A stretch of DNA of 64,000 nucleotides, from positions 124,001 through 188,000 of IMG/VR virus record IMGVR_UViG_3300042308_001511; one strand, written 5' to 3'. The notes beneath the pieces were generated by a model. It searched no databases, was not told the DNA's origin, and worked only from the letters and a program-made list of their open reading frames with translations. Every line of letters starts with the position of its first letter. Within the stretch, counting starts at the first letter, position 1. Of this stretch, positions 1-64,000 are shown piece by piece. Made by a program: the position numbers and the translations under genes.

Positions 1-2064
1 AGCTGGTATGGCAGTGCCTCCTGGTGTTGCATAATAATTAGAAAATGCACCACCGACCAATATCTTACCGTCATCCTGTAACTCTATACTATATGCCACA
101 TCATCGAATCCACATGTAAAAGTAGTATCTAAACTACCATCACTATTTAACCTTGCAAACCTACTTCTACTTACATCTTTATAAGTGGTAAAATTACCAC
201 TTATAAGTACTTTACCGTCAGTTTGTGCTTTAATAGTTTCTACACTAATAGATGAAACATTCCAATTTGAAGAAGAAGTGTCGAAAATTGTATTAATTGA
301 ACCAGCAGTGTTTGATGTGTCACTCGAAAGGTTACTCCATACTGATCCGGCACTTATATCCACCGTCGACATTATTAGGTACCTATTTACGTTTGATGGG
401 TATTTCCATTTCGAAACTATAATCCCACCACCAAAGATGTCACCCACATTCAAATCATTGTCAGATTTATTGAAAAGATATCTTTTATCAACCCAGGATG
501 TGTTTCCACTTGAATCCGTCCTCAAAATTTTATCATTTCGTTTACCCGTTATATTGAGTGAAAGATTTTGTGATACTGATAGTGATAAAGGGTCAATAGT
601 GTGTGTATTGGTGATACCTATATCAAACTTTCTCTTTTGTGAGTTGTAATTCTTCAATATCTCATCCGCAGTAAGCGAACGGTTATAAATTCTAAATACT
701 GCCAAATCCATTGGATTTAGGTAATTTGTATTAAGACGATGTGTACCTATCCTACCATTACCCGAATTGAAGATTCTTTTTGTTGGATCTTCTGTACCTA
801 ATTGTTGACTTAGAGTTTGTTCTTGTCCATCAATATATATTTTGTTGTTTGTATAAGAAACGTCAGTTCTCATCTCAAAAACATAATGTGCCCACCTGTC
901 GAATAAACCGAGTGTTGTGACCTGTGTCGCAGAAATTCCGTAACTATCAGTATTGTTAGTATTGTAACCCAATGTTCCACTTAGTAGATATACAGTATAT
1001 CCATTCCAACCAAAGATCATTTTACCCGTTGATCCTGGTTTAAGTCTGGCCCATATCTCAACGGTTAGTGTGTTTGTTGTACCGATAGGTGCAGAAAAAT
1101 CAATGTACTGGTTTCCAAAAAAAGAAAGATAACCATCATTTTCGGTTGAGTATGTAAGACCTACTGCGTTAGTAGACTGAAACTGAAATGCATATGATGA
1201 TGTTGCTCCAGCATTCACGACATCTCCAACTTTATTACTTCTAATTAAGTCGTTATAAGATTTCTTATTTGACATATCTATTGAGAAGACTAGACCATTA
1301 CCAACCAATTTACTCTCCATCCTAACATATCTAACACGTGCTGTAGTAGTCTTCACTGTATTCTCAAAGAATCCAGTTGTTAAGTTTAGTAACCAAGCGT
1401 TTGATGCTGATATCTCAGTAGATGTCCAATACTTTGCATTGGCTCCGGTCTGTCTTGATCCAACTTTGAAGTTGTCTTCACCAAGAACACGATTTATAAT
1501 ACCTGCGGATTGATAGATTGATTTCATCTCGTTTAAAGATGGTAGATACCAATCTCCATATCCGTTTAAAAGTGTTTCACTATACCCACCATCCGCAGCT
1601 TTTGTGGACCACCTTCCTGATGTACGTGCAATTACGAAAGTTAAAAAACCAAGGTTGTTCACATTCGAATTCACATTGGTGGTTATTAGATTCGTATTAG
1701 ACTTTCCGTTATACAAACTAGTTGCTCCTGCTAAAGACGTATCATTAAAACTCCATTTAGGATTATTATCAAACGCATCATCTGGTACAGTTCCGTCAGC
1801 ACTATATGGTATCTGTACGTCTGTTAGACTGGCAATCAAAACTTTTTCGTCTTGTCCCTCATACCATATATCAACAACTATTCCACCACCATAAAGTTCG
1901 CCAATATATCTACCCGTTTTGAAAAGTGTTTTCGGGTCGGTCCATCTAACTAAACCATTTGATCCGGAAGTAAGTATTCTTCCCGCGGCCTCATTGCCGT
2001 CTTTTATGTAGAGTTTGGTTGTTCCGTCAATCTCTATTTTTGTTGTTGATATATTAAGTGGCAT
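1..2064 (-). CDS. Tail fibre/adhesin-like protein (DUF1566/Lcl C-type-lectin-like domain, LamG-like domain, delta-60 repeat); runs off the window edge
   Basis: Absent from the ORF track because its stop lies outside the window. My translation from ATG 2064 gives MPLNISTTKIEIDG..IGELYGGGIV..DWYLPSLNE..YWTSTEISASNAW (DUF1566-like), FRIYNRSLTADEILKNYN (LamG-like end) and RLNSDGSLDTTF..QDDGKILVGGAF (delta-60-like). Confidence 0.75.
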   Translation of the reverse strand, partial: MPLNISTTKIEIDGTTKLYIKDGNEAAGRILTSGSNGLVRWTDPKTLFKTGRYIGELYGGGIVVDIWYEGQDEKVLIASLTDVQIPYSADGTVPDDAFDNNPKWSFNDTSLAGATSLYNGKSNTNLITTNVNSNVNNLGFLTFVIARTSGRWSTKAADGGYSETLLNGYGDWYLPSLNEMKSIYQSAGIINRVLGEDNFKVGSRQTGANAKYWTSTEISASNAWLLNLTTGFFENTVKTTTARVRYVRMESKLVGNGLVFSIDMSNKKSYNDLIRSNKVGDVVNAGATSSYAFQFQSTNAVGLTYSTENDGYLSFFGNQYIDFSAPIGTTNTLTVEIWARLKPGSTGKMIFGWNGYTVYLLSGTLGYNTNNTDSYGISATQVTTLGLFDRWAHYVFEMRTDVSYTNNKIYIDGQEQTLSQQLGTEDPTKRIFNSGNGRIGTHRLNTNYLNPMDLAVFRIYNRSLTADEILKNYNSQKRKFDIGITNTHTIDPLSLSVSQNLSLNITGKRNDKILRTDSSGNTSWVDKRYLFNKSDNDLNVGDIFGGGIIVSKWKYPSNVNRYLIMSTVDISAGSVWSNLSSDTSNTAGSINTIFDTSSSNWNVSSISVETIKAQTDGKVLISGNFTTYKDVSRSRFARLNSDGSLDTTFTCGFDDVAYSIELQDDGKILVGGAFSNYYATPGGTAIPA

Positions 2065-2065
2065 A

Positions 2066-3703
2066 TTATGTTATTATTTGACCTATTTTAGTAGAAACAT
2101 TGTATTTGAATAATCCAATTCTCTCTGTATTAATGTTACCATCAGGTGTTGTTGTAGTTACATTCTCCGGAACAACCTTTCCGTATGATTGTAGTTCATA
2201 TTTACTGGTGTATGTACTATTCTCCCATTTGTATAGAGCAACATTCCTTGTAATTTGTCCACCTTTATACATAGTAACACCTAAAATAACAGGATTAACA
2301 CCTGCAGCTTGCCACCATGCTCTACAATCAATTGTGAATTCTTGTTGTGTTGGAAAATGAAGTTTGAATGCATTTACGTCTACAAGTATCGATTCATAAC
2401 CTTGTCCTAAATTATCTCCTGCACTTTTTAGTATTGAGTAAGTTCCTGCAACATTATTTCCTCTACCCCATGAGTTATATTGACCAGATGGTGCCGGAAT
2501 AGTTTCTGTTACAGAAGGTGTATAGTCGTATGCATATGCTGTATCAAAACCACCATAAATTGGATTATAGTTACCGGACAACCATGGTCTAAATGAATAG
2601 TAACCAACGAAGTTGGCCGCATTCGGACCACCATTAGTTCCATTTACATAAGTACTTGCTTCATTCCATGGTGTTACTCCAGCAGTTGGTAGTATCATAC
2701 GTGTTTTTGTATCTAAGTCGGTCCCATCCGTAAATTGGTAGGTTATTACTATATATTCCGCATCAAATTGGAACTGAGGTGTCGTATCATCTGCTATTCT
2801 AAATGGTCTGGTTAGTAAAAAATTACTTTTATTATAAGGTGTAACGAGGTTACCAATGGACCCAAAATCCGTACCTGACTTTAGTATGTATGCGTATGCC
2901 TCTGTCGCACTTACCTCTGTCGAAGACCAATAACCAACACTATAAATATCACCAAACATAGATATTTCCCTCTTTGAAGAGTTGTTTGCTAGGTTTATAC
3001 CTGCTGCAATATTATTCACATAGGTAAGATTGTCGTTTGTGTCTATCAAAGACCTACCTGAATCCTGTGCATATTGACTCAAAGTTTTGTTTATTATACC
3101 TAAGTTCGTGAAGAAAGTAGAGAGTTCGTATACACTTGGTAAATACCAATCCGTCCAAATACCTGTACCATAGTCTGGATTTACGTAGTTTAGACAATGT
3201 TGTGCAGCACCGGAATATCCGCTCTTAGTTACAAAACTTGAATATATTTCAGTTAAAGGACTTATATTGGAATTGAAACCTGGTTGAGTAGTCACTATAG
3301 AACTATTACTGGCACCACTTACAGACCAACTGGCACCACAAATAGTATTTATGTTACTCCACGGTACGAGGTTCCCTATACTATAACTATTTGGTCCTGG
3401 ATTAGGTTCGAAAGGAGGGTTATCTGTGTAAAGGATAGTATTATCCACATAACTCACATCCTGTAGAGCTGCAACAAGACACTTCTCAACACCGTTCTCG
3501 ATCCAGACTGCAGTTACTATACCACCACCGAACAACTCACCTACATAGTGATTGAACTGTTTGTCCGATATCATCACGTTCTTACTTACCCACGACACCA
3601 ATCCATCAGAATCTGACTTTAATATGTAATCAACCTGTTGTTTATCGTATCTTATCGTTAGCTGATTTACGATCAAATTGTTAAAACTCAAACTATGTGA
3701 CAT
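2066..3703 (-). CDS. DUF1566/Lcl-domain tail-fibre-like protein, paralogous to the adjacent gene
   Basis: 545 aa; VGELFGGGIV, DWYLPSVYEL and YWSSTEVSATEAY motifs shared with 1..2064. Confidence 0.7.
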   Translation of the reverse strand: MSHSLSFNNLIVNQLTIRYDKQQVDYILKSDSDGLVSWVSKNVMISDKQFNHYVGELFGGGIVTAVWIENGVEKCLVAALQDVSYVDNTILYTDNPPFEPNPGPNSYSIGNLVPWSNINTICGASWSVSGASNSSIVTTQPGFNSNISPLTEIYSSFVTKSGYSGAAQHCLNYVNPDYGTGIWTDWYLPSVYELSTFFTNLGIINKTLSQYAQDSGRSLIDTNDNLTYVNNIAAGINLANNSSKREISMFGDIYSVGYWSSTEVSATEAYAYILKSGTDFGSIGNLVTPYNKSNFLLTRPFRIADDTTPQFQFDAEYIVITYQFTDGTDLDTKTRMILPTAGVTPWNEASTYVNGTNGGPNAANFVGYYSFRPWLSGNYNPIYGGFDTAYAYDYTPSVTETIPAPSGQYNSWGRGNNVAGTYSILKSAGDNLGQGYESILVDVNAFKLHFPTQQEFTIDCRAWWQAAGVNPVILGVTMYKGGQITRNVALYKWENSTYTSKYELQSYGKVVPENVTTTTPDGNINTERIGLFKYNVSTKIGQIIT

Positions 3704-3766
3704 AAAAAGTTAATTTTTCAGGTGGTGTATATTATAACCACACACTATATATAATTTATTTCATCG

Positions 3767-5575
3767 TCAAACATAATTTTGAAATACCCACTTTTTTGAA
3801 CCAGAATCAAAAACACGTAGATATCCGAGTTCATTCATTATTTCCTTTTCAGTCTTATTTGAATCAAACCCCTTCTTAACTAATATATCCTTCCTAAAAT
3901 TGAAACGATGTTCCCTTTTACCACCAACAATATAATAATAATTAGGTGTGGTATTATGTATAAATTCAAATCCTAATTTAGTATAAAGTTCACCAACACC
4001 TCTACCATTATCAGAGTAACTAACAACAGTATCAACCTCATTATTTGATAAAAAATATTTGAAAAGTTTTGACGCACCACCAACTACACTAAACCCTATT
4101 TTATTACAAAACCTAAGCAGTTCCCAACTATTTAAACTGGATTTAGTACCAAGTGATTTCCTCAATGCACCAAATGTCATCAAACTAACCAATTCATCTT
4201 TATAATATAAACCTAATTTTACTGATGAGCCAACAAATCCCTGTATGTGATTTTCATTCAAAAATGTACGAACCTCTTTATTACTAACTGTTCTAATTTC
4301 ACACTTACGTGCCCATATACTTTCAATCACACCTAACTTATTCAATATTATCGACTTTATAATATCCTTTTTGAATAACCAATCATCTTCCCAAATATGT
4401 AACAACTTAATACCTTCATTCAGACAATCATTAGTTTTGTTAATATGATAATTATTATCTTTATGTATTTCCGAATGCCAATAAAGACCATTGAACTCAA
4501 ATGCTAAATTCAATTCAGGTAATAATATATCTATCTCCCTATTTTTTAAAATAGTCTTATCTCCTTTTTTTATAATACCATCGTAATTGGTACTTATAAA
4601 TTCGAAAAGTTCTAACTCCATTTTTGATGTTCCTGATAATTTAGGATTACAATTCAAACAAATATCTTCTTCTGAATTTTTACGACTTACTAAATACTGA
4701 CGATTTATTGAAAATTCTTCATTACAAACTAAACACTTTAACCTGATGATATTATCGGTCATTCCAATATTTTTATCTCTACCGATATAAACTATTTGTT
4801 CCGGTAAATTAGAAATAATTTTTTCTGTTATATTTTTTTTATAACTATCAACTCTTTTTTCAACTATATTCGGATGTGATAGATGATGTTCAACACCCCA
4901 CTTCTCAATAGACTTTTCTTTTATTTTATCTTTTTTATAATCATTAAATTCATCAATACTACCAAATCTTTCAACTATCGAATTTCTTCTTTTCAATTCA
5001 ATTTCTAAACCTCTTTCAGAATTTACTTTGCGTAAAGAATCTCCTCGTTTCTGAATGATTATATCCCTATTTTCATTTTGAAACCATGTTGATTTACTTT
5101 TCTCCTTTATTTCGTCAGATTGTGAGGGCCATTCAACACCCCATTTACTAAACATCGAATCTTTAAATTTAGAACGAACTTCATCATTATACATATAATG
5201 TTCACCTCCCCATTTTTCTAAAATTCTTTCTTTCTGTTTATCTAAAACATCCTTAGATTTTTTAGGATTATCAACACCCCATTTCTCTATACAGGTCGCT
5301 TTCCTTAACTCAACAAAACATTTCTTTTTGCCACAACTAACTCTATATCCATTTTTGAAACCAATGAAAGACAAATGATCACCACATATACAAACCAATG
5401 GTTCGGTAATGTTATTAACAAAATAATAAACCTTTTCAGATATACTTCTTTCCGATACAAAATCAGGCAAATTACTATTCAAATATTCTAAGTAGTCTGA
5501 ATTTTTAGTGGCTTTTAGAAAAACACACAAACTACCAATATTATTATTGGCCATATCAACTATAAAATCTCTCAT
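3767..5575 (-). CDS. Hef-like homing endonuclease: K[WY]GV[DE]xP repeats, Vsr/PD-(D/E)xK-like nuclease, C-terminal GNAT/Mom-like domain
   Basis: Repeats KWGVDNP/KWGVEWP/KWGVEHH; EIDILLPELNLAFEFNGLYWH; ARKCEI..NHIQG..WELLRFC..GGASKL. Confidence 0.7.
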   Translation of the reverse strand: MRDFIVDMANNNIGSLCVFLKATKNSDYLEYLNSNLPDFVSERSISEKVYYFVNNITEPLVCICGDHLSFIGFKNGYRVSCGKKKCFVELRKATCIEKWGVDNPKKSKDVLDKQKERILEKWGGEHYMYNDEVRSKFKDSMFSKWGVEWPSQSDEIKEKSKSTWFQNENRDIIIQKRGDSLRKVNSERGLEIELKRRNSIVERFGSIDEFNDYKKDKIKEKSIEKWGVEHHLSHPNIVEKRVDSYKKNITEKIISNLPEQIVYIGRDKNIGMTDNIIRLKCLVCNEEFSINRQYLVSRKNSEEDICLNCNPKLSGTSKMELELFEFISTNYDGIIKKGDKTILKNREIDILLPELNLAFEFNGLYWHSEIHKDNNYHINKTNDCLNEGIKLLHIWEDDWLFKKDIIKSIILNKLGVIESIWARKCEIRTVSNKEVRTFLNENHIQGFVGSSVKLGLYYKDELVSLMTFGALRKSLGTKSSLNSWELLRFCNKIGFSVVGGASKLFKYFLSNNEVDTVVSYSDNGRGVGELYTKLGFEFIHNTTPNYYYIVGGKREHRFNFRKDILVKKGFDSNKTEKEIMNELGYLRVFDSGSKKWVFQNYV

Positions 5576-5635
5576 CTTTATCAAATACCTTTTAGTATAT
5601 ATCTAAAATCGGTGTATTTGTCTGTATTTATTTTT

Positions 5636-5644
5636 TAATATATA
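5636..5644 (+). promoter_or_regulatory. TAATATATA late-promoter-like motif (representative copy, upstream of the neck gene)
   Basis: Exact TAATATATA also at 7161(+), 17544(+), 18872(-), 19966(-), 20778(-), 42593(+), 45083(-), 46813(-), 57337(-), 58148(-) and 58163(+), each about 4-35 nt before a start codon; analogous to the T4 late promoter TATAAATA. Confidence 0.65.
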
Positions 5645-5669
5645 CCTATGTAAAAATAAGTAAATAATA

Positions 5670-6449
5670 ATGAGCGATTACGTACCATACCAGGGTGGGC
5701 TTACCATAGAAGAATTAGTTGATAGTGTACAAACAGAGCTTACAATCTCTTGTGCATTACCTAAATCACTTCCAGACGCACACATAAGACAGATAATAGA
5801 GAAGAAGGCACTTCCTTGGTTTTACAGGAACTACCAATACGCAGTACAGAAGATGTACTTCCTAATCAGGAAAGAAGCATTCTTCAGTGAAGAGTTCACT
5901 AAATATAATTATGTAGAGGTTCCCTGTGAGATACAATCCGTTACTTACTTATATGAGTCACGTGGTGAGAGTCTGTTTCAATTAGGAATTAACACACCTA
6001 ACCTATCTGTAAATCTGGGAGTTACAAATCAACCTTATTTATCATCGTATGTAACAACTATCGGTGAGTTAGGTATGTATAAAACACTTCTTGATAATAT
6101 GAGTGATATGTTAAACCAACTTAACAAATACACTCTAAAACACCACTTCAACTACCTAAACCACAGATTGAATATACTAACAAACGTTAAACATGACGTA
6201 ATAATGGAGGCATATGCTAATATACCACAGGAAAACCTATTCAACGACGACCTATTCTTCAAATATATTGTAGGATATTCGAAAGTCGCACTCGGGAACA
6301 TGACCGGAAGGTATACTTTCACACTTCCGGGTGGGGTCACTATGAATTCGGCAGACTTAGTATCGCAAGGTAAAGAAGAAATTAAAGAAGTAGAGGAAGA
6401 AATTAAAAATCAATCTTCATCATCGTGGTTTATAATGGTAAAACGTTAG
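5670..6449 (+). CDS. Neck protein, T4 gp13-like
   Basis: 259 aa; C-terminal LPGGVTMNSADLVSQGKEEIKEVEEEI resembles gp13-family C-termini. Confidence 0.7.
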   Translation: MSDYVPYQGGLTIEELVDSVQTELTISCALPKSLPDAHIRQIIEKKALPWFYRNYQYAVQKMYFLIRKEAFFSEEFTKYNYVEVPCEIQSVTYLYESRGESLFQLGINTPNLSVNLGVTNQPYLSSYVTTIGELGMYKTLLDNMSDMLNQLNKYTLKHHFNYLNHRLNILTNVKHDVIMEAYANIPQENLFNDDLFFKYIVGYSKVALGNMTGRYTFTLPGGVTMNSADLVSQGKEEIKEVEEEIKNQSSSSWFIMVKR

Positions 6450-6454
6450 AATAT

Positions 6455-6486
6455 AAAAAAGAGGCTAAATTTAGTCTCTTTTTTTT
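6455..6486. terminator. Intrinsic terminator, potentially bidirectional
   Basis: aaaaaagaggctaa-at-ttagtctctttttt hairpin with A and T tracts. Confidence 0.6.
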
Positions 6487-6505
6487 ATCTTTACATAAAA
6501 AAGTT

Positions 6506-6700
6506 ATGTTATACGTATTCCACGACGGTGAATATTTCGCGACTGTCAACGACAACCTGGAAATAAGGAGAGTAAAGGACATCAACCGTGCAAGCTATTG
6601 GACAGAGAAAAGGGCGGCCAAGTCCTGGGAGAAGAAAATCAAAATAAACCACCCAAAGATGGAGTTGAAAACGGCGGGTCTAACACTTATAAAAAAATGA
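6506..6700 (+). CDS. Hypothetical protein
   Basis: Internal ATG (MLYVFHDG) of ORF 6425..6700; ATGA overlap with the next gene. Confidence 0.6.
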   Translation: MLYVFHDGEYFATVNDNLEIRRVKDINRASYWTEKRAAKSWEKKIKINHPKMELKTAGLTLIKK

Positions 6701-7056
6701 AAATAAGAATCTCAACAAGACTCGTACTAATATTCGAAAAAAGAGTCATAAAGATACCTTTAAGTTACAGAGGATACCTTCAGTGTAAAAATGAAAAGTT
6801 TATCTGGGAGAAGTATAAACACACCGGTGTGCTTGCGGAACTATATTCAGAACGATTCGGTATTGTTGTGATGAAGCGTTATCCGGTGGCGAATAGGGTT
6901 CCTGAATATGTAGTATATGGTTTGAAACGTGAGATACCTGAGTTTGATATTCCGAATTGTGACCTATATCGAAAAGATAATTGGGGAATTACCGAGAATC
7001 TTGGACATATTCTAATCGACTATGGTATCAACGAAAGAATTTCTAAGATGTATTAA
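6697..7056 (+). CDS. Minimal protein-kinase-like fold protein
   Basis: RVIKIP (beta3 Lys), NE (helix C Glu), DLYRKDNWG (catalytic loop), LIDYG (DFG-like). Confidence 0.55.
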   Translation: MKIRISTRLVLIFEKRVIKIPLSYRGYLQCKNEKFIWEKYKHTGVLAELYSERFGIVVMKRYPVANRVPEYVVYGLKREIPEFDIPNCDLYRKDNWGITENLGHILIDYGINERISKMY

Positions 7057-7060
7057 AAAC

Positions 7061-7142
7061 GAAAGCACCGAGTAGCGAATTCGATGCTTTCTATAAGCTG
7101 TAACTTATACCGGTCCCAAAGATGGGGCTCTAAACCCCCCGG
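7061..7142. ncRNA. Candidate structured RNA with three abutting hairpins; family not recognised
   Basis: gaaagca/tgctttc stem (7061-7091); tataag/cttata stem (7092-7109); ccgg/ccgg enclosing gggg/cccc (7110-7142); GC-rich in an AT-rich intergenic context. Confidence 0.4.
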
Positions 7143-7173
7143 TTCATACAATATATATTATAATATATAACCT

Positions 7174-7599
7174 ATGATTAAGAAATTTGAAAATTTTGAT
7201 TTTTTACCAACGAAAAGACTTTTCCTGGACGATTGGAGAATTCCTAGAGATTGTGCAACTTATATGTGGCAGAGAAAGGTTGATTGTAGAATATTCCACG
7301 AAGAGTGGGATGTCGTAAGATCATATGGTCAGTTCGTTGCTTGGATTGAAAGTAATGGTATACCTGACGTGGTTAGTTTCGATTATGATCTCGATGATGT
7401 AGAGGAATTGAAAGAGGATCTTCCGATTGAAGAGTGGTTCAACATAGAAGAAAACTATTCGTATAAAGGTACTGACTGTCTGAGATATCTAATACGTAAA
7501 TGTCGAGAAGTAGGTAGTGTATTACCAAAATGTATAATACATTCTGCCAATCCAGACGGTTGTGATGAACTTAAACAACTAATTGACGCAAACATATAA
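7174..7599 (+). CDS. Cyclic-phosphate-processing receiver-like (cREC) domain protein with N-terminal tag
   Basis: LFLDDWRIP, WDVVRSY, VSFDYDL, IHSANPDG; starts MIKKFENF. Confidence 0.7.
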   Translation: MIKKFENFDFLPTKRLFLDDWRIPRDCATYMWQRKVDCRIFHEEWDVVRSYGQFVAWIESNGIPDVVSFDYDLDDVEELKEDLPIEEWFNIEENYSYKGTDCLRYLIRKCREVGSVLPKCIIHSANPDGCDELKQLIDANI

Positions 7600-7813
7600 G
7601 AAAGATATGAGAAAGTTTTTGGTATTTGAGACAGAAAATGATCGTAAGAAAGTCGAGGTCACAAATTCATTTATATTTGAGTCGGAGTCGGAGATAAACC
7701 GGTTCAATAGCACCGGAGAGATATCAGATAGTGAGACAGGTCTTGCACTACTTGACAAGTTCCCGGTCTACATCGCAATGGTTAGACACATTCACATAAC
7801 CTTCGAGAAATGA
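7583..7813 (+). CDS. Hypothetical protein
   Basis: 76-aa ORF within the operon; true start may be the internal ATG (MRKFLV). Confidence 0.5.
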   Translation: MTQTYKKDMRKFLVFETENDRKKVEVTNSFIFESESEINRFNSTGEISDSETGLALLDKFPVYIAMVRHIHITFEK

Positions 7814-7977
7814 AAGACTACACACCTAGAGACCTTGAATACTTCACAGAGAAGCTCTGGTCCTCTGTAGGAATACCAGAAAGATACCTCGATGGAACGA
7901 AAAACGCAGATATGTTAGAGAGAATCTTAAAAAAGAGGAAAAGGATTAGTCGTATAAAGAGTTTGTGGAAAATATAA
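7810..7977 (+). CDS. 55-aa mini-protein: portal (gp20)-like fragment plus C-terminal tag
   Basis: Below the ORF-track cutoff; MKDYTPRDLEYFTEKLWSSVGIPERYLDGTKNADMLERILKKRKRISRIKSLWKI; ATGA overlap with the upstream gene. Confidence 0.55.
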   Translation: MKDYTPRDLEYFTEKLWSSVGIPERYLDGTKNADMLERILKKRKRISRIKSLWKI

Positions 7978-8010
7978 GCAAACTTTTGATAAGTATTTCA
8001 TATATCTTTT

Positions 8011-8184
8011 ATGAGTAAATTGAAGTTGGCAACATTGTGGATTTTCATTATTGGATTTTCAACGTCTTTATTTTGTCTGATGTTATCTGATAAAAATGAT
8101 ATTGCAGGGTGGTTTTTGGCTAGTTTCTATTCATTTATATGTGTCTATTATGCCACAAAAGAACTAACAAATAATAAAAAATGA
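8011..8184 (+). CDS. Small two-TM membrane protein
   Basis: 57 aa, MSKLKLATLWIFIIGFSTSLFCLML..; ATGA overlap with 8181. Confidence 0.5.
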   Translation: MSKLKLATLWIFIIGFSTSLFCLMLSDKNDIAGWFLASFYSFICVYYATKELTNNKK

Positions 8185-8492
8185 TTAAACACGAGATAAA
8201 AGTAGAGATGAAGGATTCAGTATCCTTACGCAATCTTATAGAATCTGCATATAATATGAACGGAGAAGAAGGAACTATAATTGGTAATGAACACAGATTA
8301 TTGGTAAATCCAGTTTTGGATGATGAACTTTTTCGTGTGCTTACTGGATTACATAATAGTACAGTAAAGGTTTTCAACACAGAAGTTATTGATGGAACTA
8401 TTAGATTTATGGTTTCTGAAAAATCAGGCGAAATAAATCTTTCACCAATATCTGTACGTTGTATATGTGAAGATAGATGGATATTTTATTAA
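8181..8492 (+). CDS. Hypothetical protein
   Basis: 103-aa ORF. Confidence 0.6.
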   Translation: MIKHEIKVEMKDSVSLRNLIESAYNMNGEEGTIIGNEHRLLVNPVLDDELFRVLTGLHNSTVKVFNTEVIDGTIRFMVSEKSGEINLSPISVRCICEDRWIFY

Positions 8493-8515
8493 TAAATATA
8501 TCTAAAATGTAAGTG

Positions 8516-8677
8516 ATGATAAACGACCTGCAGGACATACTGAGGACAGTCATATACGCGCCGCCACCTAATATAGCTAGTTTTGTACATTCATTTAATG
8601 TTATACCTACACGTGTATCAGTTCGAAAGGAGAAAGCACTTCAACTTTGGTCGGATATTAAAAAATCAACTCATTGA
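8516..8677 (+). CDS. 53-aa mini-protein: possible tail-sheath C-terminal fragment plus C-terminal tag
   Basis: MINDLQDILRTVIYAPPPNIASFVHSFNVIPTRVSVRKEKALQLWSDIKKSTH; preceded by AAATATAT. Confidence 0.45.
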   Translation: MINDLQDILRTVIYAPPPNIASFVHSFNVIPTRVSVRKEKALQLWSDIKKSTH

Positions 8678-10413
8678 GTTGATTTTTCTATTATCATTTC
8701 GAATTTTATCTGTCCACAATCAAAAACCCGAACTGCACCAAACTCTGACTCCATTATTTCTACTTCTGACCTGTCTGGATCATATCCGAGCTTAACCAAT
8801 TTCGATTTTTTCCAACGTTGTTTATTAACACGTCTTTTGTCTATTAACCAAGCCCAGTTTGGTTTAGTTACACTTTTCTCAATAAATCCAATTTTGTAAT
8901 ATAGATTACCGGTGGACCATGATAAATCGGCAAAAGTTATTATTCTTGTAGGTTTGTAAGTATTTATAAAATACTTTAGTAGTTTTGAGGCACCACCTAC
9001 AATACTATATCCCAATAAACTACAAAACCTGTTTAAGTTCCATTCCGTATCCAACATTTTATTCCTTCCTTCGAAGTGATCAAAGGACATAATAGAAACT
9101 AAAGCATCATTATGATAGAGACCTATTTTCACCGATGATGCGATTTTTCCCTGTATATGGTTTTCATCTAAGAACAACAATGCCTCTGACTTTTCAACTT
9201 CACGAACTTCACAATTCCTTGCCCATATCTTCGACCCTGAATTTAAACCTATCCAATTCTTTATCTGTGACTTAACTATTTCACATCTTTCAACCCAATC
9301 ATCCTCCCAAATATTAATAATACGTATTCCCTTCTCTTTAAAATATCTCAACTTATTTATGTGATAGTTACTATCTTTATACAATTCAGAATGCCAATAC
9401 AGACCATTAAATTCTAAACCCAAATTAATATCCGGTAGATAAATATCAATTTCCATTTTGGAACGGTAATTTTGAATAATCTCACCATCATAAACCGATG
9501 AAACGTATTCATATAATTCATCTTCTAAAACTGATGCAAATCTTTCGACCGGATTACAAACCGTGCATTGTGGTTTTGATATAGACTTACGAGCATGCCA
9601 TAAATGTGAATTTGTAATATAATTGTGACCTTTATCACAAAACATTTCATATTGTCCTTTTCCAGTGTAGGATACAAAGTTATTGTCCTGATTCAAAGTA
9701 GTTTTAGTAAGCCCTTTCCTATACCTATCAAAAATACCATCACGATATTCTTTTGATTTAGTATAGTTATCAACCCCATACTTATCCAAAGTAGTACGAA
9801 TAACCTTATCCCTTATATCTTTCGACTTCATAGGATGATTAACACCAATTTTATCTATAAGTGTCTTTTGTATGTTTTCCTTTATTATATCAGATTGAAA
9901 AGGATTTTCAACTCCCCAATTATTAAGTGTTGTTTCCCTTTTTTTGTCTTTTGCCCAATCAGTCTTCGATATGTTATCAACCCCATACTTATCTAGCATC
10001 TTTTCTCTAACTTTAAAAACCATATTGGTGTAATCGTATCCTTTACGTGATTCCGCAACATTTCTTTTTACTATATCAGACTTTGAAGGGTTATCAACCC
10101 CATATTTATCCATAGAAGTTTTTCTCAAACTCTCCATTTTTATAGAACTCAATTCAGGATCAGAATTAGAACATTTTTTAGAACAATATTCCCTATAACC
10201 TCTTGAAATTGATAAAAACTTTACATTAGAACCACACATCTTACAAGTCGGTCGTATATTATTATCTAAAAGGTAAATCTTTTCCGATAGCGTATCACCT
10301 TGTAAATTAGTAACATACATCCAAAGATTAGGTAAATTCTTTTCAACCCATGACTCTTTTACGGATGATTTACTTTTATAAATTATCAATTCCTCTAAAA
10401 CATTACTCTGCAT
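8671..10413 (-). CDS. Second Hef-like homing endonuclease, paralogous to 3767..5575
   Basis: KYGVDNP-type repeats, EIDIYLPDINLGLEFNGLYWHSE, ARNCEV..NHIQG..GGASKL; start taken at MQSN. Confidence 0.7.
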   Translation of the reverse strand: MQSNVLEELIIYKSKSSVKESWVEKNLPNLWMYVTNLQGDTLSEKIYLLDNNIRPTCKMCGSNVKFLSISRGYREYCSKKCSNSDPELSSIKMESLRKTSMDKYGVDNPSKSDIVKRNVAESRKGYDYTNMVFKVREKMLDKYGVDNISKTDWAKDKKRETTLNNWGVENPFQSDIIKENIQKTLIDKIGVNHPMKSKDIRDKVIRTTLDKYGVDNYTKSKEYRDGIFDRYRKGLTKTTLNQDNNFVSYTGKGQYEMFCDKGHNYITNSHLWHARKSISKPQCTVCNPVERFASVLEDELYEYVSSVYDGEIIQNYRSKMEIDIYLPDINLGLEFNGLYWHSELYKDSNYHINKLRYFKEKGIRIINIWEDDWVERCEIVKSQIKNWIGLNSGSKIWARNCEVREVEKSEALLFLDENHIQGKIASSVKIGLYHNDALVSIMSFDHFEGRNKMLDTEWNLNRFCSLLGYSIVGGASKLLKYFINTYKPTRIITFADLSWSTGNLYYKIGFIEKSVTKPNWAWLIDKRRVNKQRWKKSKLVKLGYDPDRSEVEIMESEFGAVRVFDCGQIKFEMIIEKSTQ

Positions 10414-10520
10414 AATTTTTATATATAAAAAAAGCCATTCCATCCGTGGCAGTGAAAAAAATAAAATAAGTAAAAACAAACCGCGTAAATTTTTATAAAT
10501 AACATAAATCTAAATAAGAA

Positions 10521-11480
10521 ATGAAAGAACATATATTAGAAGAAAATAAAAGCCGGTTCGTAATGTTCCCGATAAAGTACCACGATATCTGGGAAAAATA
10601 TAAGACTGCTGAACATTCGTTCTGGACGGCCGAAGAGATTGACCTTGCACAAGACTTAACGGACTGGAATGATAAATTGAACGATGATGAGAAACACTAC
10701 ATTAAAAATGTGTTGGCATTTTTTGCAGCATCAGATGGTATTGTTAACGAGAATTTGGCCGAAAACTTTCTTAAAGAAGTTCAGTATGCTGAGGCTAAGA
10801 GTTTTTACGGTTTCCAAATAGCAATGGAAAACATACACTCTGAGACCTACTCTCTTTTGATTGATACCTACATCAAAGACGACAATGAGAAGGATAGATT
10901 ATTCAATGCAATTGATACTGTTCCTTCTGTGAAGAAGAAAGCAGATTGGGCATTGAAATGGATTGAATCAGATTCATTTGCAGAGAGATTGATTGCGTTT
11001 GCTGCTGTCGAGGGTATATTTTTCTCTGGATCTTTCTGTTCTATCTTCTGGTTGAAGAAAAGAGGACTTATGCCAGGTTTGGCATTCTCAAACGAGTTGA
11101 TTTCACGTGACGAAGGACTACACTGTGAGTTTGCATGTTTACTACACAACAAATACGTACAGAACAAAGTTAGTCAAGAGAGGATTACTCAGATTATCAT
11201 TGAGGCAGTCGAGATTGAGAAAGAGTTCGTAACTGATTCATTACCTGTATCTTTGATTGGTATGAATTCTAAACTTATGCAACAATATATCGAATTCGTT
11301 GCTGACTACTGGTTAGTGGAATTAGGTTGTAAGAGAGTTTATAATACGGACAACCCGTTCGATTTTATGGATATGCTTTCGTTACAAAACAAAGGAAATT
11401 TTTTCGAGAAGAGGGTTTCTGAATACCAAAAGCCAAAGGACAGAGAAATTGATTTCACTAGTCTTGACGAAGATTTCTAA
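10521..11480 (+). CDS. nrdB: Ribonucleotide reductase class Ia beta subunit
   Basis: [45 protein letters not shown]. Confidence 0.97.
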
Positions 11481-11485
11481 TAATT

Positions 11486-11509
11486 AGGGACTAAAAAGTC
11501 CCTTTTTTT
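11486..11509 (+). terminator. Intrinsic terminator
   Basis: agggact-aaaa-agtccct followed by a T-tract. Confidence 0.65.
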
Positions 11510-11517
11510 ATATAAAA

Positions 11518-12501
11518 ATGGTTAAAAAAGAGATTGTTTGTGTGATGGCTCATGCAACAAATGAAGAGAAAAGGACACTTCTACGTAAGTGTGTGCAATC
11601 TATTCGTTCACACGGATACGAAGTTATGATATGTTCGCATATTAATGTTCCTGACGATTTGATTGAAATATCTGACTACTTTGTACACGGTAAGAATAAT
11701 CCTATAATAACATATGACGAGTATGAAACTATAGGTGGTGGAATATTTTATTGGCAAGACTTTCCACAATATTATATGAATAAAAAGGTAGACATAAACC
11801 ACGGGCTGGCGCACCTAAGACTTATGCTTCGTGGTGCATCAATTGCTAACATAGAAGGGTATGATGTTATACATCTCATAAACTATGATTATATAATAAA
11901 CGATGTTACGGTTTTGTCAAATGCGTCAACTAAACTTGATACAAAAGATGCATACTTTTTTAGTAGGTCCAATTCTGACACAATTATAACCGGTATGATG
12001 TCTATGCGTGTTGATAGTTTACTTAAAAACTACGGACACATATTGAGTAAGCAAGATTATTGTGTCTATGGTATATCAATATTCGAAGACCTTTTCTTAC
12101 ATATCACAAAGGAGAGTGGTATGTTATATCACATAGAAGAAAGTTCTAATTTAGATGACAGAGTTGAACAGGACCTAATCAATATAACGGATGCGTATGG
12201 TCTTTACAATTGTGAAGATACGAATATTAGGATAGTTCCGTGTATTGATGATTTTGGTCAATATTACTTATTGATATCAGTTGATCAGGAACTGGAAGAA
12301 AACTACTTGAATATATACCACCGGGGAAGGTATTATAGTGTTAGTGCATCAGGCACACAATTTATTGAACTATCTGATATGCTAGAAAATGGTATAATAG
12401 TTACTCTTAGTAAAGGCCAGGTCTGCCTAAGAATCGACTCGAAAAGCAACATATCACGATGTGTAATAAAAGACACACAAATCGTGACAAAACTTATTTG
12501 A
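11518..12501 (+). CDS. Glycosyltransferase-like protein, paralogous to 50132..51148
   Basis: GT-A-like N-terminus; HGLAHLR and IHLINYD match HGLSVLR and FHRIEVD of the paralogue. Confidence 0.4.
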   Translation: MVKKEIVCVMAHATNEEKRTLLRKCVQSIRSHGYEVMICSHINVPDDLIEISDYFVHGKNNPIITYDEYETIGGGIFYWQDFPQYYMNKKVDINHGLAHLRLMLRGASIANIEGYDVIHLINYDYIINDVTVLSNASTKLDTKDAYFFSRSNSDTIITGMMSMRVDSLLKNYGHILSKQDYCVYGISIFEDLFLHITKESGMLYHIEESSNLDDRVEQDLINITDAYGLYNCEDTNIRIVPCIDDFGQYYLLISVDQELEENYLNIYHRGRYYSVSASGTQFIELSDMLENGIIVTLSKGQVCLRIDSKSNISRCVIKDTQIVTKLI

Positions 12502-12503
12502 CT

Positions 12504-13409
12504 ATGAAGATGAATGTACTTTCACTATTTGATGGCATATCGTGTGGTAGAATAGCACTCGAAAGAGCCGGTATACCTTGTAACTATTGGGCAAGTGAGA
12601 TTGATGAAAAGGCGATTGAAGTTTCTGCAAAAAACTGGCCAGAAATAGTTCATATGGGTGATGTCACCGAACTATACGATCAAATTGTAAACTTACCTAA
12701 GATAGATTTGCTTATTGGTGGTAGTCCTTGTCAATCATTTTCTAATGCTGGTAAAGGAGAAGGTTTCCAGGGTAAGAGTGGTTTGTTTTGGGAGTTTGTA
12801 AGGATAAAAGAAGCTACTGAACCGAGATACTTTATGCTTGAAAATGTAAGTATGAAGCGTGAGTGGAGAGACCAAATAAGTGAGGCACTTGGAGTTGAAC
12901 CAGTGATGATTGATAGTAAAATCGTGAGTGCACAGAACCGAAAACGATTATACTGGACAAATATACCATTGAAGGATACCATTGAAGATAGAGGACTCTA
13001 CTTAGATGATGTTGTTGAGTGGGATGTAGATCCAAAATACTGGTTACCTCAGAAGAATACAGATATTCTAAATAGGAAAGTAGATATGAAGGGAGCACCA
13101 GATTTATGTGCAATTGATGTATATAACAAAAGGTATAAGACGGATGGAAGGTGTCAGACAATTACACACCCATGTCATAATACAATTAGGCTTTGGCAAG
13201 ATGGTAAGTTTAGGAAGTTCACACCACTTGAATATGAGAGATTACAGAACGTTCCTGAAGGATATACCGCAGGTCATTCTGACACAATTAGAGGTGGCTT
13301 CTTGGCAAATGGATGGACAGTGGATGTTATATCATATATATTTGGTCAAATGTTGGAAGATATGAAGAAGGTTTATGAAAATCAAAAGTCATTTCAATAT
13401 CCCATTTAG
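12504..13409 (+). CDS. DNA (cytosine-5) methyltransferase
   Basis: LSLFDGISCG, GGSPCQSFS, LENV, QNRKRLYW, ANGW. Confidence 0.93.
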   Translation: MKMNVLSLFDGISCGRIALERAGIPCNYWASEIDEKAIEVSAKNWPEIVHMGDVTELYDQIVNLPKIDLLIGGSPCQSFSNAGKGEGFQGKSGLFWEFVRIKEATEPRYFMLENVSMKREWRDQISEALGVEPVMIDSKIVSAQNRKRLYWTNIPLKDTIEDRGLYLDDVVEWDVDPKYWLPQKNTDILNRKVDMKGAPDLCAIDVYNKRYKTDGRCQTITHPCHNTIRLWQDGKFRKFTPLEYERLQNVPEGYTAGHSDTIRGGFLANGWTVDVISYIFGQMLEDMKKVYENQKSFQYPI

Positions 13410-13949
13410 TAAATAATCTCTATTATCCTCTTTTGATTTGTGAAACCAGATTGTTTTTTGATAAGCTTTTCGTAACTCTTTCCACCCTGGAAGTGCGTCC
13501 CAATGTCCGTAGACGTGAACTGAGTCGTCCCAAATTATTATCCTCTCAATTTCGGTCTGCCTCTCGCTCGGCCAGTCTGTGTAAGTTTTTTCATTACCGT
13601 TATTATCGGTGTACGTAAACTCATACTCTCGCTTGTTCTCCCAACTTCTCCTGACGTTGTAGAAGTCAATCTCAAGTGCCATATCCAAAAGTCGGTCGTT
13701 TAGGTATATCGCAACTCTCGGATAGTGTAAAACTGCATACGATCCAGATTTCCTGTCATGCATCCACTCGATGTGTTCATAAAGGAAGAATTGGCCTTTT
13801 TTTACCTTACTACCGATGAGGTCGTATTTGTCGGTCTTCAGGTCGAATCCGTTAAAAGTCCACTCTTCGCCTCTATTATAATCAGGAAGTTCTGACGTTG
13901 GATATTTTGATACGATAAGTTCTGTTATATTCATTTCTTTTTTTTTCAC
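13389..13949 (-). CDS. Hypothetical protein with C-terminal tag
   Basis: Ends RDYLLNGILK. Confidence 0.65.
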   Translation of the reverse strand: MKKKEMNITELIVSKYPTSELPDYNRGEEWTFNGFDLKTDKYDLIGSKVKKGQFFLYEHIEWMHDRKSGSYAVLHYPRVAIYLNDRLLDMALEIDFYNVRRSWENKREYEFTYTDNNGNEKTYTDWPSERQTEIERIIIWDDSVHVYGHWDALPGWKELRKAYQKTIWFHKSKEDNRDYLLNGILK

Positions 13950-13958
13950 GAATTTAAA

Positions 13959-13989
13959 AAGAAAATCCCGTTTTCACGGGATTTTTCTT
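13959..13989. terminator. Intrinsic terminator downstream of dnaK
   Basis: aaaatcccg-ttttca-cgggatttt. Confidence 0.6.
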
Positions 13990-14003
13990 AGGTATATTTT
14001 CTA

Positions 14004-15902
14004 CTACTTCTCATTTACGTCTTCGAAGTCTACATCTTCTACCGTGCCATCACTGGTTGGTTGATCATTTGTATTTGTGTTTTCGTTTGTACTCTCTTGA
14101 TACAATCTTGTACTGATTGGTCCCCAAGTTTCGTTCAACGCTTCAATAGAACTATCAATTGCCGCAACATCTGCATCTGCGTGAGCTTTCTTAAGAATAT
14201 CTAACTTTTCGTTGATTGCATTTGTATCTTCTGTAGTTAGTTTTTCAGAAAACTCTTTGATTTGTTTTTCTGTTTGGAAAATCATACTATCTGCAGCATT
14301 TAGTTTTTCAACCTTCTCTTTTTCGAGTCTGTCTGCTTCCGCGTTAGCTTCTGCGTCTGCTTTCATTTTCTCAATCTCTTCTTTAGAAAGTTGCGATCCA
14401 CCCTCAATTCTGATAGAGTTTTGTTTACTAGTTGCTTTGTCTTTAGCAGAAACTGAAAGTATGCCATTTGCATCTATGTCAAAGGTTACTTCTATCTGCG
14501 GGATTCCTCTAGGTGATGGCATAATTCCATCGAGGTTGAATCTTCCGAGTGATCTGTTGTCTTTGGCCATTGCTCTCTCACCTTGTAAAACGTGTAACTC
14601 TACTGATGGTTGATTATCTGCCGCAGTTGAGAAAGTCTCACTTTTCTTTGTAGGGATTGTAGTATTTGCTTCAATCAACTTTGTGAAAACTCCACCCATT
14701 GTTTCGATTCCTAATGATAGTGGTGTTACGTCTAATAATAACACATCTGTAATACCACCTGTCAATACAGCACCTTGAATTGCAGCACCCAATGCCACAA
14801 CTTCGTCTGGATTTACTGAACGGTTAGGTTTTTTACCTACATATTGTTCGATTGCATCCTGAATTGCAGGAATTCTAGTAGAACCACCCACCAAAATTAC
14901 TTCATCGATATCTGATGGTTTCAAGCCTGCGTTTTTAAGTGCAGATTTTGCACATCCGATTGCTCTGTCCACAAGTTTTGCGGTCATTTGTTCGAACTTT
15001 GCTTTAGTTAATTTCTTCACAAAGTGTAAAGGAAGTCCGTCTTTTGCAGTGATATATGGAAGGTTGATTTCAGACTCAGAAGTAGATGAAAGTTCAATTT
15101 TTGCTTTCTCCGCAGCATCCTTCAACCTTTGAAGTGCCATAGGATCTTTTGATAAATCCATTGAGTTCTCTGATTTGAACTCAGTTATCATCCAATCAAT
15201 AATTGCGTTATCAAAGTCATCACCTCCTAAGTGAGTATCACCATCAGTAGATTTTACTTCAAAAACACCATCACCAATTTCCAATACCGAAACATCGTGT
15301 GTACCACCACCGCAGTCAAATACTAATATTTTAGATTCATTGTCTTTTTTGTCTAAACCATATGCAAGTGCTGCTGCTGTAGGTTCGTTGATAATTCTTT
15401 CTACTTTCAAACCAGCAATCTCACCTGCTTCAATAGTAGCAGTTCTTTCTGCATCACCAAAGTATGCAGGAACTGTAATAACTGCTCGGGTAACTTCGTA
15501 TCCTAAATAGTCTTCTGCGGTTTTTTTCATTTTTTGTAGAATCATCGCAGAAATCTCTTGTGGTGTGTATTCACGTCCATCAATGTTAACAACCGGAACA
15601 TTACTAGCAGATTTCTTTACTTCATAAGGAACTCTTCCAACTTCGTCGGTACAAACAGAGTGGTCTTTTCCGATGAATCTCTTAATTGAGTAGATTGTGT
15701 TTTTTGGGTTTGTTACTGCCTGTCTTTTTGCAGGGTCTCCAATTTTTCTATCGTTGTTAGAGAAAGATACGATTGATGGTGTCGTTCTTCTACCCTCTGC
15801 GTTGGAGATTACTACTGGCTCCCCGCCTTCTACCACTGCGACGCACGAGTTTGTTGTCCCGAGGTCAATTCCGATGATTACATCTTTTTTACTCATAGTC
15901 AT
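14004..15902 (-). CDS. dnaK: Chaperone DnaK (Hsp70)
   Basis: [32 protein letters not shown], acidic VEDVDFED tail. Confidence 0.98.
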
Positions 15903-15947
15903 TTATTTTTATTTTTATTTTTACTTATCAAAAACTACACCAAAACA

Positions 15948-16022
15948 AAAACCTGACATAATTTTTATTTGTTGTCAGGTTTTATGACATAATATTCTAT
16001 TTGTTGTCAGGTTTTATGACAT
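15948..16022. repeat. Two 25-bp direct repeats, each containing TGTCA-N7-TGACA, plus an inverted half-copy, upstream of dnaK
   Basis: tatttgttgtcaggttttatgacat at 15966-15990 and 15998-16022; aaaacctgaca at 15948-15958. Confidence 0.85.
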
Positions 16023-16060
16023 TTCACAAATATTATTGTTGTTTATTTTATTTTATTTTC

Positions 16061-16068
16061 TATATTTG
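16061..16068 (+). promoter_or_regulatory. Bacteroidota-type -7 promoter element TAnnTTTG (representative copy)
   Basis: TATATTTG or TATCTTTG also at 17027, 20807, 20869, 24587, 27538(-), 36502(-), 39139(-), 48957, 51165, 51629 and 53867, upstream of gene starts. Confidence 0.65.
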
Positions 16069-16085
16069 TTTTTAAAAATATCTAA

Positions 16086-17006
16086 ATGGGAAGCTTTTAC
16101 CTTACGTGCTCGATTTCGCACATGACTCTAACAAATCAAAAGACCAGTGTCCAACTTTTGATACCGAAGATGGACTACAAAGGAAACACCGAACTCAAAG
16201 AGCACAAAAACCTTATATGTACCAATGACGGTGCACAAGCATTCTTCTCGCCTTTCGGATTTCCAATCAAAGGAGAATACTATGACTATGGATACATCGA
16301 CGAGATTCAGAGAGATAAGAATGTTGAACAACTCGAAGAGTTCTTTGGTGGTAGTATAGATGATATAATCAAACACATTGGTAGAAAACGCGACTGGACA
16401 CCACCGAAGAACGAGCAGATTTACGAGCAACTACACATGACCTTTTTCCGTACAGAGGTACTCGAGTTTCTGGAGAGGGGATGGGACACAATAAATCTGA
16501 CCGACCCGTATGATTACTCGGGCGACGCCTACCTTAAGAAGTTCATAGAACTCGTTACAAAAGCACCGACCATGTTGCAGAAAGCGGAGGTTATCGAGAA
16601 GAGGTCAAAAGGTGAGGAGCTGACAGAGGACGAGTATGAAATTATGTTCCACTCGGAATACGAAGTCTTCGGATCGAGCAACTGTTACATAAAGTCCACG
16701 ATGGACAGGAACTTCTTGAAACTGCTCGGGGTGGACATAGAGGTGCAGTTAAACGACGTACTGAAACAGTCTACTTTCTTGACAAGATTTGGATGGGGGT
16801 TAGACAGGATACTTCTACCTTCGGTCTATGGATCACAGGAAACCAACTTCACGGAGACGTACTTACTGAACGACTTCGTCAACGACCTACTAGTACAGGA
16901 TATGGAAAACGAATACGATGACTATGACGAAGATGGTAACTCCGAGAAAGAGAGGATAATCAAATCACATAACAGGAACAAATCACTAAGAGAATTAGGA
17001 ATATGA
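16086..17006 (+). CDS. Hypothetical protein with C-terminal tag
   Basis: 306 aa, ends RNKSLRELGI. Confidence 0.7.
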   Translation: MGSFYLTCSISHMTLTNQKTSVQLLIPKMDYKGNTELKEHKNLICTNDGAQAFFSPFGFPIKGEYYDYGYIDEIQRDKNVEQLEEFFGGSIDDIIKHIGRKRDWTPPKNEQIYEQLHMTFFRTEVLEFLERGWDTINLTDPYDYSGDAYLKKFIELVTKAPTMLQKAEVIEKRSKGEELTEDEYEIMFHSEYEVFGSSNCYIKSTMDRNFLKLLGVDIEVQLNDVLKQSTFLTRFGWGLDRILLPSVYGSQETNFTETYLLNDFVNDLLVQDMENEYDDYDEDGNSEKERIIKSHNRNKSLRELGI

Positions 17007-17038
17007 TAAACTTATGTTATTTTTAGTATATTTGTAAT

Positions 17039-17476
17039 ATGAGAATATACATCGATATGGACGACACTTTGTGTAATTACACAAAGGCGATAAAAGAAGC
17101 TAAGGCCAAGAACCCGTCACAACCTTACCCACAATCACAATGGGGTTTTTTCAATGACTTAGAACCGATACCTGGTGCTATTGATGCGGTTGAAGGTCTC
17201 AAACGTTTAGGACACGATGTTTGGTTACTTTCACGACCTTCTACTAAGAATTTGAACTGTTATAGTGAGAAAGCTTATTGGGTTCAGAAGTATTTAGGTG
17301 ATGATATGGTCGAGAGACTTATACTGGCTTGTGATAAGTCTTTGGTAAAGGGTGATTTTTTGGTGGATGACCAGGGAGGTTTCGGTCAAGAGGATTTTGA
17401 GGGTGAATGGCTTAGGTTTGGTTCTGATAAGTTTCCGGATTGGAACACCGTTTTACACTATATTCTAAAAAAATAA
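17039..17476 (+). CDS. 5'(3')-deoxyribonucleotidase (NT5C-type HAD)
   Basis: IDMDDTL, EKAYWV, GDFLVDD. Confidence 0.85.
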   Translation: MRIYIDMDDTLCNYTKAIKEAKAKNPSQPYPQSQWGFFNDLEPIPGAIDAVEGLKRLGHDVWLLSRPSTKNLNCYSEKAYWVQKYLGDDMVERLILACDKSLVKGDFLVDDQGGFGQEDFEGEWLRFGSDKFPDWNTVLHYILKK

Positions 17477-17556
17477 TTTAAATAATTTTAGTAGTAAACG
17501 TGTAGTGTTTCGATGATTTTGTAATTATTTCTAAGTGGTGTATTAATATATACATT

Positions 17557-17799
17557 ATGAAGAAAGAGGTTATAAAGTCTATACGAATAATGGGTGTCGG
17601 TACTACTGAGATACTAATGGACTTTGACCTTAGTGTTGGTATGTTTAACTCAATAGAGTGGGTTCCGGAAACCAATCGTGTTATTATACATATGTTCTCA
17701 GAATTCTCAGATTTCGAATTAAGTGTAGATTGGGAAGACTTATCTTTTGAAGATCAATTAGAAGTATACGTAATACTCAACTCAATACTTTATAATTGA
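17557..17799 (+). CDS. Small acidic hypothetical protein
   Basis: 80 aa, TAATATATA upstream. Confidence 0.55.
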   Translation: MKKEVIKSIRIMGVGTTEILMDFDLSVGMFNSIEWVPETNRVIIHMFSEFSDFELSVDWEDLSFEDQLEVYVILNSILYN

Positions 17800-18293
17800 C
17801 GTTTTTGTCTTTCGAGTTCTAAGTATGCTTTAATATCTTCGTAAGTAACCTGTCCTGGGTTTGTGAATATTTTATTAGGATCACCTTTTACATTTTCCTC
17901 TAACTTACGTAGTTCATTGAGTTTTTTTAACTCGTCGTATTTATCATCACACTCCTTTAGTATTTTGCCCAAATACGCATCGACACCTTTTTTTAAAATA
18001 AATTCTTCGTCAAAATCAAATATAAACTCCTGGAAATTTTCCCCATAGTATATTGCCATAACTGGTTCATTTATATACATATCTAAGTAAAACTTTATAT
18101 CACCTACATTTCCCTGACCATATATAGATGTTTGATATGTGTTATTATAGAAGTATGCGAATTTATCACTATCGTTATATACTCTACCACCATTTTTTTC
18201 TATCGTCGGTACCAATCCAAGATTTACCCTAAAGTAATTAGATGATTTAAATTTGTTGACTATTTCTCTGTTTGTTACTATGTTCAATCCCAT
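17790..18293 (-). CDS. Hypothetical protein
   Basis: 167-aa ORF. Confidence 0.6.
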   Translation of the reverse strand: MGLNIVTNREIVNKFKSSNYFRVNLGLVPTIEKNGGRVYNDSDKFAYFYNNTYQTSIYGQGNVGDIKFYLDMYINEPVMAIYYGENFQEFIFDFDEEFILKKGVDAYLGKILKECDDKYDELKKLNELRKLEENVKGDPNKIFTNPGQVTYEDIKAYLELERQKRQL

Positions 18294-18321
18294 AGTTTAT
18301 TTATAATGTTTTGTGTTCTTT

Positions 18322-18867
18322 CTATTTAGTCTCTATATCGAGTTCTTCGGTTTCTTCACCATCGACCTCTATTTTTAATTTTACTAACATATCCTCATCA
18401 ACCTCATCAATCTTTACAGTTTTTTTAGGTAGTTCTTTGATAAGTTGGTCTGCAGAGTTGTATCTTTTTATCTTGACTTTACAATTCTCTATGTCTTCGC
18501 TACCGAAGTCTTTTGTAAGGTCTTTCTGAACTGCATCCTTTAAGTCTATTGTGAATATTATAGAGTACCAGTTTTCTCCGTCATCGAGTCTGCATGAAAG
18601 TGTAGATGCAATCTTAGAAATTTCTGCATCAACCAGACTTGTTCCATAATCTGCAAAGGATATCTTCTTATCTGCTGCTGCTTTCTTTTCACCTTTACTT
18701 TTTGCCTGACTGAAACTTATAATTTCGTACTCTTCTGGTTCTTCACTATCTTCTGGAAAAATCTTCATTATTTTTTCCTTTATAGTCTTAAGTGCTTGTT
18801 CGGCATGGAACTCAGGAGTCTCATCCATTCCCTCTTTTAAATACTCTGTAAATTTTATTATCTTCAT
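18322..18867 (-). CDS. Acidic hypothetical protein with N-terminal tag
   Basis: Starts MKIIKFTEYLKE. Confidence 0.65.
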   Translation of the reverse strand: MKIIKFTEYLKEGMDETPEFHAEQALKTIKEKIMKIFPEDSEEPEEYEIISFSQAKSKGEKKAAADKKISFADYGTSLVDAEISKIASTLSCRLDDGENWYSIIFTIDLKDAVQKDLTKDFGSEDIENCKVKIKRYNSADQLIKELPKKTVKIDEVDEDMLVKLKIEVDGEETEELDIETK

Positions 18868-18888
18868 ATCTTATATATTATTCTTTTA

Positions 18889-19200
18889 CTATGTAAGTGA
18901 TTGTATTTGAGACATATAATCTGTAACCTGTGATGTACTTAGACTACCTATTGTTCCTGATGCAACTATAGTTGTATCGCAATAATTTCCCTCGGAATCA
19001 AGAACTCTTATTTCGAAAAGACCGGAAGATCCACCAATAGTTTGAGGTCCTCTTGCGACTTGTACACCGAAACCATTTACAAATTGTATTCTTGCGTACA
19101 TTCCCAGGTCCGGAACAGCTGGGTACATTTTGACCCATGTGTCATAATCCTCTGGTGCAACTGGTCTTGCCTTCCATTCTAAATCGTTGAAAGTGTACAT
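18889..19200 (-). CDS. Phage hypothetical protein
   Basis: 103-aa ORF with FVNGFGVQV..GLFEIRVL motif. Confidence 0.6.
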   Translation of the reverse strand: MYTFNDLEWKARPVAPEDYDTWVKMYPAVPDLGMYARIQFVNGFGVQVARGPQTIGGSSGLFEIRVLDSEGNYCDTTIVASGTIGSLSTSQVTDYMSQIQSLT

Positions 19201-19208
19201 ATTCTAAT

Positions 19209-19961
19209 TTATTTTTTGTAATATGGTTCTAAATAAATCTTTATCGCCTTGTTTATACTGGCATCCGAGGCTTCGAGATCTTCCACGTCAAGATCTTGTA
19301 AATCATTCTTTATTCTTTGTCTGACATCGCCCAAACTCATGTAAGTTAAGTTTACATTAGACTCATCTGAGAATAGTTTCAAAAACATTACGTTGTGTGA
19401 CTCTGATCCAAATGGTATATTAATGTTTTGGTCGACTATCGGATAAAGTGTTTTTAGTATGTTCAGAACTCTCTGTGTCTGCGTTGCTTCGGGTCCATTT
19501 GGGAGCTCCTGGAACGATGAAACTCTTTTCGGTAGTGAGAATGCCATCCTGATGGATATGAGTGCTTCTACGTCGTCTAATAACCTTTCCAGTTTTGTCT
19601 CTACATCTTCGTCTGATTTGAAGCTCACTGTCTTCTGATCAACCAGGTGCATATTTGCATTGTTCGCGAATGAATATTGTTTGGCGTATAGTATTACCGT
19701 GACGTAAGGTTTGAGACCGTCACCTTCGCAAAGTCTGATGATATTACACAATCTCTCTGTTACCTGTTCTACTTTTCCTTCGAGTAAACTGATGTGCTCG
19801 GACTTGTTCTCAAACGGTGTATCTGACATAATCTCAACATCAAGTCTTTCACCTTCAACATAAACGTTGGATGTGTACCCGTCAGGTAGATCATACATAA
19901 CCTCCTTTGTTGTATTCAGTATGTAGTCCATCCCACCAAAGCTCTCGAATCTCTTTATCAT
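19209..19961 (-). CDS. Hypothetical protein with N-terminal tag
   Basis: Starts MIKRFESF. Confidence 0.65.
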   Translation of the reverse strand: MIKRFESFGGMDYILNTTKEVMYDLPDGYTSNVYVEGERLDVEIMSDTPFENKSEHISLLEGKVEQVTERLCNIIRLCEGDGLKPYVTVILYAKQYSFANNANMHLVDQKTVSFKSDEDVETKLERLLDDVEALISIRMAFSLPKRVSSFQELPNGPEATQTQRVLNILKTLYPIVDQNINIPFGSESHNVMFLKLFSDESNVNLTYMSLGDVRQRIKNDLQDLDVEDLEASDASINKAIKIYLEPYYKK

Positions 19962-20020
19962 GTTGTATATATTAAAAAGTTTTAGTATATTTCTGGGAAA
20001 GGAAGTGATATGGGTGTGTA

Positions 20021-20054
20021 TGAAAAAACCTCTCGTTTCTGAGAGGTTTTTTCA
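20021..20054. terminator. Intrinsic terminator, potentially bidirectional
   Basis: tgaaaaaacctctc-gtttct-gagaggttttttca, perfect 14-bp inverted repeat. Confidence 0.7.
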
Positions 20055-20058
20055 ATTT

Positions 20059-20760
20059 TTAGTTAGTAGAAAATTTCATAGTATTTGTAAAATAATCTTT
20101 ATTCTTACTTACCCAACCAGTTTCATTTAATTCATCTACCCATTGTTGTAGAGTAATCATTTTCATTGGATTTTTAAAAGAAACCAAATCTTCTTGTGGA
20201 ACTTCTGAAATATCTTCATCTATAATTATTTCTGAATCATCAATCGGATTCCATTTTTGTTGTGGAATAGAATACTGACTATTCTTCATAGTTAGTACAG
20301 GAACATCTTTTGTTAAATCAAATTCATAATCTGATTTCTTAACACTAGAACCAGGTTTCAAACCGATTGTGAAATTATTCACAATATCATCTTTTGCCAT
20401 AATAGATAGCCAAGAAATTGTATCCGGAACTTGTAGAGTTTTAGCTTTCTCGTCTGTTAACTCAACCAATACTTCAGAATTTTGCAAAAGCACAATTTTC
20501 GCTAACCCTGGAGTATATTGTAAGTAATCTATTGGGTTACTCATTTCTTCTTTACCTGGATTAGCACCACCAAGATAATGTATGTTATACAAATTACCCT
20601 TTGGTTGTATTGCATTTTTAGTTAAAAATTCTTGCATAACTTTACCTTTTTCGGATTTACCTTTAACTAAAGTTTCTATTTTTTTAAAAATATTTTCATT
20701 TATGCCAAGTATCCATTTCTTGTCATCTATGAATTTTTCGTACAATTTTATGTTCTTCAT
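20059..20760 (-). CDS. Hypothetical protein with N-terminal tag
   Basis: Starts MKNIKLYEKF. Confidence 0.65.
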   Translation of the reverse strand: MKNIKLYEKFIDDKKWILGINENIFKKIETLVKGKSEKGKVMQEFLTKNAIQPKGNLYNIHYLGGANPGKEEMSNPIDYLQYTPGLAKIVLLQNSEVLVELTDEKAKTLQVPDTISWLSIMAKDDIVNNFTIGLKPGSSVKKSDYEFDLTKDVPVLTMKNSQYSIPQQKWNPIDDSEIIIDEDISEVPQEDLVSFKNPMKMITLQQWVDELNETGWVSKNKDYFTNTMKFSTN

Positions 20761-20881
20761 AAGTATTTTATTTTTCGTATATATTATATTTCACTGTCAA
20801 AAAACGTATATTTGTAGATATTTCGAATATTATTTTTTTTGTATATTCTATTTCTGAAACTAAAATCGTATATTTGTTAAT

Positions 20882-21799
20882 ATGAACATAGGATACTGCT
20901 GCATACCTCTCGGTTGTAACGAGGGAAAGAAAAAGAAAGACCACCTACTCGTAAACCGAGGTATGGTGAAGAAAACGTTTGAAGCAAAGGGACTTCCCTA
21001 CGCATCACAACTTATCGTTGAGAACCTTAAAGACACACTGAAGGTTCTACAATATAACCTGACACAAGGTATCATGGTTTATCGTATGTCATCCGACTCG
21101 TTCCCGTGGATGAGTGAGTACCGATTCGAAGACCTACCAGACTTCACCAGTATCAAAAGACAACTCGAGATAATCGGAAAGTTCATAAAGGACAACACCA
21201 TACGTGTTAGTTACCATCCAGGTCCCTTTAATGTTTTGGCAAGTGAAAACGAATCGGTGGTCATAAAGACTATTGATGAGTTGAACAAGCACGCGGAACT
21301 TATGGATCTTATGGGTCTTGACCAGACAAGACAATATCCAATCAACATACACATAAACACAACCAAGCCGACCAGAGAGGACGCTGCTCAGAGATTCGTT
21401 GATAAGTTCGAACTACTTTCAGATTCGTGTAAGGCCAGGTTAACATTAGAGAACGACGATAGTCCTAACCAATACTCGGTGAAAATACTAAACGATTTGG
21501 TTTATTCTAAAATAGGTATTCCAATTGTGTTTGATCAGCACCACTTCAACTATGGACCACAAGATCAGAGTATGGAAGAAGCTCTTAGATTGGCACTTTC
21601 TACATGGGGTGATATTAGACCACTTACACATATGAGTTCGCCTAAGACTCATGAGGATTCAAAAGGTAGGGCTACTGCTCATGCAGACTACATATATGAA
21701 AAGATTGAGACGTTCGGTTTTGAATTTGATGTAGAAATCGAGGCTAAGGCGAAAGACCTTGCAGTTATAAAATATAGAGAACAATACCTAAAATCATAA
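20882..21799 (+). CDS. uvsE: UV damage endonuclease
   Basis: IGYCCI, YRMSSDSFP, HPGPFNVL, LENDD, FDQHH, AHADY, EAKAKD. Confidence 0.92.
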   Translation: MNIGYCCIPLGCNEGKKKKDHLLVNRGMVKKTFEAKGLPYASQLIVENLKDTLKVLQYNLTQGIMVYRMSSDSFPWMSEYRFEDLPDFTSIKRQLEIIGKFIKDNTIRVSYHPGPFNVLASENESVVIKTIDELNKHAELMDLMGLDQTRQYPINIHINTTKPTREDAAQRFVDKFELLSDSCKARLTLENDDSPNQYSVKILNDLVYSKIGIPIVFDQHHFNYGPQDQSMEEALRLALSTWGDIRPLTHMSSPKTHEDSKGRATAHADYIYEKIETFGFEFDVEIEAKAKDLAVIKYREQYLKS

Positions 21800-21801
21800 T
21801 T

Positions 21802-22008
21802 ATGTTAAATACAATCGCTTATATAGCATCTGCGTTTATACTATTTTCTTTCACGTTGAAGGATCAGAAAAAATTACGTATATTCAACTCGATAGGTGCC
21901 ATACTATTCATTTTCTACTCGTATATGAAAGCAGATTATCCAGTTGTATTCATTAACTCTGCAATTGTGTTAATAAACCTTTACTACATTATATTCAATA
22001 AAAAATAG
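21802..22008 (+). CDS. Small inner-membrane protein (YgjV-like)
   Basis: Three hydrophobic segments; LRIFNSIGA motif. Confidence 0.6.
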   Translation: MLNTIAYIASAFILFSFTLKDQKKLRIFNSIGAILFIFYSYMKADYPVVFINSAIVLINLYYIIFNKK

Positions 22009-22010
22009 AT

Positions 22011-22517
22011 ATGAAATTATTTGACATATTCAAAAAGAAGAAGCCTGTACAGCAGGAGACTATTCCGAACAAAAAGAAGAAACTGGTGCTCGACAAGGAG
22101 ATGGATTTTCCTGAGTTAGAGAAGTTCGACGAAGATAGATATCTAGCAGACACCTTCGAAGATGTGTTCCGGGCGATACGTTACGACGGTTGGAAGCGCG
22201 AGTTCACGAGTTACGGCGAGATGCACTTCTCGAAGGATCGCGTCCAGGTGAAGATACACTTCTCGGACTGGAGGACGTTCTACATAAAGAGGATCGAGTT
22301 ATATTCCGGATACACTACCTTCATATACAAGGACGAACTGGACGTGGACCACTATAATATGTTCTACGAGATCTACCGTGACTTCGTCATTAAACAGAAC
22401 GAGGTAAAGAAGAATAACATTGAGAAGAGTATGGCACAGATACGCAACGCACTGGGTAAGGACGTACTAAGGGACAGTAAGATTGATATGCTACTGAACT
22501 CGGATGATGTTGAATAG
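22011..22517 (+). CDS. Hypothetical protein with C-terminal tag
   Basis: Ends RDSKIDMLLNSDDVE. Confidence 0.65.
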   Translation: MKLFDIFKKKKPVQQETIPNKKKKLVLDKEMDFPELEKFDEDRYLADTFEDVFRAIRYDGWKREFTSYGEMHFSKDRVQVKIHFSDWRTFYIKRIELYSGYTTFIYKDELDVDHYNMFYEIYRDFVIKQNEVKKNNIEKSMAQIRNALGKDVLRDSKIDMLLNSDDVE

Positions 22518-22672
22518 TATAATAGTAAAATAAAAGAACATATGGCTGATAGTATTATGATTATGGAGTTCGCAATAAGGGATTTCATCGATGGGCAAGA
22601 GTTAGTTGAGTCGTTAGAAGATAGAAAGACAGAAGTTTCTGCAAGTCTTTACGGAATTGATTTAGTTGATAT

Positions 22673-23554
22673 ATGGAACTAATGGAACAAAGTAGACCAA
22701 TCAACGTTCTTTCACTATTCGACGGAATGTCTTGTGGACAGATTGCTATTAACAAACTCGGAATAAAGTACGACAACTACTTCGCTTCTGAGATTGATAA
22801 ATGGGCTATGCAGATAACGAAGAAGAACTACCCAAACACGATCCACATTGGGGACGTAAGGGAAGTTAAGGGTACGGACCTTCCAGAAATAGATCTTCTA
22901 ATCGGCGGTAGTCCTTGTCAGTCATTTTCGAATGCAGGTAATGGAAAGGGATTTGAAGGTAAGAGTGGAATCTTCTGGGAGTATGTTAGACTACTCAAAG
23001 AAGTCAAACCGAAATACTTTATGCTTGAAAACGTAAGGATGAAAAAGGAATGGCAGGATGTCATCACCGAAGCATTAGGAGTTGAACCAATTATGATAAA
23101 TTCCAGCCTCGTGAGCGCACAGAACCGTCCTAGGTTTTACTGGACAAATATACCAGGTATAGGACAACCAGAAGATAAAGGATATGTAACACGAGACATT
23201 CTTGAAAAAGACGAGGATGTAGATACCGCATATCAACTCACAACAACAGCTCTAGCTTATATGGATAGAGAAAGAAACGGAAAGTCTAGGTGGAACTACC
23301 ACAAAAATCCATTAGACGGAAAAGCAGCTTGTGTAGTTGCAGGTTATGCCAAAATGGCAGGATTTGCAGTTTTAGATTACAGAAACTTAGGAAAACCATG
23401 TAGGAGATTAACACCGAGAGAGTGTGAGAGGTTACAAACGGTCCCTGATGACTACACAGAAGGAGTTTCAAAGACACAAAGATATTTAATGATTGGTAAC
23501 GGATGGACAGTAGACGTTATCGCTCACATACTATCATACATGAAATTAGACTAA
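22673..23554 (+). CDS. DNA (cytosine-5) methyltransferase, second paralogue
   Basis: LSLFDGMSCG, GGSPCQSFS, LENV, QNRPRFYW, IGNGW. Confidence 0.93.
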   Translation: MELMEQSRPINVLSLFDGMSCGQIAINKLGIKYDNYFASEIDKWAMQITKKNYPNTIHIGDVREVKGTDLPEIDLLIGGSPCQSFSNAGNGKGFEGKSGIFWEYVRLLKEVKPKYFMLENVRMKKEWQDVITEALGVEPIMINSSLVSAQNRPRFYWTNIPGIGQPEDKGYVTRDILEKDEDVDTAYQLTTTALAYMDRERNGKSRWNYHKNPLDGKAACVVAGYAKMAGFAVLDYRNLGKPCRRLTPRECERLQTVPDDYTEGVSKTQRYLMIGNGWTVDVIAHILSYMKLD

Positions 23555-23558
23555 AAAT

Positions 23559-23819
23559 ATGCCAGAAAGAAGTGATAACTACGTGGATTTAGTTCCTCAC
23601 CACAGAAGAAAGGGAAATGATTTCTCAAATGATGCCGAATTAGCATTCAAAGATTATATAGCTGATGTAACCACCGTTAAAGATTTGAAGTACTTCACAA
23701 ATAAAGAACAGTATTTTACGCGTGCTCTGAAGGATGCTTACATCTCAGGTTGGAACCAACATAAATACGTTAGTGGAAAGATGTACACCATTGAAGAGGT
23801 GAAAGAAATAGTGAATTAA
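23559..23819 (+). CDS. Hypothetical protein
   Basis: 86-aa ORF in operon. Confidence 0.55.
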   Translation: MPERSDNYVDLVPHHRRKGNDFSNDAELAFKDYIADVTTVKDLKYFTNKEQYFTRALKDAYISGWNQHKYVSGKMYTIEEVKEIVN

Positions 23820-23824
23820 AGAAT

Positions 23825-24007
23825 ATGGAACAAACCGCAGTAGAATGGTTGGCTGAAGAGTTTAGAGATACAATCCTTAAAGAATATGGAGAAGTAAGAT
23901 TTTTAGAACTTGTTGAATATGCCAAAGAAATGGAAGAACAAAGGTTAGAGAAGTTGAAAGACTTTGATACATGGAAAGAATGGAAGAATAAAACTAAAAC
24001 AACATAA
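23825..24007 (+). CDS. Small phage protein (QTAVEWL-type)
   Basis: MEQTAVEWL..AKEME. Confidence 0.55.
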   Translation: MEQTAVEWLAEEFRDTILKEYGEVRFLELVEYAKEMEEQRLEKLKDFDTWKEWKNKTKTT

Positions 24008-24008
24008 T

Positions 24009-24548
24009 ATGGCAAACTATTGTTCATTTGACACAAACATCAGTGGAGAACCAGAAAAACTGACGGAACTCTACAAAAGACTAGGTGATGACGGACGTAT
24101 AGGATTCGACGACTATGAAAAGTTGTTCGACGAGGCTGCACCTGAAGGATTCAATTGGGGATCCAAATGGATCGAGTACAGTGTGAGCTATGGTGAAGGT
24201 CAAGACTGGATGTCAATCATCGGAGATACTGCTTGGTATCCCGCATCCGGACTGTGGCAGAGAATCTCAGAAAAGTACGAAACATCAGTAGACACAACAT
24301 ACTCAGAACCAGGAGGAAACTTCGCAGGAAAGGATAGTTGGGAAAACGGTGAGAAGACATTCAGTGAGGAGATGACATACACAGAACATCTCTACTACAA
24401 TGATTACGAATACTTTTGGGACAACATCACCAATGAATGTGTTGGGTTGGATCTCGAAGATGTGATTGACGGACTCGGATCCATCTACGAAAAGATGAGT
24501 GACACAGAGAAACAGAGGATTGTGGAAATACACACCGCGGAGAACTAA
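24009..24548 (+). CDS. YubB/DUF1281-like ferredoxin-fold protein
   Basis: NWGSKW, GDTAWYP, YSEPGGNFAG. Confidence 0.6.
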   Translation: MANYCSFDTNISGEPEKLTELYKRLGDDGRIGFDDYEKLFDEAAPEGFNWGSKWIEYSVSYGEGQDWMSIIGDTAWYPASGLWQRISEKYETSVDTTYSEPGGNFAGKDSWENGEKTFSEEMTYTEHLYYNDYEYFWDNITNECVGLDLEDVIDGLGSIYEKMSDTEKQRIVEIHTAEN

Positions 24549-24549
24549 T

Positions 24550-24585
24550 AAAAAAAGAGATTGTTTCTACAATCTCTTTTTTTTT
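24550..24585. terminator. Intrinsic terminator
   Basis: aaaaaagagattgt-ttct-acaatctctttttt. Confidence 0.65.
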
Positions 24586-24739
24586 CTATATTTGTATAAA
24601 AAATATAATATGAACAACCATAGAATAAATATGAACAAGATAAAAGTTCCTAAAAGATACGCAAAACAATACAATATAGATAGTTACCTAAAATCTTTTC
24701 TAAGTGAACTACGTATAAGTCTCTGTTGATATATAAATT

Positions 24740-25180
24740 ATGGTAACACAAAGAGATTTCAATAGGGACTTACTCAGGAAGGGTGAGCTTATATGCAGAA
24801 ACAGCCAGTTCTGTAAAGGAAAAGAAGTAGGTATACACAATCGTATGTTTGGTGGTGATTTACTACAAGAATTAGACTCCGTTTGTGCAGTTTTTGCGGC
24901 TGAAGTCTGTGACACTCCATGGATTGTAACCAAATCAATGAATGTTGAGTTTGTAAGTGAAGTGAGACCGAACCAGATTTACAAAACATACGTTGGTATA
25001 AAAAAAATTGGTGGTACTTCTATAACATTAGTCGCTGAGATACGAACTCATTCAGTAGATACTGAAAAAGAGAAACTTGCTATAAAATGTGAGACGGTTT
25101 TTGTACGTATAAACGAATATGGAGAGGCTATAAAGATAAACGACAATGTTCGTACAAACTACCCAGAACTTTCTAAATGA
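24740..25180 (+). CDS. Hotdog-fold acyl-CoA thioesterase (YciA-like)
   Basis: MFGGDLLQELD, VTKSM, IGGTSI, VFVRI. Confidence 0.8.
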   Translation: MVTQRDFNRDLLRKGELICRNSQFCKGKEVGIHNRMFGGDLLQELDSVCAVFAAEVCDTPWIVTKSMNVEFVSEVRPNQIYKTYVGIKKIGGTSITLVAEIRTHSVDTEKEKLAIKCETVFVRINEYGEAIKINDNVRTNYPELSK

Positions 25181-26262
25181 AATATGACTATATAATTGCA
25201 GGTGCCGGTTTCTTCGGTTCTATATGTGCAAGTGAACTTAATAAAAGAGGTAAAAAGGTACTTGTTGTTGAGAGTAGAAATCATATAGGTGGTAATTGTT
25301 TTACCGAAAGTGTAGATAATATCAATATACATACTTATGGACCTCATGTTTTTCATACGTCAAATGAGATGGTTTGGGAATGGATAAACCAATATGTTGA
25401 ATTCAATGACTTTAAATTGAATGTTGTTGCCAATTATAAAGGAGATGTTTACTCATTACCATTCAATATGTGGACTTTCTCAAAGATGTGGGGTATATCT
25501 ACACCAGAGGAGGCACGTAAAATAATTGATGAACAATCGAAGGATATATTGGATCCAAAAAACTTGGAAGAGCAAGCTATAAAGTTAGTTGGTAAAGACA
25601 TCTACGAAAAATTGATAAAAGGTTATACAACTAAACAATGGATGAAAAGTCCTGATTTACTTCCTAAGGAAATAATAAAAAGATTACCTGTTAGATTCAC
25701 ATATGATAACAATTACTTCTATGATAAATATCAAGGAATACCGATAGGTGGTTATACACAAATATTTGAAAAACTATTAGATGGTATAGAAGTTAGACTG
25801 AATACCGATTATTTAAAGGATGATATGCCCGAACATGATAAGGTAATATTTACTGGACCAATAGATAAGTTTTTCAATTACAAATATGGTCAATTAGAGT
25901 ATAAAACAACTAGGTTTGAACATATTAGACTTGATACTACCAATGCACAGGGTACTGCTACGGTTAACTATACAGATGTGGAAACTCCTTATACGAGAAC
26001 GATTGAACATAGACATTTTGAAAAAAGTGAAAGTGATGTCACCTGGTTTACGTATGAATATCCACACCCTTATAAGCCAGACGAAACTGAACCATACTAC
26101 CCTGTTAATGATACTTCGAACAACGAGATATACACAAGATATACACAAGATGCAGAAAAAATAAAGGATCGTGTATTGTTCGGTGGTAGATTAGGTGAGT
26201 ATAAATACTATGATATGCATCAGGTTATCGAGCATGCTCTTAATTTTGTTAATAAGATATAA
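25177..26262 (+). CDS. glf: UDP-galactopyranose mutase
   Basis: GAGFFG, HIGGNC, YGPHVFHT, GYTTKQW, RLPVR, EPYYP, GRLGEYKYYDMH. Confidence 0.96.
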   Translation: MKYDYIIAGAGFFGSICASELNKRGKKVLVVESRNHIGGNCFTESVDNINIHTYGPHVFHTSNEMVWEWINQYVEFNDFKLNVVANYKGDVYSLPFNMWTFSKMWGISTPEEARKIIDEQSKDILDPKNLEEQAIKLVGKDIYEKLIKGYTTKQWMKSPDLLPKEIIKRLPVRFTYDNNYFYDKYQGIPIGGYTQIFEKLLDGIEVRLNTDYLKDDMPEHDKVIFTGPIDKFFNYKYGQLEYKTTRFEHIRLDTTNAQGTATVNYTDVETPYTRTIEHRHFEKSESDVTWFTYEYPHPYKPDETEPYYPVNDTSNNEIYTRYTQDAEKIKDRVLFGGRLGEYKYYDMHQVIEHALNFVNKI

Positions 26263-26264
26263 TT

Positions 26265-26486
26265 ATGATTTATATTTATAAACCACGTAGTGAATGGCAC
26301 AGAAGATTTGATTTAACTGAAAATAAATCATATGACTGTGAATGGAATGGTCAAATGGTTTATTCATCTGATGGTATTTACTTTAAGTTGATTAGTGATT
26401 TAGACAAAGAGATTGAGGTTCATGAAAGTCATTTCATACCACTTGATAAATTTCGAGAAAATAAATTAAAAGAAATAGGGAAATGA
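26265..26486 (+). CDS. Small hypothetical protein with C-terminal tag
   Basis: Ends RENKLKEIGK. Confidence 0.6.
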   Translation: MIYIYKPRSEWHRRFDLTENKSYDCEWNGQMVYSSDGIYFKLISDLDKEIEVHESHFIPLDKFRENKLKEIGK

Positions 26487-26525
26487 AAAAAGTCGGCGAA
26501 TACCGACTTCTTTTCTAACAAAAAA

Positions 26526-26756
26526 CTATAGTCCTATATCACGAAACCTTTTTTCCCTAATACGTTCTATAAATTCTGCCTTAGTCTCCAAATTTATCTG
26601 TTCGGTATTGTAGAAGCCACCTTTAGTTGATGTTATACTATATAGATGACCGACGGTATCAATATTTGCCTCGCCTACTATACCAATCCAGTTAGTAGGT
26701 CCATATGGTGAGTTATATGTAAATGTGGCACCAATTGGCCAGTCATCTGGCATCAT
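26526..26756 (-). CDS. Small hypothetical protein with C-terminal tag
   Basis: Ends REKRFRDIGL. Confidence 0.6.
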   Translation of the reverse strand: MMPDDWPIGATFTYNSPYGPTNWIGIVGEANIDTVGHLYSITSTKGGFYNTEQINLETKAEFIERIREKRFRDIGL

Positions 26757-27394
26757 AATCCAAGTTCATTTAGTTTCAATTCTCTCAATACACTTTTATC
26801 AGGTTCCCAACCATAAAGATAAGTGTGATTCGGATTTACACCGACTGCATTCCATTTATCTATCAATTCTTCGGATTGGTAATTGATATGATTATTGTTA
26901 CTAATACCAATAAAACCTGTTGTTGTAGGTTCAAAACCATCCGCGAAAAAATCCTGTATGAAACAAGAGAACTCTTCGAGTATTATTTGTGCATGATCCT
27001 CTTCACGTCGTTCATCGTCATCGTCATCAAACCTTTGCTGTTTCATTCTTCCGAGCTTCACCAATTCATCTATTACGTCGCCGATAACGTCCGAGTTTCC
27101 GAATGGTCTTTTATAACCCATATTGGTTCCCTCATCACCTTCTTCTATATAGATTGTAGATAATAATGCCATATGAACATCTATGTTCTCTGAGTATTTT
27201 TCTACAACAGATTTTTTTGGCTTTGCTGTGATTGCCAACATCTGCATCTCTGTACTAAGATTTGTATCCCATGTAACCATATGTGAGTAATACGAACTTT
27301 CGGTTACACATGATTCTACACTACGTATCTCGTCGAGTTGTTTCTGAGTTATATTTATTCGTTCACCGGTTTTAGGCATATAAAGGTTTCTCAT
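26753..27394 (-). CDS. Hypothetical protein with C-terminal tag
   Basis: Ends RELKLNELGL. Confidence 0.65.
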   Translation of the reverse strand: MRNLYMPKTGERINITQKQLDEIRSVESCVTESSYYSHMVTWDTNLSTEMQMLAITAKPKKSVVEKYSENIDVHMALLSTIYIEEGDEGTNMGYKRPFGNSDVIGDVIDELVKLGRMKQQRFDDDDDERREEDHAQIILEEFSCFIQDFFADGFEPTTTGFIGISNNNHINYQSEELIDKWNAVGVNPNHTYLYGWEPDKSVLRELKLNELGL

Positions 27395-27544
27395 AATTAT
27401 TCTTTTAGTTCATTGGCTTTCATCTCTAAGTATTCATCCATAGAAAATCCTTCTGGAAGATTTTCTAAATCATATCCATATTCGTTTTGTAATTCTATAA
27501 CTAAGTCTTTGATGCGTCCCATATCTTTTCGTTTTTACAAATAT

Positions 27545-27575
27545 AAAAAAACCATCCAAATTGGATGGTTTTTTT
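27545..27575. terminator. Intrinsic terminator, potentially bidirectional
   Basis: aaaaaaccatccaa-a-ttggatggtttttt. Confidence 0.65.
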
Positions 27576-27585
27576 CGAAAATTTA

Positions 27586-28011
27586 TTAGTCTATCGTTTC
27601 GTATTTTATAATTTCTATTCCGGCATTTCTTAGAAAGTCTAAACCAGTGGTATCTTTATAGTCCTCACCATACACAAGTCTCTTTATCCCAGATTGTAGT
27701 ATGAGACGTGAGCAATCCCTACAGGGACTGTGTGTTTGGTATATTGTAGCACCATCACAAGACTGGCCGTTACGTGCACACTTAAGTATTGCATTGGCTT
27801 CACCGTGGATCACTTCCCATTTAGTCTCACCATTATCAAGTTCGCAAGAATTATCGAACCCGGTTGGTGTCCCATTGTAACCATCAGAGACAATCATTCC
27901 GTTTTTGACTATGAGTGCACCCACTTGTTTTCGTGTGCAGTGAGAAAGCTTGGCCCACTCTCTGGCCATTCTTAGATATGTTCTGTCGTATCTTTGCTGC
28001 TTATCCCCCAT
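27586..28011 (-). CDS. dCMP deaminase
   Basis: SHCTRKQVGA, GYNGTP, HGEANAI, SPCRDC. Confidence 0.93.
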   Translation of the reverse strand: MGDKQQRYDRTYLRMAREWAKLSHCTRKQVGALIVKNGMIVSDGYNGTPTGFDNSCELDNGETKWEVIHGEANAILKCARNGQSCDGATIYQTHSPCRDCSRLILQSGIKRLVYGEDYKDTTGLDFLRNAGIEIIKYETID

Positions 28012-28175
28012 AATTCTTTTATTTTCTCTTTACGTTTTTCACTTTTGAATAGATCCTGCCATTTGTCTGCGATGAAACTACTGACCACAAGATGGTTCGC
28101 ACTACCACGGTTCGCTGATTTGGCAATTGTGTTGCTCGCTTGTAGTATTTTCCCAATCAGGTCCTTCTGATTCAT
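27972..28175 (-). CDS. 67-aa mini-protein: major capsid (gp23)-like fragment plus C-terminal tag
   Basis: LIGKILQASNTIAKSANRGSANHLVVSS followed by RKEKIKELW; 1-nt overlap with the nusG stop. Confidence 0.55.
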   Translation of the reverse strand: MNQKDLIGKILQASNTIAKSANRGSANHLVVSSFIADKWQDLFKSEKRKEKIKELWGISSKDTTEHI

Positions 28176-28738
28176 TAGTCTGTTCTTTTATCTACTTGTA
28201 GTGGACTGAGATCGATAACATTTACTCTTCCAAAGATTGATACTGCCACACTTACTTTTTTATCGTTAGCAGATTCTACCTTACCGTTGAAGCCGTTGAA
28301 TGGTCCGTCGAGTATGGTTACTTCTTCACCAGGTAAGAATATGTTGGTATCAACTTCTTTCATTTCTTTTTCTTTCTCTTGATCACCCAACATCCTGGTC
28401 ACTTCGTTTACGGTAAGAGGTATAATTTCTCCGGCTCTGTTAGTTAGAAAGCCACCAACACCATTCATACCTTTCATAAAATATTTTAGTTCACCGACTG
28501 CGGTGGTCTCCACAAACACATAGCTTGGGAATTTTACTTTGTCACGTTTCATCTTCTTACCATTCTTTAAGTAAAATGATGTCTCGATTGGTACAATTAC
28601 TTGTTGAACAATACCCATTAGGTCACCGACCTCGGACTCTTTTTGTAGTTTCTCACCCACCGAACGTTCTTTATTCGTTGCTACTCTGATTACATACCAG
28701 TTTGTCTTTGTGGATCTTTCTGTCTTTGTTGCTTCCAT
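28175..28738 (-). CDS. nusG: Transcription elongation factor NusG
   Basis: WYVIRV, FPSYVFVE, GVGGF, KOW domain ILDGPFNGFNG..SIFGR. Confidence 0.92.
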   Translation of the reverse strand: MEATKTERSTKTNWYVIRVATNKERSVGEKLQKESEVGDLMGIVQQVIVPIETSFYLKNGKKMKRDKVKFPSYVFVETTAVGELKYFMKGMNGVGGFLTNRAGEIIPLTVNEVTRMLGDQEKEKEMKEVDTNIFLPGEEVTILDGPFNGFNGKVESANDKKVSVAVSIFGRVNVIDLSPLQVDKRTD

Positions 28739-28867
28739 TTTATTTTAGTTGTTTTCTTATTCCGTAACCTATTACTTTATTATCCATTATTATGGATGTT
28801 ATTTCAACTCCTAATACTTTTCTAAGAATTGGATTGAACCATCTTTTGAACAAGGTACTATGTGTTT

Positions 28868-29287
28868 TCATTTACCGTTCTGTTTTTCGAGTTTTATGAG
28901 GTGTGTTAGTTCCTCTTTTATAATCTCTGGGTATCTCCTACATAAGTAGTTGAGGTCGTGTTCATCAATTTTTAGGTGTTTTCTGAGTGACTTACTTTCT
29001 TTGTCAGTGAGACCTTCTTTTTCCTTTTTAGGTGATTTTGACCAAAAGTTGTCTGGATAAGGTTGTGTTTTCATAAACTGAAACCAAAGTTCCATAGCAG
29101 TAACTTTGTCTATGTTTTTGAGATTCAGTAACTGTGCTTTCTCTGGATAAGTCTTCGAGAAATAACGGTTGAAAATAAAAAAGTTCAATTCCTTAATTTC
29201 ATCAGTTATTTTGTTTCCCTCCCGGTCGTATATCCAATCCTTCTTTATTCTGAACATCGCGTTCGCCACATCCGTTATCTTCGCCAT
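28868..29287 (-). CDS. Possible clamp-loader small subunit (T4 gp62-like)
   Basis: FFIFNRYFS..AQLLN..FW.K pattern and size resemble the gp62 family. Confidence 0.4.
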   Translation of the reverse strand: MAKITDVANAMFRIKKDWIYDREGNKITDEIKELNFFIFNRYFSKTYPEKAQLLNLKNIDKVTAMELWFQFMKTQPYPDNFWSKSPKKEKEGLTDKESKSLRKHLKIDEHDLNYLCRRYPEIIKEELTHLIKLEKQNGK

Positions 29288-29702
29288 CTATCAAATCGTT
29301 TATGAGTTTGTGTCTATTCCATTTCCTGTCAACCATCGACAAGAAGTCTAGTCCGAATATTTCTATCATCTCATCATCGGAAAGTTCATCACTGAAAGTT
29401 GTTCCAATTGGAACTCTCTGACCATCAGACTGCACCAATACGAACTCACCGGTCTTATTACAATATTCGTGACCGACTAATCCGTACCTGGTGGGGTCTT
29501 GTATCCTAAGTTTGATGTCTGATATCCTCTTTGGTAGATATTCTTGTTCATCATTACAGACACACCATTGACAATAGTAACAGAGTATCCTGAGAAGTGT
29601 ACTATCCCGCTGGTGCCATCCGAATACCGGTGCCACTACACTTATCCATTGAACGTAGTAGTGGTCAAGCCGGCTATTATCGAAAATTTCGGTAGATGAC
29701 AT
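29202..29702 (-). CDS. Hypothetical protein with near-C-terminal tag
   Basis: RHKLINDLI followed by a tail overlapping the next gene. Confidence 0.55.
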   Translation of the reverse strand: MSSTEIFDNSRLDHYYVQWISVVAPVFGWHQRDSTLLRILCYYCQWCVCNDEQEYLPKRISDIKLRIQDPTRYGLVGHEYCNKTGEFVLVQSDGQRVPIGTTFSDELSDDEMIEIFGLDFLSMVDRKWNRHKLINDLIDGEDNGCGERDVQNKEGLDIRPGGKQNN

Positions 29703-31309
29703 TAGAGTATCTCTCTTTCGTAAATAGTATCAGTTTTAGGTGCAGCAGAAAGTATATCTTCTGAAGTTCCGTCCTGGAATTGTCTGAAGTTCTCTACAAA
29801 TTCATTCGCCAATGATGTACAAGCACGATCATATTCACTCACATCTGACCATGTATTTCTAGGATTTAGTATTTCTGAAGGAACACCCTCACAATTAGTA
29901 GGAATACTAAGATTGAATACTGGAAGTTTATCAAAAACAACATTATCCAATTTACCCTCAATCGCGGCAGTTATCATTGCTCTTGTATAAGAAAGTTTCA
30001 TCCTGTTACCGATACCATAAGGTCCACCAGTCCATCCAGTGTTTACTAACCAAACTTTTATATCAGATCCATTCAACTTTTCACCTAACATCTCAGCATA
30101 TTTAGCTGGATGTAGTGGAAGGAATGCCTTACCAAAACAAGCCGAGAATGTTGTTGTTGGTTCTGTTACACCCATCTCAGTACCTGCAACCTTTGCAGTG
30201 TATCCTGACATAAAGTGGTACATAGCTTGTTCTTTTGTCAATCTGGAAATTGGAGGAAGTACACCAAATGCATCAGCAGTAAGAAAGAAAACATTTTTAG
30301 GTGAAACACCGGTAGATGGTACTACAATGTTATCGATGTGATGTATCGGATAAGATACACGTGTGTTCTCAGTTATACCTCTTCCAGAATAATCTGGTTG
30401 ATTAGAACCATTATGGAACTCTACATTTTCAAGTAATGCACCTGGTCTTATAGCGTCATATATCTGTTGTTCTTTCTCTCTGGAGATGTCAATAACTTTG
30501 GCGTAACATCCACCCTCGAAATTGAATATACCATCGTTAGACCAGCCGTGTTCATCATCACCAATCAACCTTCTTTTTGGGTCCGATGAAAGTGTTGTCT
30601 TTCCGGTTCCTGAAAGTCCGAAGAAAATAGCAGTATCGCCTTCGTCACCTACATTAGCTGAACAGTGCATAGAAAGAACGTTTTTCTCGTGTGGTAGTAT
30701 ATAATTTAGTACAGAGAATATTCCTTTTTTAATCTCACCGGTATATCCTGTTCCACCGATAAGTATTCTTTTATGTGTGAAACTAATTGCTGCGAAGTTC
30801 TTTTGTCTGGTTCCATCGGTTGTAGGATCCGATTCGAAACCTGGTAAACAAAGTATATTCCATTCTGGTGAGAAACTACTAAGTTGTTCGGTCGTTGGTC
30901 TGATAAACATATTATGACTGAATATGTCTGACCACGGAAGTTCACATATTGTTCTTAGTGACATTCTATTGTTCTCATCTGCACAAGCAAATGCGTCTCT
31001 TACCCAAAGTTCTCTTTCGTTTGCATATGTCGTAGCTTTACTCCATAAACCTTCGAAATTTTCGGTAGTCATAGGTATGTTTATATCACCCCACCAAACG
31101 GTTGTATCGGTGTTCTGATCTTTTACTATGAATCTATCCTTCGGTGATCTTCCTGTAAAAGCACCGGTATTGATAGCGAGTGTACCATTTTCAGCGAGTG
31201 TACCCATCGATGCCTCTATGGTATGTTTGACAGAATCTGACGGGTTGGTGTTCCAGTTTGTTTTATCGGAATTTATTCCGATTGATTGTAGTTGATTTCT
31301 TTGGATCAT
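29702..31309 (-). CDS. pckA: Phosphoenolpyruvate carboxykinase (ATP)
   Basis: TGRSPKDR, YTGEIKK, MHCSAN, GLSGTGKTT, IGDDEHGW, NFEGGCYAK, ENTR. Confidence 0.97.
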   Translation of the reverse strand: MIQRNQLQSIGINSDKTNWNTNPSDSVKHTIEASMGTLAENGTLAINTGAFTGRSPKDRFIVKDQNTDTTVWWGDINIPMTTENFEGLWSKATTYANERELWVRDAFACADENNRMSLRTICELPWSDIFSHNMFIRPTTEQLSSFSPEWNILCLPGFESDPTTDGTRQKNFAAISFTHKRILIGGTGYTGEIKKGIFSVLNYILPHEKNVLSMHCSANVGDEGDTAIFFGLSGTGKTTLSSDPKRRLIGDDEHGWSNDGIFNFEGGCYAKVIDISREKEQQIYDAIRPGALLENVEFHNGSNQPDYSGRGITENTRVSYPIHHIDNIVVPSTGVSPKNVFFLTADAFGVLPPISRLTKEQAMYHFMSGYTAKVAGTEMGVTEPTTTFSACFGKAFLPLHPAKYAEMLGEKLNGSDIKVWLVNTGWTGGPYGIGNRMKLSYTRAMITAAIEGKLDNVVFDKLPVFNLSIPTNCEGVPSEILNPRNTWSDVSEYDRACTSLANEFVENFRQFQDGTSEDILSAAPKTDTIYEREIL

Positions 31310-31331
31310 TTTGGTTGTTTTTGGTTTTTGG

Positions 31332-32300
31332 TTATGCTCTTTCGAATGTCTTTTCCATTTTTTCTACAATTTCAGGTGGTAGATTTTCTACCCTGAGGTC
31401 TATTAGTTTTAGGTTGTGTTCAATTCTGTCTACAATGTCTACAATTTTACCTTTACTAAGTTTCTTCTTTTCACAGATTAGATCTGCGATGTTTTCATTA
31501 AGGTCTGGGTCTTTGAGATTGATTTCACCGAATTCTGATACGTAACTATCGTATATACCCTTTGCACCCTTTGCACCTATACCTCTAGTCCTTCCGTTTT
31601 TGGTTTGTTGCCAAACTGATGCTATATTGTCACTCTGATCACCTGATATAATTTTTATCATAAGTGATTCTATTCGGTCAATCTCATTAACTTCATATTT
31701 GTTTAAGAATCTATTCATCATCATTATGAATTCTGAATTGTCGTTCAAATTGAATATGTCATCTGATGGTAGTCTATTTACAGAGTTAATAAAAATCATA
31801 TAATTTTTCGGCATAAACAATTTCTCTTTATTGTGCATCTCATTCGTCATAATGTTGATGAACAATGGTTCCAGTGAGAAGTTAAGCATTTGTTTAATAT
31901 CGTAATCATTAGATACTACAATTGTGGATCTACCGTATTGATTCGCTCTTTCCACTAAGAAAGAAATCCAATCATCTCCTTCTACATGTGGTGCTTCTAA
32001 GGTCCTACATCCAGGAATTGATTGTTTGAATAGTGCATAAGTTTCATAAACAAAGTTCCAGTCTATGTCTGTGTCCTTCTTTCTATTGGCCTTGTATCCT
32101 GTGGTATATTGTTTTCTCCAGGACTTTTCTTTTGAATCGGAAACCAAATATATGTTGGTGAAAGGGAACCACTTCCTGTAGTTCGCAACAGTGTTTTCTA
32201 ATGCTCTTATGAGGCCGCCATAGAGCAAATTATTCTTGTGAAGTGTGAACACCAACTTAGATAGTATGTAGTTTCCGTCTATTATAAGATCAACTAACAT
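31332..32300 (-). CDS. T4 RNase H-like 5'-3' exonuclease
   Basis: IIDGN, SWRK..YKANR, EGDD, SNDYD, GDQSDNI. Confidence 0.85.
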   Translation of the reverse strand: MLVDLIIDGNYILSKLVFTLHKNNLLYGGLIRALENTVANYRKWFPFTNIYLVSDSKEKSWRKQYTTGYKANRKKDTDIDWNFVYETYALFKQSIPGCRTLEAPHVEGDDWISFLVERANQYGRSTIVVSNDYDIKQMLNFSLEPLFINIMTNEMHNKEKLFMPKNYMIFINSVNRLPSDDIFNLNDNSEFIMMMNRFLNKYEVNEIDRIESLMIKIISGDQSDNIASVWQQTKNGRTRGIGAKGAKGIYDSYVSEFGEINLKDPDLNENIADLICEKKKLSKGKIVDIVDRIEHNLKLIDLRVENLPPEIVEKMEKTFERA

Positions 32301-32402
32301 TTATATTGTATGTTTTTCACTTATATAGAAAAAAAAGTATAGCTTGTTTCAATACTGGTCTTATGTTGTGTCGTGTAGTACTTAAAAATTTATATATAGT
32401 GT

Positions 32403-33683
32403 ATGAAATATTTGAAGAGATTTTTAGAAACATCTAATAAAGAGTATTCTGTTTTTGATACTGAAGGTTGGAAGAAACTTCTTCCAAAAAAATTAGTAGT
32501 TGTTACACAAAATGGTAGTTGGGAATTAGAGAGACCGGATGGTGATTATGGTATGAATCATGCCACAAATATATCGGGTTTGATGAATGGTCTTCAGATA
32601 GACTATACACAAAATACACCTTCTAAAGAAGGTGGTGATGTTAATAGAGATGGTGAACCTGATCATTTAGTCTTTGATATAAACATCGTTAAGAACAATG
32701 ATGGTACACATGCCAATCCTGACACACTAAAGTTAGATGTTGATATAACATACGGGGATAGTATGATGGTAGAGTTTACAATAGAAAAACCTAATCGTGT
32801 TGAGGTAATACACTACACTGGAATTGGTTCTTTACAAGATTCTGATACTTATTTCGGATTTGAAGACGAATCATTGAAAGAATTAGTACAGTTTTTTAAT
32901 TCTTGGGGTTATAATCTATCTACAAAAGACTTAACATTCATCGATAAATATCCTGATTCTTATATACCAAAGAAAACTAATGAGACAATTGAGTTGAACC
33001 CATCGGGTGATAGGTTCGCATTAATTGTTAACAATTCAATACCGCAAGAAAACAGATTTTTAGAAAATGTCATTAAGTATCTTGATTTCAGAGGTATAAA
33101 ATGGAAAATTGCATCTACTCCAGAAGAAATTAGTAAATGTGTTGAAGATTTTGACTTATTATTTGTAATATCTACTGGTTCTGAGAGGAGTATTTCTAAA
33201 GGAGAAATTACGGGTAATGCAAAAGTTTTGGAAAGTCTCGATATACCAGTTCTTGCCATAGGTTATGGTATGCTTGAAATTGCTAATAGAAATGGTGTGG
33301 ATGTCTATACTACAGAATCTTTGATTCATGGATCGTATGTATTAGAAGAATATGAGACACATAATATTTTCGCAGGTATTGATATGGAAACGGCTAAATT
33401 TTCTTTCTCTTTTTGTGAATTTTTAAAAGAATGTCCTATCGGTTTTAGTGTTGTTGCAAAAAAAGGTGGAATTCCTGTGGCGTTTGCTGATGATGATAAG
33501 AGAATATATGGAGTTTTATTTCATCCAGAAGACATAGATTATACCTATAAGATGATTGATAATTTTGTGGAATTATGTGGTGATTCTGTGGGTAGTGATG
33601 TAGAACAATTGAAAGATAGAATGAAAATAAAAGGTGTGATTGAGAGTTATTCTGAATTTAATAGAAAAAAATATATATACTAA
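32403..33683 (+). CDS. N-tagged protein with a degenerate class I glutamine amidotransferase domain
   Basis: Starts MKYLKRFLE; PVLAIGYGM (Gly at the nucleophile-Cys position) and YGVLFHPE. Confidence 0.6.
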   Translation: MKYLKRFLETSNKEYSVFDTEGWKKLLPKKLVVVTQNGSWELERPDGDYGMNHATNISGLMNGLQIDYTQNTPSKEGGDVNRDGEPDHLVFDINIVKNNDGTHANPDTLKLDVDITYGDSMMVEFTIEKPNRVEVIHYTGIGSLQDSDTYFGFEDESLKELVQFFNSWGYNLSTKDLTFIDKYPDSYIPKKTNETIELNPSGDRFALIVNNSIPQENRFLENVIKYLDFRGIKWKIASTPEEISKCVEDFDLLFVISTGSERSISKGEITGNAKVLESLDIPVLAIGYGMLEIANRNGVDVYTTESLIHGSYVLEEYETHNIFAGIDMETAKFSFSFCEFLKECPIGFSVVAKKGGIPVAFADDDKRIYGVLFHPEDIDYTYKMIDNFVELCGDSVGSDVEQLKDRMKIKGVIESYSEFNRKKYIY

Positions 33684-33698
33684 TAAAAAAAGAACGAT

Positions 33699-34433
33699 AT
33701 GAGATACTTAAAGCACTTCGAAAGACTGAATTATAGCTCCTACAGTAACGTGGCCAGGGAGCTAAGGAGACAATCGCCCAAAGAGAACAAGGAGAGGGCA
33801 GACGACCTTCTCGACCACGCGGAACGTATGGAGCTAAACAAGGTTAGGCAAGAGCTCTCAGGAGTTATTTCGCCAATATGGATAAGGATAACTGATACGG
33901 AAGGAAACGGTAATTCAGGCTCCAAAAAAAGTGGAGTCGGCCGGTTCTACGCTGTGCCATATCCGGAGTACGAACTATTCTGGGAAAACATCGAGGACGG
34001 TAGTGTCACTGAAATACCCTTCAATTTGGTCATAACACCTGTTGACGAGGAAGCCGAGAAAGTCTGCAGGGAAGTTATGCCAGAGGGACCGGATCTTTCC
34101 TTGTCAGGCATAGCTGCGATGTGGCTTACGATTGAGCTAAAGCTCGAGCCTGGCACATACGAGTTGGGCAGGATGAAGCTGGTCAATATGGACCCGTACG
34201 TCTACGGAAGATGTGAATTAGGTTCGGAGCCGAAGCTAAGAAGACCAGCCTACGGCACTGTCATGAACACACTACAAAAGATGTTCACGGACAAGTCCGG
34301 CGAGTTCTACCAGGAGTTCGAGGAAAGGGTAATCGCGGGAATGGGACTATCATCTGGTCACGGCCTATCTATGAATAAAATCGCGAAACACCTTAAATCC
34401 CTCAGTGTGAACAAAGGATTTATGGCAGACTAA
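33699..34433 (+). CDS. N-tagged hypothetical protein (family with 58176 and 59508)
   Basis: MRYLKHFERL..Y..A..L..RA..L; C-terminal GLSSGHGL resembles GLSSDYGL of 59508. Confidence 0.65.
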   Translation: MRYLKHFERLNYSSYSNVARELRRQSPKENKERADDLLDHAERMELNKVRQELSGVISPIWIRITDTEGNGNSGSKKSGVGRFYAVPYPEYELFWENIEDGSVTEIPFNLVITPVDEEAEKVCREVMPEGPDLSLSGIAAMWLTIELKLEPGTYELGRMKLVNMDPYVYGRCELGSEPKLRRPAYGTVMNTLQKMFTDKSGEFYQEFEERVIAGMGLSSGHGLSMNKIAKHLKSLSVNKGFMAD

Positions 34434-34434
34434 T

Positions 34435-35025
34435 ATGAGATACATTAAACTATACGAAGAGTTCAAACACGACGAGATTTATGACGTGATGATGTCTATA
34501 TGTGATACGATTCCCTTTAAAGAATCAACACAATACCCTTCCACCGAGATGGTTAGGGTCTATGAGACTGATTTACCTGTACATTTCGATCCTAAGCAAT
34601 ATGAGGAATACCTTGATGGGTGTACCATCACATCGTATGCATTGACAACGGAAGAATATAACATAGTCTTCATAAAGGGTGATTTGAAAGAGGCCGCACT
34701 TTCCTGGTTGAACGAAGTATACGGGAAACTAATACCAGTAGTCCGTCCTGATGGTGGCGTTTGGGATCATGAAAAAATATGTTATATTGATGGTGATAGA
34801 AGACCATTATTTATGTTAGTTCAACAAAAAGTATGGATCGAAGAAGATAGAATTTGGCGATTCCTTAGCATGCACTTTGGTATAAAATATAAGGAAATGC
34901 AGGATCTTGTGAGAATTTGGTTATCACAGACTTATAAGTTGAGTGGATACACACCTGTACGTACGAGTTTAGATGGATCTATTGGCGTTTTGGAATTATT
35001 TAACCCTAACACAGACACTAACTAA
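34435..35025 (+). CDS. N-tagged hypothetical protein, paralogue of 42882..43424
   Basis: MRYIKLYEEF.HDEIYDVMMSICDT nearly identical in both. Confidence 0.7.
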   Translation: MRYIKLYEEFKHDEIYDVMMSICDTIPFKESTQYPSTEMVRVYETDLPVHFDPKQYEEYLDGCTITSYALTTEEYNIVFIKGDLKEAALSWLNEVYGKLIPVVRPDGGVWDHEKICYIDGDRRPLFMLVQQKVWIEEDRIWRFLSMHFGIKYKEMQDLVRIWLSQTYKLSGYTPVRTSLDGSIGVLELFNPNTDTN

Positions 35026-35656
35026 AAGCCATAACCTTAGTCATAAACTCGAACAGGTCGTTTGTGTGCTTCCTAACCGCGTCCTGATGATTACGCAGTC
35101 CGTAGTTGTTCTCAACGAATCTCATCTTCCAATCAATCACCTCCATATAGTCCGATACCTTTATCCCGTCGAAGTCGTGTGAGTAGTTGTGGTTGTCAGT
35201 TCCTATTATATCGAACCACGTATGGAAGTAGTCAAACTTCTTGTGTCCGTAAGAGTCATAGCCACCATAGTGACCAGTGTGAAAATCAACCGTGCACACT
35301 GTGTTCTCAACAGTTACCTTATTGAAGTCGTTCATACCACAAAACTTCATAAAGTTATCACGTGTCAACAACCAGTCCTGATCCGCACCAGCCCTGTCGA
35401 AAACAGGCTTTCCGTTCAAAGTGTACAGAGACAACGCACTGGAACCCGTCAGTATTCCGTCCAGGCTGTTAATCTGAAACAAGAACTTCTTTTTGTTTCT
35501 TTTGAAGATAGAGGTCTTCATGAACCTCCTCTTCCTGTCAACGAGTGTAGGTAATATCTCAGGTCCGTCACCGAGTGCCTGAGTGCACTTGAAGTCACGT
35601 AGCCACGACTTCACTTCCAAAGCCTTAGGATCCGTTAGATTATTGTTTAGTGTCAT
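35018..35656 (-). CDS. Possible Pol-beta-superfamily nucleotidyltransferase
   Basis: ILTGSSAL followed by DQD (hG[GS]..DxD pattern). Confidence 0.4.
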   Translation of the reverse strand: MTLNNNLTDPKALEVKSWLRDFKCTQALGDGPEILPTLVDRKRRFMKTSIFKRNKKKFLFQINSLDGILTGSSALSLYTLNGKPVFDRAGADQDWLLTRDNFMKFCGMNDFNKVTVENTVCTVDFHTGHYGGYDSYGHKKFDYFHTWFDIIGTDNHNYSHDFDGIKVSDYMEVIDWKMRFVENNYGLRNHQDAVRKHTNDLFEFMTKVMAFS

Positions 35657-36189
35657 AGTATCGAGTTTATCTGTATCTCACGCCATAATGTCGACCACTC
35701 GGCTCTCACATCTTCTGGGTATGTCCAGACTTCGTTACCACCATTGTAGTAGTCTGTGTAGTAGTAGAAGACCGATTTAGTCATACCGTCGTAAACCTCC
35801 TTAGCGATTTCCATACACTCGTTCTCCGAAATCCATTCACACAAATTCTTTATTAGGTCGAAATCAACCTTCGTTGATACTTTACGCCAATTTGCGTTTA
35901 TATAAGTCCTAAGGTAGTGTCTGATTGTTCTTTCTTTCCAACTGCTCACTCCGGATGGGTCAGCATCGTCAGGATAAGCCATAAAGAATTTGACGTCCTT
36001 TTTCTGTGCCTCTTTTATGACTTTCAATACCTGTCTCGTTATTTTCAGGTCTAAGAATATGTAGGCTTGGTCGTCGAGGTTGAAATAAGCCACAGGTAAC
36101 CATATGCCATTATACCGGTAGTAAAGCATTCCATTGCTTCTAACCTCATAATCGGCACCGTTGCCAGGTATCAAATCATCAATCTTCAT
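35653..36189 (-). CDS. Hypothetical protein with C-terminal tag
   Basis: Ends REIQINSIL. Confidence 0.65.
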   Translation of the reverse strand: MKIDDLIPGNGADYEVRSNGMLYYRYNGIWLPVAYFNLDDQAYIFLDLKITRQVLKVIKEAQKKDVKFFMAYPDDADPSGVSSWKERTIRHYLRTYINANWRKVSTKVDFDLIKNLCEWISENECMEIAKEVYDGMTKSVFYYYTDYYNGGNEVWTYPEDVRAEWSTLWREIQINSIL

Positions 36190-36496
36190 AGTATTCCTTC
36201 ATTATATAACGGAATTCTCTTTTGTCGGCAATTCTGGACTTTCCGACGGTCATCCACTCGTGCCAATCCGAACCGCGGTTTGGAGAGTATCTCTTTCTCT
36301 GACTACGCCAGGGAGAACCCTGTGACATTACTCTTTGTGTCAACTTCGTACCGAACCAGTCTAACCAATTAGGATTTTGTATATCAACTTCGTTTGCATC
36401 TCTGAATCGATAAACACGGAAACGCCTAGCAAAGAAGCGAAGCCTCTTCCGCATAATCTTTTCTTCGATATGTCGTCGCCAGGCAATACCCCTCAT
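36179..36496 (-). CDS. Basic hypothetical protein
   Basis: Start MRGIAW just after the TATATTTG element at 36502-36509. Confidence 0.55.
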   Translation of the reverse strand: MRGIAWRRHIEEKIMRKRLRFFARRFRVYRFRDANEVDIQNPNWLDWFGTKLTQRVMSQGSPWRSQRKRYSPNRGSDWHEWMTVGKSRIADKREFRYIMKEYYED

Positions 36497-36526
36497 AAAG
36501 GCAAATATAAGGAAAATATATAACCT

Positions 36527-36778
36527 ATGGATGAGAATACAAAAGAAAAGTTGATAGAACTCGGTTTCACATACAACAAATCCGAAGAACATTGTATGAT
36601 GAAACATGGAAAGGGTAGATTGATTGTTTGGAAGAACTTGTCTACACCAGGATACTGTCTCGCTTATGATGATAAGAAAGGAATGTCAATACTAATGAGA
36701 ACAAACATAGATATTATATGTGAGGAAATTAGGTCTCTAATAAGAGATGCACGCATCGATGAAGTACTGGGAAATTAA
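36527..36778 (+). CDS. Small hypothetical protein with C-terminal tag
   Basis: Ends RDARIDEVLGN. Confidence 0.6.
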   Translation: MDENTKEKLIELGFTYNKSEEHCMMKHGKGRLIVWKNLSTPGYCLAYDDKKGMSILMRTNIDIICEEIRSLIRDARIDEVLGN

Positions 36779-36808
36779 ACCAAAGAATAAAATCTGCATA
36801 TATACACA

Positions 36809-38662
36809 TTGAGTATGAAAAAGATAGAAGAAAAATACAAAAAACTCGATGACATTGATCACGTACTAGCCAGACCGGGCATGTACGTCGGTTCCATAAA
36901 GCCACACACCGCTAACAAATGGATACTCGACGAGAGTAAGATGACTCAGAAAGAACTCACATATAACCCTGGGTTTCTTAAAATATTTGACGAGATTGTC
37001 ACCAATTCAGTCGATGAAAGTAAACGTGAAGGTACAAGACTAAACACTATAAAGGTCTCTGTCAATAAAGAAACAGGTGAGGTATCCGTTTGGGATAACG
37101 GTGGAATACCTGTTGTGATGCACCAAGAGCATAAAGAATGGATCCCGGAAATGATATTCTCAAATTTGAAGGCAGGTTCCAACTTCGATGATACCGAGGC
37201 CAGGTCGTGGGCAGGGACTAACGGTGTGGGTTCAAGTTTGACCAATATTTATTCTAATAAGTTTGAAATCTCAACTTGTGATGGTAAGAATCATTTTTTA
37301 CAGATATTCACCAACAATATGCGTGAGAGAACTGAACCAGTTATAAAGAAGTCAAAACAGAATCACACTAAGATAACTTTTCAAACTGACTTCAACAGGT
37401 TCGGACTTTCTGGTATTGATGATGATCATATGTTGATGTTAGAGAAAAGAGTTTATGACTTAGCAGCATGTAATACTAACGTAAGAATATTCTTCAACGA
37501 CACACTCATAAACTTTAAAACATTCGAAGATTATGTGAAACTTTATACCGATGAATACTTCTATGAAACCAAAAAAGATGCTACCTGGTCATTGGCTGTG
37601 GCACCATCGGATAATGGTTTCCAGCAAATAAGTTTCGTGAATTCAACTGAGACTTATGATGGCGGTACACACATCGACTACATACTCAACCAGATAATAT
37701 CACAGATGCGTGAGTTCTTTCTCAAAAAACATAAAGTAGATATCAAACCTAATGAGTTGAAGGGACATATGACAATTTTTCTTAACTCTACGGTAATAAA
37801 CCCATCATTCTCATCACAGACAAAAGAGAAGTTGATTACAGAATCGAAAGAATTTGGAACAACCTATGAAGTAGATAAGAAGACTATACAAGCTATACTC
37901 AAATCTGAAATAGTGAATTCTATTCTCGATTGGATCCAACAGAAGAAGAGTGCCGAGGATAGTAAACTACAAAGAGAACTAAACAAAAAACTTAGTAAAC
38001 TTAAAGTCGATAAGTTGATTGATGCAAAAGGTAAAGACAGATGGAAGTGTTCATTGGGATTATTCGAAGGTGACTCTGCAAGTTCAGCATACCGGAAATA
38101 TAGAACACCAGAATTGATGGGTGCGTTTGCACTCAGAGGTAAGTTTATAAATGTTTCGGAACTAACCAACCAAAAATTGGTACAGAACAACGAGGCAGTG
38201 AATCTTATGGCGGCGATTGGACTTAAGTTGGGACAACCGATTGATTTGAAAACGTTGAGATATGGAAAGATACTCATTTACACTGATGCGGATGTCGATG
38301 GTAACTCTATCTCCGGTCTTTTGATAAACTTTTTTCACAAGTATTGGCCGGATATGTTTGATCGTAGAATGATATACAAAGTTGAAACTCCAATTGTTGC
38401 GGTGACACCTAAAACGAAGGGAGATAAGAAGAAACTGTTCTATACACAGACCGAGTATAACGAGTGGGAGAAAACTGCGAATATGAAGAATTGGGAGATT
38501 GCATACAAAAAAGGTCTTGGTGCACTTGTGGATGATGAGTATAGGGACATTATAACCAATCCACGTCTGACACTTATTACACGTGACGAAGCATCATCTA
38601 AATCGCTTACGAATTGGTTCGGAAAAAGTCCAGAGGCGAGAAAAGAGGAACTACTTAAATAG
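36809..38662 (+). CDS. DNA topoisomerase II large subunit (ATPase + TOPRIM; T4 gp39+gp60-like)
   Basis: HVLARPGMYVGS, EIVTNSVDE, GTNGVG, EGDSA, ALRGK, TDADVDG, YKKGLG. Confidence 0.95.
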   Translation: MSMKKIEEKYKKLDDIDHVLARPGMYVGSIKPHTANKWILDESKMTQKELTYNPGFLKIFDEIVTNSVDESKREGTRLNTIKVSVNKETGEVSVWDNGGIPVVMHQEHKEWIPEMIFSNLKAGSNFDDTEARSWAGTNGVGSSLTNIYSNKFEISTCDGKNHFLQIFTNNMRERTEPVIKKSKQNHTKITFQTDFNRFGLSGIDDDHMLMLEKRVYDLAACNTNVRIFFNDTLINFKTFEDYVKLYTDEYFYETKKDATWSLAVAPSDNGFQQISFVNSTETYDGGTHIDYILNQIISQMREFFLKKHKVDIKPNELKGHMTIFLNSTVINPSFSSQTKEKLITESKEFGTTYEVDKKTIQAILKSEIVNSILDWIQQKKSAEDSKLQRELNKKLSKLKVDKLIDAKGKDRWKCSLGLFEGDSASSAYRKYRTPELMGAFALRGKFINVSELTNQKLVQNNEAVNLMAAIGLKLGQPIDLKTLRYGKILIYTDADVDGNSISGLLINFFHKYWPDMFDRRMIYKVETPIVAVTPKTKGDKKKLFYTQTEYNEWEKTANMKNWEIAYKKGLGALVDDEYRDIITNPRLTLITRDEASSKSLTNWFGKSPEARKEELLK

Positions 38663-38713
38663 AATTTAATTCTTACTAAATATAACAACAAATATGAGAA
38701 GTAAATCTTTTCA

Positions 38714-39133
38714 TTAATTTCTAATTAGTATTTGCCGACAGATTTCGTACTCCTCTTTTGTAAAACCTAACCAACTACGACATTTGACTACATTATCCAG
38801 ACCAACGGATTCAATATCTCTTGTGTTATCGTCTATTATTATGTAATTGTCACACGGGTTCTCTCTAAGATACTCTTGTATTTCTAAACCTCTGCCGTCA
38901 TTCAATACTGGTGTTACACCATGTATCTCGGTGGTTATACCATGATATTCGAATATTCTTTGTATTTCTTTCTGAGAGTGTTTGACTCTCCATGTAGAAG
39001 TTATTATTGGTTTTAGATTGAATTCCTGACAAAGGTTATCATACAATTCACATGATAACGAGTTCCAGTCATTTCTGGTCACCGTATTTAGGACACCATC
39101 GATGTCAGTGAATATGTATATAGTTTTGTTCAT
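38714..39133 (-). CDS. HAD phosphatase of the RNA-repair ('Swiss army knife') type
   Basis: FTDIDGVLN, ITSTWR, RGLEIQEYL, YIIIDD, GFT. Confidence 0.8.
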   Translation of the reverse strand: MNKTIYIFTDIDGVLNTVTRNDWNSLSCELYDNLCQEFNLKPIITSTWRVKHSQKEIQRIFEYHGITTEIHGVTPVLNDGRGLEIQEYLRENPCDNYIIIDDNTRDIESVGLDNVVKCRSWLGFTKEEYEICRQILIRN

Positions 39134-39184
39134 TTGAACAAAGATATGAAAAAATTTACTTTGTTCCTATTCTTGGATCTACAT

Positions 39185-39298
39185 CGAACCAATTAGTTAA
39201 TGATGTGGATGATGAGTATAGGGACATTATAACCAATCCACGTCTGACACTTATAACTAGAGATGATGTAGCATCCACATCATTAACTAATTGGTTCG
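39185..39298. repeat. Perfect 27-bp inverted repeat (39185-39211 and 39272-39298)
   Basis: cgaaccaattagttaatgatgtggatg is the reverse complement of catccacatcattaactaattggttcg. Confidence 0.9.
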
Positions 39299-39339
39299 GT
39301 AAAAGTCCAGAGGCGAGAAAAGAGGAACTGCTTAAGTAA
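39204..39339 (+). pseudogene. Diverged duplicate of the last 44 residues plus stop of the topoisomerase large subunit
   Basis: Aligns without gaps to 38527..38662; first 51 nt identical; only 4 amino-acid differences. Confidence 0.9.
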
Positions 39340-39349
39340 ATTTAAGTAT

Positions 39350-40015
39350 TTATATAATATTAGGTTCATCAAACCTATTAACTCTTGATTTTATGGGAGT
39401 AGCATCAAAAAGAACTAACTCACCATCACTATTATATCCTAAATTAAAATTATGAAAGTCTAATTTAGGTAGGTCTTTTAAATTAAAGTAACAATTCCAA
39501 ATTTGAGTTACTAGTTTTTTAGAAAATGGTTTATCTAAATTATATTCTTCTTCTATACTATTAATATAATCTTCTTTTTCCAAACTACCCCAGTTGTAAA
39601 AAATTATATCAGTTGCTAAAACGGCCAATGATTCATATACTCGACCATATTTCATTTTATTAAAAAAATCATTTAATCCTTCTACTCTATCCATTATAAT
39701 CACCCAAAGCATTAAACCTTTAGCTTGATATCTAAAAACATTATAATATTTAACAACTGATATATTAACATTTTTTATTAAATCCAATGCCATTTTTGCC
39801 TCTCTTTTATCGGTTGTTACTTTTAAGACTTTATTATCAAAGGAGTAAGCATTTCCATATGAACCACTTGATAAAAATTTAACTTTATTTATATCAATAT
39901 TTAACTTTTGACAAATATCACCTAATTCAATTTTGGATAATGAAATTGATTTTGAACCATATGGGTGTTTGGGTTTCAAATATCTAAATTCTTTTAACTC
40001 CTTTAAGTATTTCAT
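39350..40015 (-). CDS. Protein-kinase-like protein with N-terminal tag
   Basis: LSSGSYGNAY, VLKVT..E, DFHNFNLG, LFDA; starts MKYLKELKEF. Confidence 0.65.
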   Translation of the reverse strand: MKYLKELKEFRYLKPKHPYGSKSISLSKIELGDICQKLNIDINKVKFLSSGSYGNAYSFDNKVLKVTTDKREAKMALDLIKNVNISVVKYYNVFRYQAKGLMLWVIIMDRVEGLNDFFNKMKYGRVYESLAVLATDIIFYNWGSLEKEDYINSIEEEYNLDKPFSKKLVTQIWNCYFNLKDLPKLDFHNFNLGYNSDGELVLFDATPIKSRVNRFDEPNII

Positions 40016-40865
40016 ATTCTTCTTTTAGAGGTATTCTTGGATCTACATCGAACCTATCACTGATATAATCTTTTAGTTCGTTCTCAATGTAATGATCCGG
40101 AACTTCCATATCATCAGGTTCGGAATCCATTTTCACAATTATGTGTTTATTGAAATCTTCCAGAACTTCTGGTTTTATAGCATCTACGAAACCATCAGAA
40201 ACAACAAAAGCACGTGAGAACCTATCTTTTACATCGAAATCACCTTCTGGAACTTTCATATAATAGGTTACAAAAGTTTTTAGGAAATCAACATATTTAG
40301 AATCTGATTCAACGTGTTTTAGAACCGGTTTTATTATTTTATTGAACGTTCTGGAAGTACCTAATACCAATCCAATTACTGCCAACATAGGATAAAAAGG
40401 TGCCAACAAAAGTGGTATGGCTCTTGGAACTGCTTGCCAGACTGCCTTCTTTGCATCCATTGCGATTTTTGCTTCTTTTGCATCTGCGAATATTGCTCTT
40501 AACATACCGAATGTAAACTTACCACCGCTATTTACAAGATAGTCTTTTAACTTACCTCTTTTTGATAATGAAACCTGCGTAGCAATTTCGTCATCCAATA
40601 ATAGTTCGGAGACCTTTTCAGCCTTTTTGGCTTTTAGTGCCGACCAAAAACGCGTGCTCGATAGAAGATAATCAGAATACCCAAGTTCTTTCAACATAAA
40701 TTTGGCTCGGTCTTCGGTCAAATCAATCAAATTGTTAGCCACACCTAAAAGTCTTTCTTTGTTGGCTGTTTCCGATGCTACCTTTCTGAGTTCAGATTTT
40801 AGATTGTCATCCCTAAGTAGTAGACTCTCGACCACAAAATTTTCATATACTTTAAGCTTTCTCAT
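39984..40865 (-). CDS. N-tagged hypothetical protein with a hydrophobic segment
   Basis: Likely start MRKLKVYENF at 40865, after TTATATATA. Confidence 0.65.
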   Translation of the reverse strand: MRKLKVYENFVVESLLLRDDNLKSELRKVASETANKERLLGVANNLIDLTEDRAKFMLKELGYSDYLLSSTRFWSALKAKKAEKVSELLLDDEIATQVSLSKRGKLKDYLVNSGGKFTFGMLRAIFADAKEAKIAMDAKKAVWQAVPRAIPLLLAPFYPMLAVIGLVLGTSRTFNKIIKPVLKHVESDSKYVDFLKTFVTYYMKVPEGDFDVKDRFSRAFVVSDGFVDAIKPEVLEDFNKHIIVKMDSEPDDMEVPDHYIENELKDYISDRFDVDPRIPLKEEYEILKGVKRI

Positions 40866-40907
40866 ACAGACTATATATAAAAGAACCGAAAGCCGATATA
40901 TACAAGC

Positions 40908-42248
40908 ATGAGTCAAAAATCGATAACAGACTTCCTAGCGGATGAGTACAAAGAGTTCGCAATGTACACAATTGAGGGTCGAGCCATACCATCCGTCATA
41001 GATGGTTTCAAGCCGACTGCCAGGAAGATAATACACGTAAGTGCCAACATTTGGCGAACTGGACAAGAGAAACCATTGAAGGTATTCCAACTTTCTGGTA
41101 AAGTGGCGTCGGATGCATTTTACCATCATGGATCTTCCAGTTTGGAAAACGCCATCATAACAATGGCACAGAAGTTTAAAAATAACGCTCCACTTCTTGA
41201 AGAGATAGGACAATTTGGATCTCTGAGATCTCCTCAGGCTGCGGCACCTCGATATATTGGAACCAAACTGAACAACAATTTCAGGTTACTCTACAAAGAC
41301 TTTGAACTACTCGACTTCAAAGAAGAGGAAGGTGAAGCGATTGAACCAAAATACTTTTTACCAATTATACCGACAGTATTGATTAATGGATCACAAGGTA
41401 TATCTGTTGGGTTCACTTCAAATGTATTGAACAGAGATGTGAAGGGTATAACAGATGCTTGTATTGATATATTGAAAGGTAAAGAACCAAGAGAAGTCAA
41501 ACCGTCACTCAATGAATTTACTGGTGAATTTACAAGAGATGTTGATAATCACAAAAGGTGGTTGATACGTGGTAAGTTTCAACGAGTAAATACTTCTACT
41601 ATTAGAATAACGGAATTACCACCATCATTGACATATGAGAAATATGAAGAGATTCTTGATGAATTATGTGAGAAAAAGAAGATTGTATCTTACGATGATA
41701 ATTGTGCTGACAACGTTGATTTTACTATAAAATTCACAAGATCTGACTTAGAATCATTAGACGATGAAAAAATTGTAAAGTTATTGAAACTTGAAGAGGC
41801 AGAAACGGAAGCCTTCTCTACTTTGGATGAGAATGGTAAACTTAAAATATTCAATAGTGCATCTGATATAATAAAATACTTTGTAGAATTCAGACTCAAC
41901 TACTATCATAAGAGGAAAGCATTCTTACTTGATAGAATGAATAAAGACCTCAAAATTCTTAGTAATAGAGGAAGATTCATCAAGGCAATACTCGATGAAA
42001 AGTTGAAGATAAACAATGTTCCTAAGGCAGAGATAGTAAAGGGTATAGAGTTACTCGGATTAGACCTGATAGAAGGAAACTATGATTACTTACTCAGGAT
42101 GCCAATCTACTCATTGACACAGGAACTTTTCGAGAAATTAAAAGCAGATTTCACTGCAAAAAAGGTAGAGATAAAGAAATTAGAAGAAACCGAACCTAAG
42201 GATATGTACTTAGACGACTTAGACGAGTTGAAAAGAAAGTTCAAATGA
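40908..42248 (+). CDS. DNA topoisomerase II medium subunit (T4 gp52-like)
   Basis: RAIPSVIDGFKP, YHHG, AAAPRY (catalytic Tyr), ITELP. Confidence 0.95.
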   Translation: MSQKSITDFLADEYKEFAMYTIEGRAIPSVIDGFKPTARKIIHVSANIWRTGQEKPLKVFQLSGKVASDAFYHHGSSSLENAIITMAQKFKNNAPLLEEIGQFGSLRSPQAAAPRYIGTKLNNNFRLLYKDFELLDFKEEEGEAIEPKYFLPIIPTVLINGSQGISVGFTSNVLNRDVKGITDACIDILKGKEPREVKPSLNEFTGEFTRDVDNHKRWLIRGKFQRVNTSTIRITELPPSLTYEKYEEILDELCEKKKIVSYDDNCADNVDFTIKFTRSDLESLDDEKIVKLLKLEEAETEAFSTLDENGKLKIFNSASDIIKYFVEFRLNYYHKRKAFLLDRMNKDLKILSNRGRFIKAILDEKLKINNVPKAEIVKGIELLGLDLIEGNYDYLLRMPIYSLTQELFEKLKADFTAKKVEIKKLEETEPKDMYLDDLDELKRKFK

Positions 42249-42592
42249 TGGCTGAAATGTGGACAATCATATCACATATAGAGTCTCCATTTATGGAGGA
42301 AGGTTCAATAATATTTGAGATGCAGGATTCTTATTGGTACCTCGAAGCAGATCCTTACAAAATACGAGAGGTTGTGAATATGCCATCTTATATTGTTTCG
42401 GATTGGCTTTGGGCTAACAGGAAACCACTTGATGAGAAAACGATCGAATCACATATAATTCGAAAAGAGGCCGAAGCCAAATATGACTCAATGCAAGCCA
42501 AACCTGGAAGTCCGAGTCTTATATTAGAAAGTCTTAGAGCATTGAAGAGGGACCTTTTGATTGGTCTGGTGTTAAGAAACGATTCTGAATAA
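42245..42592 (+). CDS. Hypothetical protein with C-terminal tag
   Basis: Ends RDLLIGLVLRNDSE. Confidence 0.6.
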   Translation: MMAEMWTIISHIESPFMEEGSIIFEMQDSYWYLEADPYKIREVVNMPSYIVSDWLWANRKPLDEKTIESHIIRKEAEAKYDSMQAKPGSPSLILESLRALKRDLLIGLVLRNDSE

Positions 42593-42621
42593 TAATATAT
42601 ACAAAAAACTTTTATATTGAG

Positions 42622-42882
42622 ATGAAACACTTAAATTCGTACAAAACCTTCGAGAATATGGAAAGAGATAGTATGCAAAGAGACATTTGCGACAGATGTG
42701 AGCAACCTCCTATAAATAATACTACAATAATGAGTAAGTTCAACACGCAAGTAATCTGTATGCCGTGCAAAAAAAAAGAGATGAAACACACTAAATACGA
42801 AGACGCGTGTAAAGCAGAAAAGCAAGCAAATGATAAAGGTGATTATAACTTCAAAGGGATAGGAAAGCCAGATGATTTATAA
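42622..42882 (+). CDS. Small CxxC..CxxC zinc-binding protein with N-terminal tag
   Basis: CDRC..ICMPC; starts MKHLNSYKTFE. Confidence 0.6.
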   Translation: MKHLNSYKTFENMERDSMQRDICDRCEQPPINNTTIMSKFNTQVICMPCKKKEMKHTKYEDACKAEKQANDKGDYNFKGIGKPDDL

Positions 42883-43424
42883 TGAGATACATTAAGCTTT
42901 ACGAAGAGTTCGGACACGACGAGATTTACGACGTGATGATGTCCATATGCGATACTGTCTCTTTTAAAGAGTCGGATGTTTACCCTTCCACCGAAAGTAT
43001 CAGGGTCTACGAGACATCTGAACCCGTAGAGTTCGATCCTAATCAATATGAGGAATACCTGGAGGGTTGGACTATCAGACGCTTCATAATTGCTAATTGG
43101 GTTGTAATAGGCGGTAAAAATATTATTGCTTTCATAAAGGGAGACTATAAAGAGGCTAGTATATCCTGGTTGAAAGAAGTATATGGGAATCTAAAACCAA
43201 AGGAGCAAGATGGTAATATCTATTATAGAGATGGTGAAAGCGAACCTTTATTTTACTATTACAAATACAACACCGGGTACTACTACGTCAACCATAAAAG
43301 AATTTGGTCACTTTTTGAATATTTCGGTCTAAAAAAAGATGAAATAAGGAAATTGATAAGTGTTTGGCTTAGAGATATCTATAATTTAAGTGAACTCGCA
43401 CCTGATCCAAAATATTATATGTAG
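42882..43424 (+). CDS. N-tagged hypothetical protein, paralogue of 34435..35025
   Basis: Starts MRYIKLYEEF. Confidence 0.7.
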   Translation: MRYIKLYEEFGHDEIYDVMMSICDTVSFKESDVYPSTESIRVYETSEPVEFDPNQYEEYLEGWTIRRFIIANWVVIGGKNIIAFIKGDYKEASISWLKEVYGNLKPKEQDGNIYYRDGESEPLFYYYKYNTGYYYVNHKRIWSLFEYFGLKKDEIRKLISVWLRDIYNLSELAPDPKYYM

Positions 43425-43446
43425 AAAAAGAAGTCTGCAATAAACA

Positions 43447-44070
43447 ATGACTAACATTTTTCCATATCTTTACCGAATGGAAAACAGATTCACTGCAAAG
43501 ATGGAGCCAATAACACGAGCTCTAATACTTACAAACATACTCATATTCATCATCGAACTCGTACTAAGTTCATACGGAATGGAATCGTGGTTCAAACCAT
43601 TAATATTCGATTGTGCCAACATATTACCTCATCAGTTTATCACTTACCAGTTCTTACATAATAGTATAAACCATCTCTACAACAACCTGATTGTACTATA
43701 CTTTTTCGGACCCGCTTGTGAGAGGTTCTTAGGAAAGACTAAGTTCATATTATTATACCTATTATTCGGTGTGATTGCAGTATTTTCACATATGTTACTT
43801 AGTGGTCGTAGCGACACCATAGTCGGTGCATCTGGATCTATATTTGGCATAGTCGCACTTTTCACACTGATAGAAAAATCCTACTTGTACATTAGAGAAC
43901 GAAAAATCCTACCTATCGCTGCAATATCATTCATACTAATAGCAATGGAACTTCCACATATATTTGATCATGATAAAATTGGACATATGGCACATATGGG
44001 TGGTGTCGTATCGGGTGTGATAACATACTTTGTATTTAGGCCTAAAAAAGATTCAGAGTTTCCTGAATAG
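43447..44070 (+). CDS. Rhomboid-family intramembrane serine protease
   Basis: FLH..HLYNN, VGASG, AHMGG, multiple TM segments. Confidence 0.9.
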   Translation: MTNIFPYLYRMENRFTAKMEPITRALILTNILIFIIELVLSSYGMESWFKPLIFDCANILPHQFITYQFLHNSINHLYNNLIVLYFFGPACERFLGKTKFILLYLLFGVIAVFSHMLLSGRSDTIVGASGSIFGIVALFTLIEKSYLYIRERKILPIAAISFILIAMELPHIFDHDKIGHMAHMGGVVSGVITYFVFRPKKDSEFPE

Positions 44071-44078
44071 TATTTCTA

Positions 44079-45059
44079 CTATATTTTTTTACCGAAACTA
44101 TCAAATGAATGTATCCTTCCGTATGTCTTTGATTCGAAAGAAGGACTTAGAGTTCTTCCTTTTCTTTTTGTGGCTCTATCGATATTAAATTTATCCATCT
44201 CTTCGTGGTAACCTTTCCAGAAATCTTGTATCTCTTTATTGAAAAATGCCTTAACTGAATCTACTGCATTTCTGTATATCTCAGGCATTTTTTTAAAACC
44301 ATTTATCATTTTTATAAATGGCCAAGTACATATAAACAACGCTACAGCTGATATTTTTTTAGCTTTTCCACCTGAACTCTCCATAAGTCGGGAAACCTTC
44401 TCTGCAAATTCAGAAAACCACTTAACACCAGATTTTTTGGCATCTATTATTGATTTTTTGATAGATTCATAACTCTTAGAAACCCATCCTTTCATCTGTG
44501 TAATTTTTTCCCTAGTAGAAATAAAGAACGACTCTATTTTAGAAGTTATGTCGGTAAAAAGTTTCTGACAAGCGGTTTTGAATTCTGCTATCTTTTCTTT
44601 TGATGCCTCTATAGCATTGAATATAGTAATCTTTGTGTTGTCATATACTTCAGAAACCTTTGTTTTGAATGCATCATAACCATTTGATAATGCTTTACCT
44701 GCGGCAGATAAGCCTTGACTAACTTTGTTTTTGATATCTTTGAAGAAATTACCTATAGATTCCCATGCATTTTTAGCCAATTCTTTACCTTTATTCCACA
44801 TATCTGAACCTTTAGACTTTACTTTATCTAAATTCTGTTTGAAACTATCCCAACCATCAACGGCTTTATCTTTGGCACCAGTGAATAAATTTTTTGTTTT
44901 GGCTATTGTTTTACCAATAAAACTGCCCAATCCTTCATTCATACCATTCTCGAAACCCATTATAAGAATTTTTCTATCCTCTGATGATATTGACTCGTCA
45001 AGTCTGTAGACTTTGTCGTATATGTCTTGTATAGTTGATTTGAAAACTTGAAATTCCAT
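44079..45059 (-). CDS. Helical (apolipoprotein-like) repeat protein
   Basis: Amphipathic K/A-rich helices; ends IHSFDSFGKKI. Confidence 0.55.
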   Translation of the reverse strand: MEFQVFKSTIQDIYDKVYRLDESISSEDRKILIMGFENGMNEGLGSFIGKTIAKTKNLFTGAKDKAVDGWDSFKQNLDKVKSKGSDMWNKGKELAKNAWESIGNFFKDIKNKVSQGLSAAGKALSNGYDAFKTKVSEVYDNTKITIFNAIEASKEKIAEFKTACQKLFTDITSKIESFFISTREKITQMKGWVSKSYESIKKSIIDAKKSGVKWFSEFAEKVSRLMESSGGKAKKISAVALFICTWPFIKMINGFKKMPEIYRNAVDSVKAFFNKEIQDFWKGYHEEMDKFNIDRATKRKGRTLSPSFESKTYGRIHSFDSFGKKI

Positions 45060-45134
45060 TATAAATAAGTTTTGTTTTTTTGTATATATTAATTTCTGAT
45101 GGTATTTAATGCAACATCATGATATAAAGATATA

Positions 45135-45872
45135 TTATTTGTTCCCTCTTAAAAAATCTTTGAATTTATCTACTCCTTCTTTTATAGATTCGAATATTCC
45201 AAAGTGTGTAGAGAATGATTTCCACTCTTTTTTGTAGCCATCTTTTGTTTCGTCTTTTTCGTCTTGTAAGTACTGCCAATTACCACTTAGTATCTTTGGT
45301 GTTTTGAATCCGAAAAAATTGAGTACTTCTTTTTCTAATTCAATTGATTCTTTACCGTTCCAGTTGTGTCCTACTGCGATTACTCCGGCTTCTTTATCTT
45401 TTAGTAAATTTGATTCACCTAATGTGGTATGTCTGTTTTCGATCCATGTTAATCTTTCAATCAATGTTGAATATACTGCGTTCATTTTACCCCATCTGAT
45501 AGATCCGAAGAATATTACTATTTCTGCGTCGAGTATTGCGTTTGCAACTTTATGCATTTCATCCGTAGGATTATTTATCGATGCCCAACATCTTATTTGT
45601 CCGGTTGGATTCTTCTTTCTATCTTTCAGAATTGCATCTTTTATACCACAGTGGTTTCCACCGTGTGTTGATACGTTTCCTTCACACGGAAATATTTTTA
45701 GTCTGGATACGTTTATAATTTCTACTGATTTTATATGTTTTGTTAATTCGTTAGCAAGTAGTGACGATTTTGGTTGTTCTTCTAAACCTTCCCATCTATT
45801 AGAAGTTGTAAGTAACAATACTTTTTTGTCACATTTTGATAAGTAATCAATTAGTTTTTTGTAATTCATCAT
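45135..45872 (-). CDS. Flavodoxin-like / NADPH-dependent FMN reductase-family protein
   Basis: PKSSLLA, IFPCEGNVS..CG..RCW, FFGSIRWG, LIERL. Confidence 0.7.
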   Translation of the reverse strand: MMNYKKLIDYLSKCDKKVLLLTTSNRWEGLEEQPKSSLLANELTKHIKSVEIINVSRLKIFPCEGNVSTHGGNHCGIKDAILKDRKKNPTGQIRCWASINNPTDEMHKVANAILDAEIVIFFGSIRWGKMNAVYSTLIERLTWIENRHTTLGESNLLKDKEAGVIAVGHNWNGKESIELEKEVLNFFGFKTPKILSGNWQYLQDEKDETKDGYKKEWKSFSTHFGIFESIKEGVDKFKDFLRGNK

Positions 45873-45883
45873 TTTCTATATAT

Positions 45884-46780
45884 TTACAATAATGATTCTA
45901 TTTTTGATAGCATCTCGTTTAATTTGTTTGTATAGAATGATGGATCTCTTCTGTATGTTTCCGTTGATGTGTATGAACCTGAATTTATTATGGATCCTGA
46001 GTATTCCATAAATTCGAACAGTATTGATCTTATTGATGAATCTTTGTTGTTAGACTCTTCTTTGAATAATTTGGATTCTTTCTCATCGAGTTCTTTTTCC
46101 CTTTTTGATAAAATCAACATATCTTCTTCAATCTTCTTCTTCATCTCTTTGTACTTTGCATCTGTCTTTTCGGTTGTACTCAATATATGTAAGTCTATTT
46201 TGTTTGCTTCCTCTTTTAGTTCTGCTTCCCTAATGTCTAGTTTTTCTGACTTATCAGTTAACTCTTTTGTTTTTTGGTCTAATTTTTCGGATTTTTTAGA
46301 AATAAGATTGTACTCTGTTTTTGTTTCTTTGTCTCTTCTTTCTGCTTTGGCCATTAGTTCATCGGCCTGTTCTTTTATTGAGTTGACTTCTGCCATTTTC
46401 TTCTCAATCTCTTTCTCTTTTTTGAATAAGATGGTGTCTTTTTCTTCTAATTGTTTTTCTTTAACACTATCAACATTTGTTACAACACTTTCTCCTACAC
46501 TACTAAGTATCATTTCTTCTATAAAAGGTATTAATTTTTTACCTAATTGTGCAGGTTGTGGCATTTTGTTGGATCTCATATAAGAGAGTAGTTCTGCTTT
46601 CCAATCTACTACTTCAAAGAATTCTGGATTATTATCTACTATGTCTCTATCGATTGGTATAACCTCGTTTTTGACTTTATAGTTGTATTCTTCCAGTATT
46701 GTACCTGACTTTAGTATAAATATCTTTTTGTCTGGAGATACGTACTGAAACTCACTTATTAGTTTGTGCTTTGCTTTCAT
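45884..46780 (-). CDS. Coiled-coil protein
   Basis: Long E/K-rich segment. Confidence 0.6.
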   Translation of the reverse strand: MKAKHKLISEFQYVSPDKKIFILKSGTILEEYNYKVKNEVIPIDRDIVDNNPEFFEVVDWKAELLSYMRSNKMPQPAQLGKKLIPFIEEMILSSVGESVVTNVDSVKEKQLEEKDTILFKKEKEIEKKMAEVNSIKEQADELMAKAERRDKETKTEYNLISKKSEKLDQKTKELTDKSEKLDIREAELKEEANKIDLHILSTTEKTDAKYKEMKKKIEEDMLILSKREKELDEKESKLFKEESNNKDSSIRSILFEFMEYSGSIINSGSYTSTETYRRDPSFYTNKLNEMLSKIESLL

Positions 46781-46857
46781 AATAAAAAAAATTGTTTTTT
46801 TTCGTATTTCTTTATATATTAGTGCTAAACTCTTTCACTATGTTGAATAATAACTTT

Positions 46858-47067
46858 ATGCACAAAGGAGATAAACTAATATGTACAAAAGAAGTACGTA
46901 ACTACTTAGGTTGGTTACTTTTCGAGAAAGGTAAAGAGTATGATGTATTGTATGTAGATCATAATGATATTAAAGTGATGGTTTGTATTAACCATACACT
47001 CTATGGTAATGAGTATAACTCTTTCCCAATTGAATGGGTAAGAGAACATTTCGTGCACAAAAAATAG
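46858..47067 (+). CDS. Small beta-rich (SH3-like) protein
   Basis: KGDKLIC..FEKGKEY..HF; similar pattern in 47078 and 26265. Confidence 0.5.
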   Translation: MHKGDKLICTKEVRNYLGWLLFEKGKEYDVLYVDHNDIKVMVCINHTLYGNEYNSFPIEWVREHFVHKK

Positions 47068-47077
47068 AGCCTATGGC

Positions 47078-47299
47078 TTGGAAGAAATTGAGTTTGAGGC
47101 GATATGCGTCAGGACATACTTCTGTGAGAAGATGGGAGGAACAGTAAGGTTCAAAAGGGGTGACCGTGTGAGATACAAAAAGTTTGGTAACTTCGTTATA
47201 ATAGACGGGTGTCTGGACGTGTTCAAAACACAGTTCGAGAGGTACTTCAAAGACGTGTCGGATTTGAGAGAGGAAAGGATTAACGAGATACTTGATTGA
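47078..47299 (+). CDS. Small protein with C-terminal tag
   Basis: Ends REERINEILD. Confidence 0.6.
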   Translation: MEEIEFEAICVRTYFCEKMGGTVRFKRGDRVRYKKFGNFVIIDGCLDVFKTQFERYFKDVSDLREERINEILD

Positions 47300-47972
47300 T
47301 ATGAACTATGAATTTTTGAGCGTGGAAGATATGGTCATTGCTGTGTCGGATACGCTTTCCTTCGTATGTAGGGGAATAACGAACACGGTTGATGGGCAGA
47401 CGCTCAGGTTCTACGACCGTGAGCTCGTCGTCATTGGTAAAGAGAAGGCGATTGCGAAGCGTGTCTTCTACGTTCCGGATCAACACGCTGGTAAGGTCAC
47501 ACGTATGAGAAGGGTGACTACAGGTGAGGAGTACGACCGTGACGTTAAGTGTTGGAGGAAGGTTATCCCAGATCGAGAGATTTACAGCGGTGGGTATATG
47601 GACGTCAGTACAACCAAAGAGCTCAACTTCGGCTACTACACCAAAACCACAAAGACTGACCACGTCAGCATAGGTATCTGGTCTGCCAGTTATGGCATAC
47701 AGAAGGATCAATTGAGGAGTGCACTAACTGAGTTCATCGGAGGACTATCCAAAAGTAAGAGGAAGACACTTAGTAGAGCGATTATCAAATATCAGAACAG
47801 ACTTGAACTCTTCAAAAGACTATGTAAGATATTCAGGATAACAGTTCCAGTCGAAGTCGGACAGAAGCGAGTAGAGATGTCGTTCTACGGTGTCGAGTCG
47901 ATACCGACAAAGGAGGAGGAAAGAGATAGAATAATAGCGGACATAATAAGTTCGAAACGAATAATAGAATAG
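47292..47972 (+). CDS. Hypothetical protein with C-terminal tag
   Basis: Ends RDRIIADIISSKRIIE. Confidence 0.6.
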   Translation: MIDMNYEFLSVEDMVIAVSDTLSFVCRGITNTVDGQTLRFYDRELVVIGKEKAIAKRVFYVPDQHAGKVTRMRRVTTGEEYDRDVKCWRKVIPDREIYSGGYMDVSTTKELNFGYYTKTTKTDHVSIGIWSASYGIQKDQLRSALTEFIGGLSKSKRKTLSRAIIKYQNRLELFKRLCKIFRITVPVEVGQKRVEMSFYGVESIPTKEEERDRIIADIISSKRIIE

Positions 47973-47973
47973 T

Positions 47974-48738
47974 ATGGAAGGAACTGGTAAACTCAGAATG
48001 AGTGATAGCTACATATTCGGCTGGAATAGCAGAATATATGAGGCACCCAAGGATATGAACGTTATGGTATCTGCTGTTTACACGAACGGTACTGGTATAG
48101 ATGTGAAAATAAGACCGAATATCAGTAATGGTATGATAACGCCATCGATGGGTGAAACAACCGATGAGGTTCTTTTGGACCCACCGGTGAAATACAAAAT
48201 TGTGTTCTCGGTGTCGAAGGATTGTATAGAAGAGTTCGACGAGATAATGAATATGTTGTTGGAACGAAATTTCGACAACGAGGTCTGGAAGAATTCAAAA
48301 AAGAAAGAGACTGTGGTTACTACTAAATCAGTGGTAAAGACTCAGACGGATCACAGGATAGGTAAGGTCGATTATGTACGTTACGAGTGGAAAATGATTG
48401 GATCTCTTTCTGAGGTTATGGCACTATGTTATATTATAGAGAGTTCGGTTGATATATTTGGTAAGTGCTGGGGTGTGACCGAGGATGGTGAGAAGGTTTG
48501 TCAGATGAAGTATCCGATTGGAAGTATTGTATGTGTGGATAACGACAAGTCTACCGATTTCCTGGTATTGGATTGGCACTTCGACCTGTTGAGTCCAAAT
48601 TTCCATCATAGTTATGATGTGGTTTCCATAGTTGAGAAACCGGGTTCAGCGGTTGTTGGTTATGACAGGAGACAGATTGTGAATGAGAGTAGAATTTCGT
48701 GGTCGAGGAACAGTAGAATTGATGACATATTAGAATGA
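47974..48738 (+). CDS. Hypothetical protein with C-terminal tag
   Basis: Ends RNSRIDDILE. Confidence 0.65.
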   Translation: MEGTGKLRMSDSYIFGWNSRIYEAPKDMNVMVSAVYTNGTGIDVKIRPNISNGMITPSMGETTDEVLLDPPVKYKIVFSVSKDCIEEFDEIMNMLLERNFDNEVWKNSKKKETVVTTKSVVKTQTDHRIGKVDYVRYEWKMIGSLSEVMALCYIIESSVDIFGKCWGVTEDGEKVCQMKYPIGSIVCVDNDKSTDFLVLDWHFDLLSPNFHHSYDVVSIVEKPGSAVVGYDRRQIVNESRISWSRNSRIDDILE

Positions 48739-48950
48739 GTATCTACGATAGCTACGATGCTAATAAACTTAGTTGGTCTAAATTGACTGAGGAGGTGTTC
48801 TATAACGGCGTTCCGTTGGGTATGACGATGGAACAACTGGCAGACTATAAGGTTATGACCGGCGGTGGAAACATATTGACTATAATAATGGATAGGTATT
48901 ATGAGGTTTTACCGGATTGGCGTAATGGTAGGCTTGACGAGATACTTTAA
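48735..48950 (+). CDS. Small protein with C-terminal tag
   Basis: Ends RNGRLDEIL. Confidence 0.6.
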   Translation: MSIYDSYDANKLSWSKLTEEVFYNGVPLGMTMEQLADYKVMTGGGNILTIIMDRYYEVLPDWRNGRLDEIL

Positions 48951-48961
48951 TTTTACTATAT

Positions 48962-49465
48962 TTGCTTATGAGGAAGTGGAACGATTTTGAGTTGACCGAC
49001 TATCTCCGTGAAGAGAGGATGAACTGCTATTATTTCTGGTCCAAAGGAAAGATAACTAGGAAAAAATCTCACGAAGGAATATACGAACAGAACCTAGCTG
49101 GAACCTGTGAGTGGAACGGCATCAGACTCAAAAACGGGTTCAACATAATATTCAACAGATTCTTAATAAAATATACTATGGAAGGAAAATGGAACGGCCA
49201 AAGTAAAGCTGAATATTTGAAAAATTATAAAAGAATAGAAGATATCATCTCTAAATCAGATGGTGATGTTGATAAACAAGAGAAACTTGCAAAATTACAA
49301 GCCAATAAAATAAAAGATGAATGGAAAGCCATAAACCGAGCAATTGCAGCAAAAGATATGGATTATGAAAATATCTTTGAAATTTTCTTCCAAAGAGCCT
49401 ACGAATTAGGATCCGTATCAAAACAGGAATATAGAGAATACCAAATGGATAAACTGGGTATATGA
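48962..49465 (+). CDS. Hypothetical protein with C-terminal tag (start uncertain)
   Basis: Ends REYQMDKLGI. Confidence 0.55.
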   Translation: MLMRKWNDFELTDYLREERMNCYYFWSKGKITRKKSHEGIYEQNLAGTCEWNGIRLKNGFNIIFNRFLIKYTMEGKWNGQSKAEYLKNYKRIEDIISKSDGDVDKQEKLAKLQANKIKDEWKAINRAIAAKDMDYENIFEIFFQRAYELGSVSKQEYREYQMDKLGI

Positions 49466-49613
49466 TAGTTCTGTACAATATAATTGTGGTCTTCGTTCTG
49501 GCGTTGATTGTGAAACTTGGTGTCACTTACACTGATTATGAAGAGTATTTTGTTGCACTTGGTGTCATAGACATAGTCTACCTCAGTTGTGTTATTATGT
49601 ATATTTTTATTAA

Positions 49614-50084
49614 CTAAATAGTACGTTGGCTACGAAATCTGTCCTCTTGTCTTCGGAGAAGTTTATCTAAGTCGGTCTCAATTATAGATCTCCTTATATT
49701 TTCAGCATCATTCATACGACGATCCATCTCGGTGTCAAAAGACTCACATACATTACAAGCACTTTTGTATGATATATGTAATTCGTATAAATTATTACCA
49801 CTATCAGTCACGTCCATTATAGTAAGAACAGAATCATCGTTTGTACCATTCGCAGACTGAAAAACCATAAGTAAGTCACCTTTCTCTATTTGTCTAACAC
49901 CATAGCTATTTACACCTAAACGACATTCTTTGTCTTTTAGAAGCATTTTCCAAAGTCTTATAGCTTTCTCTTGGTATGGAGATATTTTGTATTGTTTCTC
50001 GGGATACATTGTTGCACCGAATCTACGTGTTAAACGTCTCCAACTAACTTTCAGTCTTTTTATTCTCCAACTTATAACAATCAT
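49614..50084 (-). CDS. Hypothetical protein
   Basis: 156-aa ORF. Confidence 0.55.
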   Translation of the reverse strand: MIVISWRIKRLKVSWRRLTRRFGATMYPEKQYKISPYQEKAIRLWKMLLKDKECRLGVNSYGVRQIEKGDLLMVFQSANGTNDDSVLTIMDVTDSGNNLYELHISYKSACNVCESFDTEMDRRMNDAENIRRSIIETDLDKLLRRQEDRFRSQRTI

Positions 50085-50131
50085 AATAAAGTTTACTTTT
50101 ATGTTCTATAAAACGTTGGACATTTGTTTAG

Positions 50132-51148
50132 TCAATTAATAACTACATAGGATTTTTTTCCAAACGTTGAGTCGGTGTAAATCAATTCGCCATTTTCATA
50201 CACATCCATTGATATTGCATTATTAGGTACTATGTTATATTGCCAATATCCTTTTCCATATAGTGTGTGTGATATTTCTAAATAATTTCCTGAGTCGTCT
50301 TTGATAGTCATACTTCTTTCTCGTGTTCCATCTTTGTAGTTATATGATAGAATTGTGAATTCTCCGGTGTCTGTACCATTCCTGTTTGTCCTGTAGAAAC
50401 CTGTTGTGCAGCCATTGTGTGTTGATGGTAGGTTACTTTGTGAAGTTTCGGTATTCCATACGGTGTCTGTAAAATATTTTTGCATATTATTACCGTCTTC
50501 TCTTATGACGTTAGTAGCTTTATTGTCTATTGCGTGTCTCAGGAAGTCTTCAACATTTTTGTATCTATCTGAGTTCATCTGATTTTTAAGGTAATCGACG
50601 TAGTCTTGTTGAGTTTCTATCTCTGGTATGTCAGAGATGAAAGAATCTATTGAGAAATACATATAATGGAAAGAAACATCGGTCTCATTGAAGAATAATA
50701 GACCTTTTTTACCTAATTCTTCTACCCTTTCTGGTATACTCATCATCATATTCATAGATTCTGCGCCCATCATATCATCTACTTCGATACGATGGAAATG
50801 TGTGTATCCGTATGCTTTTGCAATTCTTACTGCTTTTCCTAAATTTCTCAATACGGATAGACCATGTCTTTGTACTCCTGGTGTGAATTCGTATATTTCA
50901 ATCTGTTGGAACAGTTTGTATAGAACTATGTCATCTGATGGCATATCGGAAAACAACCTATTCTCTTTATCGTAGAGGTAAAGATCCAACGACTCTATTG
51001 TCTGTTTTGGTACTGGTGTGTTAGATATAAGCATCACCTTACCACCACGAATTTTTATTTCATTTATACGTTGATCTAATTTTTCCTGTAGTGCATCGGA
51101 TTGTACGAAGCAGTCAATTATGAAAATTGGTTTTATTTCTAACATCAA
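50132..51148 (-). CDS. Glycosyltransferase-like protein, paralogue of 11518..12501
   Basis: ISNTPVP..YDKEN, HGLSVL, FHRIEVDD. Confidence 0.4.
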   Translation of the reverse strand: MMLEIKPIFIIDCFVQSDALQEKLDQRINEIKIRGGKVMLISNTPVPKQTIESLDLYLYDKENRLFSDMPSDDIVLYKLFQQIEIYEFTPGVQRHGLSVLRNLGKAVRIAKAYGYTHFHRIEVDDMMGAESMNMMMSIPERVEELGKKGLLFFNETDVSFHYMYFSIDSFISDIPEIETQQDYVDYLKNQMNSDRYKNVEDFLRHAIDNKATNVIREDGNNMQKYFTDTVWNTETSQSNLPSTHNGCTTGFYRTNRNGTDTGEFTILSYNYKDGTRERSMTIKDDSGNYLEISHTLYGKGYWQYNIVPNNAISMDVYENGELIYTDSTFGKKSYVVIN

Positions 51149-51207
51149 ATTGATTCTTTTTATTTATATTTGTATCTGTACTTATATTATTAAAAAGATC
51201 AATCTAC

Positions 51208-51603
51208 ATGAAGAAACTTTTTCTGGATGACATTAGGTCACCAAAAGATGCAATCGGTTTAGTACCTTCACATATGAACCAGTTCTACTGGGCCAATGAC
51301 TGGGACGTAGTTCGTAGTCACGACGAGTTTGTTGATTGGATCGTAACGAATGGTGTTCCTGACTTTGTTAGTTTTGACCACGACTTAGCAGATGAGCACT
51401 ACATCGACTTTATGGGTTTGTCTGATGGTAAAGAGAAAACTGAAACAACTGAGAAAACTGGATACGAGTCTGCAAAATGGCTTGTTTACCACTGTCTCGA
51501 TAAAGGTGTCGGTTTACCCGAATACCAAGTTCACTCGGCAAATCCAGTTGGTAAAGCAAACATACAGGGTTATTTAGAGAATGCGAAAAAACATCTACTC
51601 TGA
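51208..51603 (+). CDS. Cyclic-phosphate-processing receiver-like (cREC) domain protein, untagged copy
   Basis: LFLDDIRSP, WDVVRS, VSFDHDL, TGYESAKWL, VHSANPVG. Confidence 0.78.
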   Translation: MKKLFLDDIRSPKDAIGLVPSHMNQFYWANDWDVVRSHDEFVDWIVTNGVPDFVSFDHDLADEHYIDFMGLSDGKEKTETTEKTGYESAKWLVYHCLDKGVGLPEYQVHSANPVGKANIQGYLENAKKHLL

Positions 51604-51666
51604 TTGTAGCGGAACGGAATTTGTTCCTTATATTTGTAAAATATATAGAAAAGTAAAAGAAAAACT

Positions 51667-53259
51667 ATGATAATAAAAAACATCCACGAGAAACTTCTGA
51701 ACGGTATCCAGACGATGCTTATCGACACGAAGATCAATTTACCTTACTATGGTGAGTTTAACCTCCACATATCGTTCCACGAGCAGGACAGTATCGGTAC
51801 CTGTGCGGTAAACGTTACTGGTAAAGGTATGAACTTCTACTATAGTCCGAAGTTCCTTGAGAATATGTCTCAAAAAGAAGTAAACTTTATCACGCTTCAC
51901 GAGGACTTCCACCTTTTGTTTGATCACCCGAAACGTACAGTTTCAGGACAATATGATCACAAAATGTCCAACATTGTTCAGGATATGATTATCAACCACA
52001 TCATCTGGGAAGACATCCCACATGCATTTGTTGAAATTCCTAAGTCTCCAGATGGAAAGAATATGGCTCTTTTTGTGCCTAAAGAATACACTGGTAAACT
52101 TATCTTCGAGGAACTTTATGAGTGGATGAAAGAAGAGAAAGAGAAGTGGCAGAAAGAGCAAAAGAAAAACTGCGAGTGTTCTACTTGTAACGGGACTGGT
52201 AAGAAACAAGATCAGAAACAAAAAGGTCAGGGTAACCAACAAGGACAAGATCAAGGTGATCAGGGACAACCACAACAAGGTAAAGGTAACCAACCTGGTG
52301 ATGGTGAAGGACAACCTGGTGATGGTCAAGGTGATGGTGAAGGACAACCTGGTGATGGTCAAGGTGAAGGTCAAGGACAGGGTCAACCACAAAAAGGACA
52401 AGGTGGTGGTCAAGGTCAGGGTAATCAACCTGGTGATGGCGAACCGTGCCCAGACTGTGATGGAACTGGAAACCAAGGTGGTAAAGACTCTAGTGGTAAA
52501 CCATCTTATGGTCCTTATGGTAAGAATCCTAAAAAAGATGGTGAAGGATTGGACACTTGGTCTAAAGAACAAATCTTCCAAGATATGGAGAACGGGACTG
52601 GTGAATACCTTGATAAACACATCGGTGATGAGGTGCCTGAAGAGATGAGAAACGCGATGGTGAAGGATGTTATGGAGAGATTGGCTGCACGTGGATTGGC
52701 TGCTGGTAATATGGAAACAACCTTGAACAAGTTGCGTAAAAAGAGAAAAGACTACTTGAAAGAAATCAAACGAAGTGTTTCAAACATCATATTCGGAACA
52801 CAGAAGGTGAGAACAATCATCAAGCCAAACCGTAAGGGTATCTCCGGGTTGAAAGGTAATAAGAAGATCAAGACTGCAATCAACGTAATCTTGGATACTT
52901 CTGGATCGATGGGAAATACGTTCGAAAAAGTACTTTCTTACATATATAGAAATGATATCTCAGTAAATATGATTCAAGCAGATACACAGGTGAACTGGGT
53001 AGACAAGTTCATGGATAAAAAGAAAGTCGAGAGAATGAAAATCTCAGGACTTGGAGGAACTGCACTTATGCCAGCGGTTGATTATGTTGTAGAACACTTC
53101 AACAAATACAATACATGTATCCTCACGGACGGTTATTGTGATAGTTTGGATCTTTCAAAACTAAACGGAAAGGTGCTTATCATCTCAATCGGGACAAAGG
53201 TTCCAATTACAAAAGGTAACAATAAAGTCAAACAAATAGTCGTAGATATCGACCAATAA
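51667..53259 (+). CDS. Metallopeptidase-VWA protein (DUF2201-type)
   Basis: HEDFH (HExxH), DMIIN, G/Q-rich linker, MIDAS DTSGSM..GGT..TDG. Confidence 0.85.
   Translation: MIIKNIHEKLLNGIQTMLIDTKINLPYYGEFNLHISFHEQDSIGTCAVNVTGKGMNFYYSPKFLENMSQKEVNFITLHEDFHLLFDHPKRTVSGQYDHKMSNIVQDMIINHIIWEDIPHAFVEIPKSPDGKNMALFVPKEYTGKLIFEELYEWMKEEKEKWQKEQKKNCECSTCNGTGKKQDQKQKGQGNQQGQDQGDQGQPQQGKGNQPGDGEGQPGDGQGDGEGQPGDGQGEGQGQGQPQKGQGGGQGQGNQPGDGEPCPDCDGTGNQGGKDSSGKPSYGPYGKNPKKDGEGLDTWSKEQIFQDMENGTGEYLDKHIGDEVPEEMRNAMVKDVMERLAARGLAAGNMETTLNKLRKKRKDYLKEIKRSVSNIIFGTQKVRTIIKPNRKGISGLKGNKKIKTAINVILDTSGSMGNTFEKVLSYIYRNDISVNMIQADTQVNWVDKFMDKKKVERMKISGLGGTALMPAVDYVVEHFNKYNTCILTDGYCDSLDLSKLNGKVLIISIGTKVPITKGNNKVKQIVVDIDQ
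52291..52440 (+). repeat. Coding low-complexity repeat (QPGDG[EQ]G units)
   Basis: caacctggtgatgg occurs four times. Confidence 0.8.
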
Positions 53260-53288
53260 AAAAGCCAGTCTCAGGACTGGCTTTTTTT
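53258..53288. terminator. Bidirectional terminator between convergent genes
   Basis: aaaaagccagtc-tcag-gactggcttttt. Confidence 0.75.
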
Positions 53289-53817
53289 ATAAATTGTATT
53301 TTGAGAATAGTTCATCAAAATTGGTGGAACATAGTAAAGGACATAATTGTTTTATCTCTTCGTCTTCAAAATCCCACCATTTTAGTTTTAAAAGTTTATT
53401 TATAACTTCGTCGTCAAATCGTTTTTTTATGAATTTTGCGGGATTTCCACCTACTATGGTATATGGTTCTATATCCTTTACTACGTGTGAGTTATTTGCA
53501 ACTACCGCACCATCTCCGATATTGACACCGGACATTATTGTTACGTTTGCACCAATCCAAACGTCATTTCCTATGATAACACTTCCTTTGGTATGTGGGT
53601 GACCTTCTCCTGAAAATGTATTGAATACGTCTCTGTACATATGACCAAATGGATAAGTAGTTATCCAATCACTTCTGTGATTCCCACCTGTGAATATTTT
53701 TAAACCTTTTGCGATACTACAGAAAGATCCGATTTCAACAAACTCTTCTGGTGTGTAAACGTTCATATCTATATTATTTTGATCGATATATGAGTATTTG
53801 CCTATTTTTCTTATCAT
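53287..53817 (-). CDS. CatB/Vat-like hexapeptide O-acetyltransferase
   Basis: IGSFCSIA, TTYPF, IGNDVWIG, VGGNPAK, KWWD. Confidence 0.9.
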   Translation of the reverse strand: MIRKIGKYSYIDQNNIDMNVYTPEEFVEIGSFCSIAKGLKIFTGGNHRSDWITTYPFGHMYRDVFNTFSGEGHPHTKGSVIIGNDVWIGANVTIMSGVNIGDGAVVANNSHVVKDIEPYTIVGGNPAKFIKKRFDDEVINKLLKLKWWDFEDEEIKQLCPLLCSTNFDELFSKYNL

Positions 53818-53894
53818 AAATTGTTTTTATTTTGTTTTATATTTTGTTTTTATTATATGTTTTTATTATATTTGTAAAACAAAACTAAAACGAT

Positions 53895-54500
53895 ATGATA
53901 GACTTCGGCCAATACACAATCGAGGAACTTGCAAATGCACTTTATCTTAAGATGGAGGGTGAGGGTTTTTCTAAGGGTACTGATAAAACGAAATGGAGAG
54001 AACCAATCGTTGCTGAGAAACTTGGTCATAAGGCACACGCTAAAATTTCTTCGGGTAAGGGAACTGATGGATATGGATCTGATGCATTCGATCCTACATC
54101 TACTGAGTATTGTGAGTATAAATCGCAAGCGATTGAGGATGGGCAGTTGAGAAACCTTTTACAGGAGAGTAAGACTTTGAAGAATGGTAATGTGAAAGAG
54201 TATGTTTCGTTGAGTATCACTGGTGTTTATAATGGATTCAATAACAACTTTGATGTTGCATCTGTTGAGTATGCTAAGAAGTCTCACTATTTCTCTATTT
54301 TTTACAAAGAGAGATGCGTTCTTGTTATAAAAGTGAATACTGATCACGTAATGTCTACTTTGATTTCGAACTATGAAAAGTTTGCAGCAAACGGTTCTAA
54401 GGGTACTACGAATCTAAATAGTGTTACTATTAGTCTTTCTGATAAACATCTTTACGAAATTGCATATAAAGACTATGAATTCTTTAATCAAAAACACTGA
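53895..54500 (+). CDS. Putative type II restriction endonuclease (PD-(D/E)xK)
   Basis: WRE..GSDAFD..EYKS catalytic-like pattern; overlaps the downstream methyltransferase. Confidence 0.5.
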   Translation: MIDFGQYTIEELANALYLKMEGEGFSKGTDKTKWREPIVAEKLGHKAHAKISSGKGTDGYGSDAFDPTSTEYCEYKSQAIEDGQLRNLLQESKTLKNGNVKEYVSLSITGVYNGFNNNFDVASVEYAKKSHYFSIFYKERCVLVIKVNTDHVMSTLISNYEKFAANGSKGTTNLNSVTISLSDKHLYEIAYKDYEFFNQKH

Positions 54501-55221
54501 TTGTCTTGATTTTATCAAGACACTCGAAGACAACAGCGTGGATATGGTACTTACTGATCCACCGTATTTCATTGGTTTCGACGGCGGTAAAGGCTGGGAC
54601 TCTCAATGGAAATCAGAGAAAGAATACCTCGACTGGTGTGACGAATGGTCACGTGAGTGTGTGCGTGTTTTAAAACCGGGACGTATGATGATAGTCTGGG
54701 GTACTCTAAAAACTGATACCTTCATTAAACATAAACTTATGCTTAGTGGTTATGAGGGTATGTTCTCACAGAACGAAATTGTTTGGTCCTACAACTGGGG
54801 TGGACGAGTTAAGAACAACTTTGCACGCAAGCATGAGTATGCCTGGTGTTATAGTAAGGGTAAGGAGTTCTTATTCAACGATGCCGAGATTCGTGTTGAA
54901 CGAAAACTTAAAAAGAACATTAGGACTGGAAAGGACTTCGAACAGGGAACAATTCCTACGTGTATCTGGGAGAAGAACAATCACACTACTTCTAAGGACT
55001 ATTGTGGTTGGCATCCTACTACAAAGAATATCGAAATTCTTGAAAGGATGATTAGTGCTTATACTAATCCTGGTGACTTTGTGTTGGATATCTTTATGGG
55101 ATCTGGATCTACTGCTATTGCTGCGGAGAGATGTGGTAGGAACTACATTGGTTGTGAAAGGGATGAAGAGTACTATGAGAAGTCACTTATTAGGATAGAG
55201 GAAATGAAAGATTTGGTGTGA
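54475..55221 (+). CDS. DNA N6-adenine/N4-cytosine methyltransferase (beta class)
   Basis: TDPPY, HPTTK, LDIFMGSGST; start MNSLIKN. Confidence 0.92.
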   Translation: MNSLIKNTDCLDFIKTLEDNSVDMVLTDPPYFIGFDGGKGWDSQWKSEKEYLDWCDEWSRECVRVLKPGRMMIVWGTLKTDTFIKHKLMLSGYEGMFSQNEIVWSYNWGGRVKNNFARKHEYAWCYSKGKEFLFNDAEIRVERKLKKNIRTGKDFEQGTIPTCIWEKNNHTTSKDYCGWHPTTKNIEILERMISAYTNPGDFVLDIFMGSGSTAIAAERCGRNYIGCERDEEYYEKSLIRIEEMKDLV

Positions 55222-56894
55222 CTTATAAAAGAATTTATATTCTAACACCACCAGGTGTGGTTACGGGTGGACCTGAAGCTATTTACCAATTATGTGATTC
55301 AATCAATTCGTTGGGAGGTAATTGTTTTATACTTTTTAAGTATGAACATTTAAATCCTTTTCCGGAAGAATATCATCACTATAATATAAATCAATGCTAT
55401 TATAGTGATGATATAAACAAATCTGATAATTTAATAATAGTTCCTGAGATATGGACGGGAAGTCTTTATGAAGATGGTTATAATAATATGTCTAAGGCTA
55501 TTTGGTGGCTTAGTGTAGATAATTGTTATGATCGTGATTATATTCAATTGACGGATGATGTTCTACATTTATACCAATCTGAATATGCAAAATCGTTTCT
55601 CAGTGGTAGAGGTTTAGTTAATATTTTTCCACTATTTGATTATATCAATGATGATTTTTTATTAACAGAGAATTTTGATAAAAAAAATATTATTTGTTAT
55701 TCTACTAAGGGTGAAGTGGAGGCTAAACAAATAATGGAGTATTTACCAGAATATGATTTTGTTATGCTGAAAGATATGACAAGATTAGATGTTATTAATA
55801 AGTTGAAAGACTCTAAAGTTTATATAGATTTTGGAAATCACCCTGGTAAAGATAGAATGCCTAGAGAATCTGCGGTATTTGGTAATTGTTTAATAACAAA
55901 TCGTAGGGGTTCTGCTAATTTCAAAGAAGATATTCAAATACCAGATAGTTACAAATTATCCGAATTTGATCTAGTACAAATTTCAGAGTTGATAAGAGAT
56001 TGTATTGATAATTACGTTATTAGAAATTTGGATTTTTTTGATTATCGAAATATAATCAAAGGACAGAAAGATGAGTTTTTTGACCAAGTAAAAAAGTTAT
56101 TTATAATGGAAAAAGAAGAGATTTCTGATAACTTTATCGATAAACAGACAATTGATAGATGGTTTAGTTCTAAAACGGTTTGTGATTCTCAATTATCATC
56201 GTTTGTTAATAACAATCAGTTTACTAATAAGAATCCAAATTATACGGATATTTGTAAAACTTTGTTTAGGTGTGATGATGTTTATCAAAATTATGTAATT
56301 AAAGAGAGAAGACCTTTGATGTATTATCCACCACATATAGGAAGCTCAACTATACGTAAGATGGTTGATATGTTGGGACATCTTCCTAAATTAGGAATTG
56401 AAGTTGGAAGTTTTATTGGATCTAGTGCGGTATTTCTTGGTGATTTTATGAGAATATCCGGTGGTGTTCTTGTGTGTGTTGATACATGGTGTGGTGATAT
56501 CAATATGTGGCTTTTAGATTCTTTTCAAGATACTATGGCAAAATATGATGGTGATCCTAAAATATATGAATTATTTATGCAGAATATTATAGATAATAAA
56601 TTACAAGGTACGGTAATTCCTTTGCGTTTAACTTCTATAATTGCAGCACGAATGCTCAGAATATTGAATTATGAGATTGATTTTGTTTATGTTGATTCTG
56701 CACATGAGGCAGGTGAGACTTTTATGGAACTTATGCTTTATCATGATATTCTTAAGGATGGTGGTGTTTTGTTCGGTGATGATTATGAAGGTTTCCCAGC
56801 TGTTAAATATGACGTTGACTTATTTTGTAAACGTTTTGGTTATGTTCTCGAATTCACTGGTGATGGTGATACGTGGATGATAAAAAAATGTTAA
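55218..56894 (+). CDS. Glycosyltransferase-like domain fused to a class I SAM methyltransferase
   Basis: TGGPEA..WWLSVDN..HPGKDRMPRE; IEVGSFIGSS, CVDTW, YVDSAH, GGVLFGDDY. Confidence 0.75.
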   Translation: MTYKRIYILTPPGVVTGGPEAIYQLCDSINSLGGNCFILFKYEHLNPFPEEYHHYNINQCYYSDDINKSDNLIIVPEIWTGSLYEDGYNNMSKAIWWLSVDNCYDRDYIQLTDDVLHLYQSEYAKSFLSGRGLVNIFPLFDYINDDFLLTENFDKKNIICYSTKGEVEAKQIMEYLPEYDFVMLKDMTRLDVINKLKDSKVYIDFGNHPGKDRMPRESAVFGNCLITNRRGSANFKEDIQIPDSYKLSEFDLVQISELIRDCIDNYVIRNLDFFDYRNIIKGQKDEFFDQVKKLFIMEKEEISDNFIDKQTIDRWFSSKTVCDSQLSSFVNNNQFTNKNPNYTDICKTLFRCDDVYQNYVIKERRPLMYYPPHIGSSTIRKMVDMLGHLPKLGIEVGSFIGSSAVFLGDFMRISGGVLVCVDTWCGDINMWLLDSFQDTMAKYDGDPKIYELFMQNIIDNKLQGTVIPLRLTSIIAARMLRILNYEIDFVYVDSAHEAGETFMELMLYHDILKDGGVLFGDDYEGFPAVKYDVDLFCKRFGYVLEFTGDGDTWMIKKC

Positions 56895-56957
56895 TAAAAT
56901 ATCTAAGTAGAGCCACCAAACGGTGGTTTTTCTTTTTAATTGTAATCTCGTCGAGTA

Positions 56958-57332
56958 CTATATAGAGACGTATGCGTCTATAAACTCTTCACCACTTTGG
57001 TATTTCACCAGAGTTCTGTTGTATCCGTCCATCACCTCTCCGTTTAGTATGACAATCGGGTTGTCTATCTCGTCGTAGTGTGGTACGTAATCCTCTTCCT
57101 CATATCTGTCCGCGTCATTCTCTACGTATTCTCTTAGGTCTGGATCACTTTCGAGAAGATCTTCTATTCTCATCTCTCTCAGTTCGAAGTCACGACCTTC
57201 TCTTTCTATCAACGTCAGGAAGTAGTCTGGGATTGTTGTCACCGGGTTGTCTGATACCTTCTTTATGTAATCGATTATCTCTTCTGAACTAAGTCTGTTC
57301 GAGCTATGTTCTAAAAATGTCATTATTCTCAT
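56958..57332 (-). CDS. ParB/sulfiredoxin-like domain protein with N-terminal tag
   Basis: PIVI..VMDGYNR; starts MRIMTFLE. Confidence 0.6.
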   Translation of the reverse strand: MRIMTFLEHSSNRLSSEEIIDYIKKVSDNPVTTIPDYFLTLIEREGRDFELREMRIEDLLESDPDLREYVENDADRYEEEDYVPHYDEIDNPIVILNGEVMDGYNRTLVKYQSGEEFIDAYVSI

Positions 57333-57390
57333 TACTTATATATTATTCCTGTTGTGCAACATATTAACATCTGTTCATATAATATTCTCT

Positions 57391-57891
57391 ATGAGTATTA
57401 TTATGACACACAACGCGATATTTATTGGTAAAGTAGATACTGATAACCAGAATGAGAGGTATAGTTTTTCGTGTAACCTCAGAATTGACGAGACTAACGG
57501 ACAGAGTACTGCGGTTATGATGAGGTCTTCAAATGAGGGTACTCTGAGGTTCAAAAATATAAAAGACAAAATTTCATCTCTTGGTAAATTAGAGAGGTTT
57601 GATATGGTGGTATTCACTTCTATCTGGTCGAAGACGACAGTTTGTGATGTTTATGCGATAGAGTTCGTTGACTATAAGAAAAAGGTCAGTATGAATGAGT
57701 TTAACGACCTTGGTTTAGGACCTAATATAGATGAGAGACTCGAGGTTAGGCTGAGTGGAGGTTGGACTATTGATGTCGGTAATCGTGATAAACTTGCTGG
57801 TATAGTGGTTGGTTTTGGCGAACCATTCCCATCTGAGAATGATTTGGCGGCAATCCGTCGTGAAATGAAGTTAGGTGGTCTTTTAGGTTAG
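57391..57891 (+). CDS. Hypothetical protein with C-terminal tag
   Basis: Ends REMKLGGLLG; start taken at the internal ATG (MSIIM). Confidence 0.6.
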   Translation: MSIIMTHNAIFIGKVDTDNQNERYSFSCNLRIDETNGQSTAVMMRSSNEGTLRFKNIKDKISSLGKLERFDMVVFTSIWSKTTVCDVYAIEFVDYKKKVSMNEFNDLGLGPNIDERLEVRLSGGWTIDVGNRDKLAGIVVGFGEPFPSENDLAAIRREMKLGGLLG

Positions 57892-58143
57892 TACCTTGAT
57901 TATATCATCTAAGTCTGTGTATCCTATGTTACCATCTTTGTCTCTTACCGTTATTTTTTTTTCCGCATCAATATCAATAGGTTCAATCTCATCTTTTTTG
58001 TTGTGATTTTTTAACCCTTCGATGTTACTTACAAAAATCTTATTTCCGTTTTCGATTGCCTTTTGTATATGTTCGGTAGTTATGAGGTCTCCCTCTCCGT
58101 TGTTTACAAAGGTCTCGTATTTCATTATTTTTTTATTTTTCAT
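57883..58143 (-). CDS. Small N-tagged protein
   Basis: Starts MKNKKIMKYETF. Confidence 0.6.
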   Translation of the reverse strand: MKNKKIMKYETFVNNGEGDLITTEHIQKAIENGNKIFVSNIEGLKNHNKKDEIEPIDIDAEKKITVRDKDGNIGYTDLDDIIKVLT

Positions 58144-58175
58144 TGTTTATATATTAAGATTGTAATATATAGTAT

Positions 58176-59504
58176 ATGAAACATTTGAGAAGATTTGACG
58201 AAGAGCTCAGCCCGGGTGTGTATAATAGAGCAGCCGAGGAAAAAGCAAAAATACACGGTGACGTGGAAGCTGCTAAGGCACTCAGGGACTGGGCCAAAAA
58301 ATCCGAGTCCGGTGGAAAGGGCTACGACATAGTGTATACTTGTGTAAGAGAGGGACGTCCTCTTTACACGGGGATTGAATACACCGCGAACATGGTGAAG
58401 CCGACGGTGGCCGGTGTATTCTTCGGATCGGTACTTGAATACCCGAAGAACAGAATTGGTGAGAACACAGCAGACTCTATACTGTCTGATTGGAAATCGA
58501 ACGGCAGGTCGCTCTCGGTCAGCATGGTCGTGAACTTCGAGAAGACCGAAGTCGTGGACAGGTCGTGGACCTACGAGGTTACAATCATCGGTAGCAAGAT
58601 TGGTGAGGCAAATGACCAGGTACAAACTTTCAAGATAGAAAAGGAACAGGAGCACTCGGCATTGATTGCACTCGGCCAGGCTATAAAGGCTGCCTACCCT
58701 AAAATCATCGGTAGTCCGCTTAGGAGCGACGCGGTGAGGTGGAAGATTGTGAAAGGACCGACGCTCGGCGTCGTAAAGGGTGGTGAGATGATGAATAAGA
58801 TAAGCGGTGTAGGTTGGCACAATAAGTTCAAAGACTATACGAGCACGCTCTCGACCTTCGTCATCGAGGTTAGGCTTTCCCGCTCGACCTATGGTATGAA
58901 CGACCAGTATGCATGCCATGCGTGTGGAGGTGCAGTCACAATGGATTGTTACGACTGTGATGGTGAGGGCTCGGTATGGAGTGATGATGCAGACGACAAT
59001 GTAACGTGTACGACCTGTAACGGAACAGGCACAATCACATGCGAGGAGTGCGACGGCGAGGATATGGTGGCAAAAGTATCTCCGTTCAAGTTTTTCGAAG
59101 ACACTTTCTATCCTGAGGTCACGATGAGACCTATACCCGGCAATCTGACCTACAACAGGGACGAGACTTATTCGCAGTACCCTTGGATTGGTATGTTCAT
59201 GGCCAGGGACGACGCGAGGAGGTTCCTGAGCGACAACTGGGAGAGGCTCATAAACGAGGATACTAGATCGAAGTTCGGTAAAAACGGAGGCGTAGGATCT
59301 TTCTACGAAGCAATAACAGACCTCGTGAAGGAGGCGGTCGACGTGAACGACAATAAGGCGATGGATTATATGCAGGAGGCGATTGTCGCGGTGGAGAACA
59401 TCAGTGTTGCAGCGATGGTACAGGACAAGGATGCCAAGTTGGCCGTGGAATCCGCCAATAGAAATTTCAGGAACATATCGACTTACAGACCGAAAAACAA
59501 ATAG
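58176..59504 (+). CDS. N-tagged protein with a DnaJ-type zinc finger
   Basis: MKHLRRFDEEL; CHACGG, CYDCDGEG, CTTCNGTG, CEECDG. Confidence 0.7.
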   Translation: MKHLRRFDEELSPGVYNRAAEEKAKIHGDVEAAKALRDWAKKSESGGKGYDIVYTCVREGRPLYTGIEYTANMVKPTVAGVFFGSVLEYPKNRIGENTADSILSDWKSNGRSLSVSMVVNFEKTEVVDRSWTYEVTIIGSKIGEANDQVQTFKIEKEQEHSALIALGQAIKAAYPKIIGSPLRSDAVRWKIVKGPTLGVVKGGEMMNKISGVGWHNKFKDYTSTLSTFVIEVRLSRSTYGMNDQYACHACGGAVTMDCYDCDGEGSVWSDDADDNVTCTTCNGTGTITCEECDGEDMVAKVSPFKFFEDTFYPEVTMRPIPGNLTYNRDETYSQYPWIGMFMARDDARRFLSDNWERLINEDTRSKFGKNGGVGSFYEAITDLVKEAVDVNDNKAMDYMQEAIVAVENISVAAMVQDKDAKLAVESANRNFRNISTYRPKNK

Positions 59505-59507
59505 ATT

Positions 59508-60428
59508 ATGAAATACCTAAGAAGATACAACGAAGAACTTGAACCAAGTACCTATAGAAAGGCTGCGGATAAACTAATAAAAAGGGGTAGATACCACAGA
59601 AAAAGAGGCCAGGATATGCAAGAATACGCGTCTCTTGTCGATTGGAGAAGACTAAGAGACAGATGCAAGCGTGCCGGAATACTAACGCTTAGACTCGAGA
59701 CAAGTGTGAAACCTCCAAGCGGTCAGGCAACCCCGGACTACGTTGGAGAGTTCCACCCTGTTGTCGAACTTGGACTCGATATGTTTTCGGATGAGTTGCA
59801 CGCAAGGGATTTAAATAGTGTAAACACTCCGCCGGAGAATCCAGTAAAGGGTGATAGTTATTTAGTTGGTAGAGAGCCAACTGGTGCTTGGTCTGAAAAG
59901 GCTGGTTATATGGCAGAATGGGACCGTAATCAATGGGTATTTACGTCACCACACTTTGTGATACCACTACATTGGTTCGTAAGTGCGGTTCCGACAACGG
60001 AGGAAGGCTATGAGCAAGCACACGCTGCTGCCAAGAAGAAGGTTGAGTGGCACAGAGCCAGGGGACCATACGATAAGAACTATGGGTTTCCCCTGGCCTT
60101 CTTTCACTTTGACATCATCTTCTCGGGTGGTAGCTACGAATTCGGTACGTCTCAGTTTTACTCCAGAGACGATTTGCAAGTGGATGCACACTTAGAAGAC
60201 AGGTCTGGATCAGGAAGGATCAGGTCAGAGATACTCTGGCAACTGGATGAGAAGTGTGGTGAATCATATAGTTGCCACGTTGGTGGTAAAAAACACGATT
60301 TTTCAAATCCAATCGAAGCGTTTAACGGTCTACTTCAATACTATGGTCTCTCTTCGGACTACGGACTTGAGTCAAAGGCAGTCTACGATTATGTGAAGAA
60401 GATACCAGGTAATTTTTTCACATGTTAA
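59508..60428 (+). CDS. N-tagged protein with a DUF2793-like insert
   Basis: MKYLRRYNEEL; TPPENPVKGDSYLVGREPTGAW..W..QWVFTSP. Confidence 0.65.
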   Translation: MKYLRRYNEELEPSTYRKAADKLIKRGRYHRKRGQDMQEYASLVDWRRLRDRCKRAGILTLRLETSVKPPSGQATPDYVGEFHPVVELGLDMFSDELHARDLNSVNTPPENPVKGDSYLVGREPTGAWSEKAGYMAEWDRNQWVFTSPHFVIPLHWFVSAVPTTEEGYEQAHAAAKKKVEWHRARGPYDKNYGFPLAFFHFDIIFSGGSYEFGTSQFYSRDDLQVDAHLEDRSGSGRIRSEILWQLDEKCGESYSCHVGGKKHDFSNPIEAFNGLLQYYGLSSDYGLESKAVYDYVKKIPGNFFTC

Positions 60429-60496
60429 AATGAGAGGCCAAATGGCCTCTTTTCTTTTGTTGAAATTTACTACATTAGCATAACGATATATAAAAC

Positions 60497-61672
60497 ATGA
60501 AAAAGAAGATAATGAGTTATGATGTTTTCTTGGAGAATAAATCCACGGAAATGCCATTACCACAAGACGTTCTCGATATAGCTGCGGCATATACTGCAGC
60601 TGGGAAGGAGATATACGTTGTTGGTGGTGCAGTTCGAGACTTCCGAAAGGGTGTTGAACCAAAAGACTATGATTTGGTAACTAATGCACTACCGGAGGAG
60701 TCCAAACAGATACTAAAAGGTTTCTGTGTTTCTGATGAACAGGGTAAGAATTTTGGAGTACTTAGAGTATACACTGAATCGGAACCAGAAGGTTACGAGA
60801 TTGCTTCTTTTAGAAGAGATATCGCCAAAGGAAGAGACACAAAGGGTGAAGACCAAAAGGTTGATATGGGTCCTGATGTTACCATTGAAGATGACGTTAT
60901 GAGACGTGACCTTACTATGAATGCATTATTCTATGATATTGCTAAGAAAGAGATAGTCGACTTAGTTGGTGGTATGGATGATATAAGTGGTAACCAGATT
61001 AGAGCTGTTGGTGATGCATCACAGAGGTTCGTTGAGGATAGATTGAGGATAATGAGAGTGATAAGATTCGCTGCTAGAACGAATGGTATTATTGAAGAAA
61101 AAACCGCGGATGCTATTAGAAAAGATAACAGATTAAGAGACGTAGGGCCAACTGATGATGTATCTCAGGAAAGAATCTGGGAAGAGATGATGAAGGCTTG
61201 GAAACAAGCCAAAGATTATACACAATACCTTTCTTACTTCAAAGAGTTTGATATGTGGAGTCAAGTTTTTCCAGGTGTTAAAGTTTCTGATCCGGTAAAT
61301 AGTGCTGACTTTTCGGTAGTTATTGCATCTCTTCTAAGAGATAATCCTTCTGATTATCTTGATAAAAAACTCGTTCAGGATTTCAGGATTGATACATCAT
61401 TAGCAAAAAAGATTGTTTTTCTTGTTTCACTTAGAGATTTTGATGCTGAGAAGGTACTTGACTACTGGAAGAAAAGACAGTCTTCTGGTATATCTGATCA
61501 GACAATATTAGAGTGGTTAACGAAAACTGCGGTTGAACGACAAGATGTTATTAAGTTTGTGGATTGGAAACCTTCTGTAAAGTCAGAGGAACTCATAAAT
61601 AAAGGCTTCGCTGGTAAAGCATTGGGTGAGGAGATTAGAAGGTTAGAGGTAGAGAATTTCAAAGGTAAATAG
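60497..61672 (+). CDS. Class II tRNA nucleotidyltransferase (CCA-adding / poly(A) polymerase family), N-tagged
   Basis: VGGAVRD, KDYD, RRDLTMNA, RFVEDRLR, VSQERIW. Confidence 0.88.
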   Translation: MKKKIMSYDVFLENKSTEMPLPQDVLDIAAAYTAAGKEIYVVGGAVRDFRKGVEPKDYDLVTNALPEESKQILKGFCVSDEQGKNFGVLRVYTESEPEGYEIASFRRDIAKGRDTKGEDQKVDMGPDVTIEDDVMRRDLTMNALFYDIAKKEIVDLVGGMDDISGNQIRAVGDASQRFVEDRLRIMRVIRFAARTNGIIEEKTADAIRKDNRLRDVGPTDDVSQERIWEEMMKAWKQAKDYTQYLSYFKEFDMWSQVFPGVKVSDPVNSADFSVVIASLLRDNPSDYLDKKLVQDFRIDTSLAKKIVFLVSLRDFDAEKVLDYWKKRQSSGISDQTILEWLTKTAVERQDVIKFVDWKPSVKSEELINKGFAGKALGEEIRRLEVENFKGK

Positions 61673-61685
61673 AATATATACGAAC

Positions 61686-62162
61686 ATGAGTATAAAGAAA
61701 TATGATGGATTCAGAGAATCAGTTGACTACACGTTGGCTCTGATAAATGCAGAAGCTGATATTGATAAATATCAAACACCACAATTGAATACCGTTGATG
61801 ATAAATACAACGAAGAATTTGTAAAATATCTATGGGAAATTGCAGAAATAAGACGTATCGACTCGATTGGTGGTACTGAGGCAGAGCCTGGTATGAGAAG
61901 GTATTGTATCGATGGTAAGGTAGACTTTGAGGACGTGGTACATATGGCACCAACTGCTATTGCTTGTGGAATAAAGGTCTGTAAGTATCCGATGGGTTCC
62001 TATATGGAATACCAGACGTGGCCTGGTGGATACATTGAAGGTTTTATAAGAATGGATAGTGATGATCCAAGATTTGGTGAGTATATTGTTTGGACTTATA
62101 TAAAGATGGATAAACTAAGAGACATAATTGAGAAATTTGAAAATAAAATAAAACTTTTTTAA
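61686..62162 (+). CDS. N-tagged hypothetical protein
   Basis: Starts MSIKKYDGFRE. Confidence 0.6.
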   Translation: MSIKKYDGFRESVDYTLALINAEADIDKYQTPQLNTVDDKYNEEFVKYLWEIAEIRRIDSIGGTEAEPGMRRYCIDGKVDFEDVVHMAPTAIACGIKVCKYPMGSYMEYQTWPGGYIEGFIRMDSDDPRFGEYIVWTYIKMDKLRDIIEKFENKIKLF

Positions 62163-62623
62163 TGAGAATTGAATATATCAAAGATATTAATGGTCAAAAT
62201 TATTTGGCTATAAAAGTCAAATTATCAAATATACAACCATTTTTGGATAGACTTGAATCTGAATTAGGTGAAGACTTTTTATTATACACTGGTAACCAAA
62301 TTGCAAGAGATGGTGGTAAATATCATATAACTGTTATAAACGTTATGGATTACGGAAGATTGGTAAAATCTTTGGGGATGGATAAATTTTTATCAGGACT
62401 TGAGCCTATTTTGGAATATGAAATAGATGATTTGGATATGTTAGGTGTTGGAAAAGCAGAGTCTAAAGGTAACACTTCATATTTTGTAGTTTGTGAATCT
62501 GATAAATTAGATGCGGTGAGGACAAGATTTGGATTACCTAAACAGGACTTTCATATTACTTTAGGATTTGATAAAAAAGATGTTTTTGGTGTTACTAAGG
62601 ACAAAAGTTCTTTGTTAGACTAA
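62162..62623 (+). CDS. 2H phosphoesterase (RNA-repair type)
   Basis: Two HxT motifs: YHITV and DFHITLGF. Confidence 0.8.
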   Translation: MRIEYIKDINGQNYLAIKVKLSNIQPFLDRLESELGEDFLLYTGNQIARDGGKYHITVINVMDYGRLVKSLGMDKFLSGLEPILEYEIDDLDMLGVGKAESKGNTSYFVVCESDKLDAVRTRFGLPKQDFHITLGFDKKDVFGVTKDKSSLLD

Positions 62624-62668
62624 AAATGGGTTTTACACTATGATATATAATCAAAAAAATAGACACGA

Positions 62669-62953
62669 ATGAGGCTTTACACTTACTATAGCATCGACGA
62701 GTGCAACAATACCAAAAGACTGAAGAAAGAGCTCAATATATATGACCATCAGGGAAAGATTGAGTATGATTTTGACCGTGTTAATTCGATATTGAAAATT
62801 GAGGATTTGGATCTTGAGGACAATGATGTAGAATATCTAATTGAATTATTCGAAGATCTTGAGGTGTATCCGAATATGGATATGGATGGTGATGATGGTG
62901 ACGACGATGATAATTACGGATACTATGATCGTGATGATGATGACGATTACTAA
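62669..62953 (+). CDS. Highly acidic small protein
   Basis: D/E-rich with a poly-Asp tail. Confidence 0.6.
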   Translation: MRLYTYYSIDECNNTKRLKKELNIYDHQGKIEYDFDRVNSILKIEDLDLEDNDVEYLIELFEDLEVYPNMDMDGDDGDDDDNYGYYDRDDDDDY

Positions 62954-62955
62954 AT

Positions 62956-62987
62956 AAAAAAAGAAGGCGATTGGCCTTCTTTTTTTA
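62956..62987. terminator. Bidirectional terminator
   Basis: aaaaaaagaaggc-gattg-gccttcttttttt. Confidence 0.75.
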
Positions 62988-62990
62988 TTA

Positions 62991-63218
62991 TTAGTGGTTT
63001 ATGATTTCGAAAAGTTGGTCTTTTAGTTTCAACCTTTTTTTTCTCAATAGTGTAAGTTCATCATCTGTGTAAACCTCGTTGGATTCCAACCGATGTATAT
63101 CTTTATCGACTTTATGATAATCGTCGAAAAGTTTTCTGAAGTGATTGTCGCTAATCTTTAAATCGTGTATGCGTTGGTCATGCTTCTCAAATTCGTGGTG
63201 TAAATCGTGCTTTTCCAT
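62991..63218 (-). CDS. YdcH/DUF465-family protein
   Basis: HEF..IHDLK..HFRKLFDDYH..RLKLKD. Confidence 0.75.
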   Translation of the reverse strand: MEKHDLHHEFEKHDQRIHDLKISDNHFRKLFDDYHKVDKDIHRLESNEVYTDDELTLLRKKRLKLKDQLFEIINH

Positions 63219-63296
63219 AATACTTCCTTATTTTTGTATATAAGTTATATACATTATGTGCAGTTTGGTTTTTTCTTAAAATAAATATATAAATCA

Positions 63297-63560
63297 GTGA
63301 AAAATTTGATTTTTGTCATATTGTTGTTTATTAGTCTTTCGACATTGTCACAGAAGACTAAAAAACCTATTGTTAGAGACAGTATAGTTGAGATTATTTA
63401 CACAGATGGAACTCATCGAAAGATGGTTTGGGTAAATGATAGCACCGTAATGTTAGTTATGAGTGATGTTAAAGGTCGTGGCTTCTCTAAGGCATACATA
63501 GATCCGGAATTTGCCACCAGAGAAAAAAGAATTTATTTTATAATAAAATTCGAGGACTAA
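63297..63560 (+). CDS. Small protein with a signal peptide
   Basis: MKNLIFVILLFISLSTLSQ. Confidence 0.55.
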   Translation: MKNLIFVILLFISLSTLSQKTKKPIVRDSIVEIIYTDGTHRKMVWVNDSTVMLVMSDVKGRGFSKAYIDPEFATREKRIYFIIKFED

Positions 63561-64000
63561 GACATCTTATTACTTTTCCTTAGGTTATCTTCCCAATAAA
63601 GAGGTTGGAAGTTAGTGTAATGGTTTAACTTGTAGACTTCCTCTTCGTTCTGTGCGGACGATATTGGTATGATGTGATCCATATGCCAATAAGTTCCCTG
63701 GTTTTCCCAACACATGTTTTCGTCGAATTGTGATTCGAGATGTAGTTTAAACTCCTCGAAGGTACATCCCAGTATTTCTATGGTCTTTTTTGATTTTTCG
63801 GTAAAGCATCTTTTTACCGAGTTTCTTATAAGTGAACGTATATTGAATTTCATTTTGAAGAAAGGATCGGTTTTGAGTTTTTCGGTTACGTATTCTTTCT
63901 TTTTTTCTTTTTGATTGTTAGTGTGGTAGTTTTCTCTTTTTTTTATTTTTAAGAGCTCTTTTTTATCAGTAGAAAGATTTCGATAATATTCTTTTTTCCT
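63557..64000 (-). CDS. HNH-type homing endonuclease (5' end outside the window)
   Basis: Frame is open to the window edge; LGCT..HLE.QF..WHMDHIIP..HYTNFQPL..NLRKSNK. Confidence 0.8.
   Translation of the reverse strand, partial: RKKEYYRNLSTDKKELLKIKKRENYHTNNQKEKKKEYVTEKLKTDPFFKMKFNIRSLIRNSVKRCFTEKSKKTIEILGCTFEEFKLHLESQFDENMCWENQGTYWHMDHIIPISSAQNEEEVYKLNHYTNFQPLYWEDNLRKSNKMS

Follow-up and report, generated by a model that had tools for sequence, protein, structure and literature searches.

An N-terminal peptide resembling the T4 capsid-targeting sequence on about one in seven proteins of a clade of huge freshwater phages

In bacteriophage T4, the internal proteins IPI, IPII and IPIII reportedly carry the same capsid-targeting sequence (CTS), MKTYQEFIAE, as Mullaney and Black are said to have described in 1996. 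Packaging by the CTS is established, whereas packaging of the tagged proteins described below is predicted. Mutation has shown that targeting needs CTS residues 4 and 7 and that processing needs residues 8 and 10 (PMC9026906). Another T4 protein, Alt, is synthesized late, packaged, and acts at injection. In the giant phages phiKZ and SPN3US, dozens of proteins are loaded into the head, and a prohead protease of family S80 cleaves at S/A/G-x-Glu, with propeptides of up to more than 100 residues. Encapsulin and bacterial microcompartment peptides are, like the putative tag, short, terminal, amphipathic and portable labels which load unrelated enzymes into a shell. These cargo-loading and encapsulation peptides serve other shells, which contain no DNA, and they are not removed by a maturation protease.

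The window analyzed here, a stretch of 64,000 nucleotides, belongs to a huge freshwater phage in which 64 of 482 genes begin with the motif M-[KR]-[YH]-[LI]-[KR]-x-[FY]-[EN]-x-F, at a score of at least 8 in a position matrix (PSSM) made from this genome's own tags. By chance, 1.1 would be expected from internal windows and 5.8 ± 2.4 (maximum 14) from a column-wise shuffle of real N-termini, which is a conservative null. In LR745206, a complete 634-kb relative, the tag was found on 129 of 909 genes, against 3.5 (internal windows) or 13.9 ± 3.7 (shuffle). The genome-wide enrichment of the motif, which a previous sequence-only reading of this DNA had proposed to look for, is therefore far above chance. 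The approximately 17 tagged ORFs listed by that reading are real, all of them found where it placed them with PSSM scores of 8.6-20.7, but they underestimate the scale. The tag is a feature of the whole clade, carried by 64-129 genes per genome (13-14% of all genes, or about one protein in seven), in contrast to the 3-4 CTS genes of T4. The looser regular expression of the sequence-only reading matches 26 of the 86 genes in the window and 94 of the 482 in the genome, with nulls of 4.6% at internal positions and, after pooling and shuffling of N-terminal residues, of 33 ± 5.7; 7607-7813 and 22011-22517 are additional marginal cases in the window. The clade is the Mahaphage group of very large freshwater phages, reportedly defined by Al-Shayeb et al. 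in 2020 with Bacteroidetes as predicted hosts.

As the sequence-only reading had noticed, most of the 17 ORFs stand behind an ATATATA motif, which was found within 60 nt upstream of 13 of them. In ten, it ends 4-6 nt before the ATG. On the plus strand, the spacing is 4 nt for the cREC protein 7174-7599 (MIKKFENF, 141 aa, PSSM 15.7; motif 7163-7169; Pfam cREC_REC over aa 15-138) and for 32403-33683 (MKYLKRFLE, 426 aa, PSSM 12.7; motif 32392-32398), whose C-terminal half is class-I glutamine amidotransferase-like (Pfam GATase aa 219-386, E 7e-9) and whose LR745206 orthologue starts with MKHIKRFLE. It is likewise 4 nt for 58176-59504 (MKHLRRFDE, 442 aa, PSSM 14.9; motif 58165-58171), which contains a DnaJ-type CxxCxGxG zinc-finger stretch and has only weak Pfam matches, and for 60497-61672 (MKKKIMSYDVFLE, 391 aa, PSSM 13.5; motif 60486-60492), a CCA/poly(A)-polymerase-type nucleotidyltransferase (NTase) with a PolyA_pol head domain from aa 39 (E 3e-28), and 5 nt for 61686-62162 (MSIKKYDGFRE, 158 aa, PSSM 13.4; motif 61674-61680). 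On the minus strand, it is 4 nt for 18322-18867 (MKIIKFTEY, 181 aa, PSSM 8.9; motif 18872-18878), a protein of no known family with an orthologue in LR745206 likewise tagged (MKIRKYIEF), for 19209-19961 (MIKRFESF, 250 aa, PSSM 17.1; motif 19966-19972), which gave no match in a Pfam search, for 56958-57332 (MRIMTFLE, 124 aa, PSSM 11.1; motif 57337-57343) and for 57883-58143 (MKNKKIMKYETF, 86 aa, PSSM 14.7; motif 58148-58154), whose promoter stands back to back with that of 58176-59504; it is 6 nt for 39984-40865 (MRKLKVYENF, 293 aa, PSSM 15.1; motif 40872-40878).

In three ORFs the spacing is 17-20 nt: 20059-20760 on the minus strand (MKNIKLYEKF, 233 aa, PSSM 14.2; motif 20778-20784, 17 nt), and 33699-34433 (MRYLKHFE, 244 aa, PSSM 15.2; motif 33673-33679, 19 nt) and 42622-42882 (MKHLNSYKTFE, 86 aa, PSSM 11.7; motif 42595-42601, 20 nt) on the plus strand. 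Each of the remaining four is the next gene in an ATATATA operon. These are 34435-35025 (plus strand, MRYIKLYEEF, 196 aa, PSSM 20.7), which has no promoter of its own, follows 33699-34433 and belongs to a four-copy tagged family; its paralogue 42882-43424 (plus strand, MRYIKLYEEF, 180 aa, PSSM 20.5), behind 42622-42882; 39350-40015 (minus strand, MKYLKELKEF, 221 aa, no promoter of its own), which has the weakest PSSM score of the 17 (8.6) and, in the same operon, overlaps the end of the upstream gene 39984-40865; and 59508-60428 (plus strand, MKYLRRYNE, 306 aa, DUF2793, PSSM 14.5), behind 58176-59504. The LR745206 orthologue of the latter is only 24% identical overall, yet its N-terminus is MKYLRKFNEELKPQTYRR.

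Genome-wide, ATATATA precedes 42 of 64 tagged genes vs 59 of 418 untagged ones (odds ratio 11.6, p = 3e-17). Its extended form, TTTAATATATA, lies upstream of the capsid, portal, protease-scaffold, terminase and sheath genes of LR745206 and can therefore be assigned as a late promoter, as previously claimed. In the present contig, it precedes large virion-like genes and was not found upstream of DnaB, helicase, DNA polymerase, UvsX or Hsp70. Transcription units with this promoter include 89-91% of tagged genes vs 43-46% of genes with neither motif, while 34-50% of tagged genes (22 of 64 here, half in LR745206) are located inside operons and lack a promoter of their own. Among tagged genes with their own promoter, the distance from the end of the motif to the ATG is 4-6 nt in 26 of 42 here and 40 of 65 in LR745206; the same spacing occurs in 17 and 60 untagged genes, respectively. 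Of the motif occurrences that precede a start codon, about 40% end 4-6 nt ahead of it, so many mRNAs, including many tagged ones, would be leaderless, whereas T4 CTS genes have ordinary leaders with a ribosome-binding site. Distances to the ATG have a bimodal distribution, which fits a fixed putative transcript start a few nucleotides downstream of the motif. Like the gp55/gp33/gp45-dependent T4 late promoter TATAAATA, TTTAATATATA is a single AT-rich -10-like element without a -35 and is found upstream of structural and tagged genes, although the two sequences differ. No gp55 or gp33 homologue was found, neither having been the object of a profile or dedicated search.

The sequence-only reading treated the peptide as a tag, and it is indeed a modular add-on to unrelated proteins: after removal of the first 15 residues, BLAST sorts 62 curated tagged proteins into 57 families. 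Since the untagged BLAST paralogue of 7174-7599, MKKLFLDD (51208-51603, plus strand), begins at its cREC domain (cREC_REC from aa 3, E 6.5e-21), the tag of 7174-7599 is a 12-residue add-on. Similarly, the domain starts behind the tag at aa 39 in the NTase and at about aa 26-33 in a kinase encoded outside the window. The tag is kept between orthologues only 24-61% identical, with 12 reciprocal-best-hit (RBH) pairs tagged on both sides, and its synonymous codons are those of the genome (Phe TTC:TTT 55:45 in tags vs 54:46 in gene bodies; all six Leu codons used). Judged from these sequence comparisons, selection is on the tag peptide and not on the DNA.

The claimed resemblance to the T4 CTS is supported. 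With a matrix derived from this phage and no other training data, MKTYQEFIAE scores 13.1, and among 471 T4 ORFs the top four are ipII, ipIII, 61.1 and ipI, which places all three genes for internal proteins at the top of the T4 ORFs. Like the CTS, the tag occupies the extreme N-terminus of otherwise unrelated proteins, starts with Met-Lys and combines a hydrophobic or aromatic position 4 with an aromatic position 7, followed by hydrophobic-x-Glu. All canonical tags (100%) have L/I/V/M at position 4, and about 97% have F/Y at position 7. The hydrophobic-x-Glu ending occurs within the first 14 residues of 77-78% of tagged vs 19-24% of untagged proteins, and is followed in LR745206 tags mostly by S/A/N/G. 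Between residues 14 and 30, polarity exceeds that of untagged proteins only slightly, and hence no clear flexible linker can be made out. In distant T4-like jumbo phages, lone tagged genes adjoin the head module; a more distant jumbo contig has, two genes behind its capsid gene, an intermediate form, MKKYSEFISE (7/10 identical to T4). Differences also exist. The consensus is shifted from the MKT[YF].EF of T4 to MK[YH][LI]K.[FY], often with a second aromatic residue at position 10, and the tagged proteins, which include enzymes of up to 574 aa, are mostly and markedly acidic (median pI 4.8 vs 5.5 for untagged proteins), while T4 IPII and IPIII are basic.

No capsid, portal, protease or terminase gene was found in this contig, which is probably a fragment, so that it is through relatives that the tag is linked to head assembly. 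LR745206 encodes Portal_T4 (E 3e-57), Gp23 (E 7e-26) and Terminase_6N proteins, and its protease-scaffold gene adjoins the capsid gene. Of this protease-scaffold gene, 46 relatives were sampled, all of which match Peptidase_S80 and 42 of which match S77; the protease domain as modeled by AlphaFold (pLDDT 84) has T4 gp21 as best match (PDB 5JBL, E 3.5e-6). The T4-type head presupposed for the clade is thus found: it has a gp20 portal and a gp23 capsid protein, and its Glu-type protease, which has the gp21 fold, is joined to a repeat scaffold in one fusion protein. Where the protease domain ends, an invariant Asn-Glu lies in a low-confidence linker and has the form x-N-E|S, the commonest tag ending. 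C-terminal protease autoprocessing, as in phiKZ and SPN3US, is plausible in the clade too, and these giant phages share with it a Glu-specific prohead protease of the same clan. However, their propeptides are long and without a common short consensus, whereas the clade reuses a fixed 10-residue consensus and its head genes are nearer to those of T4. The scaffold repeats gave no tag-matrix score, and a docking partner was not found by that scoring.

We lean towards reading the peptide as a short N-terminal propeptide of the T4 CTS type, which within one clade has been multiplied onto 13-14% of the proteome, and we infer docking, cleavage after Glu, virion retention and injection of the tagged proteins. 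Late in infection, tagged genes would be transcribed from TTTAATATATA promoters, as would those for capsid, portal, protease-scaffold, terminase and sheath. Their first 10-14 residues would form a basic, aromatic and amphipathic peptide whose invariant aliphatic residue 4 and aromatic residue 7 would let the protein dock on the prohead's scaffold core during assembly, before the shell closes round it. The scaffold-fused gp21-type serine protease would then cut after the Glu of hydrophobic-x-Glu (residues 8-12), releasing a cargo that would remain in the head with the DNA and could enter the next cell. If so, the virus would bring many ready-made proteins into that cell. Besides the acidity of the tagged proteins, the lack of a clear linker, the missing head genes of this contig and the non-scoring scaffold repeats, further points count against this proposal: 64-129 tagged proteins per genome is more than ten times any documented CTS number, 22-23% of tags lack hydrophobic-x-Glu within 14 residues, and Tenacibaculum phage pT24 and Lak phage show no tag expansion although their protease-scaffold/capsid layout is the same.

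Alternatively, though unlikely, the tag could be a handling or sorting signal that sends late proteins somewhere else than to the capsid, such as a handle for the phage-encoded Hsp70/DnaJ chaperones, an N-terminal degron for timed proteolysis, or an amphipathic helix binding a membrane or assembly site. Among the phage's own genes are those of a full-length Hsp70 (window 14004-15902, E 3e-249) and of a complete DnaJ, and the tag is basic and hydrophobic. Segments of this composition are the kind bound by DnaK, and the tag also resembles the Met-basic-hydrophobic N-terminal class recognized by ClpX. The number and acidity of the tagged proteins also suit general handling better than DNA-associated internal proteins, and pT24 has the same head machinery without the tags. 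Such a signal, however, leaves unexplained the retrieval of exactly three T4 internal-protein genes, the coincidence of the invariant positions with T4 targeting positions 4 and 7, the Glu-type cleavage site after the tag and the lone tagged genes beside the head module of distant T4-like jumbo phages.

It is less probable still that the tag leads to the prohead core but that most tagged proteins are core or scaffold fillers that, like T4 gp22, gp67 and gp68, would be degraded and expelled at maturation instead of being cargo. According to the literature, all internal proteins of the T4 head are associated with the core, including those later destroyed; many tagged proteins lack enzyme domains and are small, acidic ORFans, and the very large heads of the clade may need much core mass. 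Nevertheless, intact enzymes (NTase, cREC, kinase-HAD, GATase-like) are tagged, for whose destruction there is no obvious reason, and scaffold-like multiple internal cleavage repeats are not enriched in tagged proteins. That all tagged genes form one hugely expanded paralogous family, the N-terminus being its slowest-evolving remnant with no address function, is very improbable: tandem arrays are frequent, and clear paralogues that have an extended N-terminal region in common do occur, namely the four MRYIKLYEEF...MSICD genes and the pair 58176/59508, but the 57 families, the tagging of unrelated ancient folds (cREC, NTase, P-loop kinase-HAD, GATase) whose untagged relatives begin at the domain, and the same peptide on T4 internal proteins oppose it. 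Finally, a conserved DNA or RNA unit (an initially transcribed region, a leaderless-mRNA translation element, or a mobile cassette of promoter and 5' end in which the peptide is a passenger), suggested by the strong tag-promoter association and by a spacing which makes the tag codons the RNA 5' end, is scarcely credible, being largely refuted by codon use, operon-internal tags, untagged genes with the same promoter spacing and the ordinary leaders of T4 CTS genes.

Returning to the CTS interpretation, the enzymes that the sequence-only reading saw among the cargo were correctly labeled for cREC, the class-I GATase-like protein and the CCA/poly(A)-type NTase; the other two of its five labels, ParB-like and kinase-like, were not confirmed, no window ORF having a ParB or kinase Pfam match at E <= 0.01. 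A tagged P-loop kinase + HAD protein is present outside the window. The tagged tRNA/RNA repair proteins (cREC, NTase, kinase-HAD) would be expected to be needed early, yet they combine late promoter and tag, which matches the logic of T4 Alt. The reading had also proposed a position-flexible signal from three C-terminal look-alikes. These exist, but only IESYSEF (32403-33683) reaches the threshold, unlike IHSFDSF and VDKFKDF, and C-terminal matches in this genome are not enriched (5 vs 3.4 expected), which lends the idea no support here. A separate second motif was observed at the C-terminus of 78 other genes.

A short N-terminal peptide, hereafter the tag, is shared by a large set of proteins encoded in the window and in the rest of its contig. 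Its canonical form, found in ~70% of cases, runs Met1, Lys/Arg2, Tyr/His3, Leu/Ile4, Lys/Arg5, any residue at 6, Phe/Tyr7, Glu/Asn/Lys8, any residue at 9 and Phe10; all canonical tags (100%) have an aliphatic residue at position 4, and ~97% have Phe or Tyr at position 7. The aromatic anchor is residue 7 in 43 of the 64 tags of this genome and in 98/129 tags of LR745206, a huge-phage relative used as comparison genome, and shorter forms such as MIKKFENF carry the aromatic residue at position 5 or 6. The 17 N-termini quoted in the sequence-only reading were all found at their ORFs. The regular expression used there proved permissive, matching 94 of the 482 genes called on the contig by a simple codon-model caller (86 of them within the window), 4.6% of internal positions and 33 ± 5.7 genes after shuffling of pooled N-terminal residues. 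Genes were counted as tagged when scoring at least 8 on a PSSM built from a curated tag set of this phage. At this threshold, the original figure of about 17 stands for the window, where 17 ORFs and two further, marginal ones reach it, and covers only part of the genome total of 64. The genome-wide N-terminal enrichment proposed as a check is clearly present, with 64/482 genes tagged against 1.1 expected from internal windows and 5.8 ± 2.4 from a column-wise shuffle of real N-termini, a conservative null. Chance or composition as the origin of the tag is ruled out by these three nulls.

The tag is reminiscent of the capsid targeting sequence (CTS) carried by internal proteins IPI, IPII and IPIII of T4 (MKTYQEFIAE), which is textbook knowledge for T4 and closely related phages, in which it occurs on a handful of internal proteins. 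On the matrix trained only on the present phage, the T4 CTS scores 13.1, and when all 471 T4 ATG-ORFs of at least 45 residues were scanned, the four top scores were those of ipII (13.1), ipIII (13.1), the hypothetical gene 61.1 (12.6, MKTFKEFIKE) and ipI (12.1), the products of ipI, ipII and ipIII being annotated as "internal virion protein". The first 10 residues alone are needed for IPIII incorporation, residues 4 and 7 of the CTS being the main targeting determinants and processing relying on residues 8 and 10 (PMC9026906). The internal head proteins of T4 all join the scaffold core by means of a sequence of this kind, after which gp21 cleaves them at sites including ITE, LTE and LIE (PMC5694885). 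The invariant positions 4 and 7 of the huge-phage tags are exactly the targeting positions of T4, and the tags also resemble MKT[YF]xEF in sequence. A hydrophobic-x-Glu site, counted by its presence and not by its cutting, ends within the first 14 residues of 77-78% of tagged proteins versus 19-24% of untagged ones, and roughly two-thirds of the sites in LR745206 have Ser, Ala, Asn or Gly after the Glu.

The contig is 344,083 bp long (G+C ~36%; the window being bases 124,001-188,000), and many freshwater metagenomes, those of lakes and rivers among them, contain near-identical DNA. The split topoisomerase II subunit encoded by the contig shares 73% identity with that of LR745206 (634,780 bp) and LR756502 (642 kb), while LR756504, LR756500 and LR756501 (735 kb) are more distant by the same protein. 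These relatives are Mahaphage genomes, and genomes above 634 kb have all been predicted to replicate in Bacteroidetes (Al-Shayeb et al., 2020; PMC7162821). Searches of the contig with Pfam Gp23, Peptidase_S77, Terminase_6N and Phage_capsid returned no capsid, portal, protease or terminase gene, and tblastn with 28 LR745206 head-module proteins returned one neighbor gene only (genome 187557-188288; window 63557-64000 and beyond), the orthologue of the LR745206 gene lying just upstream of the protease-scaffold gene. PHROGs searches with 20 large proteins yielded replication enzymes, one tail-spike-like protein and no head genes. Since its closest relatives, at 634-642 kb, are nearly double its length, the contig is probably a fragment, about half of a ~600-kb genome, or else rearranged; the CheckV completeness estimate of 91% is doubtful, as the head-gene searches returned just that neighbor.

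Among the relatives, the whole LR745206 genome has 129/909 genes tagged versus 3.5 (internal windows) or 13.9 (column shuffle) expected, the consensus there being MK[YH][LI]K.[FY] and then either NES or K[IL]FES. In 41-kb pieces of LR756504, LR756500 and LR756501, tags occur behind TAATATATA. Scanning IMG/VR with an exact pattern that combines promoter and tag gave at least 120 loci, with contigs of up to 597 kb among the matches listed; these listed matches (120 loci, 978 kb) contain 316 tagged ORFs, 207 of which were not forced by the search pattern. No tag expansion was found in the cultured Tenacibaculum phage pT24 (235 kb; 2 versus 1.5 expected) or in a Lak-B8 piece. More distantly related T4-like jumbo contigs each have one or two tagged genes, beside the head module. 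These include MKKYSEFISE, which shares 7/10 residues with the T4 CTS and lies two genes beyond the capsid gene, and MQYIKTYEEFLNE. The picture is that of a T4-type signal of old origin, which many T4-like phages have in a few copies and which one subclade has hugely multiplied. On an environmental 381-kb jumbo contig (L208), a gene with an ADP-ribosyl-exotoxin-type domain (14461-14961), whose true start codon is uncertain, closely follows a tagged gene and the head module and is reminiscent of the packaged T4 Alt ADP-ribosyltransferase.

In LR745206, the portal protein matches Portal_T4 (E 3e-57), the capsid protein is of the Gp23 type (E 7e-26), and a T4-type terminase, a tail sheath and other T4 core genes are present; T4-type head genes are also found in more distant tagged contigs. 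In both, a protease gene lies directly upstream of Gp23. The LR745206 protein (198546-200669, 707 aa) fuses a protease domain, formed by its first ~170 residues, to a scaffold-like part. This domain matches Peptidase_S80 with 24.9 bits versus a curated cut-off of 23.4, Peptidase_S77 being below cut-off. The family is very large, with 1601 clusters when grouped at 90% identity and 3045 representatives when grouped at 50%; across 46 diverse members, S80 was detected in 46/46 and S77 in 42/46 (best E 3e-16), with H72, S127/S128 and D149 invariant. A phmmer search of the domain against PDB sequences returned nothing, and an AlphaFold model built from a deeper alignment (pLDDT 84) had T4 gp21 (5JBL, E 3.5e-6) as best PDB match, followed by herpesvirus assemblins. 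The relatives thus encode a prohead serine protease (MEROPS S77/S80; T4 gp21/phiKZ gp175). Its domain ends with an invariant Asn-Glu followed by Ser, in a low-confidence linker, which is likely an autocleavage site (between Glu and Ser) and has the form of the commonest tag ending, F-N-E|S. The scaffold-like part of LR745206 contains ten perfect 14-residue repeats, NI[AS]YSEY[LI]AEN[LV]DK, which by eye resemble residues 4-10 of the T4 CTS (YQEFIAE), a likeness to be taken as a lead only, and which do not score on the tag matrix. In pT24, a gp21-type protease is also fused to a scaffold-like region (112436-114019) and encoded directly upstream of Gp23, without the repeats and without tag expansion; with LR745206 this makes n=2 and allows no conclusion, and the comparison of repeat content with tag presence is underpowered, the repeat-free relatives being on 4-7 kb contigs.

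The association first noticed between tagged ORFs and an upstream ATATATA motif holds across the genome: the motif lies within 60 nt upstream of 42/64 tagged versus 59/418 untagged genes (odds ratio 11.6, p = 3e-17), and in LR745206 upstream of 65/129 versus 181/780. Examples in the window are 7163-7169, 18872-18878, 32392-32398, 58148-58154 and 58165-58171, and the extended consensus is TTTAATATATA. The distance from motif to ATG is bimodal, 4-6 nt or 16-30 nt with a gap at 7-15 nt, the pattern expected if transcripts start at a fixed point a few nucleotides downstream. In 43 genes of this contig and in 100 genes of LR745206, just 4-6 nt separate the end of the motif from the start codon, a spacing implying that a large class of late mRNAs would be leaderless in a phage predicted to infect Bacteroidetes.

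In LR745206, the motif precedes the capsid, portal, protease-scaffold, terminase, sheath and largest structural genes; in this contig, it is found before large virion-like genes and not before those of DnaB, helicase, DNA polymerase, UvsX, the RNR small subunit or Hsp70. When operons are counted, units with this promoter include 89-91% of tagged genes versus 43-46% of genes bearing neither the tag nor the C-terminal motif described below. These gene classes, structural and not replicative, and the operon counts support well the proposal that ATATATA is a late promoter. Like the T4 late promoter class, it is one AT-rich -10-type element upstream of virion structural genes. A phmmer search with all T4 ORFs retrieved no homologue of gp55 or gp33, which are small, fast-diverging proteins, and one metatranscriptome gave low-depth contigs of 90-95% relatives only and no transcript starts. 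The Bacteroidetes -7 promoter motif TAnnTTTG did not usefully separate gene classes. The helicase and UvsX genes (genome 58357-60024 and 72101-73327, both minus strand) are preceded by CTGTATAAT, then by an A-rich leader, and this element may be a distinct middle/early promoter class with an extended -10.

We lean slightly toward the tag being a T4-type capsid-targeting propeptide which the clade would apply to 13-14% of its genes. The mechanism would probably be that of the T4 CTS, what is new being its scale and its consensus, the fusion of protease and scaffold, and late mRNAs that would be leaderless. Against this assignment stand the unprecedented scale and the acidic cargo, and neither a clear linker after the tag nor a docking partner was found. 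The tag could instead be a different sorting or handling signal, an explanation favored by the fact that the phage encodes chaperones, namely a full-length Hsp70/DnaK (window 14004-15902, minus strand, E 3e-249) and a DnaJ (genome 120659-121705, plus strand) that is complete, having its J domain, zinc finger and C-terminal domain; the match of positions 4 and 7 to the T4 targeting residues speaks for capsid targeting. DnaJ-type CxxCxGxG stretches occur in two tagged proteins (window 58176-59504 and genome 265450-267174). The first of these genes, together with the tagged gene at 59508-60428, lies under a G+C peak (window 58000-60000, 0.47 versus ~0.36), and a long antisense ORF at 58140-58919 (-) is probably spurious.

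Tagged proteins could also be core fillers, degraded rather than delivered. They are mostly small acidic ORFans, two of which gave uninformative ESM Atlas searches, and the ParB-like and kinase-like labels previously attached to window ORFs received no Pfam support at E <= 0.01. Several belong, nevertheless, to an RNA-repair toolkit of five proteins: two cREC proteins (window 7174-7599 and 51208-51603), a CCA/poly(A)-type nucleotidyltransferase (window 60497-61672), a P-loop kinase associated with a HAD phosphatase (Swiss-Army-Knife RNA-repair HAD) and an RNA ligase (genome 260756-261988 and 67885-69222). Three of the five, one cREC, the nucleotidyltransferase and the kinase-HAD, are tagged and behind a late promoter. 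Late promoters on RNA-repair genes make sense if these proteins, made late, would be carried into the next cell.

A nucleotide-level signal, in DNA or RNA, including a passenger of a promoter cassette, is largely excluded, and we reject it on four grounds: 1) synonymous codons are used in the tag as they are in gene bodies (Phe TTC:TTT 55:45 versus 54:46; Glu GAA:GAG 49:51 versus 60:40; six Leu codons used in the tag), 2) one third to one half of tagged genes are internal to operons and lack their own promoter, 3) the promoter also precedes many untagged genes at this same distance and 4) the tag is kept in LR745206 orthologues of just 24-61% overall identity, with 12 reciprocal-best-hit pairs tagged on both sides (e.g., MKYLRRYNEELEPSTYRK versus MKYLRKFNEELKPQTYRR, 24% overall identity). 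In the tag, selection acts on the peptide. A single expanded paralogous family is likewise largely excluded, as 62 curated tagged proteins deprived of their first 15 residues fall into 57 BLAST-distinct families. The clearest case of modularity is the cREC pair, in which the tagged protein (7174-7599) has its domain at residues 15-138 and the untagged paralogue (51208-51603) has the same domain from residue 3. Similarly, the PolyA_pol head domain of the tagged nucleotidyltransferase starts at residue 39, and the kinase of the tagged kinase-HAD protein, encoded outside the window, begins at about residue 26-33.

The proposal that copies of the tag also close proteins at the C-terminus found no support in this genome, where they are not enriched (5 versus 3.4 expected) and only IESYSEF passes the threshold; LR745206 shows a weak excess (14 versus 3.6). 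The idea is not absurd, since T4 Alt has a C-terminal propeptide, and it is unsupported here. A second terminal motif, R-[EDN]-x-[KRQ]-[LI]-x-E-[LI]-G-I-stop, is found at the end of 78/482 genes versus 0.2 expected, and of 77/909 in LR745206. Genes with this motif never carry the N-terminal tag, encode proteins with a median of 96 aa, are rarely behind ATATATA and form long same-strand arrays, mostly at genome 286-343 kb on the minus strand. In the window, they are found at 16086-17006, 26265-26486, 36527-36778, 47132-47299, 47974-48738, 48735-48950, 48968-49465 and 57391-57891 (+) and at 26526-26756 and 26753-27394 (-). Synonymous codons vary within the motif, hence the peptide is what is selected, and the eight proteins searched matched no Pfam family.

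A broader scenario, which we consider possible rather than probable, is that the largest known phages (Mahaphage, up to 735 kb) have turned the T4 CTS into a general address system, which would send 60-130 late proteins per genome, including a tRNA/RNA-repair kit, into the head for delivery with the DNA. A pre-made proteome, and not early transcription alone, would then open the infection, and the second, mutually exclusive C-terminal motif, on ~80 small proteins, may be a second sorting code. None of the papers returned by literature searches connects a CTS, a shared N-terminal motif or this promoter to huge phages or megaphages. If the tags work like the T4 CTS, the injected payload of uncultured huge phages could be read from sequence alone; to our knowledge, this is done today only by virion proteomics of cultured phages, and we know of no cultured member of the Mahaphage clade. 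It would also help to explain the high gene number of these phages, a large share of which may be first-strike cargo against host defenses, such as RNA-repair enzymes against anticodon nucleases. In addition, it would define the late promoter of the clade and point to widespread leaderless late mRNAs in Bacteroidetes phages.

The tag is portable, with a length of just 10 residues, and foreign cargo bearing a CTS is already accepted by T4, so the idea can be tested at the bench without culturing the phage. In T4 itself, gene 61.1 (NC_000866, 18966-19130, minus strand) encodes the hypothetical 54-aa gp61.1, which, as its score on the tag matrix is as high as those of the three internal proteins, is a possible fourth CTS-bearing protein.

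What the first reader, a model, noticed from the sequence alone, without database searches (positions are those of the whole stretch)
7174..51603. Natural experiment: two cREC paralogues, one tagged with a late-type promoter and one untagged with a host-type promoter
7174..7599 and 51208..51603 share LFLDD.R.P, WDVVRS, VSFD.DL and HSANP.G. The first has an added MIKKFENF leader and TAATATATA at 7161. The second starts directly at the domain and follows TATATTTG (51165). This suggests the tag and promoter are acquired together as a module that re-routes an existing enzyme into the virion.
Basis: partly seen in the sequence, partly recalled or inferred. Interest (0 to 1): 0.6.

Follow-up and report, generated by a model that had tools for sequence, protein, structure and literature searches.

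The report
Address-tagged cREC enzyme in huge phage
A huge freshwater phage carries two copies of a predicted cyclic-phosphate-cleaving enzyme, and one copy has recently gained a phage-specific promoter plus a 10-residue N-terminal tag that about one in ten of the phage's proteins share; the tag resembles the phage T4 signal that loads proteins into the capsid, but its function is untested.

Summary
Both ORFs are cREC_REC proteins and keep every invariant family residue.

The leader belongs to a proteome-wide tag, M-[KR]-x-[IL]-K-x-[YF]-E-x-F. About 45 of 490 ORFs carry it, on 42 unrelated protein bodies. It is conserved at the amino-acid level.

The tag is linked to a -10-only promoter, T-AATATATA-N4-A (odds ratio 11.7, p = 2e-13). 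The link holds in two related huge phage genomes.

The better natural experiment is among orthologues. The closest cREC-1 orthologues (68% identity) lack both features. The window copy has an 8-codon insertion right after the same ATG, a rebuilt promoter and a lost internal start.

Related phages have a T4-type portal, prohead protease and capsid gene. Each sits behind this promoter, so "late-type" is reasonable.

Routing into the virion is inferred only from the likeness to the T4 capsid targeting sequence MKTYQEFIAE. No cleavage motif follows the tag, there are no proteomic or RNA data, and this record lacks head genes.

Verdict: a real, apparently undescribed tag and promoter system whose function is open.

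The parts
7174..7599 (+). cREC-1, 141 aa: N-terminal tag plus a cREC (REC-fold) domain
   Evidence: Pfam PF20274, E 2.9e-16, residues 15-138. AF2 model pLDDT 83.7. VIA-align best matches are receiver domains, Z 9.6-7.8, over model residues 10/12-138. It keeps all 15 invariant columns of a 28-sequence alignment.
7174..7212 (+). Tag and linker, MIKKFENFDFLPT. The core MIKKFENF(D) is an 8-codon insertion directly after the ATG.
   Evidence: DNA alignment with orthologues. It is absent from 5 distinct orthologous loci and from 32 cREC-2-like loci. Residues 1-10 have pLDDT 53 and no secondary structure. The orthologues' internal ATG (MKRLF) is ACG here, so the domain cannot be made without the tag.
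7161..7169 (+). Phage-type promoter motif TAATATATA. The predicted transcript start is 7174, the A of the ATG, which would make the mRNA leaderless.
   Evidence: AATATATA is the most enriched upstream 8-mer (64 genes, 13.9-fold). The logo is T-AATATATA with no -35 element and an A at the 5th base after the motif.
7150..7157 (+). Second, upstream AATATATA copy. The same palindromic stretch reads TAATATATA on the minus strand at 7160-7152.
51208..51603 (+). cREC-2, 131 aa: the canonical untagged form, starting MKKLFLDD
   Evidence: Pfam PF20274, E 6.5e-21. All 32 related loci start the same way.
51165..51172 (+). Host-type (Bacteroidetes -7) promoter motif TATATTTG
   Evidence: 35 genes in the record have TAnnTTTG within 48 nt upstream of the start, and none is tagged.
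18322..18867 (-). Tagged gene (MKIIKFTEYL); TAATATATA 4 nt before the ATG
   Evidence: The orthologue in LR745206 keeps a tag at 34% body identity.
19209..19961 (-). Tagged gene (MIKRFESFGG); TAATATATA 4 nt before the ATG
20059..20760 (-). Tagged gene (MKNIKLYEKF); motif 17 nt before the ATG
33699..34433 (+). Tagged gene (MRYLKHFERL); motif 21 nt before the ATG
34435..35025 (+). Tagged gene (MRYIKLYEEF); member of a four-copy tagged paralogue family
39984..40865 (-). Tagged gene (MRKLKVYENF)
42622..42882 (+). Tagged gene (MKHLNSYKTF); motif 20 nt before the ATG
42882..43424 (+). Tagged gene (MRYIKLYEEF); same four-copy family
57883..58143 (-). Tagged gene (MKNKKIMKYETF); motif 4 nt before the ATG
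60497..61672 (+). Tagged CCA-adding tRNA nucleotidyltransferase (MKKKIMSYDVF); GATATATA 4 nt before the ATG
   Evidence: PF01743, E 9e-30. The orthologue in relative G001 (48% identity) starts MRILNFKNFLVE behind TAATATATA-N4-ATG.
61686..62162 (+). Tagged gene (MSIKKYDGF); motif 5 nt before the ATG
38714..39133 (-). Untagged HAD_SAK_2 RNA-repair phosphatase behind a host-type TAnnTTTG motif. It is the counterpart of the tagged kinase/HAD_SAK_1 protein elsewhere in the genome.

Best explanation
The window lies in a huge freshwater phage of the lineage that includes the 634-735 kb 'Mahaphage'-type genomes. This lineage has a T4-type head module and probably infects Bacteroidota.

The phage appears to run two promoter classes. 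The first is the host sigma-A type, TAnnTTTG. The second is phage-specific and has only a -10-like element, T-AATATATA, with the transcript start predicted at a conserved A five bases downstream. When the spacer is 4 nt, that A is the A of the ATG and the mRNA would be leaderless.

About one ORF in ten carries an N-terminal tag of about 10 residues, M-[KR]-x-[IL]-K-x-[YF]-E-x-F. The tagged set includes a CCA-adding enzyme, a polynucleotide kinase/HAD phosphatase, a GNAT and cREC-1. The tag is attached to unrelated protein bodies and is expressed mainly from the phage-specific promoter.

cREC-2 is the ordinary version of the enzyme: untagged and behind a host-type promoter, so probably made early by host RNA polymerase. 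cREC-1 is a second, divergent paralogue. In this lineage it gained an 8-codon tag insertion just after its ATG, a consensus promoter 4 nt upstream, and the loss of its internal start codon.

My preferred mechanism is inferred, not shown. The tag would be a capsid (prohead-core) targeting signal like the T4 CTS. Proteins made late would then be loaded into the head and delivered with the DNA. cREC-1 would be present from the first moment of the next infection to open cyclic phosphates (2',3'-cyclic RNA ends, cyclic ADP-ribose or cyclic-nucleotide signals), and cREC-2 would be synthesised afterwards.

Confidence by step:
- Tag family and its coupling to the promoter: about 0.9.
- The promoter is non-early and depends on a phage factor: about 0.65.
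- Virion targeting: about 0.35-0.4.
For: Tag family:
- 56 of 490 N-termini match a simple pattern, against 2.6% of windows at internal Met residues.
- 45 curated members fall into 42 BLAST-unrelated bodies.
- Synonymous codons vary as in the genome average, and Y and F interchange, so the signal is at the protein level.
- The tag pattern is kept in 14 reciprocal-best-hit pairs at 21-61% identity.

Coupling to the promoter:
- Tag against AATATATA: odds ratio 11.7, p 2.4e-13.
- Replicated in G001 (odds ratio 3.2, p 8.5e-5), in G002 (odds ratio 3.7, p 1e-6) and in scattered relatives (odds ratio 5.4, p 0.002).
- None of the 35 genes behind a host-type motif is tagged.

Gain in cREC-1. The tree gives (window, L023) 98/83 with L027 outside, and both L023 and L027 are untagged.

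Promoter class:
- The motif precedes the tail fibre, a tail-spike-like gene, a neck-like gene and a baseplate operon here.
- In G001 and G002 a P-type motif precedes the Gp23-type capsid gene, the S77 protease ORF and the T4-type portal: the exact AATATATA at 4 of these 6 starts, and one-base variants (GATATATA, TTATATATA) at the G001 protease and the G002 capsid gene.
- There is a phage sigma factor and no multisubunit RNA polymerase.

CTS analogy:
- T4 IPII and IPIII start MKTYQEFIAE.
- T4 targeting depends on residues 4 and 7 (review PMC9026906). The tag's conserved hydrophobic positions are 4, 7 and 10.
- All five relatives tested have a T4-type portal and Gp23; S77 protease matches were found in four of the five, only one above Pfam's cut-off, and none in G001 by that search. 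In LR745206 the three lie in T4 order.
- Tagged genes cluster beside the head module.
- In the model the tag is disordered and outside the REC fold.
Against: - There is no direct evidence of timing or of virion content. No RNA runs hold the sequence.
- No [LI]xE or [AGS]xE cleavage motif is enriched after the tag, whereas the T4 CTS is cleaved.
- Tagged proteins are acidic (median pI 4.9 against 5.8), unlike the basic T4 internal proteins.
- Several tagged proteins are cytoplasmic RNA-repair enzymes, which are made early in T4.
- The same promoter also precedes the ribonucleotide reductase large subunit, so the class is not purely 'late structural'.
- AT-rich motifs with a fixed start-site distance are EARLY promoters in phiKZ/AR9-type phages (PMC5312081).
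- This record has no recognisable portal, capsid, protease, terminase or sheath gene. The T4-like head is therefore known only from relatives.
- The cultured distant relative PTm1 lacks the tag system, so no proteome can be borrowed.
Confidence: 0.4

Rival explanations
1. The tag is a real protein-level address, but for something other than the capsid. Candidates are hand-off to the phage's own chaperone or unfoldase set (Hsp70, a DnaJ-like protein, a ClpB/ClpC-like Hsp100), a timed degron, or recruitment to a replication or assembly site in the cell.
For: - The phage encodes Hsp70 (window 14004-15902), a ClpB/C-like 706-aa protein and a tagged protein with a DnaJ zinc-finger domain.
- The tag is a basic and hydrophobic amphipathic peptide.
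- Tagged enzymes (CCA-adding enzyme, kinase/phosphatase, GNAT) act in the cytoplasm.
- No cleavage motif follows the tag, and the cargo is acidic.
Against: - Nothing links the tag specifically to the chaperones.
- Tagged genes sit beside the head and baseplate modules.
- The architecture matches the T4 CTS positions 4 and 7.
- The lineage has the T4-type head-core machinery.
Confidence: 0.3
2. The tag serves translation. On leaderless or very short-leader mRNAs, the first ten or so codons, or the nascent peptide, would promote initiation or early elongation. The shared N-terminus would then be an expression device rather than an address.
For: - Many tagged genes have the promoter 4-5 nt from the ATG, which predicts leaderless mRNAs.
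- The tag codons are A/T-rich.
Against: - Synonymous codon usage within the tag equals the genome average, and conservation follows residue class (I/L, Y/F, E, F at 3-residue spacing).
- The tag is equally frequent with 17-26-nt leaders (11 of 25) and with 4-7-nt spacing (15 of 27). Twelve predicted-leaderless genes lack it.
- Some tagged genes are internal to operons.
Confidence: 0.12
3. The AATATATA motif is an early promoter read by a virion-carried phage RNA polymerase, as in phiKZ/AR9. cREC-1 would then be the early copy and the reader's timing would be inverted.
For: The AR9 early consensus, AAATATATATTAT-N6-G, looks similar and also has a fixed start-site distance. The ribonucleotide reductase gene carries the motif.
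Against: - No RNA polymerase beta or beta' domains were found in G000, G001 or G002.
- The motif precedes capsid, portal, protease, tail-fibre and baseplate genes.
- Early-type genes (NAD ligase, nucleotidase, UvdE) carry the host-type motif instead.
Confidence: 0.08
4. The shared N-terminus is a compositional by-product of an AT-rich genome (many K, I, F, Y, N and E codons) plus start-codon calling, and is not a functional element.
For: The genome is about 36% GC. My gene calls and tag patterns are home-made.
Against: - The enrichment over internal Met windows is 4.4-fold.
- The register relative to Met1 is fixed, and the link to one promoter motif is strong in three genomes.
- Orthologues retain the tag at 21-61% identity.
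- Cellulophaga phage phi4:1 and Tenacibaculum phage PTm1 (the latter 31% GC over the stretch read) have almost no such N-termini.
Confidence: 0.03

Closest known systems
Phage T4 capsid targeting sequence (CTS) of internal proteins IPI/IPII/IPIII (MKTYQEFIAE)
   Same: - A peptide of about 10 residues at the extreme N-terminus, starting MK.
- Hydrophobic or aromatic residues at positions 4 and 7, with an acidic residue between aromatics.
- Shared by otherwise unrelated proteins.
- Found in a phage lineage with a T4-type portal, prohead protease and capsid gene.
- Diversifying cargo.
   Different: - About 45-70 carriers per genome, rather than a handful.
- The register differs: the core [YF]-E-x-F sits at positions 7-10, against Y-Q-E-F at 4-7 in T4.
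- No I-x-E cleavage site follows the tag.
- The cargo is acidic and includes RNA-repair enzymes.
- Packaging is untested.
T4-type late promoter (TATAAATA, -10 only, read by gp55/gp33)
   Same: An AT-rich element of 8-9 bp with no -35 partner, a start site a fixed few bases downstream, and a position in front of head and tail genes.
   Different: The sequence is TAATATATA. The phage factor found is an ECF-like sigma with regions 2 and 4, not a gp55-type protein. In about 40% of cases the motif sits 4-5 nt from the ATG, predicting leaderless mRNAs. It also precedes ribonucleotide reductase.
cRec (cyclic-phosphate processing Receiver) domain, Pfam PF20274; Iyer et al. 2021, Viruses 13:63 (PMC7824862)
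   Same: Both proteins score well above the Pfam cut-off. They keep the acidic DD and D-x-D residues and the HSxNPxG motif, have a REC fold, stand alone, and occur in a jumbo phage that also has RNA ligases, a polynucleotide kinase and HAD phosphatases.
   Different: The family's activity is itself only predicted. Neither gene is directly next to an RNA ligase or an NAD-processing gene here. An N-terminal extension on cREC-1 was not seen in any of the 37 related loci or in the phage-database matches.
Bacteroidetes sigma-A promoter (-7 TAnnTTTG, -33 TTTG)
   Same: TATATTTG upstream of cREC-2. The motif is 6.5-fold enriched upstream of genes and precedes early-type functions.
   Different: No clear -33 TTTG at the usual spacing before cREC-2 (read). 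The 35-nt distance to the ATG is at the long end of this genome's range.
phiKZ/AR9 virion-RNA-polymerase early promoters and P1 DarB N-terminal packaging signal
   Same: An AT-rich extended motif with a fixed start site (AR9). An N-terminal signal sufficient for capsid loading of an anti-defence protein (P1 DarB).
   Different: No phage multisubunit RNA polymerase was detected. The DarB signal is about 30 residues long and is not shared across dozens of proteins.

Membership tests
cREC_REC (PF20274) | Profile score above Pfam's gathering cut-off (27 bits) | tested here: met
   60.4 and 75.2 bits
cREC_REC (PF20274) | Conserved acidic residues at the positions of the receiver-domain catalytic aspartates | tested here: met
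   D19, D20, D70 and D72, and also H123, N126, P127 and G129, are invariant in 28 sequences, both paralogues included
cREC_REC (PF20274) | Receiver (CheY-like) alpha/beta fold | tested here: met
   AF2 pLDDT 83.7. VIA-align's top 50 are almost all receiver domains: Z 9.6-7.8, rmsd 2.5-3.2 A over about 90 residues. Foldseek matches are weaker (E 4e-3).
cREC_REC (PF20274) | Context with NAD/ADP-ribose or RNA-repair genes rather than histidine kinases | tested here: inconclusive
   The genome holds two RNA ligases, a kinase/HAD protein, HAD_SAK_2 and a CCA-adding enzyme, but none is adjacent to either cREC gene.
cREC_REC (PF20274) | Hydrolysis of cyclic phosphate linkages | not testable with these tools
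   The activity is a prediction in the founding paper.
T4-type capsid targeting sequence | Short N-terminal peptide shared by otherwise unrelated proteins | tested here: met
   45 carriers, 42 unrelated bodies
T4-type capsid targeting sequence | Targeting determinants: hydrophobic or aromatic residues at positions 4 and 7 | tested here: met
   I/L three residues before the aromatic in 44 of 53 pattern-selected N-termini (position 4 where the tag is in its usual register), and Y/F at position 7, which was itself a selection criterion, and F at position 10. T4 sequence; the role of residues 4 and 7 is from PMC9026906.
T4-type capsid targeting sequence | Cleavage site for the prohead protease ([L/I]-x-E) at the end of the tag | tested here: not met
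   No enrichment of [LI]xE or [AGS]xE at residues 10-35. cREC-1 has none in its first 30 residues.
T4-type capsid targeting sequence | Phage has the T4-type prohead core machinery (portal gp20, protease gp21, capsid gp23) | tested here: inconclusive
   Portal and Gp23 are present in all five relatives tested; S77 protease matches in four of five, one above Pfam's cut-off. None was found in this 344-kb record, which is probably incomplete.
T4-type capsid targeting sequence | Tagged proteins are in the virion; the tag is sufficient for packaging | not testable with these tools
   No cultured carrier of the tag was found. PTm1 lacks it.
T4-type late promoter | -10-only AT-rich element in front of structural genes | tested here: met
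T4-type late promoter | Consensus TATAAATA and a gp55-type factor | tested here: not met
   The consensus is T-AATATATA. The only sigma found is ECF-like, with regions 2 and 4. No search with a gp55 family model was made.
T4-type late promoter | Late timing | not testable with these tools
   No RNA runs hold the sequence.
Bacteroidetes sigma-A promoter | -7 element TAnnTTTG enriched upstream of genes | tested here: met
Bacteroidetes sigma-A promoter | -33 TTTG at the canonical spacing upstream of cREC-2 | tested here: inconclusive
   Only ATTG at 51149-51152, 12 nt upstream of the -7 element (read).

The most novel reading that the evidence does not exclude
Huge phages with T4-type heads that infect Bacteroidota use one degenerate 10-residue N-terminal address to load dozens of different enzymes into the capsid for co-injection. 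The cargo would include a near-complete tRNA/RNA-repair kit and a cyclic-phosphate hydrolase. Any gene could be recruited into this cargo by a change of about 40 nt that creates a leaderless late promoter plus the tag, as caught in the act at cREC-1.
Probability: 0.3. Interest if true: 0.85.

Novelty: new variant of a known kind. Interest (0 to 1): 0.64.

Why it matters
If the tag is a packaging address, it would show several things:
- The largest phages carry a large, evolvable set of pre-made enzymes into the cell.
- There would be a simple sequence rule for predicting that cargo from metagenomes alone.
- RNA repair and cyclic-nucleotide or cyclic-phosphate hydrolysis would count among first-minute counter-defences.
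- It would offer a short portable tag for loading proteins into phage heads.

Some findings stand even if the address has another meaning. About 10% of the proteome carries the tag, it is coupled to one promoter class, and many mRNAs are predicted to be leaderless. None of this turned up in the literature I could search.

Tried and rejected
- **Complex prediction.** I tested a G001 tagged 129-aa protein against the G001 protease/scaffold-like 690-aa ORF. The result was 'no answer' (score 0.00, folded without alignments). It is not evidence either way.
- **Donor search.** A search for a donor of the 60-nt promoter-plus-tag block found nothing longer than 20 nt.
- **Orthologue searches by word patterns.** The search for related loci found no orthologues of the tagged CCA-adding enzyme or of the kinase/HAD protein. 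The handle-based genome search did find them.
- **Head genes in this record.** Pfam S77, Gp23, Portal_T4, Terminase_6N and Phage_sheath_1 all failed. PHROG and Pfam scans of the largest ORFs and BLAST with relatives' proteins failed too.
- **Cultured phages as proteome proxies.** Cellulophaga phi4:1 and Tenacibaculum PTm1 do not have the tag system.
- **Tag gain and loss across genomes.** The reciprocal-best-hit comparison is limited by my pattern-based classifier. Most of the 28 'discordant' pairs are tags in a shifted register. Where the promoter differs, the tagged member has it in 8 of 10 pairs, which is not significant.
- **Residue identity within the tag.** Tag residues are not more identical than the protein body in orthologue pairs. 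The pattern is conserved, not the letters.
- **Reads and RNA.** No RNA runs hold the sequence. Contigs from four other freshwater runs show the tag and promoter region unchanged in near-identical strains.
- **Searches and limits.** The two large protein searches were not used, because the family scans settled the identity.

Full report
**What the window is.** The window is bases 124001-188000 of a 344,083-bp IMG/VR virus record. It has about 36% GC and genes on both strands. It encodes Hsp70, PEPCK, a T4-type topoisomerase II large subunit and DUF2201. The nearest database phages are the uncultured 634-642 kb genomes LR745206.1 and LR756502.1, at 73% amino-acid identity in topoisomerase II. 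Near-identical DNA occurs in lake and river metagenomes from 13 studies. Capsid-protein relatives are almost all phages of Bacteroidota, from Lak (Prevotella), Tenacibaculum, Chryseobacterium and Flavobacterium. The host-type promoter motif is the Bacteroidetes -7 element. The host phylum is an inference from these two points.

**The observation.** Both ORFs exist. Both are cREC_REC proteins above Pfam's cut-off. They are 36% identical, E 2e-24, and the alignment starts at residue 14 of the first and residue 2 of the second. In a 28-sequence alignment both keep all 15 invariant columns: L16, L18, D19, D20, R22, W45, V48, F69, D70, D72, G99, H123, N126, P127 and G129. An AlphaFold2 model of cREC-1 has mean pLDDT 83.7. 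Its best structural matches are receiver domains, with Z 9.6-7.8 and rmsd 2.5-3.2 A over model residues 10/12-138. Residues 1-10 have pLDDT 53 and no secondary structure, so the leader lies outside the fold. cRec is a predicted, not assayed, cyclic-phosphate phosphoesterase described in jumbo phages (PMC7824862).

**The leader is one member of a proteome-wide tag.**
- I called 490 ORFs in the whole record.
- Many begin like MIKKFENF, for example MKILKTYEGF, MRYIKLYEDF, MKWIKLFEEF and MIKRFESFGG.
- A simple pattern matches 56 of 490 N-termini, against 2.6% of 16-residue windows that start at internal Met residues.
- Aligned on the aromatic residue, the consensus is M-[KR]-[KY]-[IL]-K-x-[YF]-[ED]-x-F.
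- Codon choice inside the tag follows the genome average: AAG 18 against AAA 14, TTC against TTT, GAA against GAG, and six or more codons for I/L. Y and F interchange. The constraint is therefore on the peptide, not the RNA.
- After removing doubtful cases, 45 carriers remain. With the tag cut off, they fall into 42 BLAST-unrelated families.
- Recognisable bodies include a CCA-adding tRNA nucleotidyltransferase (window 60497-61672), a kinase (AAA_33) plus HAD_SAK_1 protein (record 260756-261988), cREC-1, a GNAT, a DnaJ zinc-finger protein and a STAND-like NTPase. Most have no known family.
- Tagged proteins are more acidic than the rest: median pI 4.9 against 5.8, p 2e-5.

**The promoter classes.**
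- AATATATA is the most enriched 8-mer in the 80 nt upstream of genes: 64 genes, 13.9-fold. TATATTTG is enriched 6.5-fold.
- Of 89 AATATATA sites, 61 lie within 40 nt upstream of a same-strand start.
- The logo is T-AATATATA with no -35 element. There is a conserved A at the fifth base after the motif.
- The distance to the ATG is bimodal, either 4-5 nt or 17-25 nt. The A is present in 23 of 25 long-spacing cases. In the short-spacing class that A is the A of the ATG, which predicts leaderless mRNAs.
- G001 (465 kb) and G002 (436 kb) show the same bimodality and the same A.
- In this record the motif precedes a 2709-aa tail fibre, a tail-spike-like protein, a neck-like protein, a tape-measure-like protein and a baseplate operon. 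It also precedes the ribonucleotide reductase large subunit.
- Host-type TAnnTTTG precedes 35 genes. These include NAD-dependent ligase, an NT5C nucleotidase, UvdE, HAD_SAK_2 and cREC-2.
- The record encodes an ECF-like sigma factor. No RNA polymerase beta or beta' domains were found in it or in G001 and G002.

**Tag and promoter go together.**
- In this record: tag and motif 27, tag only 29, motif only 32, neither 402. The odds ratio is 11.7 and p is 2.4e-13.
- The link is reproduced in G001 (odds ratio 3.2, p 8.5e-5), in G002 (odds ratio 3.7, p 1e-6) and in about 420 ORFs from scattered related contigs (odds ratio 5.4, p 0.002).
- No tagged gene has a host-type motif within 48 nt (0 of 45 against 35 of 445, p 0.06).
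- The tag is equally common with short and long spacing (15 of 27 against 11 of 25).
- Tags and the motif also occur in LR745206 and in the 735-kb LR756501.

**The real natural experiment is among orthologues.**
- Eight related viral contigs hold cREC-1 orthologues, at 57-81% identity. Five distinct ones start MFAIMKRLFLDD or MKRLFLDD, without the tag.
- The DNA alignment shows the same ATG in all of them. The window has 24 extra bases (IKKFENFD) directly after it.
- The 13 bases before the ATG read TAATATATAACCT in the window, where the orthologues have AAAAAATTATCCT/G.
- The orthologues' second ATG is ACG in the window, so the tag cannot be skipped.
- In the tree the cREC-1 clade is solid (100/99). 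The window pairs with L023 (98/83) and L027 lies outside. Both are untagged, so a single gain on the window's branch is the simplest history.
- All 32 cREC-2-like loci start directly at the domain. So do the matches in cultured phages.
- G001 and G002 have only the cREC-2 type.
- Four other freshwater runs hold near-identical strains with the tag region unchanged.
- No donor sequence for the block was found.
- Elsewhere the tag is stable. The CCA-adding enzyme of G001 (48% identity) keeps a tag and TAATATATA-N4-ATG. Fourteen reciprocal-best-hit pairs keep the pattern at 21-61% identity.
- A standalone HAD protein in G002 and G004 is untagged and sits behind TATATTTG. This mirrors the cREC pair.

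**What the tag may do.**
- The closest known device is the T4 capsid targeting sequence. IPII and IPIII start MKTYQEFIAE.
- In T4 the ten residues suffice for loading into the prohead core. Residues 4 and 7 carry the targeting, and residues 8 and 10 carry the cleavage (PMC9026906; PMC3012670).
- The tag here has Lys at position 2 and hydrophobic or aromatic residues at positions 4, 7 and 10.
- The lineage has the T4-type head machinery. All five relatives tested carry Portal_T4 and Gp23. Peptidase_S77 matches were found in four of the five, only one of them above Pfam's cut-off, and none in G001 by that search. In LR745206 the three lie in T4 order.
- In G001 and G002 a P-type motif stands in front of the capsid gene, the 690-699-aa protease ORF and the portal: the exact AATATATA at four of these six starts and one-base variants at the other two. 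Tagged genes flank them.
- This makes 'late-type promoter' reasonable and 'capsid address' plausible.

**Evidence against the capsid-address reading.**
- No cleavage motif follows the tag.
- The cargo is acidic.
- Several carriers are cytoplasmic repair enzymes.
- The record itself has none of the head genes. It is therefore probably a fragment, despite CheckV's 91% completeness estimate.
- There are no transcript or proteome data.
- One complex prediction gave no answer.

I therefore put virion targeting at about 0.35-0.4. Another protein-level address (chaperone, degron or localisation) gets about 0.3, a translational role about 0.12, an inverted early/late reading about 0.08, and artefact about 0.03.

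**Novelty.** cREC is known, the T4 CTS is known, and Bacteroidetes promoters are known. Three things appear to be new. First, one tag sits on about a tenth of the proteome of a huge-phage lineage. Second, the tag is tightly linked to a -10-only promoter that is often placed for leaderless translation. Third, there is a documented recent gain of the tag and promoter together on an enzyme. My searches of the held literature found no description of any of these.

Noticed in passing
window 7052-7160, minus strand: Candidate small RNA divergent from cREC-1. TAATATATA lies on the minus strand at 7160-7152, with the predicted start near 7147. The 98-nt RNA folds into three hairpins (-31.7 kcal/mol, z -3.0, 0 of 200 shuffles as good). 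The last hairpin is followed by GUUUUU, like an intrinsic terminator. The stems are conserved with compensatory changes in L027 and L030. There is no Rfam match. In L023 the same minus-strand promoter drives a 187-aa ORF instead.
   Followed up: partly
whole record G000, and G001/G002: Both promoter classes sit either 4-5 nt or about 16-25 nt from the ATG. With AATATATA, an A is conserved at the 5th base after the motif. This predicts that a large share of the mRNAs are leaderless.
   Followed up: partly
whole record G000: No portal, major capsid, prohead protease, terminase or sheath gene could be found, although all five relatives examined have T4-type head genes (portal and capsid in every one). 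The 344-kb record is probably a fragment, despite a 91% completeness estimate.
   Followed up: partly
window 38714-39133 (-), window 60497-61672 (+); record 260756-261988 (-), 67.8 kb and 111.3 kb: Two parallel RNA-repair sets. The tagged, phage-promoter set is the kinase/HAD_SAK_1 protein, the CCA-adding enzyme and cREC-1. The untagged, host-promoter set is HAD_SAK_2 and cREC-2. There are also two RNA ligases that carry neither the tag nor either promoter motif.
   Followed up: partly
window 14004-15902 (-), 29702-31309 (-); record 93802-95922 (+), 14784-15395 (+): The phage encodes full-length Hsp70 (E 2.6e-249), ATP-dependent PEP carboxykinase (E 5.7e-216), a ClpB/ClpC-like Hsp100 and an ECF-like sigma factor with regions 2 and 4.
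   Followed up: no
L028 and L029, about 2998-3361: In two related contigs the cREC-1 orthologue is open for only 46 codons in the start frame, and the rest of the domain lies in another ORF. This looks like a frameshift or pseudogene.
   Followed up: no
window 7810-7977 (+): A 55-aa ORF two genes downstream of cREC-1 gives a weak, sub-threshold match to the T4 portal family (profile positions 285-310, E 0.002). It is the only such match in the record.
   Followed up: partly
window 51667-53259 (+): The gene just downstream of cREC-2 is a DUF2201 metallopeptidase/VWA protein with a long G/Q/D/P low-complexity insert. It has both a host-type and a phage-type motif upstream, at 30 and 19 nt from the ATG.
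   Followed up: no
window 34435-35025, 42882-43424; record 292704-293138, 299307-299939: A four-member tagged paralogue family starting MRYIKLYE[ED]F, with a shared D[VQ]VMMSICD motif. It is the only multi-copy family among the tagged proteins.
   Followed up: no
G001 247865-249937 (-), G002 269288-271387 (-): In relatives the gene in the prohead-protease position (Peptidase_S77 match in G002, LR745206 and LR756501; G001 assigned by its position and like N-terminus) is the N-terminal part of a 690-699-aa ORF that directly precedes the capsid gene. This may be a protease-scaffold fusion. Its N-terminus, MKxxLIVEN, contains an I-V-E motif like the T4 gp21 cleavage motif.
   Followed up: no

Follow-up and report, generated by a model that had tools for sequence, protein, structure and literature searches.

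MicroProteins of plants and animals, such as the Id proteins and LITTLE ZIPPER, retain a single interaction segment from a larger parent and act on transcription-factor dimers. The satellite proteins SaPI CpmB, P4 Sid and PICI Ccm redirect the capsid assembly of helper phages, and the Gol peptide, which lies within T4 gp23, triggers the Lit-based host defence. The capsid-targeting sequence of T4 is N-terminal, and the cargo-loading peptides of encapsulins are short terminal motifs. T4 also encodes gp24, a vertex paralogue of gp23 (PMC9958956).

Here we describe three small ORFs in a 64,000-nucleotide stretch of DNA (hereafter the window), part of a 344-kb contig from a phage that we read as huge and T4-related. 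At the level of sequence ORF1 and ORF3 resemble the microProteins: they are small and appear to have kept one interaction segment, with the other domains gone. They differ in that the putative parents are the portal and the major capsid protein (MCP) rather than transcription factors, and that a C-terminal tail has been added. ORF2 does not fit the microProtein description, as a parent protein is absent. The likeness to the satellite proteins lies in a contact element shared with a protein of the virion or scaffold, and in competition at an assembly interface, as we propose here; however, those proteins are encoded by a satellite and act on its helper, whereas the mini-ORFs are phage-encoded, much shorter, and seem to copy internal MCP and portal segments. 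The Gol peptide is comparable as a short conserved MCP stretch acting alone as a ligand, but it is a region inside gp23 that triggers host defence, whereas ORF3 is a separate gene related to a different part of the MCP. The shell-targeting peptides share with the ORFs a short terminal motif on otherwise unrelated small proteins; they have no sequence likeness to the tail motif, and the T4 signal is at the other terminus. Lastly, ORF3 resembles gp24 in being a capsid-gene derivative carried as a separate gene (PMC9958956), although gp24 has the complete fold and forms the vertices, and ORF3 keeps about 40 residues.

Organization and conservation of the small ORFs

The closest relatives in the phage collection are LR745206 and LR756502, two uncultured phages of 634–642 kb. 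The phage's own MCP and portal genes were found neither in the window nor by three scans of the source contig; the MCP on a second contig of the same sample (L163), probably the phage's own, was used as a stand-in, together with genes of LR756502. All three predicted ORFs are present (Table 1), with ORF3 on the minus strand. Two of them had been described as coupled to neighbours by overlapping stop and start codons, and this is seen for ORF1, whose ATG overlaps the stop codon of the upstream 76-aa ORF (ATGA), and for ORF3, whose ATG overlaps the stop codon of the NusG-like gene (TAATG).

Table 1. Positions of the small ORFs, their segments and their neighbours in the window.
Feature	Position	Strand	Basis
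Array of co-directional small genes: cREC_REC gene, 76-aa ORF, ORF1, 57-aa membrane ORF, 103-aa ORF	7174..8492	+	ORF list, synteny in relatives
ORF1, 55 aa, portal-like piece and basic C-terminal helix	7810..7977	+	ORF call, homologues, dN/dS
Portal-like segment of ORF1, residues 8-38	7831..7923	+	Pfam Portal_T4 positions 285-310
ORF2, 53 aa, small protein with basic tail motif, front part without identifiable parent	8516..8677	+	ORF call, small homologues
Tail motif RKEKALQLW of ORF2	8624..8650	+	Motif scan
Candidate MCP-derived protein (weak), 167 aa	17790..18293	-	Second-best MCP-profile match in window, E=0.3
Terminator-like hairpin after dCMP deaminase gene	27545-27575		Terminator scan
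dCMP deaminase, overlaps ORF3 downstream	27586..28011	-	Pfam dCMP_cyt_deam_1
ORF3, 67 aa, capsid-like piece and basic tail motif	27972..28175	-	ORF call, homologues, dN/dS
Tail motif RKEKIKELW of ORF3; LW codons (TTATGG) include the dCMP deaminase ATG	28008..28034	-	Motif scan
MCP-like segment of ORF3, residues 2-42	28050..28172	-	Pfam Gp23 positions 222-254; MCP L163
NusG-like gene upstream of ORF3, translationally coupled	28175..28738	-	Pfam NusG and KOW; TAATG overlap

Each ORF has homologues, all of them small: seven clusters of 55–61 aa for ORF1, three for ORF2 and 28 for ORF3; a representative search with ORF2 yields two more small homologues, besides an artefact due to tandem repeats. 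The comparison of dN/dS across related phages that had been suggested gives values of 0.07–0.18 for ORF1 (divergent pairs), 0.11–0.37 for ORF2 and 0.06–0.2 for ORF3, such that purifying selection acts on all three (0.06–0.37 overall, with dS saturated). The positions of the genes are also kept. ORF1 lies in relatives downstream of the cREC_REC gene and a 68-aa ORF, within an array that lacks the 57-aa ORF; nrdB follows ORF2 in relatives; and the order NusG-like gene, ORF3, dCMP deaminase is conserved in all relatives, L283 and LR756502. The last 40 nt of ORF3 overlap the deaminase gene, and synonymous change in its last 14 codons is nearly nil (dS 0–0.14, versus saturation upstream), which shows dual coding with the dCMP deaminase. 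The existence of these genes, their translational coupling, their synteny and the purifying selection on them are direct observations.

We considered that the ORFs are debris of homing-endonuclease traffic or of broken duplications, since the arrays are flanked by endonuclease genes that vary between relatives, and in LR756502 an HNH gene separates the mini-ORF from NusG. However, purifying selection is strong, the frames are intact in dozens of relatives, and synteny is fixed with or without an endonuclease gene; relaxed selection, broken frames and patchy presence were seen in none of ORF1–3. Purifying selection and synteny lead us to reject this origin as extremely improbable, and the original prediction that the ORFs are not random debris is borne out.

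A capsid-like segment in ORF3

The proposed match of ORF3 to the gp23 major capsid protein holds. Gp23 is its best Pfam family (positions 222–254, 16.1 bits) and is matched by 17 of 21 family members; BLASTP against the L163 MCP gives 40% identity over 40 aa (E=2e-6), and profile-profile comparisons with hhalign give P=7.9e-5 and 5.5e-5. The LR756502 homologue, which is 42% identical to ORF3, matches that phage's own MCP (E=4e-6). Of all the ORFs in a 40-kb structural region, the MCP is the best match to the ORF3 profile (E=1e-4), and of the 1282 six-frame segments in the window, ORF3 is the best match to the MCP profile. Inside the segment the ORF3 family has ten invariant columns, six of which carry the MCP residue. 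The segment corresponds to about residues 352–389 of T4 gp23, the helix-strand-helix of the A domain, and ORF3 is probably a diverged copy of this element. Judged by score and coverage, ORF3 is nonetheless a fragment and not a capsid protein: it lies below the gathering threshold of PF07068, the Gp23 family (24.4 bits), and spans only the above positions of the 376 in the family, whose relatives are 560–610 aa long. The L283 orthologue scores 26.3 bits, above this threshold, and the family link is therefore real although the window copy falls below.

These data also bear on whether the likenesses arose by chance, the ORFs being orphan small proteins and the matches an artefact of scanning many ORFs. 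The Pfam E-values of 0.002–0.008 per protein would fail a correction for all ORFs by all families, and the PDB profile search with ORF3 did not return T4 gp23, but ORF2, tested in the same manner, yields scattered unrelated matches only. For ORF3 the chance explanation is largely refuted by the reverse search over the window, by two divergent family members each matching its own MCP, and by the orthologue above Pfam's curated cut-off, and we regard chance overall as very unlikely.

A second protein in the window, of 167 aa, may also derive from the MCP. It shares 27% identity over 74 aa with MCP residues 422–495 (E=9e-4; hhalign P=3.2e-4), and its LR756502 orthologue matches the MCP of that phage (E=2e-4); it has no family in Pfam or PHROGs, and is a weak candidate.

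A portal-like segment in ORF1

The likeness of ORF1 to the gp20 portal is upheld as a local similarity. Portal_T4 is its best Pfam family (E=0.0023, 17.2 bits, positions 285–310 of 433), matched by five of the seven family members, and a portal family is best in PHROGs; all annotated tblastn matches lie within or at the edge of portal genes. The segment is 42% identical over 31 aa to gp20 of cyanophage S-SSM7. In a cross-control, ORF1 matched portals alone and ORF3 matched MCPs alone, and the similarity of both is local and specific. The ORF1 segment corresponds to about residues 360–390 of T4 gp20, where the stem helix leads into the tunnel loop (PMC9958956), and ORF1 is probably a diverged copy of this motif from T4-type portals. 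With 55 aa, local similarity only, and a score below the gathering threshold of PF07230 (22.9 bits), it is not itself assigned to the T4-type portal proteins. A PDB profile search returned the T5 portal pb7 alone, at E=0.38. A three-portal profile that was run on the window segments was built from portals among ORF1's own matches, and its E-value is inflated for this reason. ORF1 does not match the diverged portal of its own clade at the motif (hhalign P=0.32; BLASTP E=23), which makes regulation of the phage's own portal by ORF1 doubtful.

ORF2 and the shared tail motif

The third proposed parent, the C-terminal part of the gp18 sheath, finds no support for ORF2. No family was found in Pfam or PHROGs at E≤10, sheath included, and the tblastn matches are scattered and unrelated, with no sheath gene among them; the stretch that had been aligned to the sheath is replaced in the ORF2 homologues P0039 and P0041 (the sheath gene of the clade itself could not be found for direct comparison). 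Profile matching to structural proteins, put forward as a check, therefore succeeds for ORF3 (Gp23 and MCP) and locally for ORF1 (Portal_T4), and fails for ORF2 and the sheath.

Translated in six frames, the window contains three instances of R-x-x-[KR]-x-x-x-L-W, one each in ORF1, ORF2 and ORF3, compared with 0.34 expected from shuffles. A tighter form, [RK][KR][EKQ]K[IALV]x[EKQR][LI][WF], has two matches in the window, in ORF2 and ORF3 only (0.01 expected), and is also found in two adjacent mini-ORFs of the relative L283; the tails of ORF2 and ORF3 match one another by hhalign (P=5.4e-5), and ORF2 homologues keep theirs as RKEK..Q[LI]W. In ORF1 homologues the LW is replaced by DIY or DIH. 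The single tag proposed for all three ORFs is truly common to ORF2 and ORF3, and is loose in ORF1. The basic tag was not found across the rest of the window's proteome. We also considered that the motif is simply the translation-initiation region of the next gene; this fits ORF3, in which an ATG lies within the LW codons, but fails for ORF2 and L283, where another mini-ORF follows.

Tagged virion-protein pieces in other huge phages

The recurrence of this design is directly observed, and the design is plainer in other huge phages than in the window. In L284 five ORFs lie side by side in tandem, each representing a different part of the MCP and all ending in one acidic C-terminal tag, and further tagged MCP and portal pieces are present beyond this array. 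The tag of this LR756501-like clade is acidic (DP[YF]GEE.W), whereas that of the window's clade is basic; its codons differ synonymously, and it marks numerous proteins in each genome: at least 120 stretches were counted, and the distinct tagged segments number 143, spread over 80 loci. L036 has one tagged ORF directly after the MCP gene, and the ORF3-type MCP piece recurs in L284 and L380 with another tag and other neighbours. The 50-aa tagged ORF of L283 can be aligned, where one would expect it, with the beginning of the prohead protease, at a non-significant E=0.12; its only Pfam match, to EF-hand, is below threshold. The predicted architecture of a virion-protein piece plus a tail therefore stands for ORF3 (capsid) and ORF1 (portal) and recurs in L283 and the L284 array, and falls for the sheath origin of ORF2. 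The window ORFs are probably part of a broader group of huge-phage proteins, in which pieces of virion proteins carry a clade-specific C-terminal tag. A literature search found no description of this design; nor did it find a likeness of T4 gp67 to gp23, which is not used here.

The wide distribution of the acidic tag and the position of the L036 ORF raise the question of prohead-core or internal cargo, in which the tail would target small proteins into the assembling head and the capsid-like piece would dock them on shell or scaffold. T4 heads contain several small core proteins (PMC9958956, PMC9026906), which adds to this explanation; however, the basic motif is on two window ORFs only, the genes lie outside the head module, and inspection by eye revealed no consistent cleavage motif for the prohead protease; we consider a cargo role unlikely.

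Possible functions

We favour, with a probability of roughly 0.35, the interpretation that ORF1 and ORF3 are virion-protein pieces that act in the manner of microProteins at contacts between virion proteins. The copied segment would bind the surface contacted by the same segment of the full-length protein, be it on an adjacent subunit or on a partner in assembly, and would thereby compete with the formation of capsomers and portal rings or set its timing, either in the phage itself or in a co-infecting phage. The A domain of T4 makes subunit-subunit contacts within the capsomer, and the tunnel loop of the portal connects stem and wing (PMC9958956). The tail, basic and amphipathic in ORF1 and ORF3, would provide a common second contact, for an adaptor, for targeting or for turnover. 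AlphaFold models, of single chains only, are helical hairpins of moderate confidence (pLDDT 65 and 71), and Foldseek gave no match with them. Also counting against interface mimicry are the Pfam scores of the window ORFs themselves, below gathering thresholds, and the location of the genes in nucleotide-metabolism and transcription operons and not in the head module.

The location of ORF3 suggests another possibility, that the capsid- and portal-derived segments have been exapted and now act elsewhere, for example ORF3 together with the NusG-like factor in transcription control. The two genes are translationally coupled in every relative, across about 42% identity, and ORF1 has lost its likeness to the phage's own portal. 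On the other hand, the residues kept in the ORF3 family are largely those identical to the MCP, and L284 and L380 carry the same MCP piece with another tag and in other surroundings, which argues that the constant is the piece and not the NusG context. We hold exaptation to be conceivable, if somewhat improbable.

Immune decoys were the function originally proposed, with the pieces imitating portal or capsid parts read by host sensors and titrating or jamming these early in infection. The motifs copied are some of the best conserved in the parent proteins, the likeness of ORF1 is to T4-type portals in general and not to its own, and ORF1 and ORF2 lie within a variable accessory array near cREC_REC and mobile endonuclease genes. 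In addition, one member of the L284 array duplicates an MCP region that aligns to the stretch of T4 gp23 in which the Gol peptide, read by the Lit protease, is located. Yet the Avs and CapRel sensors read folded domains, which a helical piece of 30–40 aa is unlikely to reproduce, and the models are bare helical hairpins. By mimicking a trigger peptide, such a protein could switch a sensor on instead of blocking it; no match to a defence or anti-defence family was obtained, and the literature search found no such decoys described. A decoy role therefore seems doubtful.

More speculatively, huge phages may keep a modular toolkit of short pieces from conserved head proteins, each with a clade-specific C-terminal tag and sometimes in tandem arrays, for protein-level interference with co-infecting phages or with host sensors that read such pieces; the tag would link every piece to a shared effector, carrier or route of degradation. 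If so, ORF1, resembling foreign T4-type portals and not that of its own clade, would be a weapon to which its owner is immune; we offer this as a tentative idea with a rather low probability.

Implications

The usual label for small phage ORFs is "hypothetical"; here, a subset of them has a readable design, an apparent capsid or portal interface segment joined to a common tail, which selection has conserved and which recurs in several lineages of giant phages. Should ORF1 and ORF3 compete at assembly interfaces, they would add a new level of control, or of conflict, to head assembly and be a natural source of short capsid- and portal-binding peptides; should they be decoys, they would show a phage answer to the sensing of conserved virion proteins. 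In both cases, profiles of virion proteins offer a systematic way to search for the class.

Genomic context of the three mini-ORFs

The window covers part of a huge phage genome concerned with replication and nucleotide metabolism, containing genes for ribonucleotide reductase, T4-type topoisomerase II, dCMP deaminase, a NusG-like factor, PEP carboxykinase and DNA methylases, and its source contig (IMGVR_UViG_3300042308_001511) is 344,083 bp long. Among phage-collection records, the uncultured LR745206 and LR756502 (634–642 kb) come closest, with 73% topoisomerase protein identity. The same sample also yielded a second large contig (L163; IMGVR_UViG_3300042308_001616, 248,751 bp), which bears the major capsid protein (MCP) gene of this clade and is probably from the same phage; together the two contigs would be a candidate single genome of about 590 kb, close to its relatives in size. 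The PEP carboxykinase and a UDP-galactopyranose mutase are auxiliary metabolic genes, and about 2 kb of opposite-strand ORFs with no assigned function lies between the topoisomerase subunit genes.

All three predicted mini-ORFs are present at the positions originally proposed (see the table), and the stop/start coupling claimed for two of them is seen for ORF1, whose ATG overlaps the stop of the preceding ORF, and likewise between the ORF3 ATG and the stop of the NusG-like gene. The order NusG-like gene, ORF3, dCMP deaminase is the same in all relatives fetched, and ORF3 may have been exapted for a role with the NusG-like factor. In LR756502 an inserted HNH endonuclease gene separates the NusG-like gene from a downstream 59-aa ORF3 homologue (42% identity). 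Past the deaminase gene of the window lies a terminator-like hairpin. ORF1 and ORF2 belong to a series comprising a cREC_REC gene, a 68-aa ORF, ORF1, a 103-aa ORF, ORF2 and nrdB, around which the presence of homing-endonuclease genes varies. In relatives, GIY-YIG or other endonuclease genes sit at differing spots of this array, so the DUF7487-repeat and HNH-endonuclease-like proteins of the window are mobile.

Features discussed in the text (window coordinates unless a locus is named)
Feature	Location	Strand	Length	Remarks
DUF7487-repeat proteins (two)	3767–5584, 8671–10479	−, −	roughly 600 aa each	one with a Mom-like region
cREC_REC (cyclic-phosphate processing receiver)	7174–7599	+		stand-alone protein; heads the small-gene array; conserved in relatives
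ORF1	7810–7977	+	55 aa	
Predicted membrane ORF	8011–8184	+	57 aa	between ORF1 and the 103-aa ORF, which abut in the relatives fetched, where it is missing
ORF2	8516–8677	+	53 aa	
167-aa ORF	17790–18293	−	167 aa	
UDP-galactopyranose mutase	25177–26262	+		phage-encoded
ORF3	27972–28175	−	67 aa	
ORF3/dCMP deaminase overlap	27972–28011	−	40 nt	end of ORF3; different frames
PEP carboxykinase	29702–31309	−		phage-encoded, ATP-dependent, full-length
T4-type topoisomerase II subunits	36809–38662, 40908–42248	+, +		
HNH-endonuclease-like protein	51667–53259	+		
Basic-tailed mini-ORF pair	L283 2501–2834		62 and 50 aa	adjacent, after a NusG-like gene
MCP-piece array	L284 2501–4230			IMGVR_UViG_3300042261_000762
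53-aa ORF	L191 (LR756502) 39027–39188		53 aa	

Conservation and selection

The three ORFs are real genes. Homologous clusters number 28 for ORF3 (59–76 aa), seven for ORF1 and three for ORF2, with two further small ORF2 homologues from an exhaustive search. Among relatives dN/dS values (Nei-Gojobori) are 0.06–0.2 for ORF3, 0.07–0.18 for divergent ORF1 pairs and 0.11–0.37 for ORF2; synonymous sites are close to saturated in these comparisons. Fixed positions, small homologues and low dN/dS agree with the original view that these are not random debris. Over the last 14 codons of ORF3 synonymous change almost stops, as would fit codons that also encode the start of the deaminase, whose ATG sits inside the ORF3 LW codons. 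The deaminase start is called differently among relatives (127 or 141 aa), and the near-absence of synonymous change in the overlap supports the upstream one.

Relationship of ORF3 and ORF1 to virion proteins

The predicted capsid likeness of ORF3 is borne out by profile and BLAST-type matches alike. MCP is its top family in both Pfam and PHROGs, a match repeated by 17 of 21 family members, and the L283 orthologue (26.3 bits) exceeds the curated Pfam Gp23 threshold of 24.4 bits. Profile-profile comparison of the ORF3 family with clade MCPs gives P=7.9e-5 and 5.5e-5 over 43 columns; ORF3 itself shares 40% identity over 40 aa with the L163 MCP (E=2e-6), and the LR756502 mini-ORF matches the MCP of its own phage (E=4e-6). 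Two rankings were made without preselecting an ORF: MCP is the first match of the ORF3 profile among all ORFs of a 40-kb structural region (E=1e-4), and ORF3 is the first match of the MCP profile among 1282 six-frame window segments (E=0.0025; runner-up 0.3). In a cross-control, ORF3 matches six MCPs and zero portals. For this ORF, chance likeness and debris are rejected. The segment aligns to about residues 352–389 of T4 gp23 and, by HK97-fold layout, would be a helix, strand and helix of the A domain, which in T4 makes contacts between subunits within one capsomer (PMC9958956).

ORF1 has the proposed local likeness to T4-type portals. Its sole Pfam match is Portal_T4 (E=0.0023; five of seven family members match), its top PHROGs family is portal, and a PDB profile search gives the T5 portal pb7 (E=0.38). 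Annotated tblastn matches in the phage collection all lie within portal genes or at their edges, whereas those of the ORF2 control are scattered among unrelated genes. Over 31 aa, ORF1 shares 42% identity with cyanophage S-SSM7 gp20, and in the cross-control it matches three T4-type portals and zero MCPs; the very low E-value against a profile of three portals is inflated, because these were picked from ORF1's own match list. The portal of its own clade, in which the motif has diverged, gives no match. Chance or debris is an unlikely origin. The aligned T4 gp20 segment (about residues 360–390) is the stem helix where it passes into the tunnel loop (PMC9958956).

ORF2 and the basic tail

The sheath assignment of ORF2 is not sustained: there is no family match in Pfam or PHROGs, no sheath match and no longer parent protein, and the stretch originally aligned is not conserved among homologues. 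The shared C-terminal motif, R-x-x-[KR]-x-x-x-L-W, stands in part. The window has three copies of it where 0.34 would be expected, but ORF1 relatives have DIY or DIH in place of LW. A tighter form, [RK][KR][EKQ]K[IALV]x[EKQR][LI][WF], is common to ORF2 and ORF3 only (two seen, 0.01 expected in the window), and their tails align with P=5.4e-5. Both L283 mini-ORFs, the first of them the ORF3 orthologue, end in this form (RK[EK]KI[KR]KLF); the second gives a non-significant alignment with the prohead protease start. Two small ORFs of LR756502 have a looser variant. The 53-aa ORF of the same phage, with the C-terminus FRKDKIRKIL, is a weak match common to all three mini-ORF profiles, and its middle part is like a short capsid-protein stretch (GRKN).

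Tagged fragments in other huge phages

A pattern built from the ORF3 family and run on huge-phage contigs returned additional small ORFs. L284 has a tandem array of five ORFs, each carrying a different MCP piece (approximately residues 461–496; 12–54; 554–589; 564–581 plus 363–400; and 82–150, the last ORF also repeating 105–150; best E=5e-15) and each terminating in an acidic tag, DP[YF]GEE.W. The ORF3-type MCP piece is therefore combined with a basic tail in one clade and, in a second clade, with an acidic tag. Phages of the LR756501-like clade have many copies of the acidic tag on each contig, often C-terminally on small proteins; it is conserved as a peptide, since its codons vary synonymously. 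Among 143 distinct tagged segments in 80 fetched loci (L336–L415) there are three further MCP pieces and one portal piece. A candidate further MCP-derived gene of the window is the 167-aa ORF, which, like its LR756502 orthologue, shows a weak alignment with MCP residues 422–495.

Possible functions

No description of the fragment-plus-tag design or of either tag was found in the literature searched. AlphaFold modelling of single chains gives helical hairpins at moderate confidence, for which Foldseek returns no similar fold. The mini-proteins may be decoys for host sensors, may interfere against other phages, or may be cargo targeted to the head. At modest confidence, we favor a putative microProtein-like mimicry of interfaces by ORF1 and ORF3, because the copied segments sit in assembly-relevant regions of the parent proteins and show the strongest conservation within each mini-protein.
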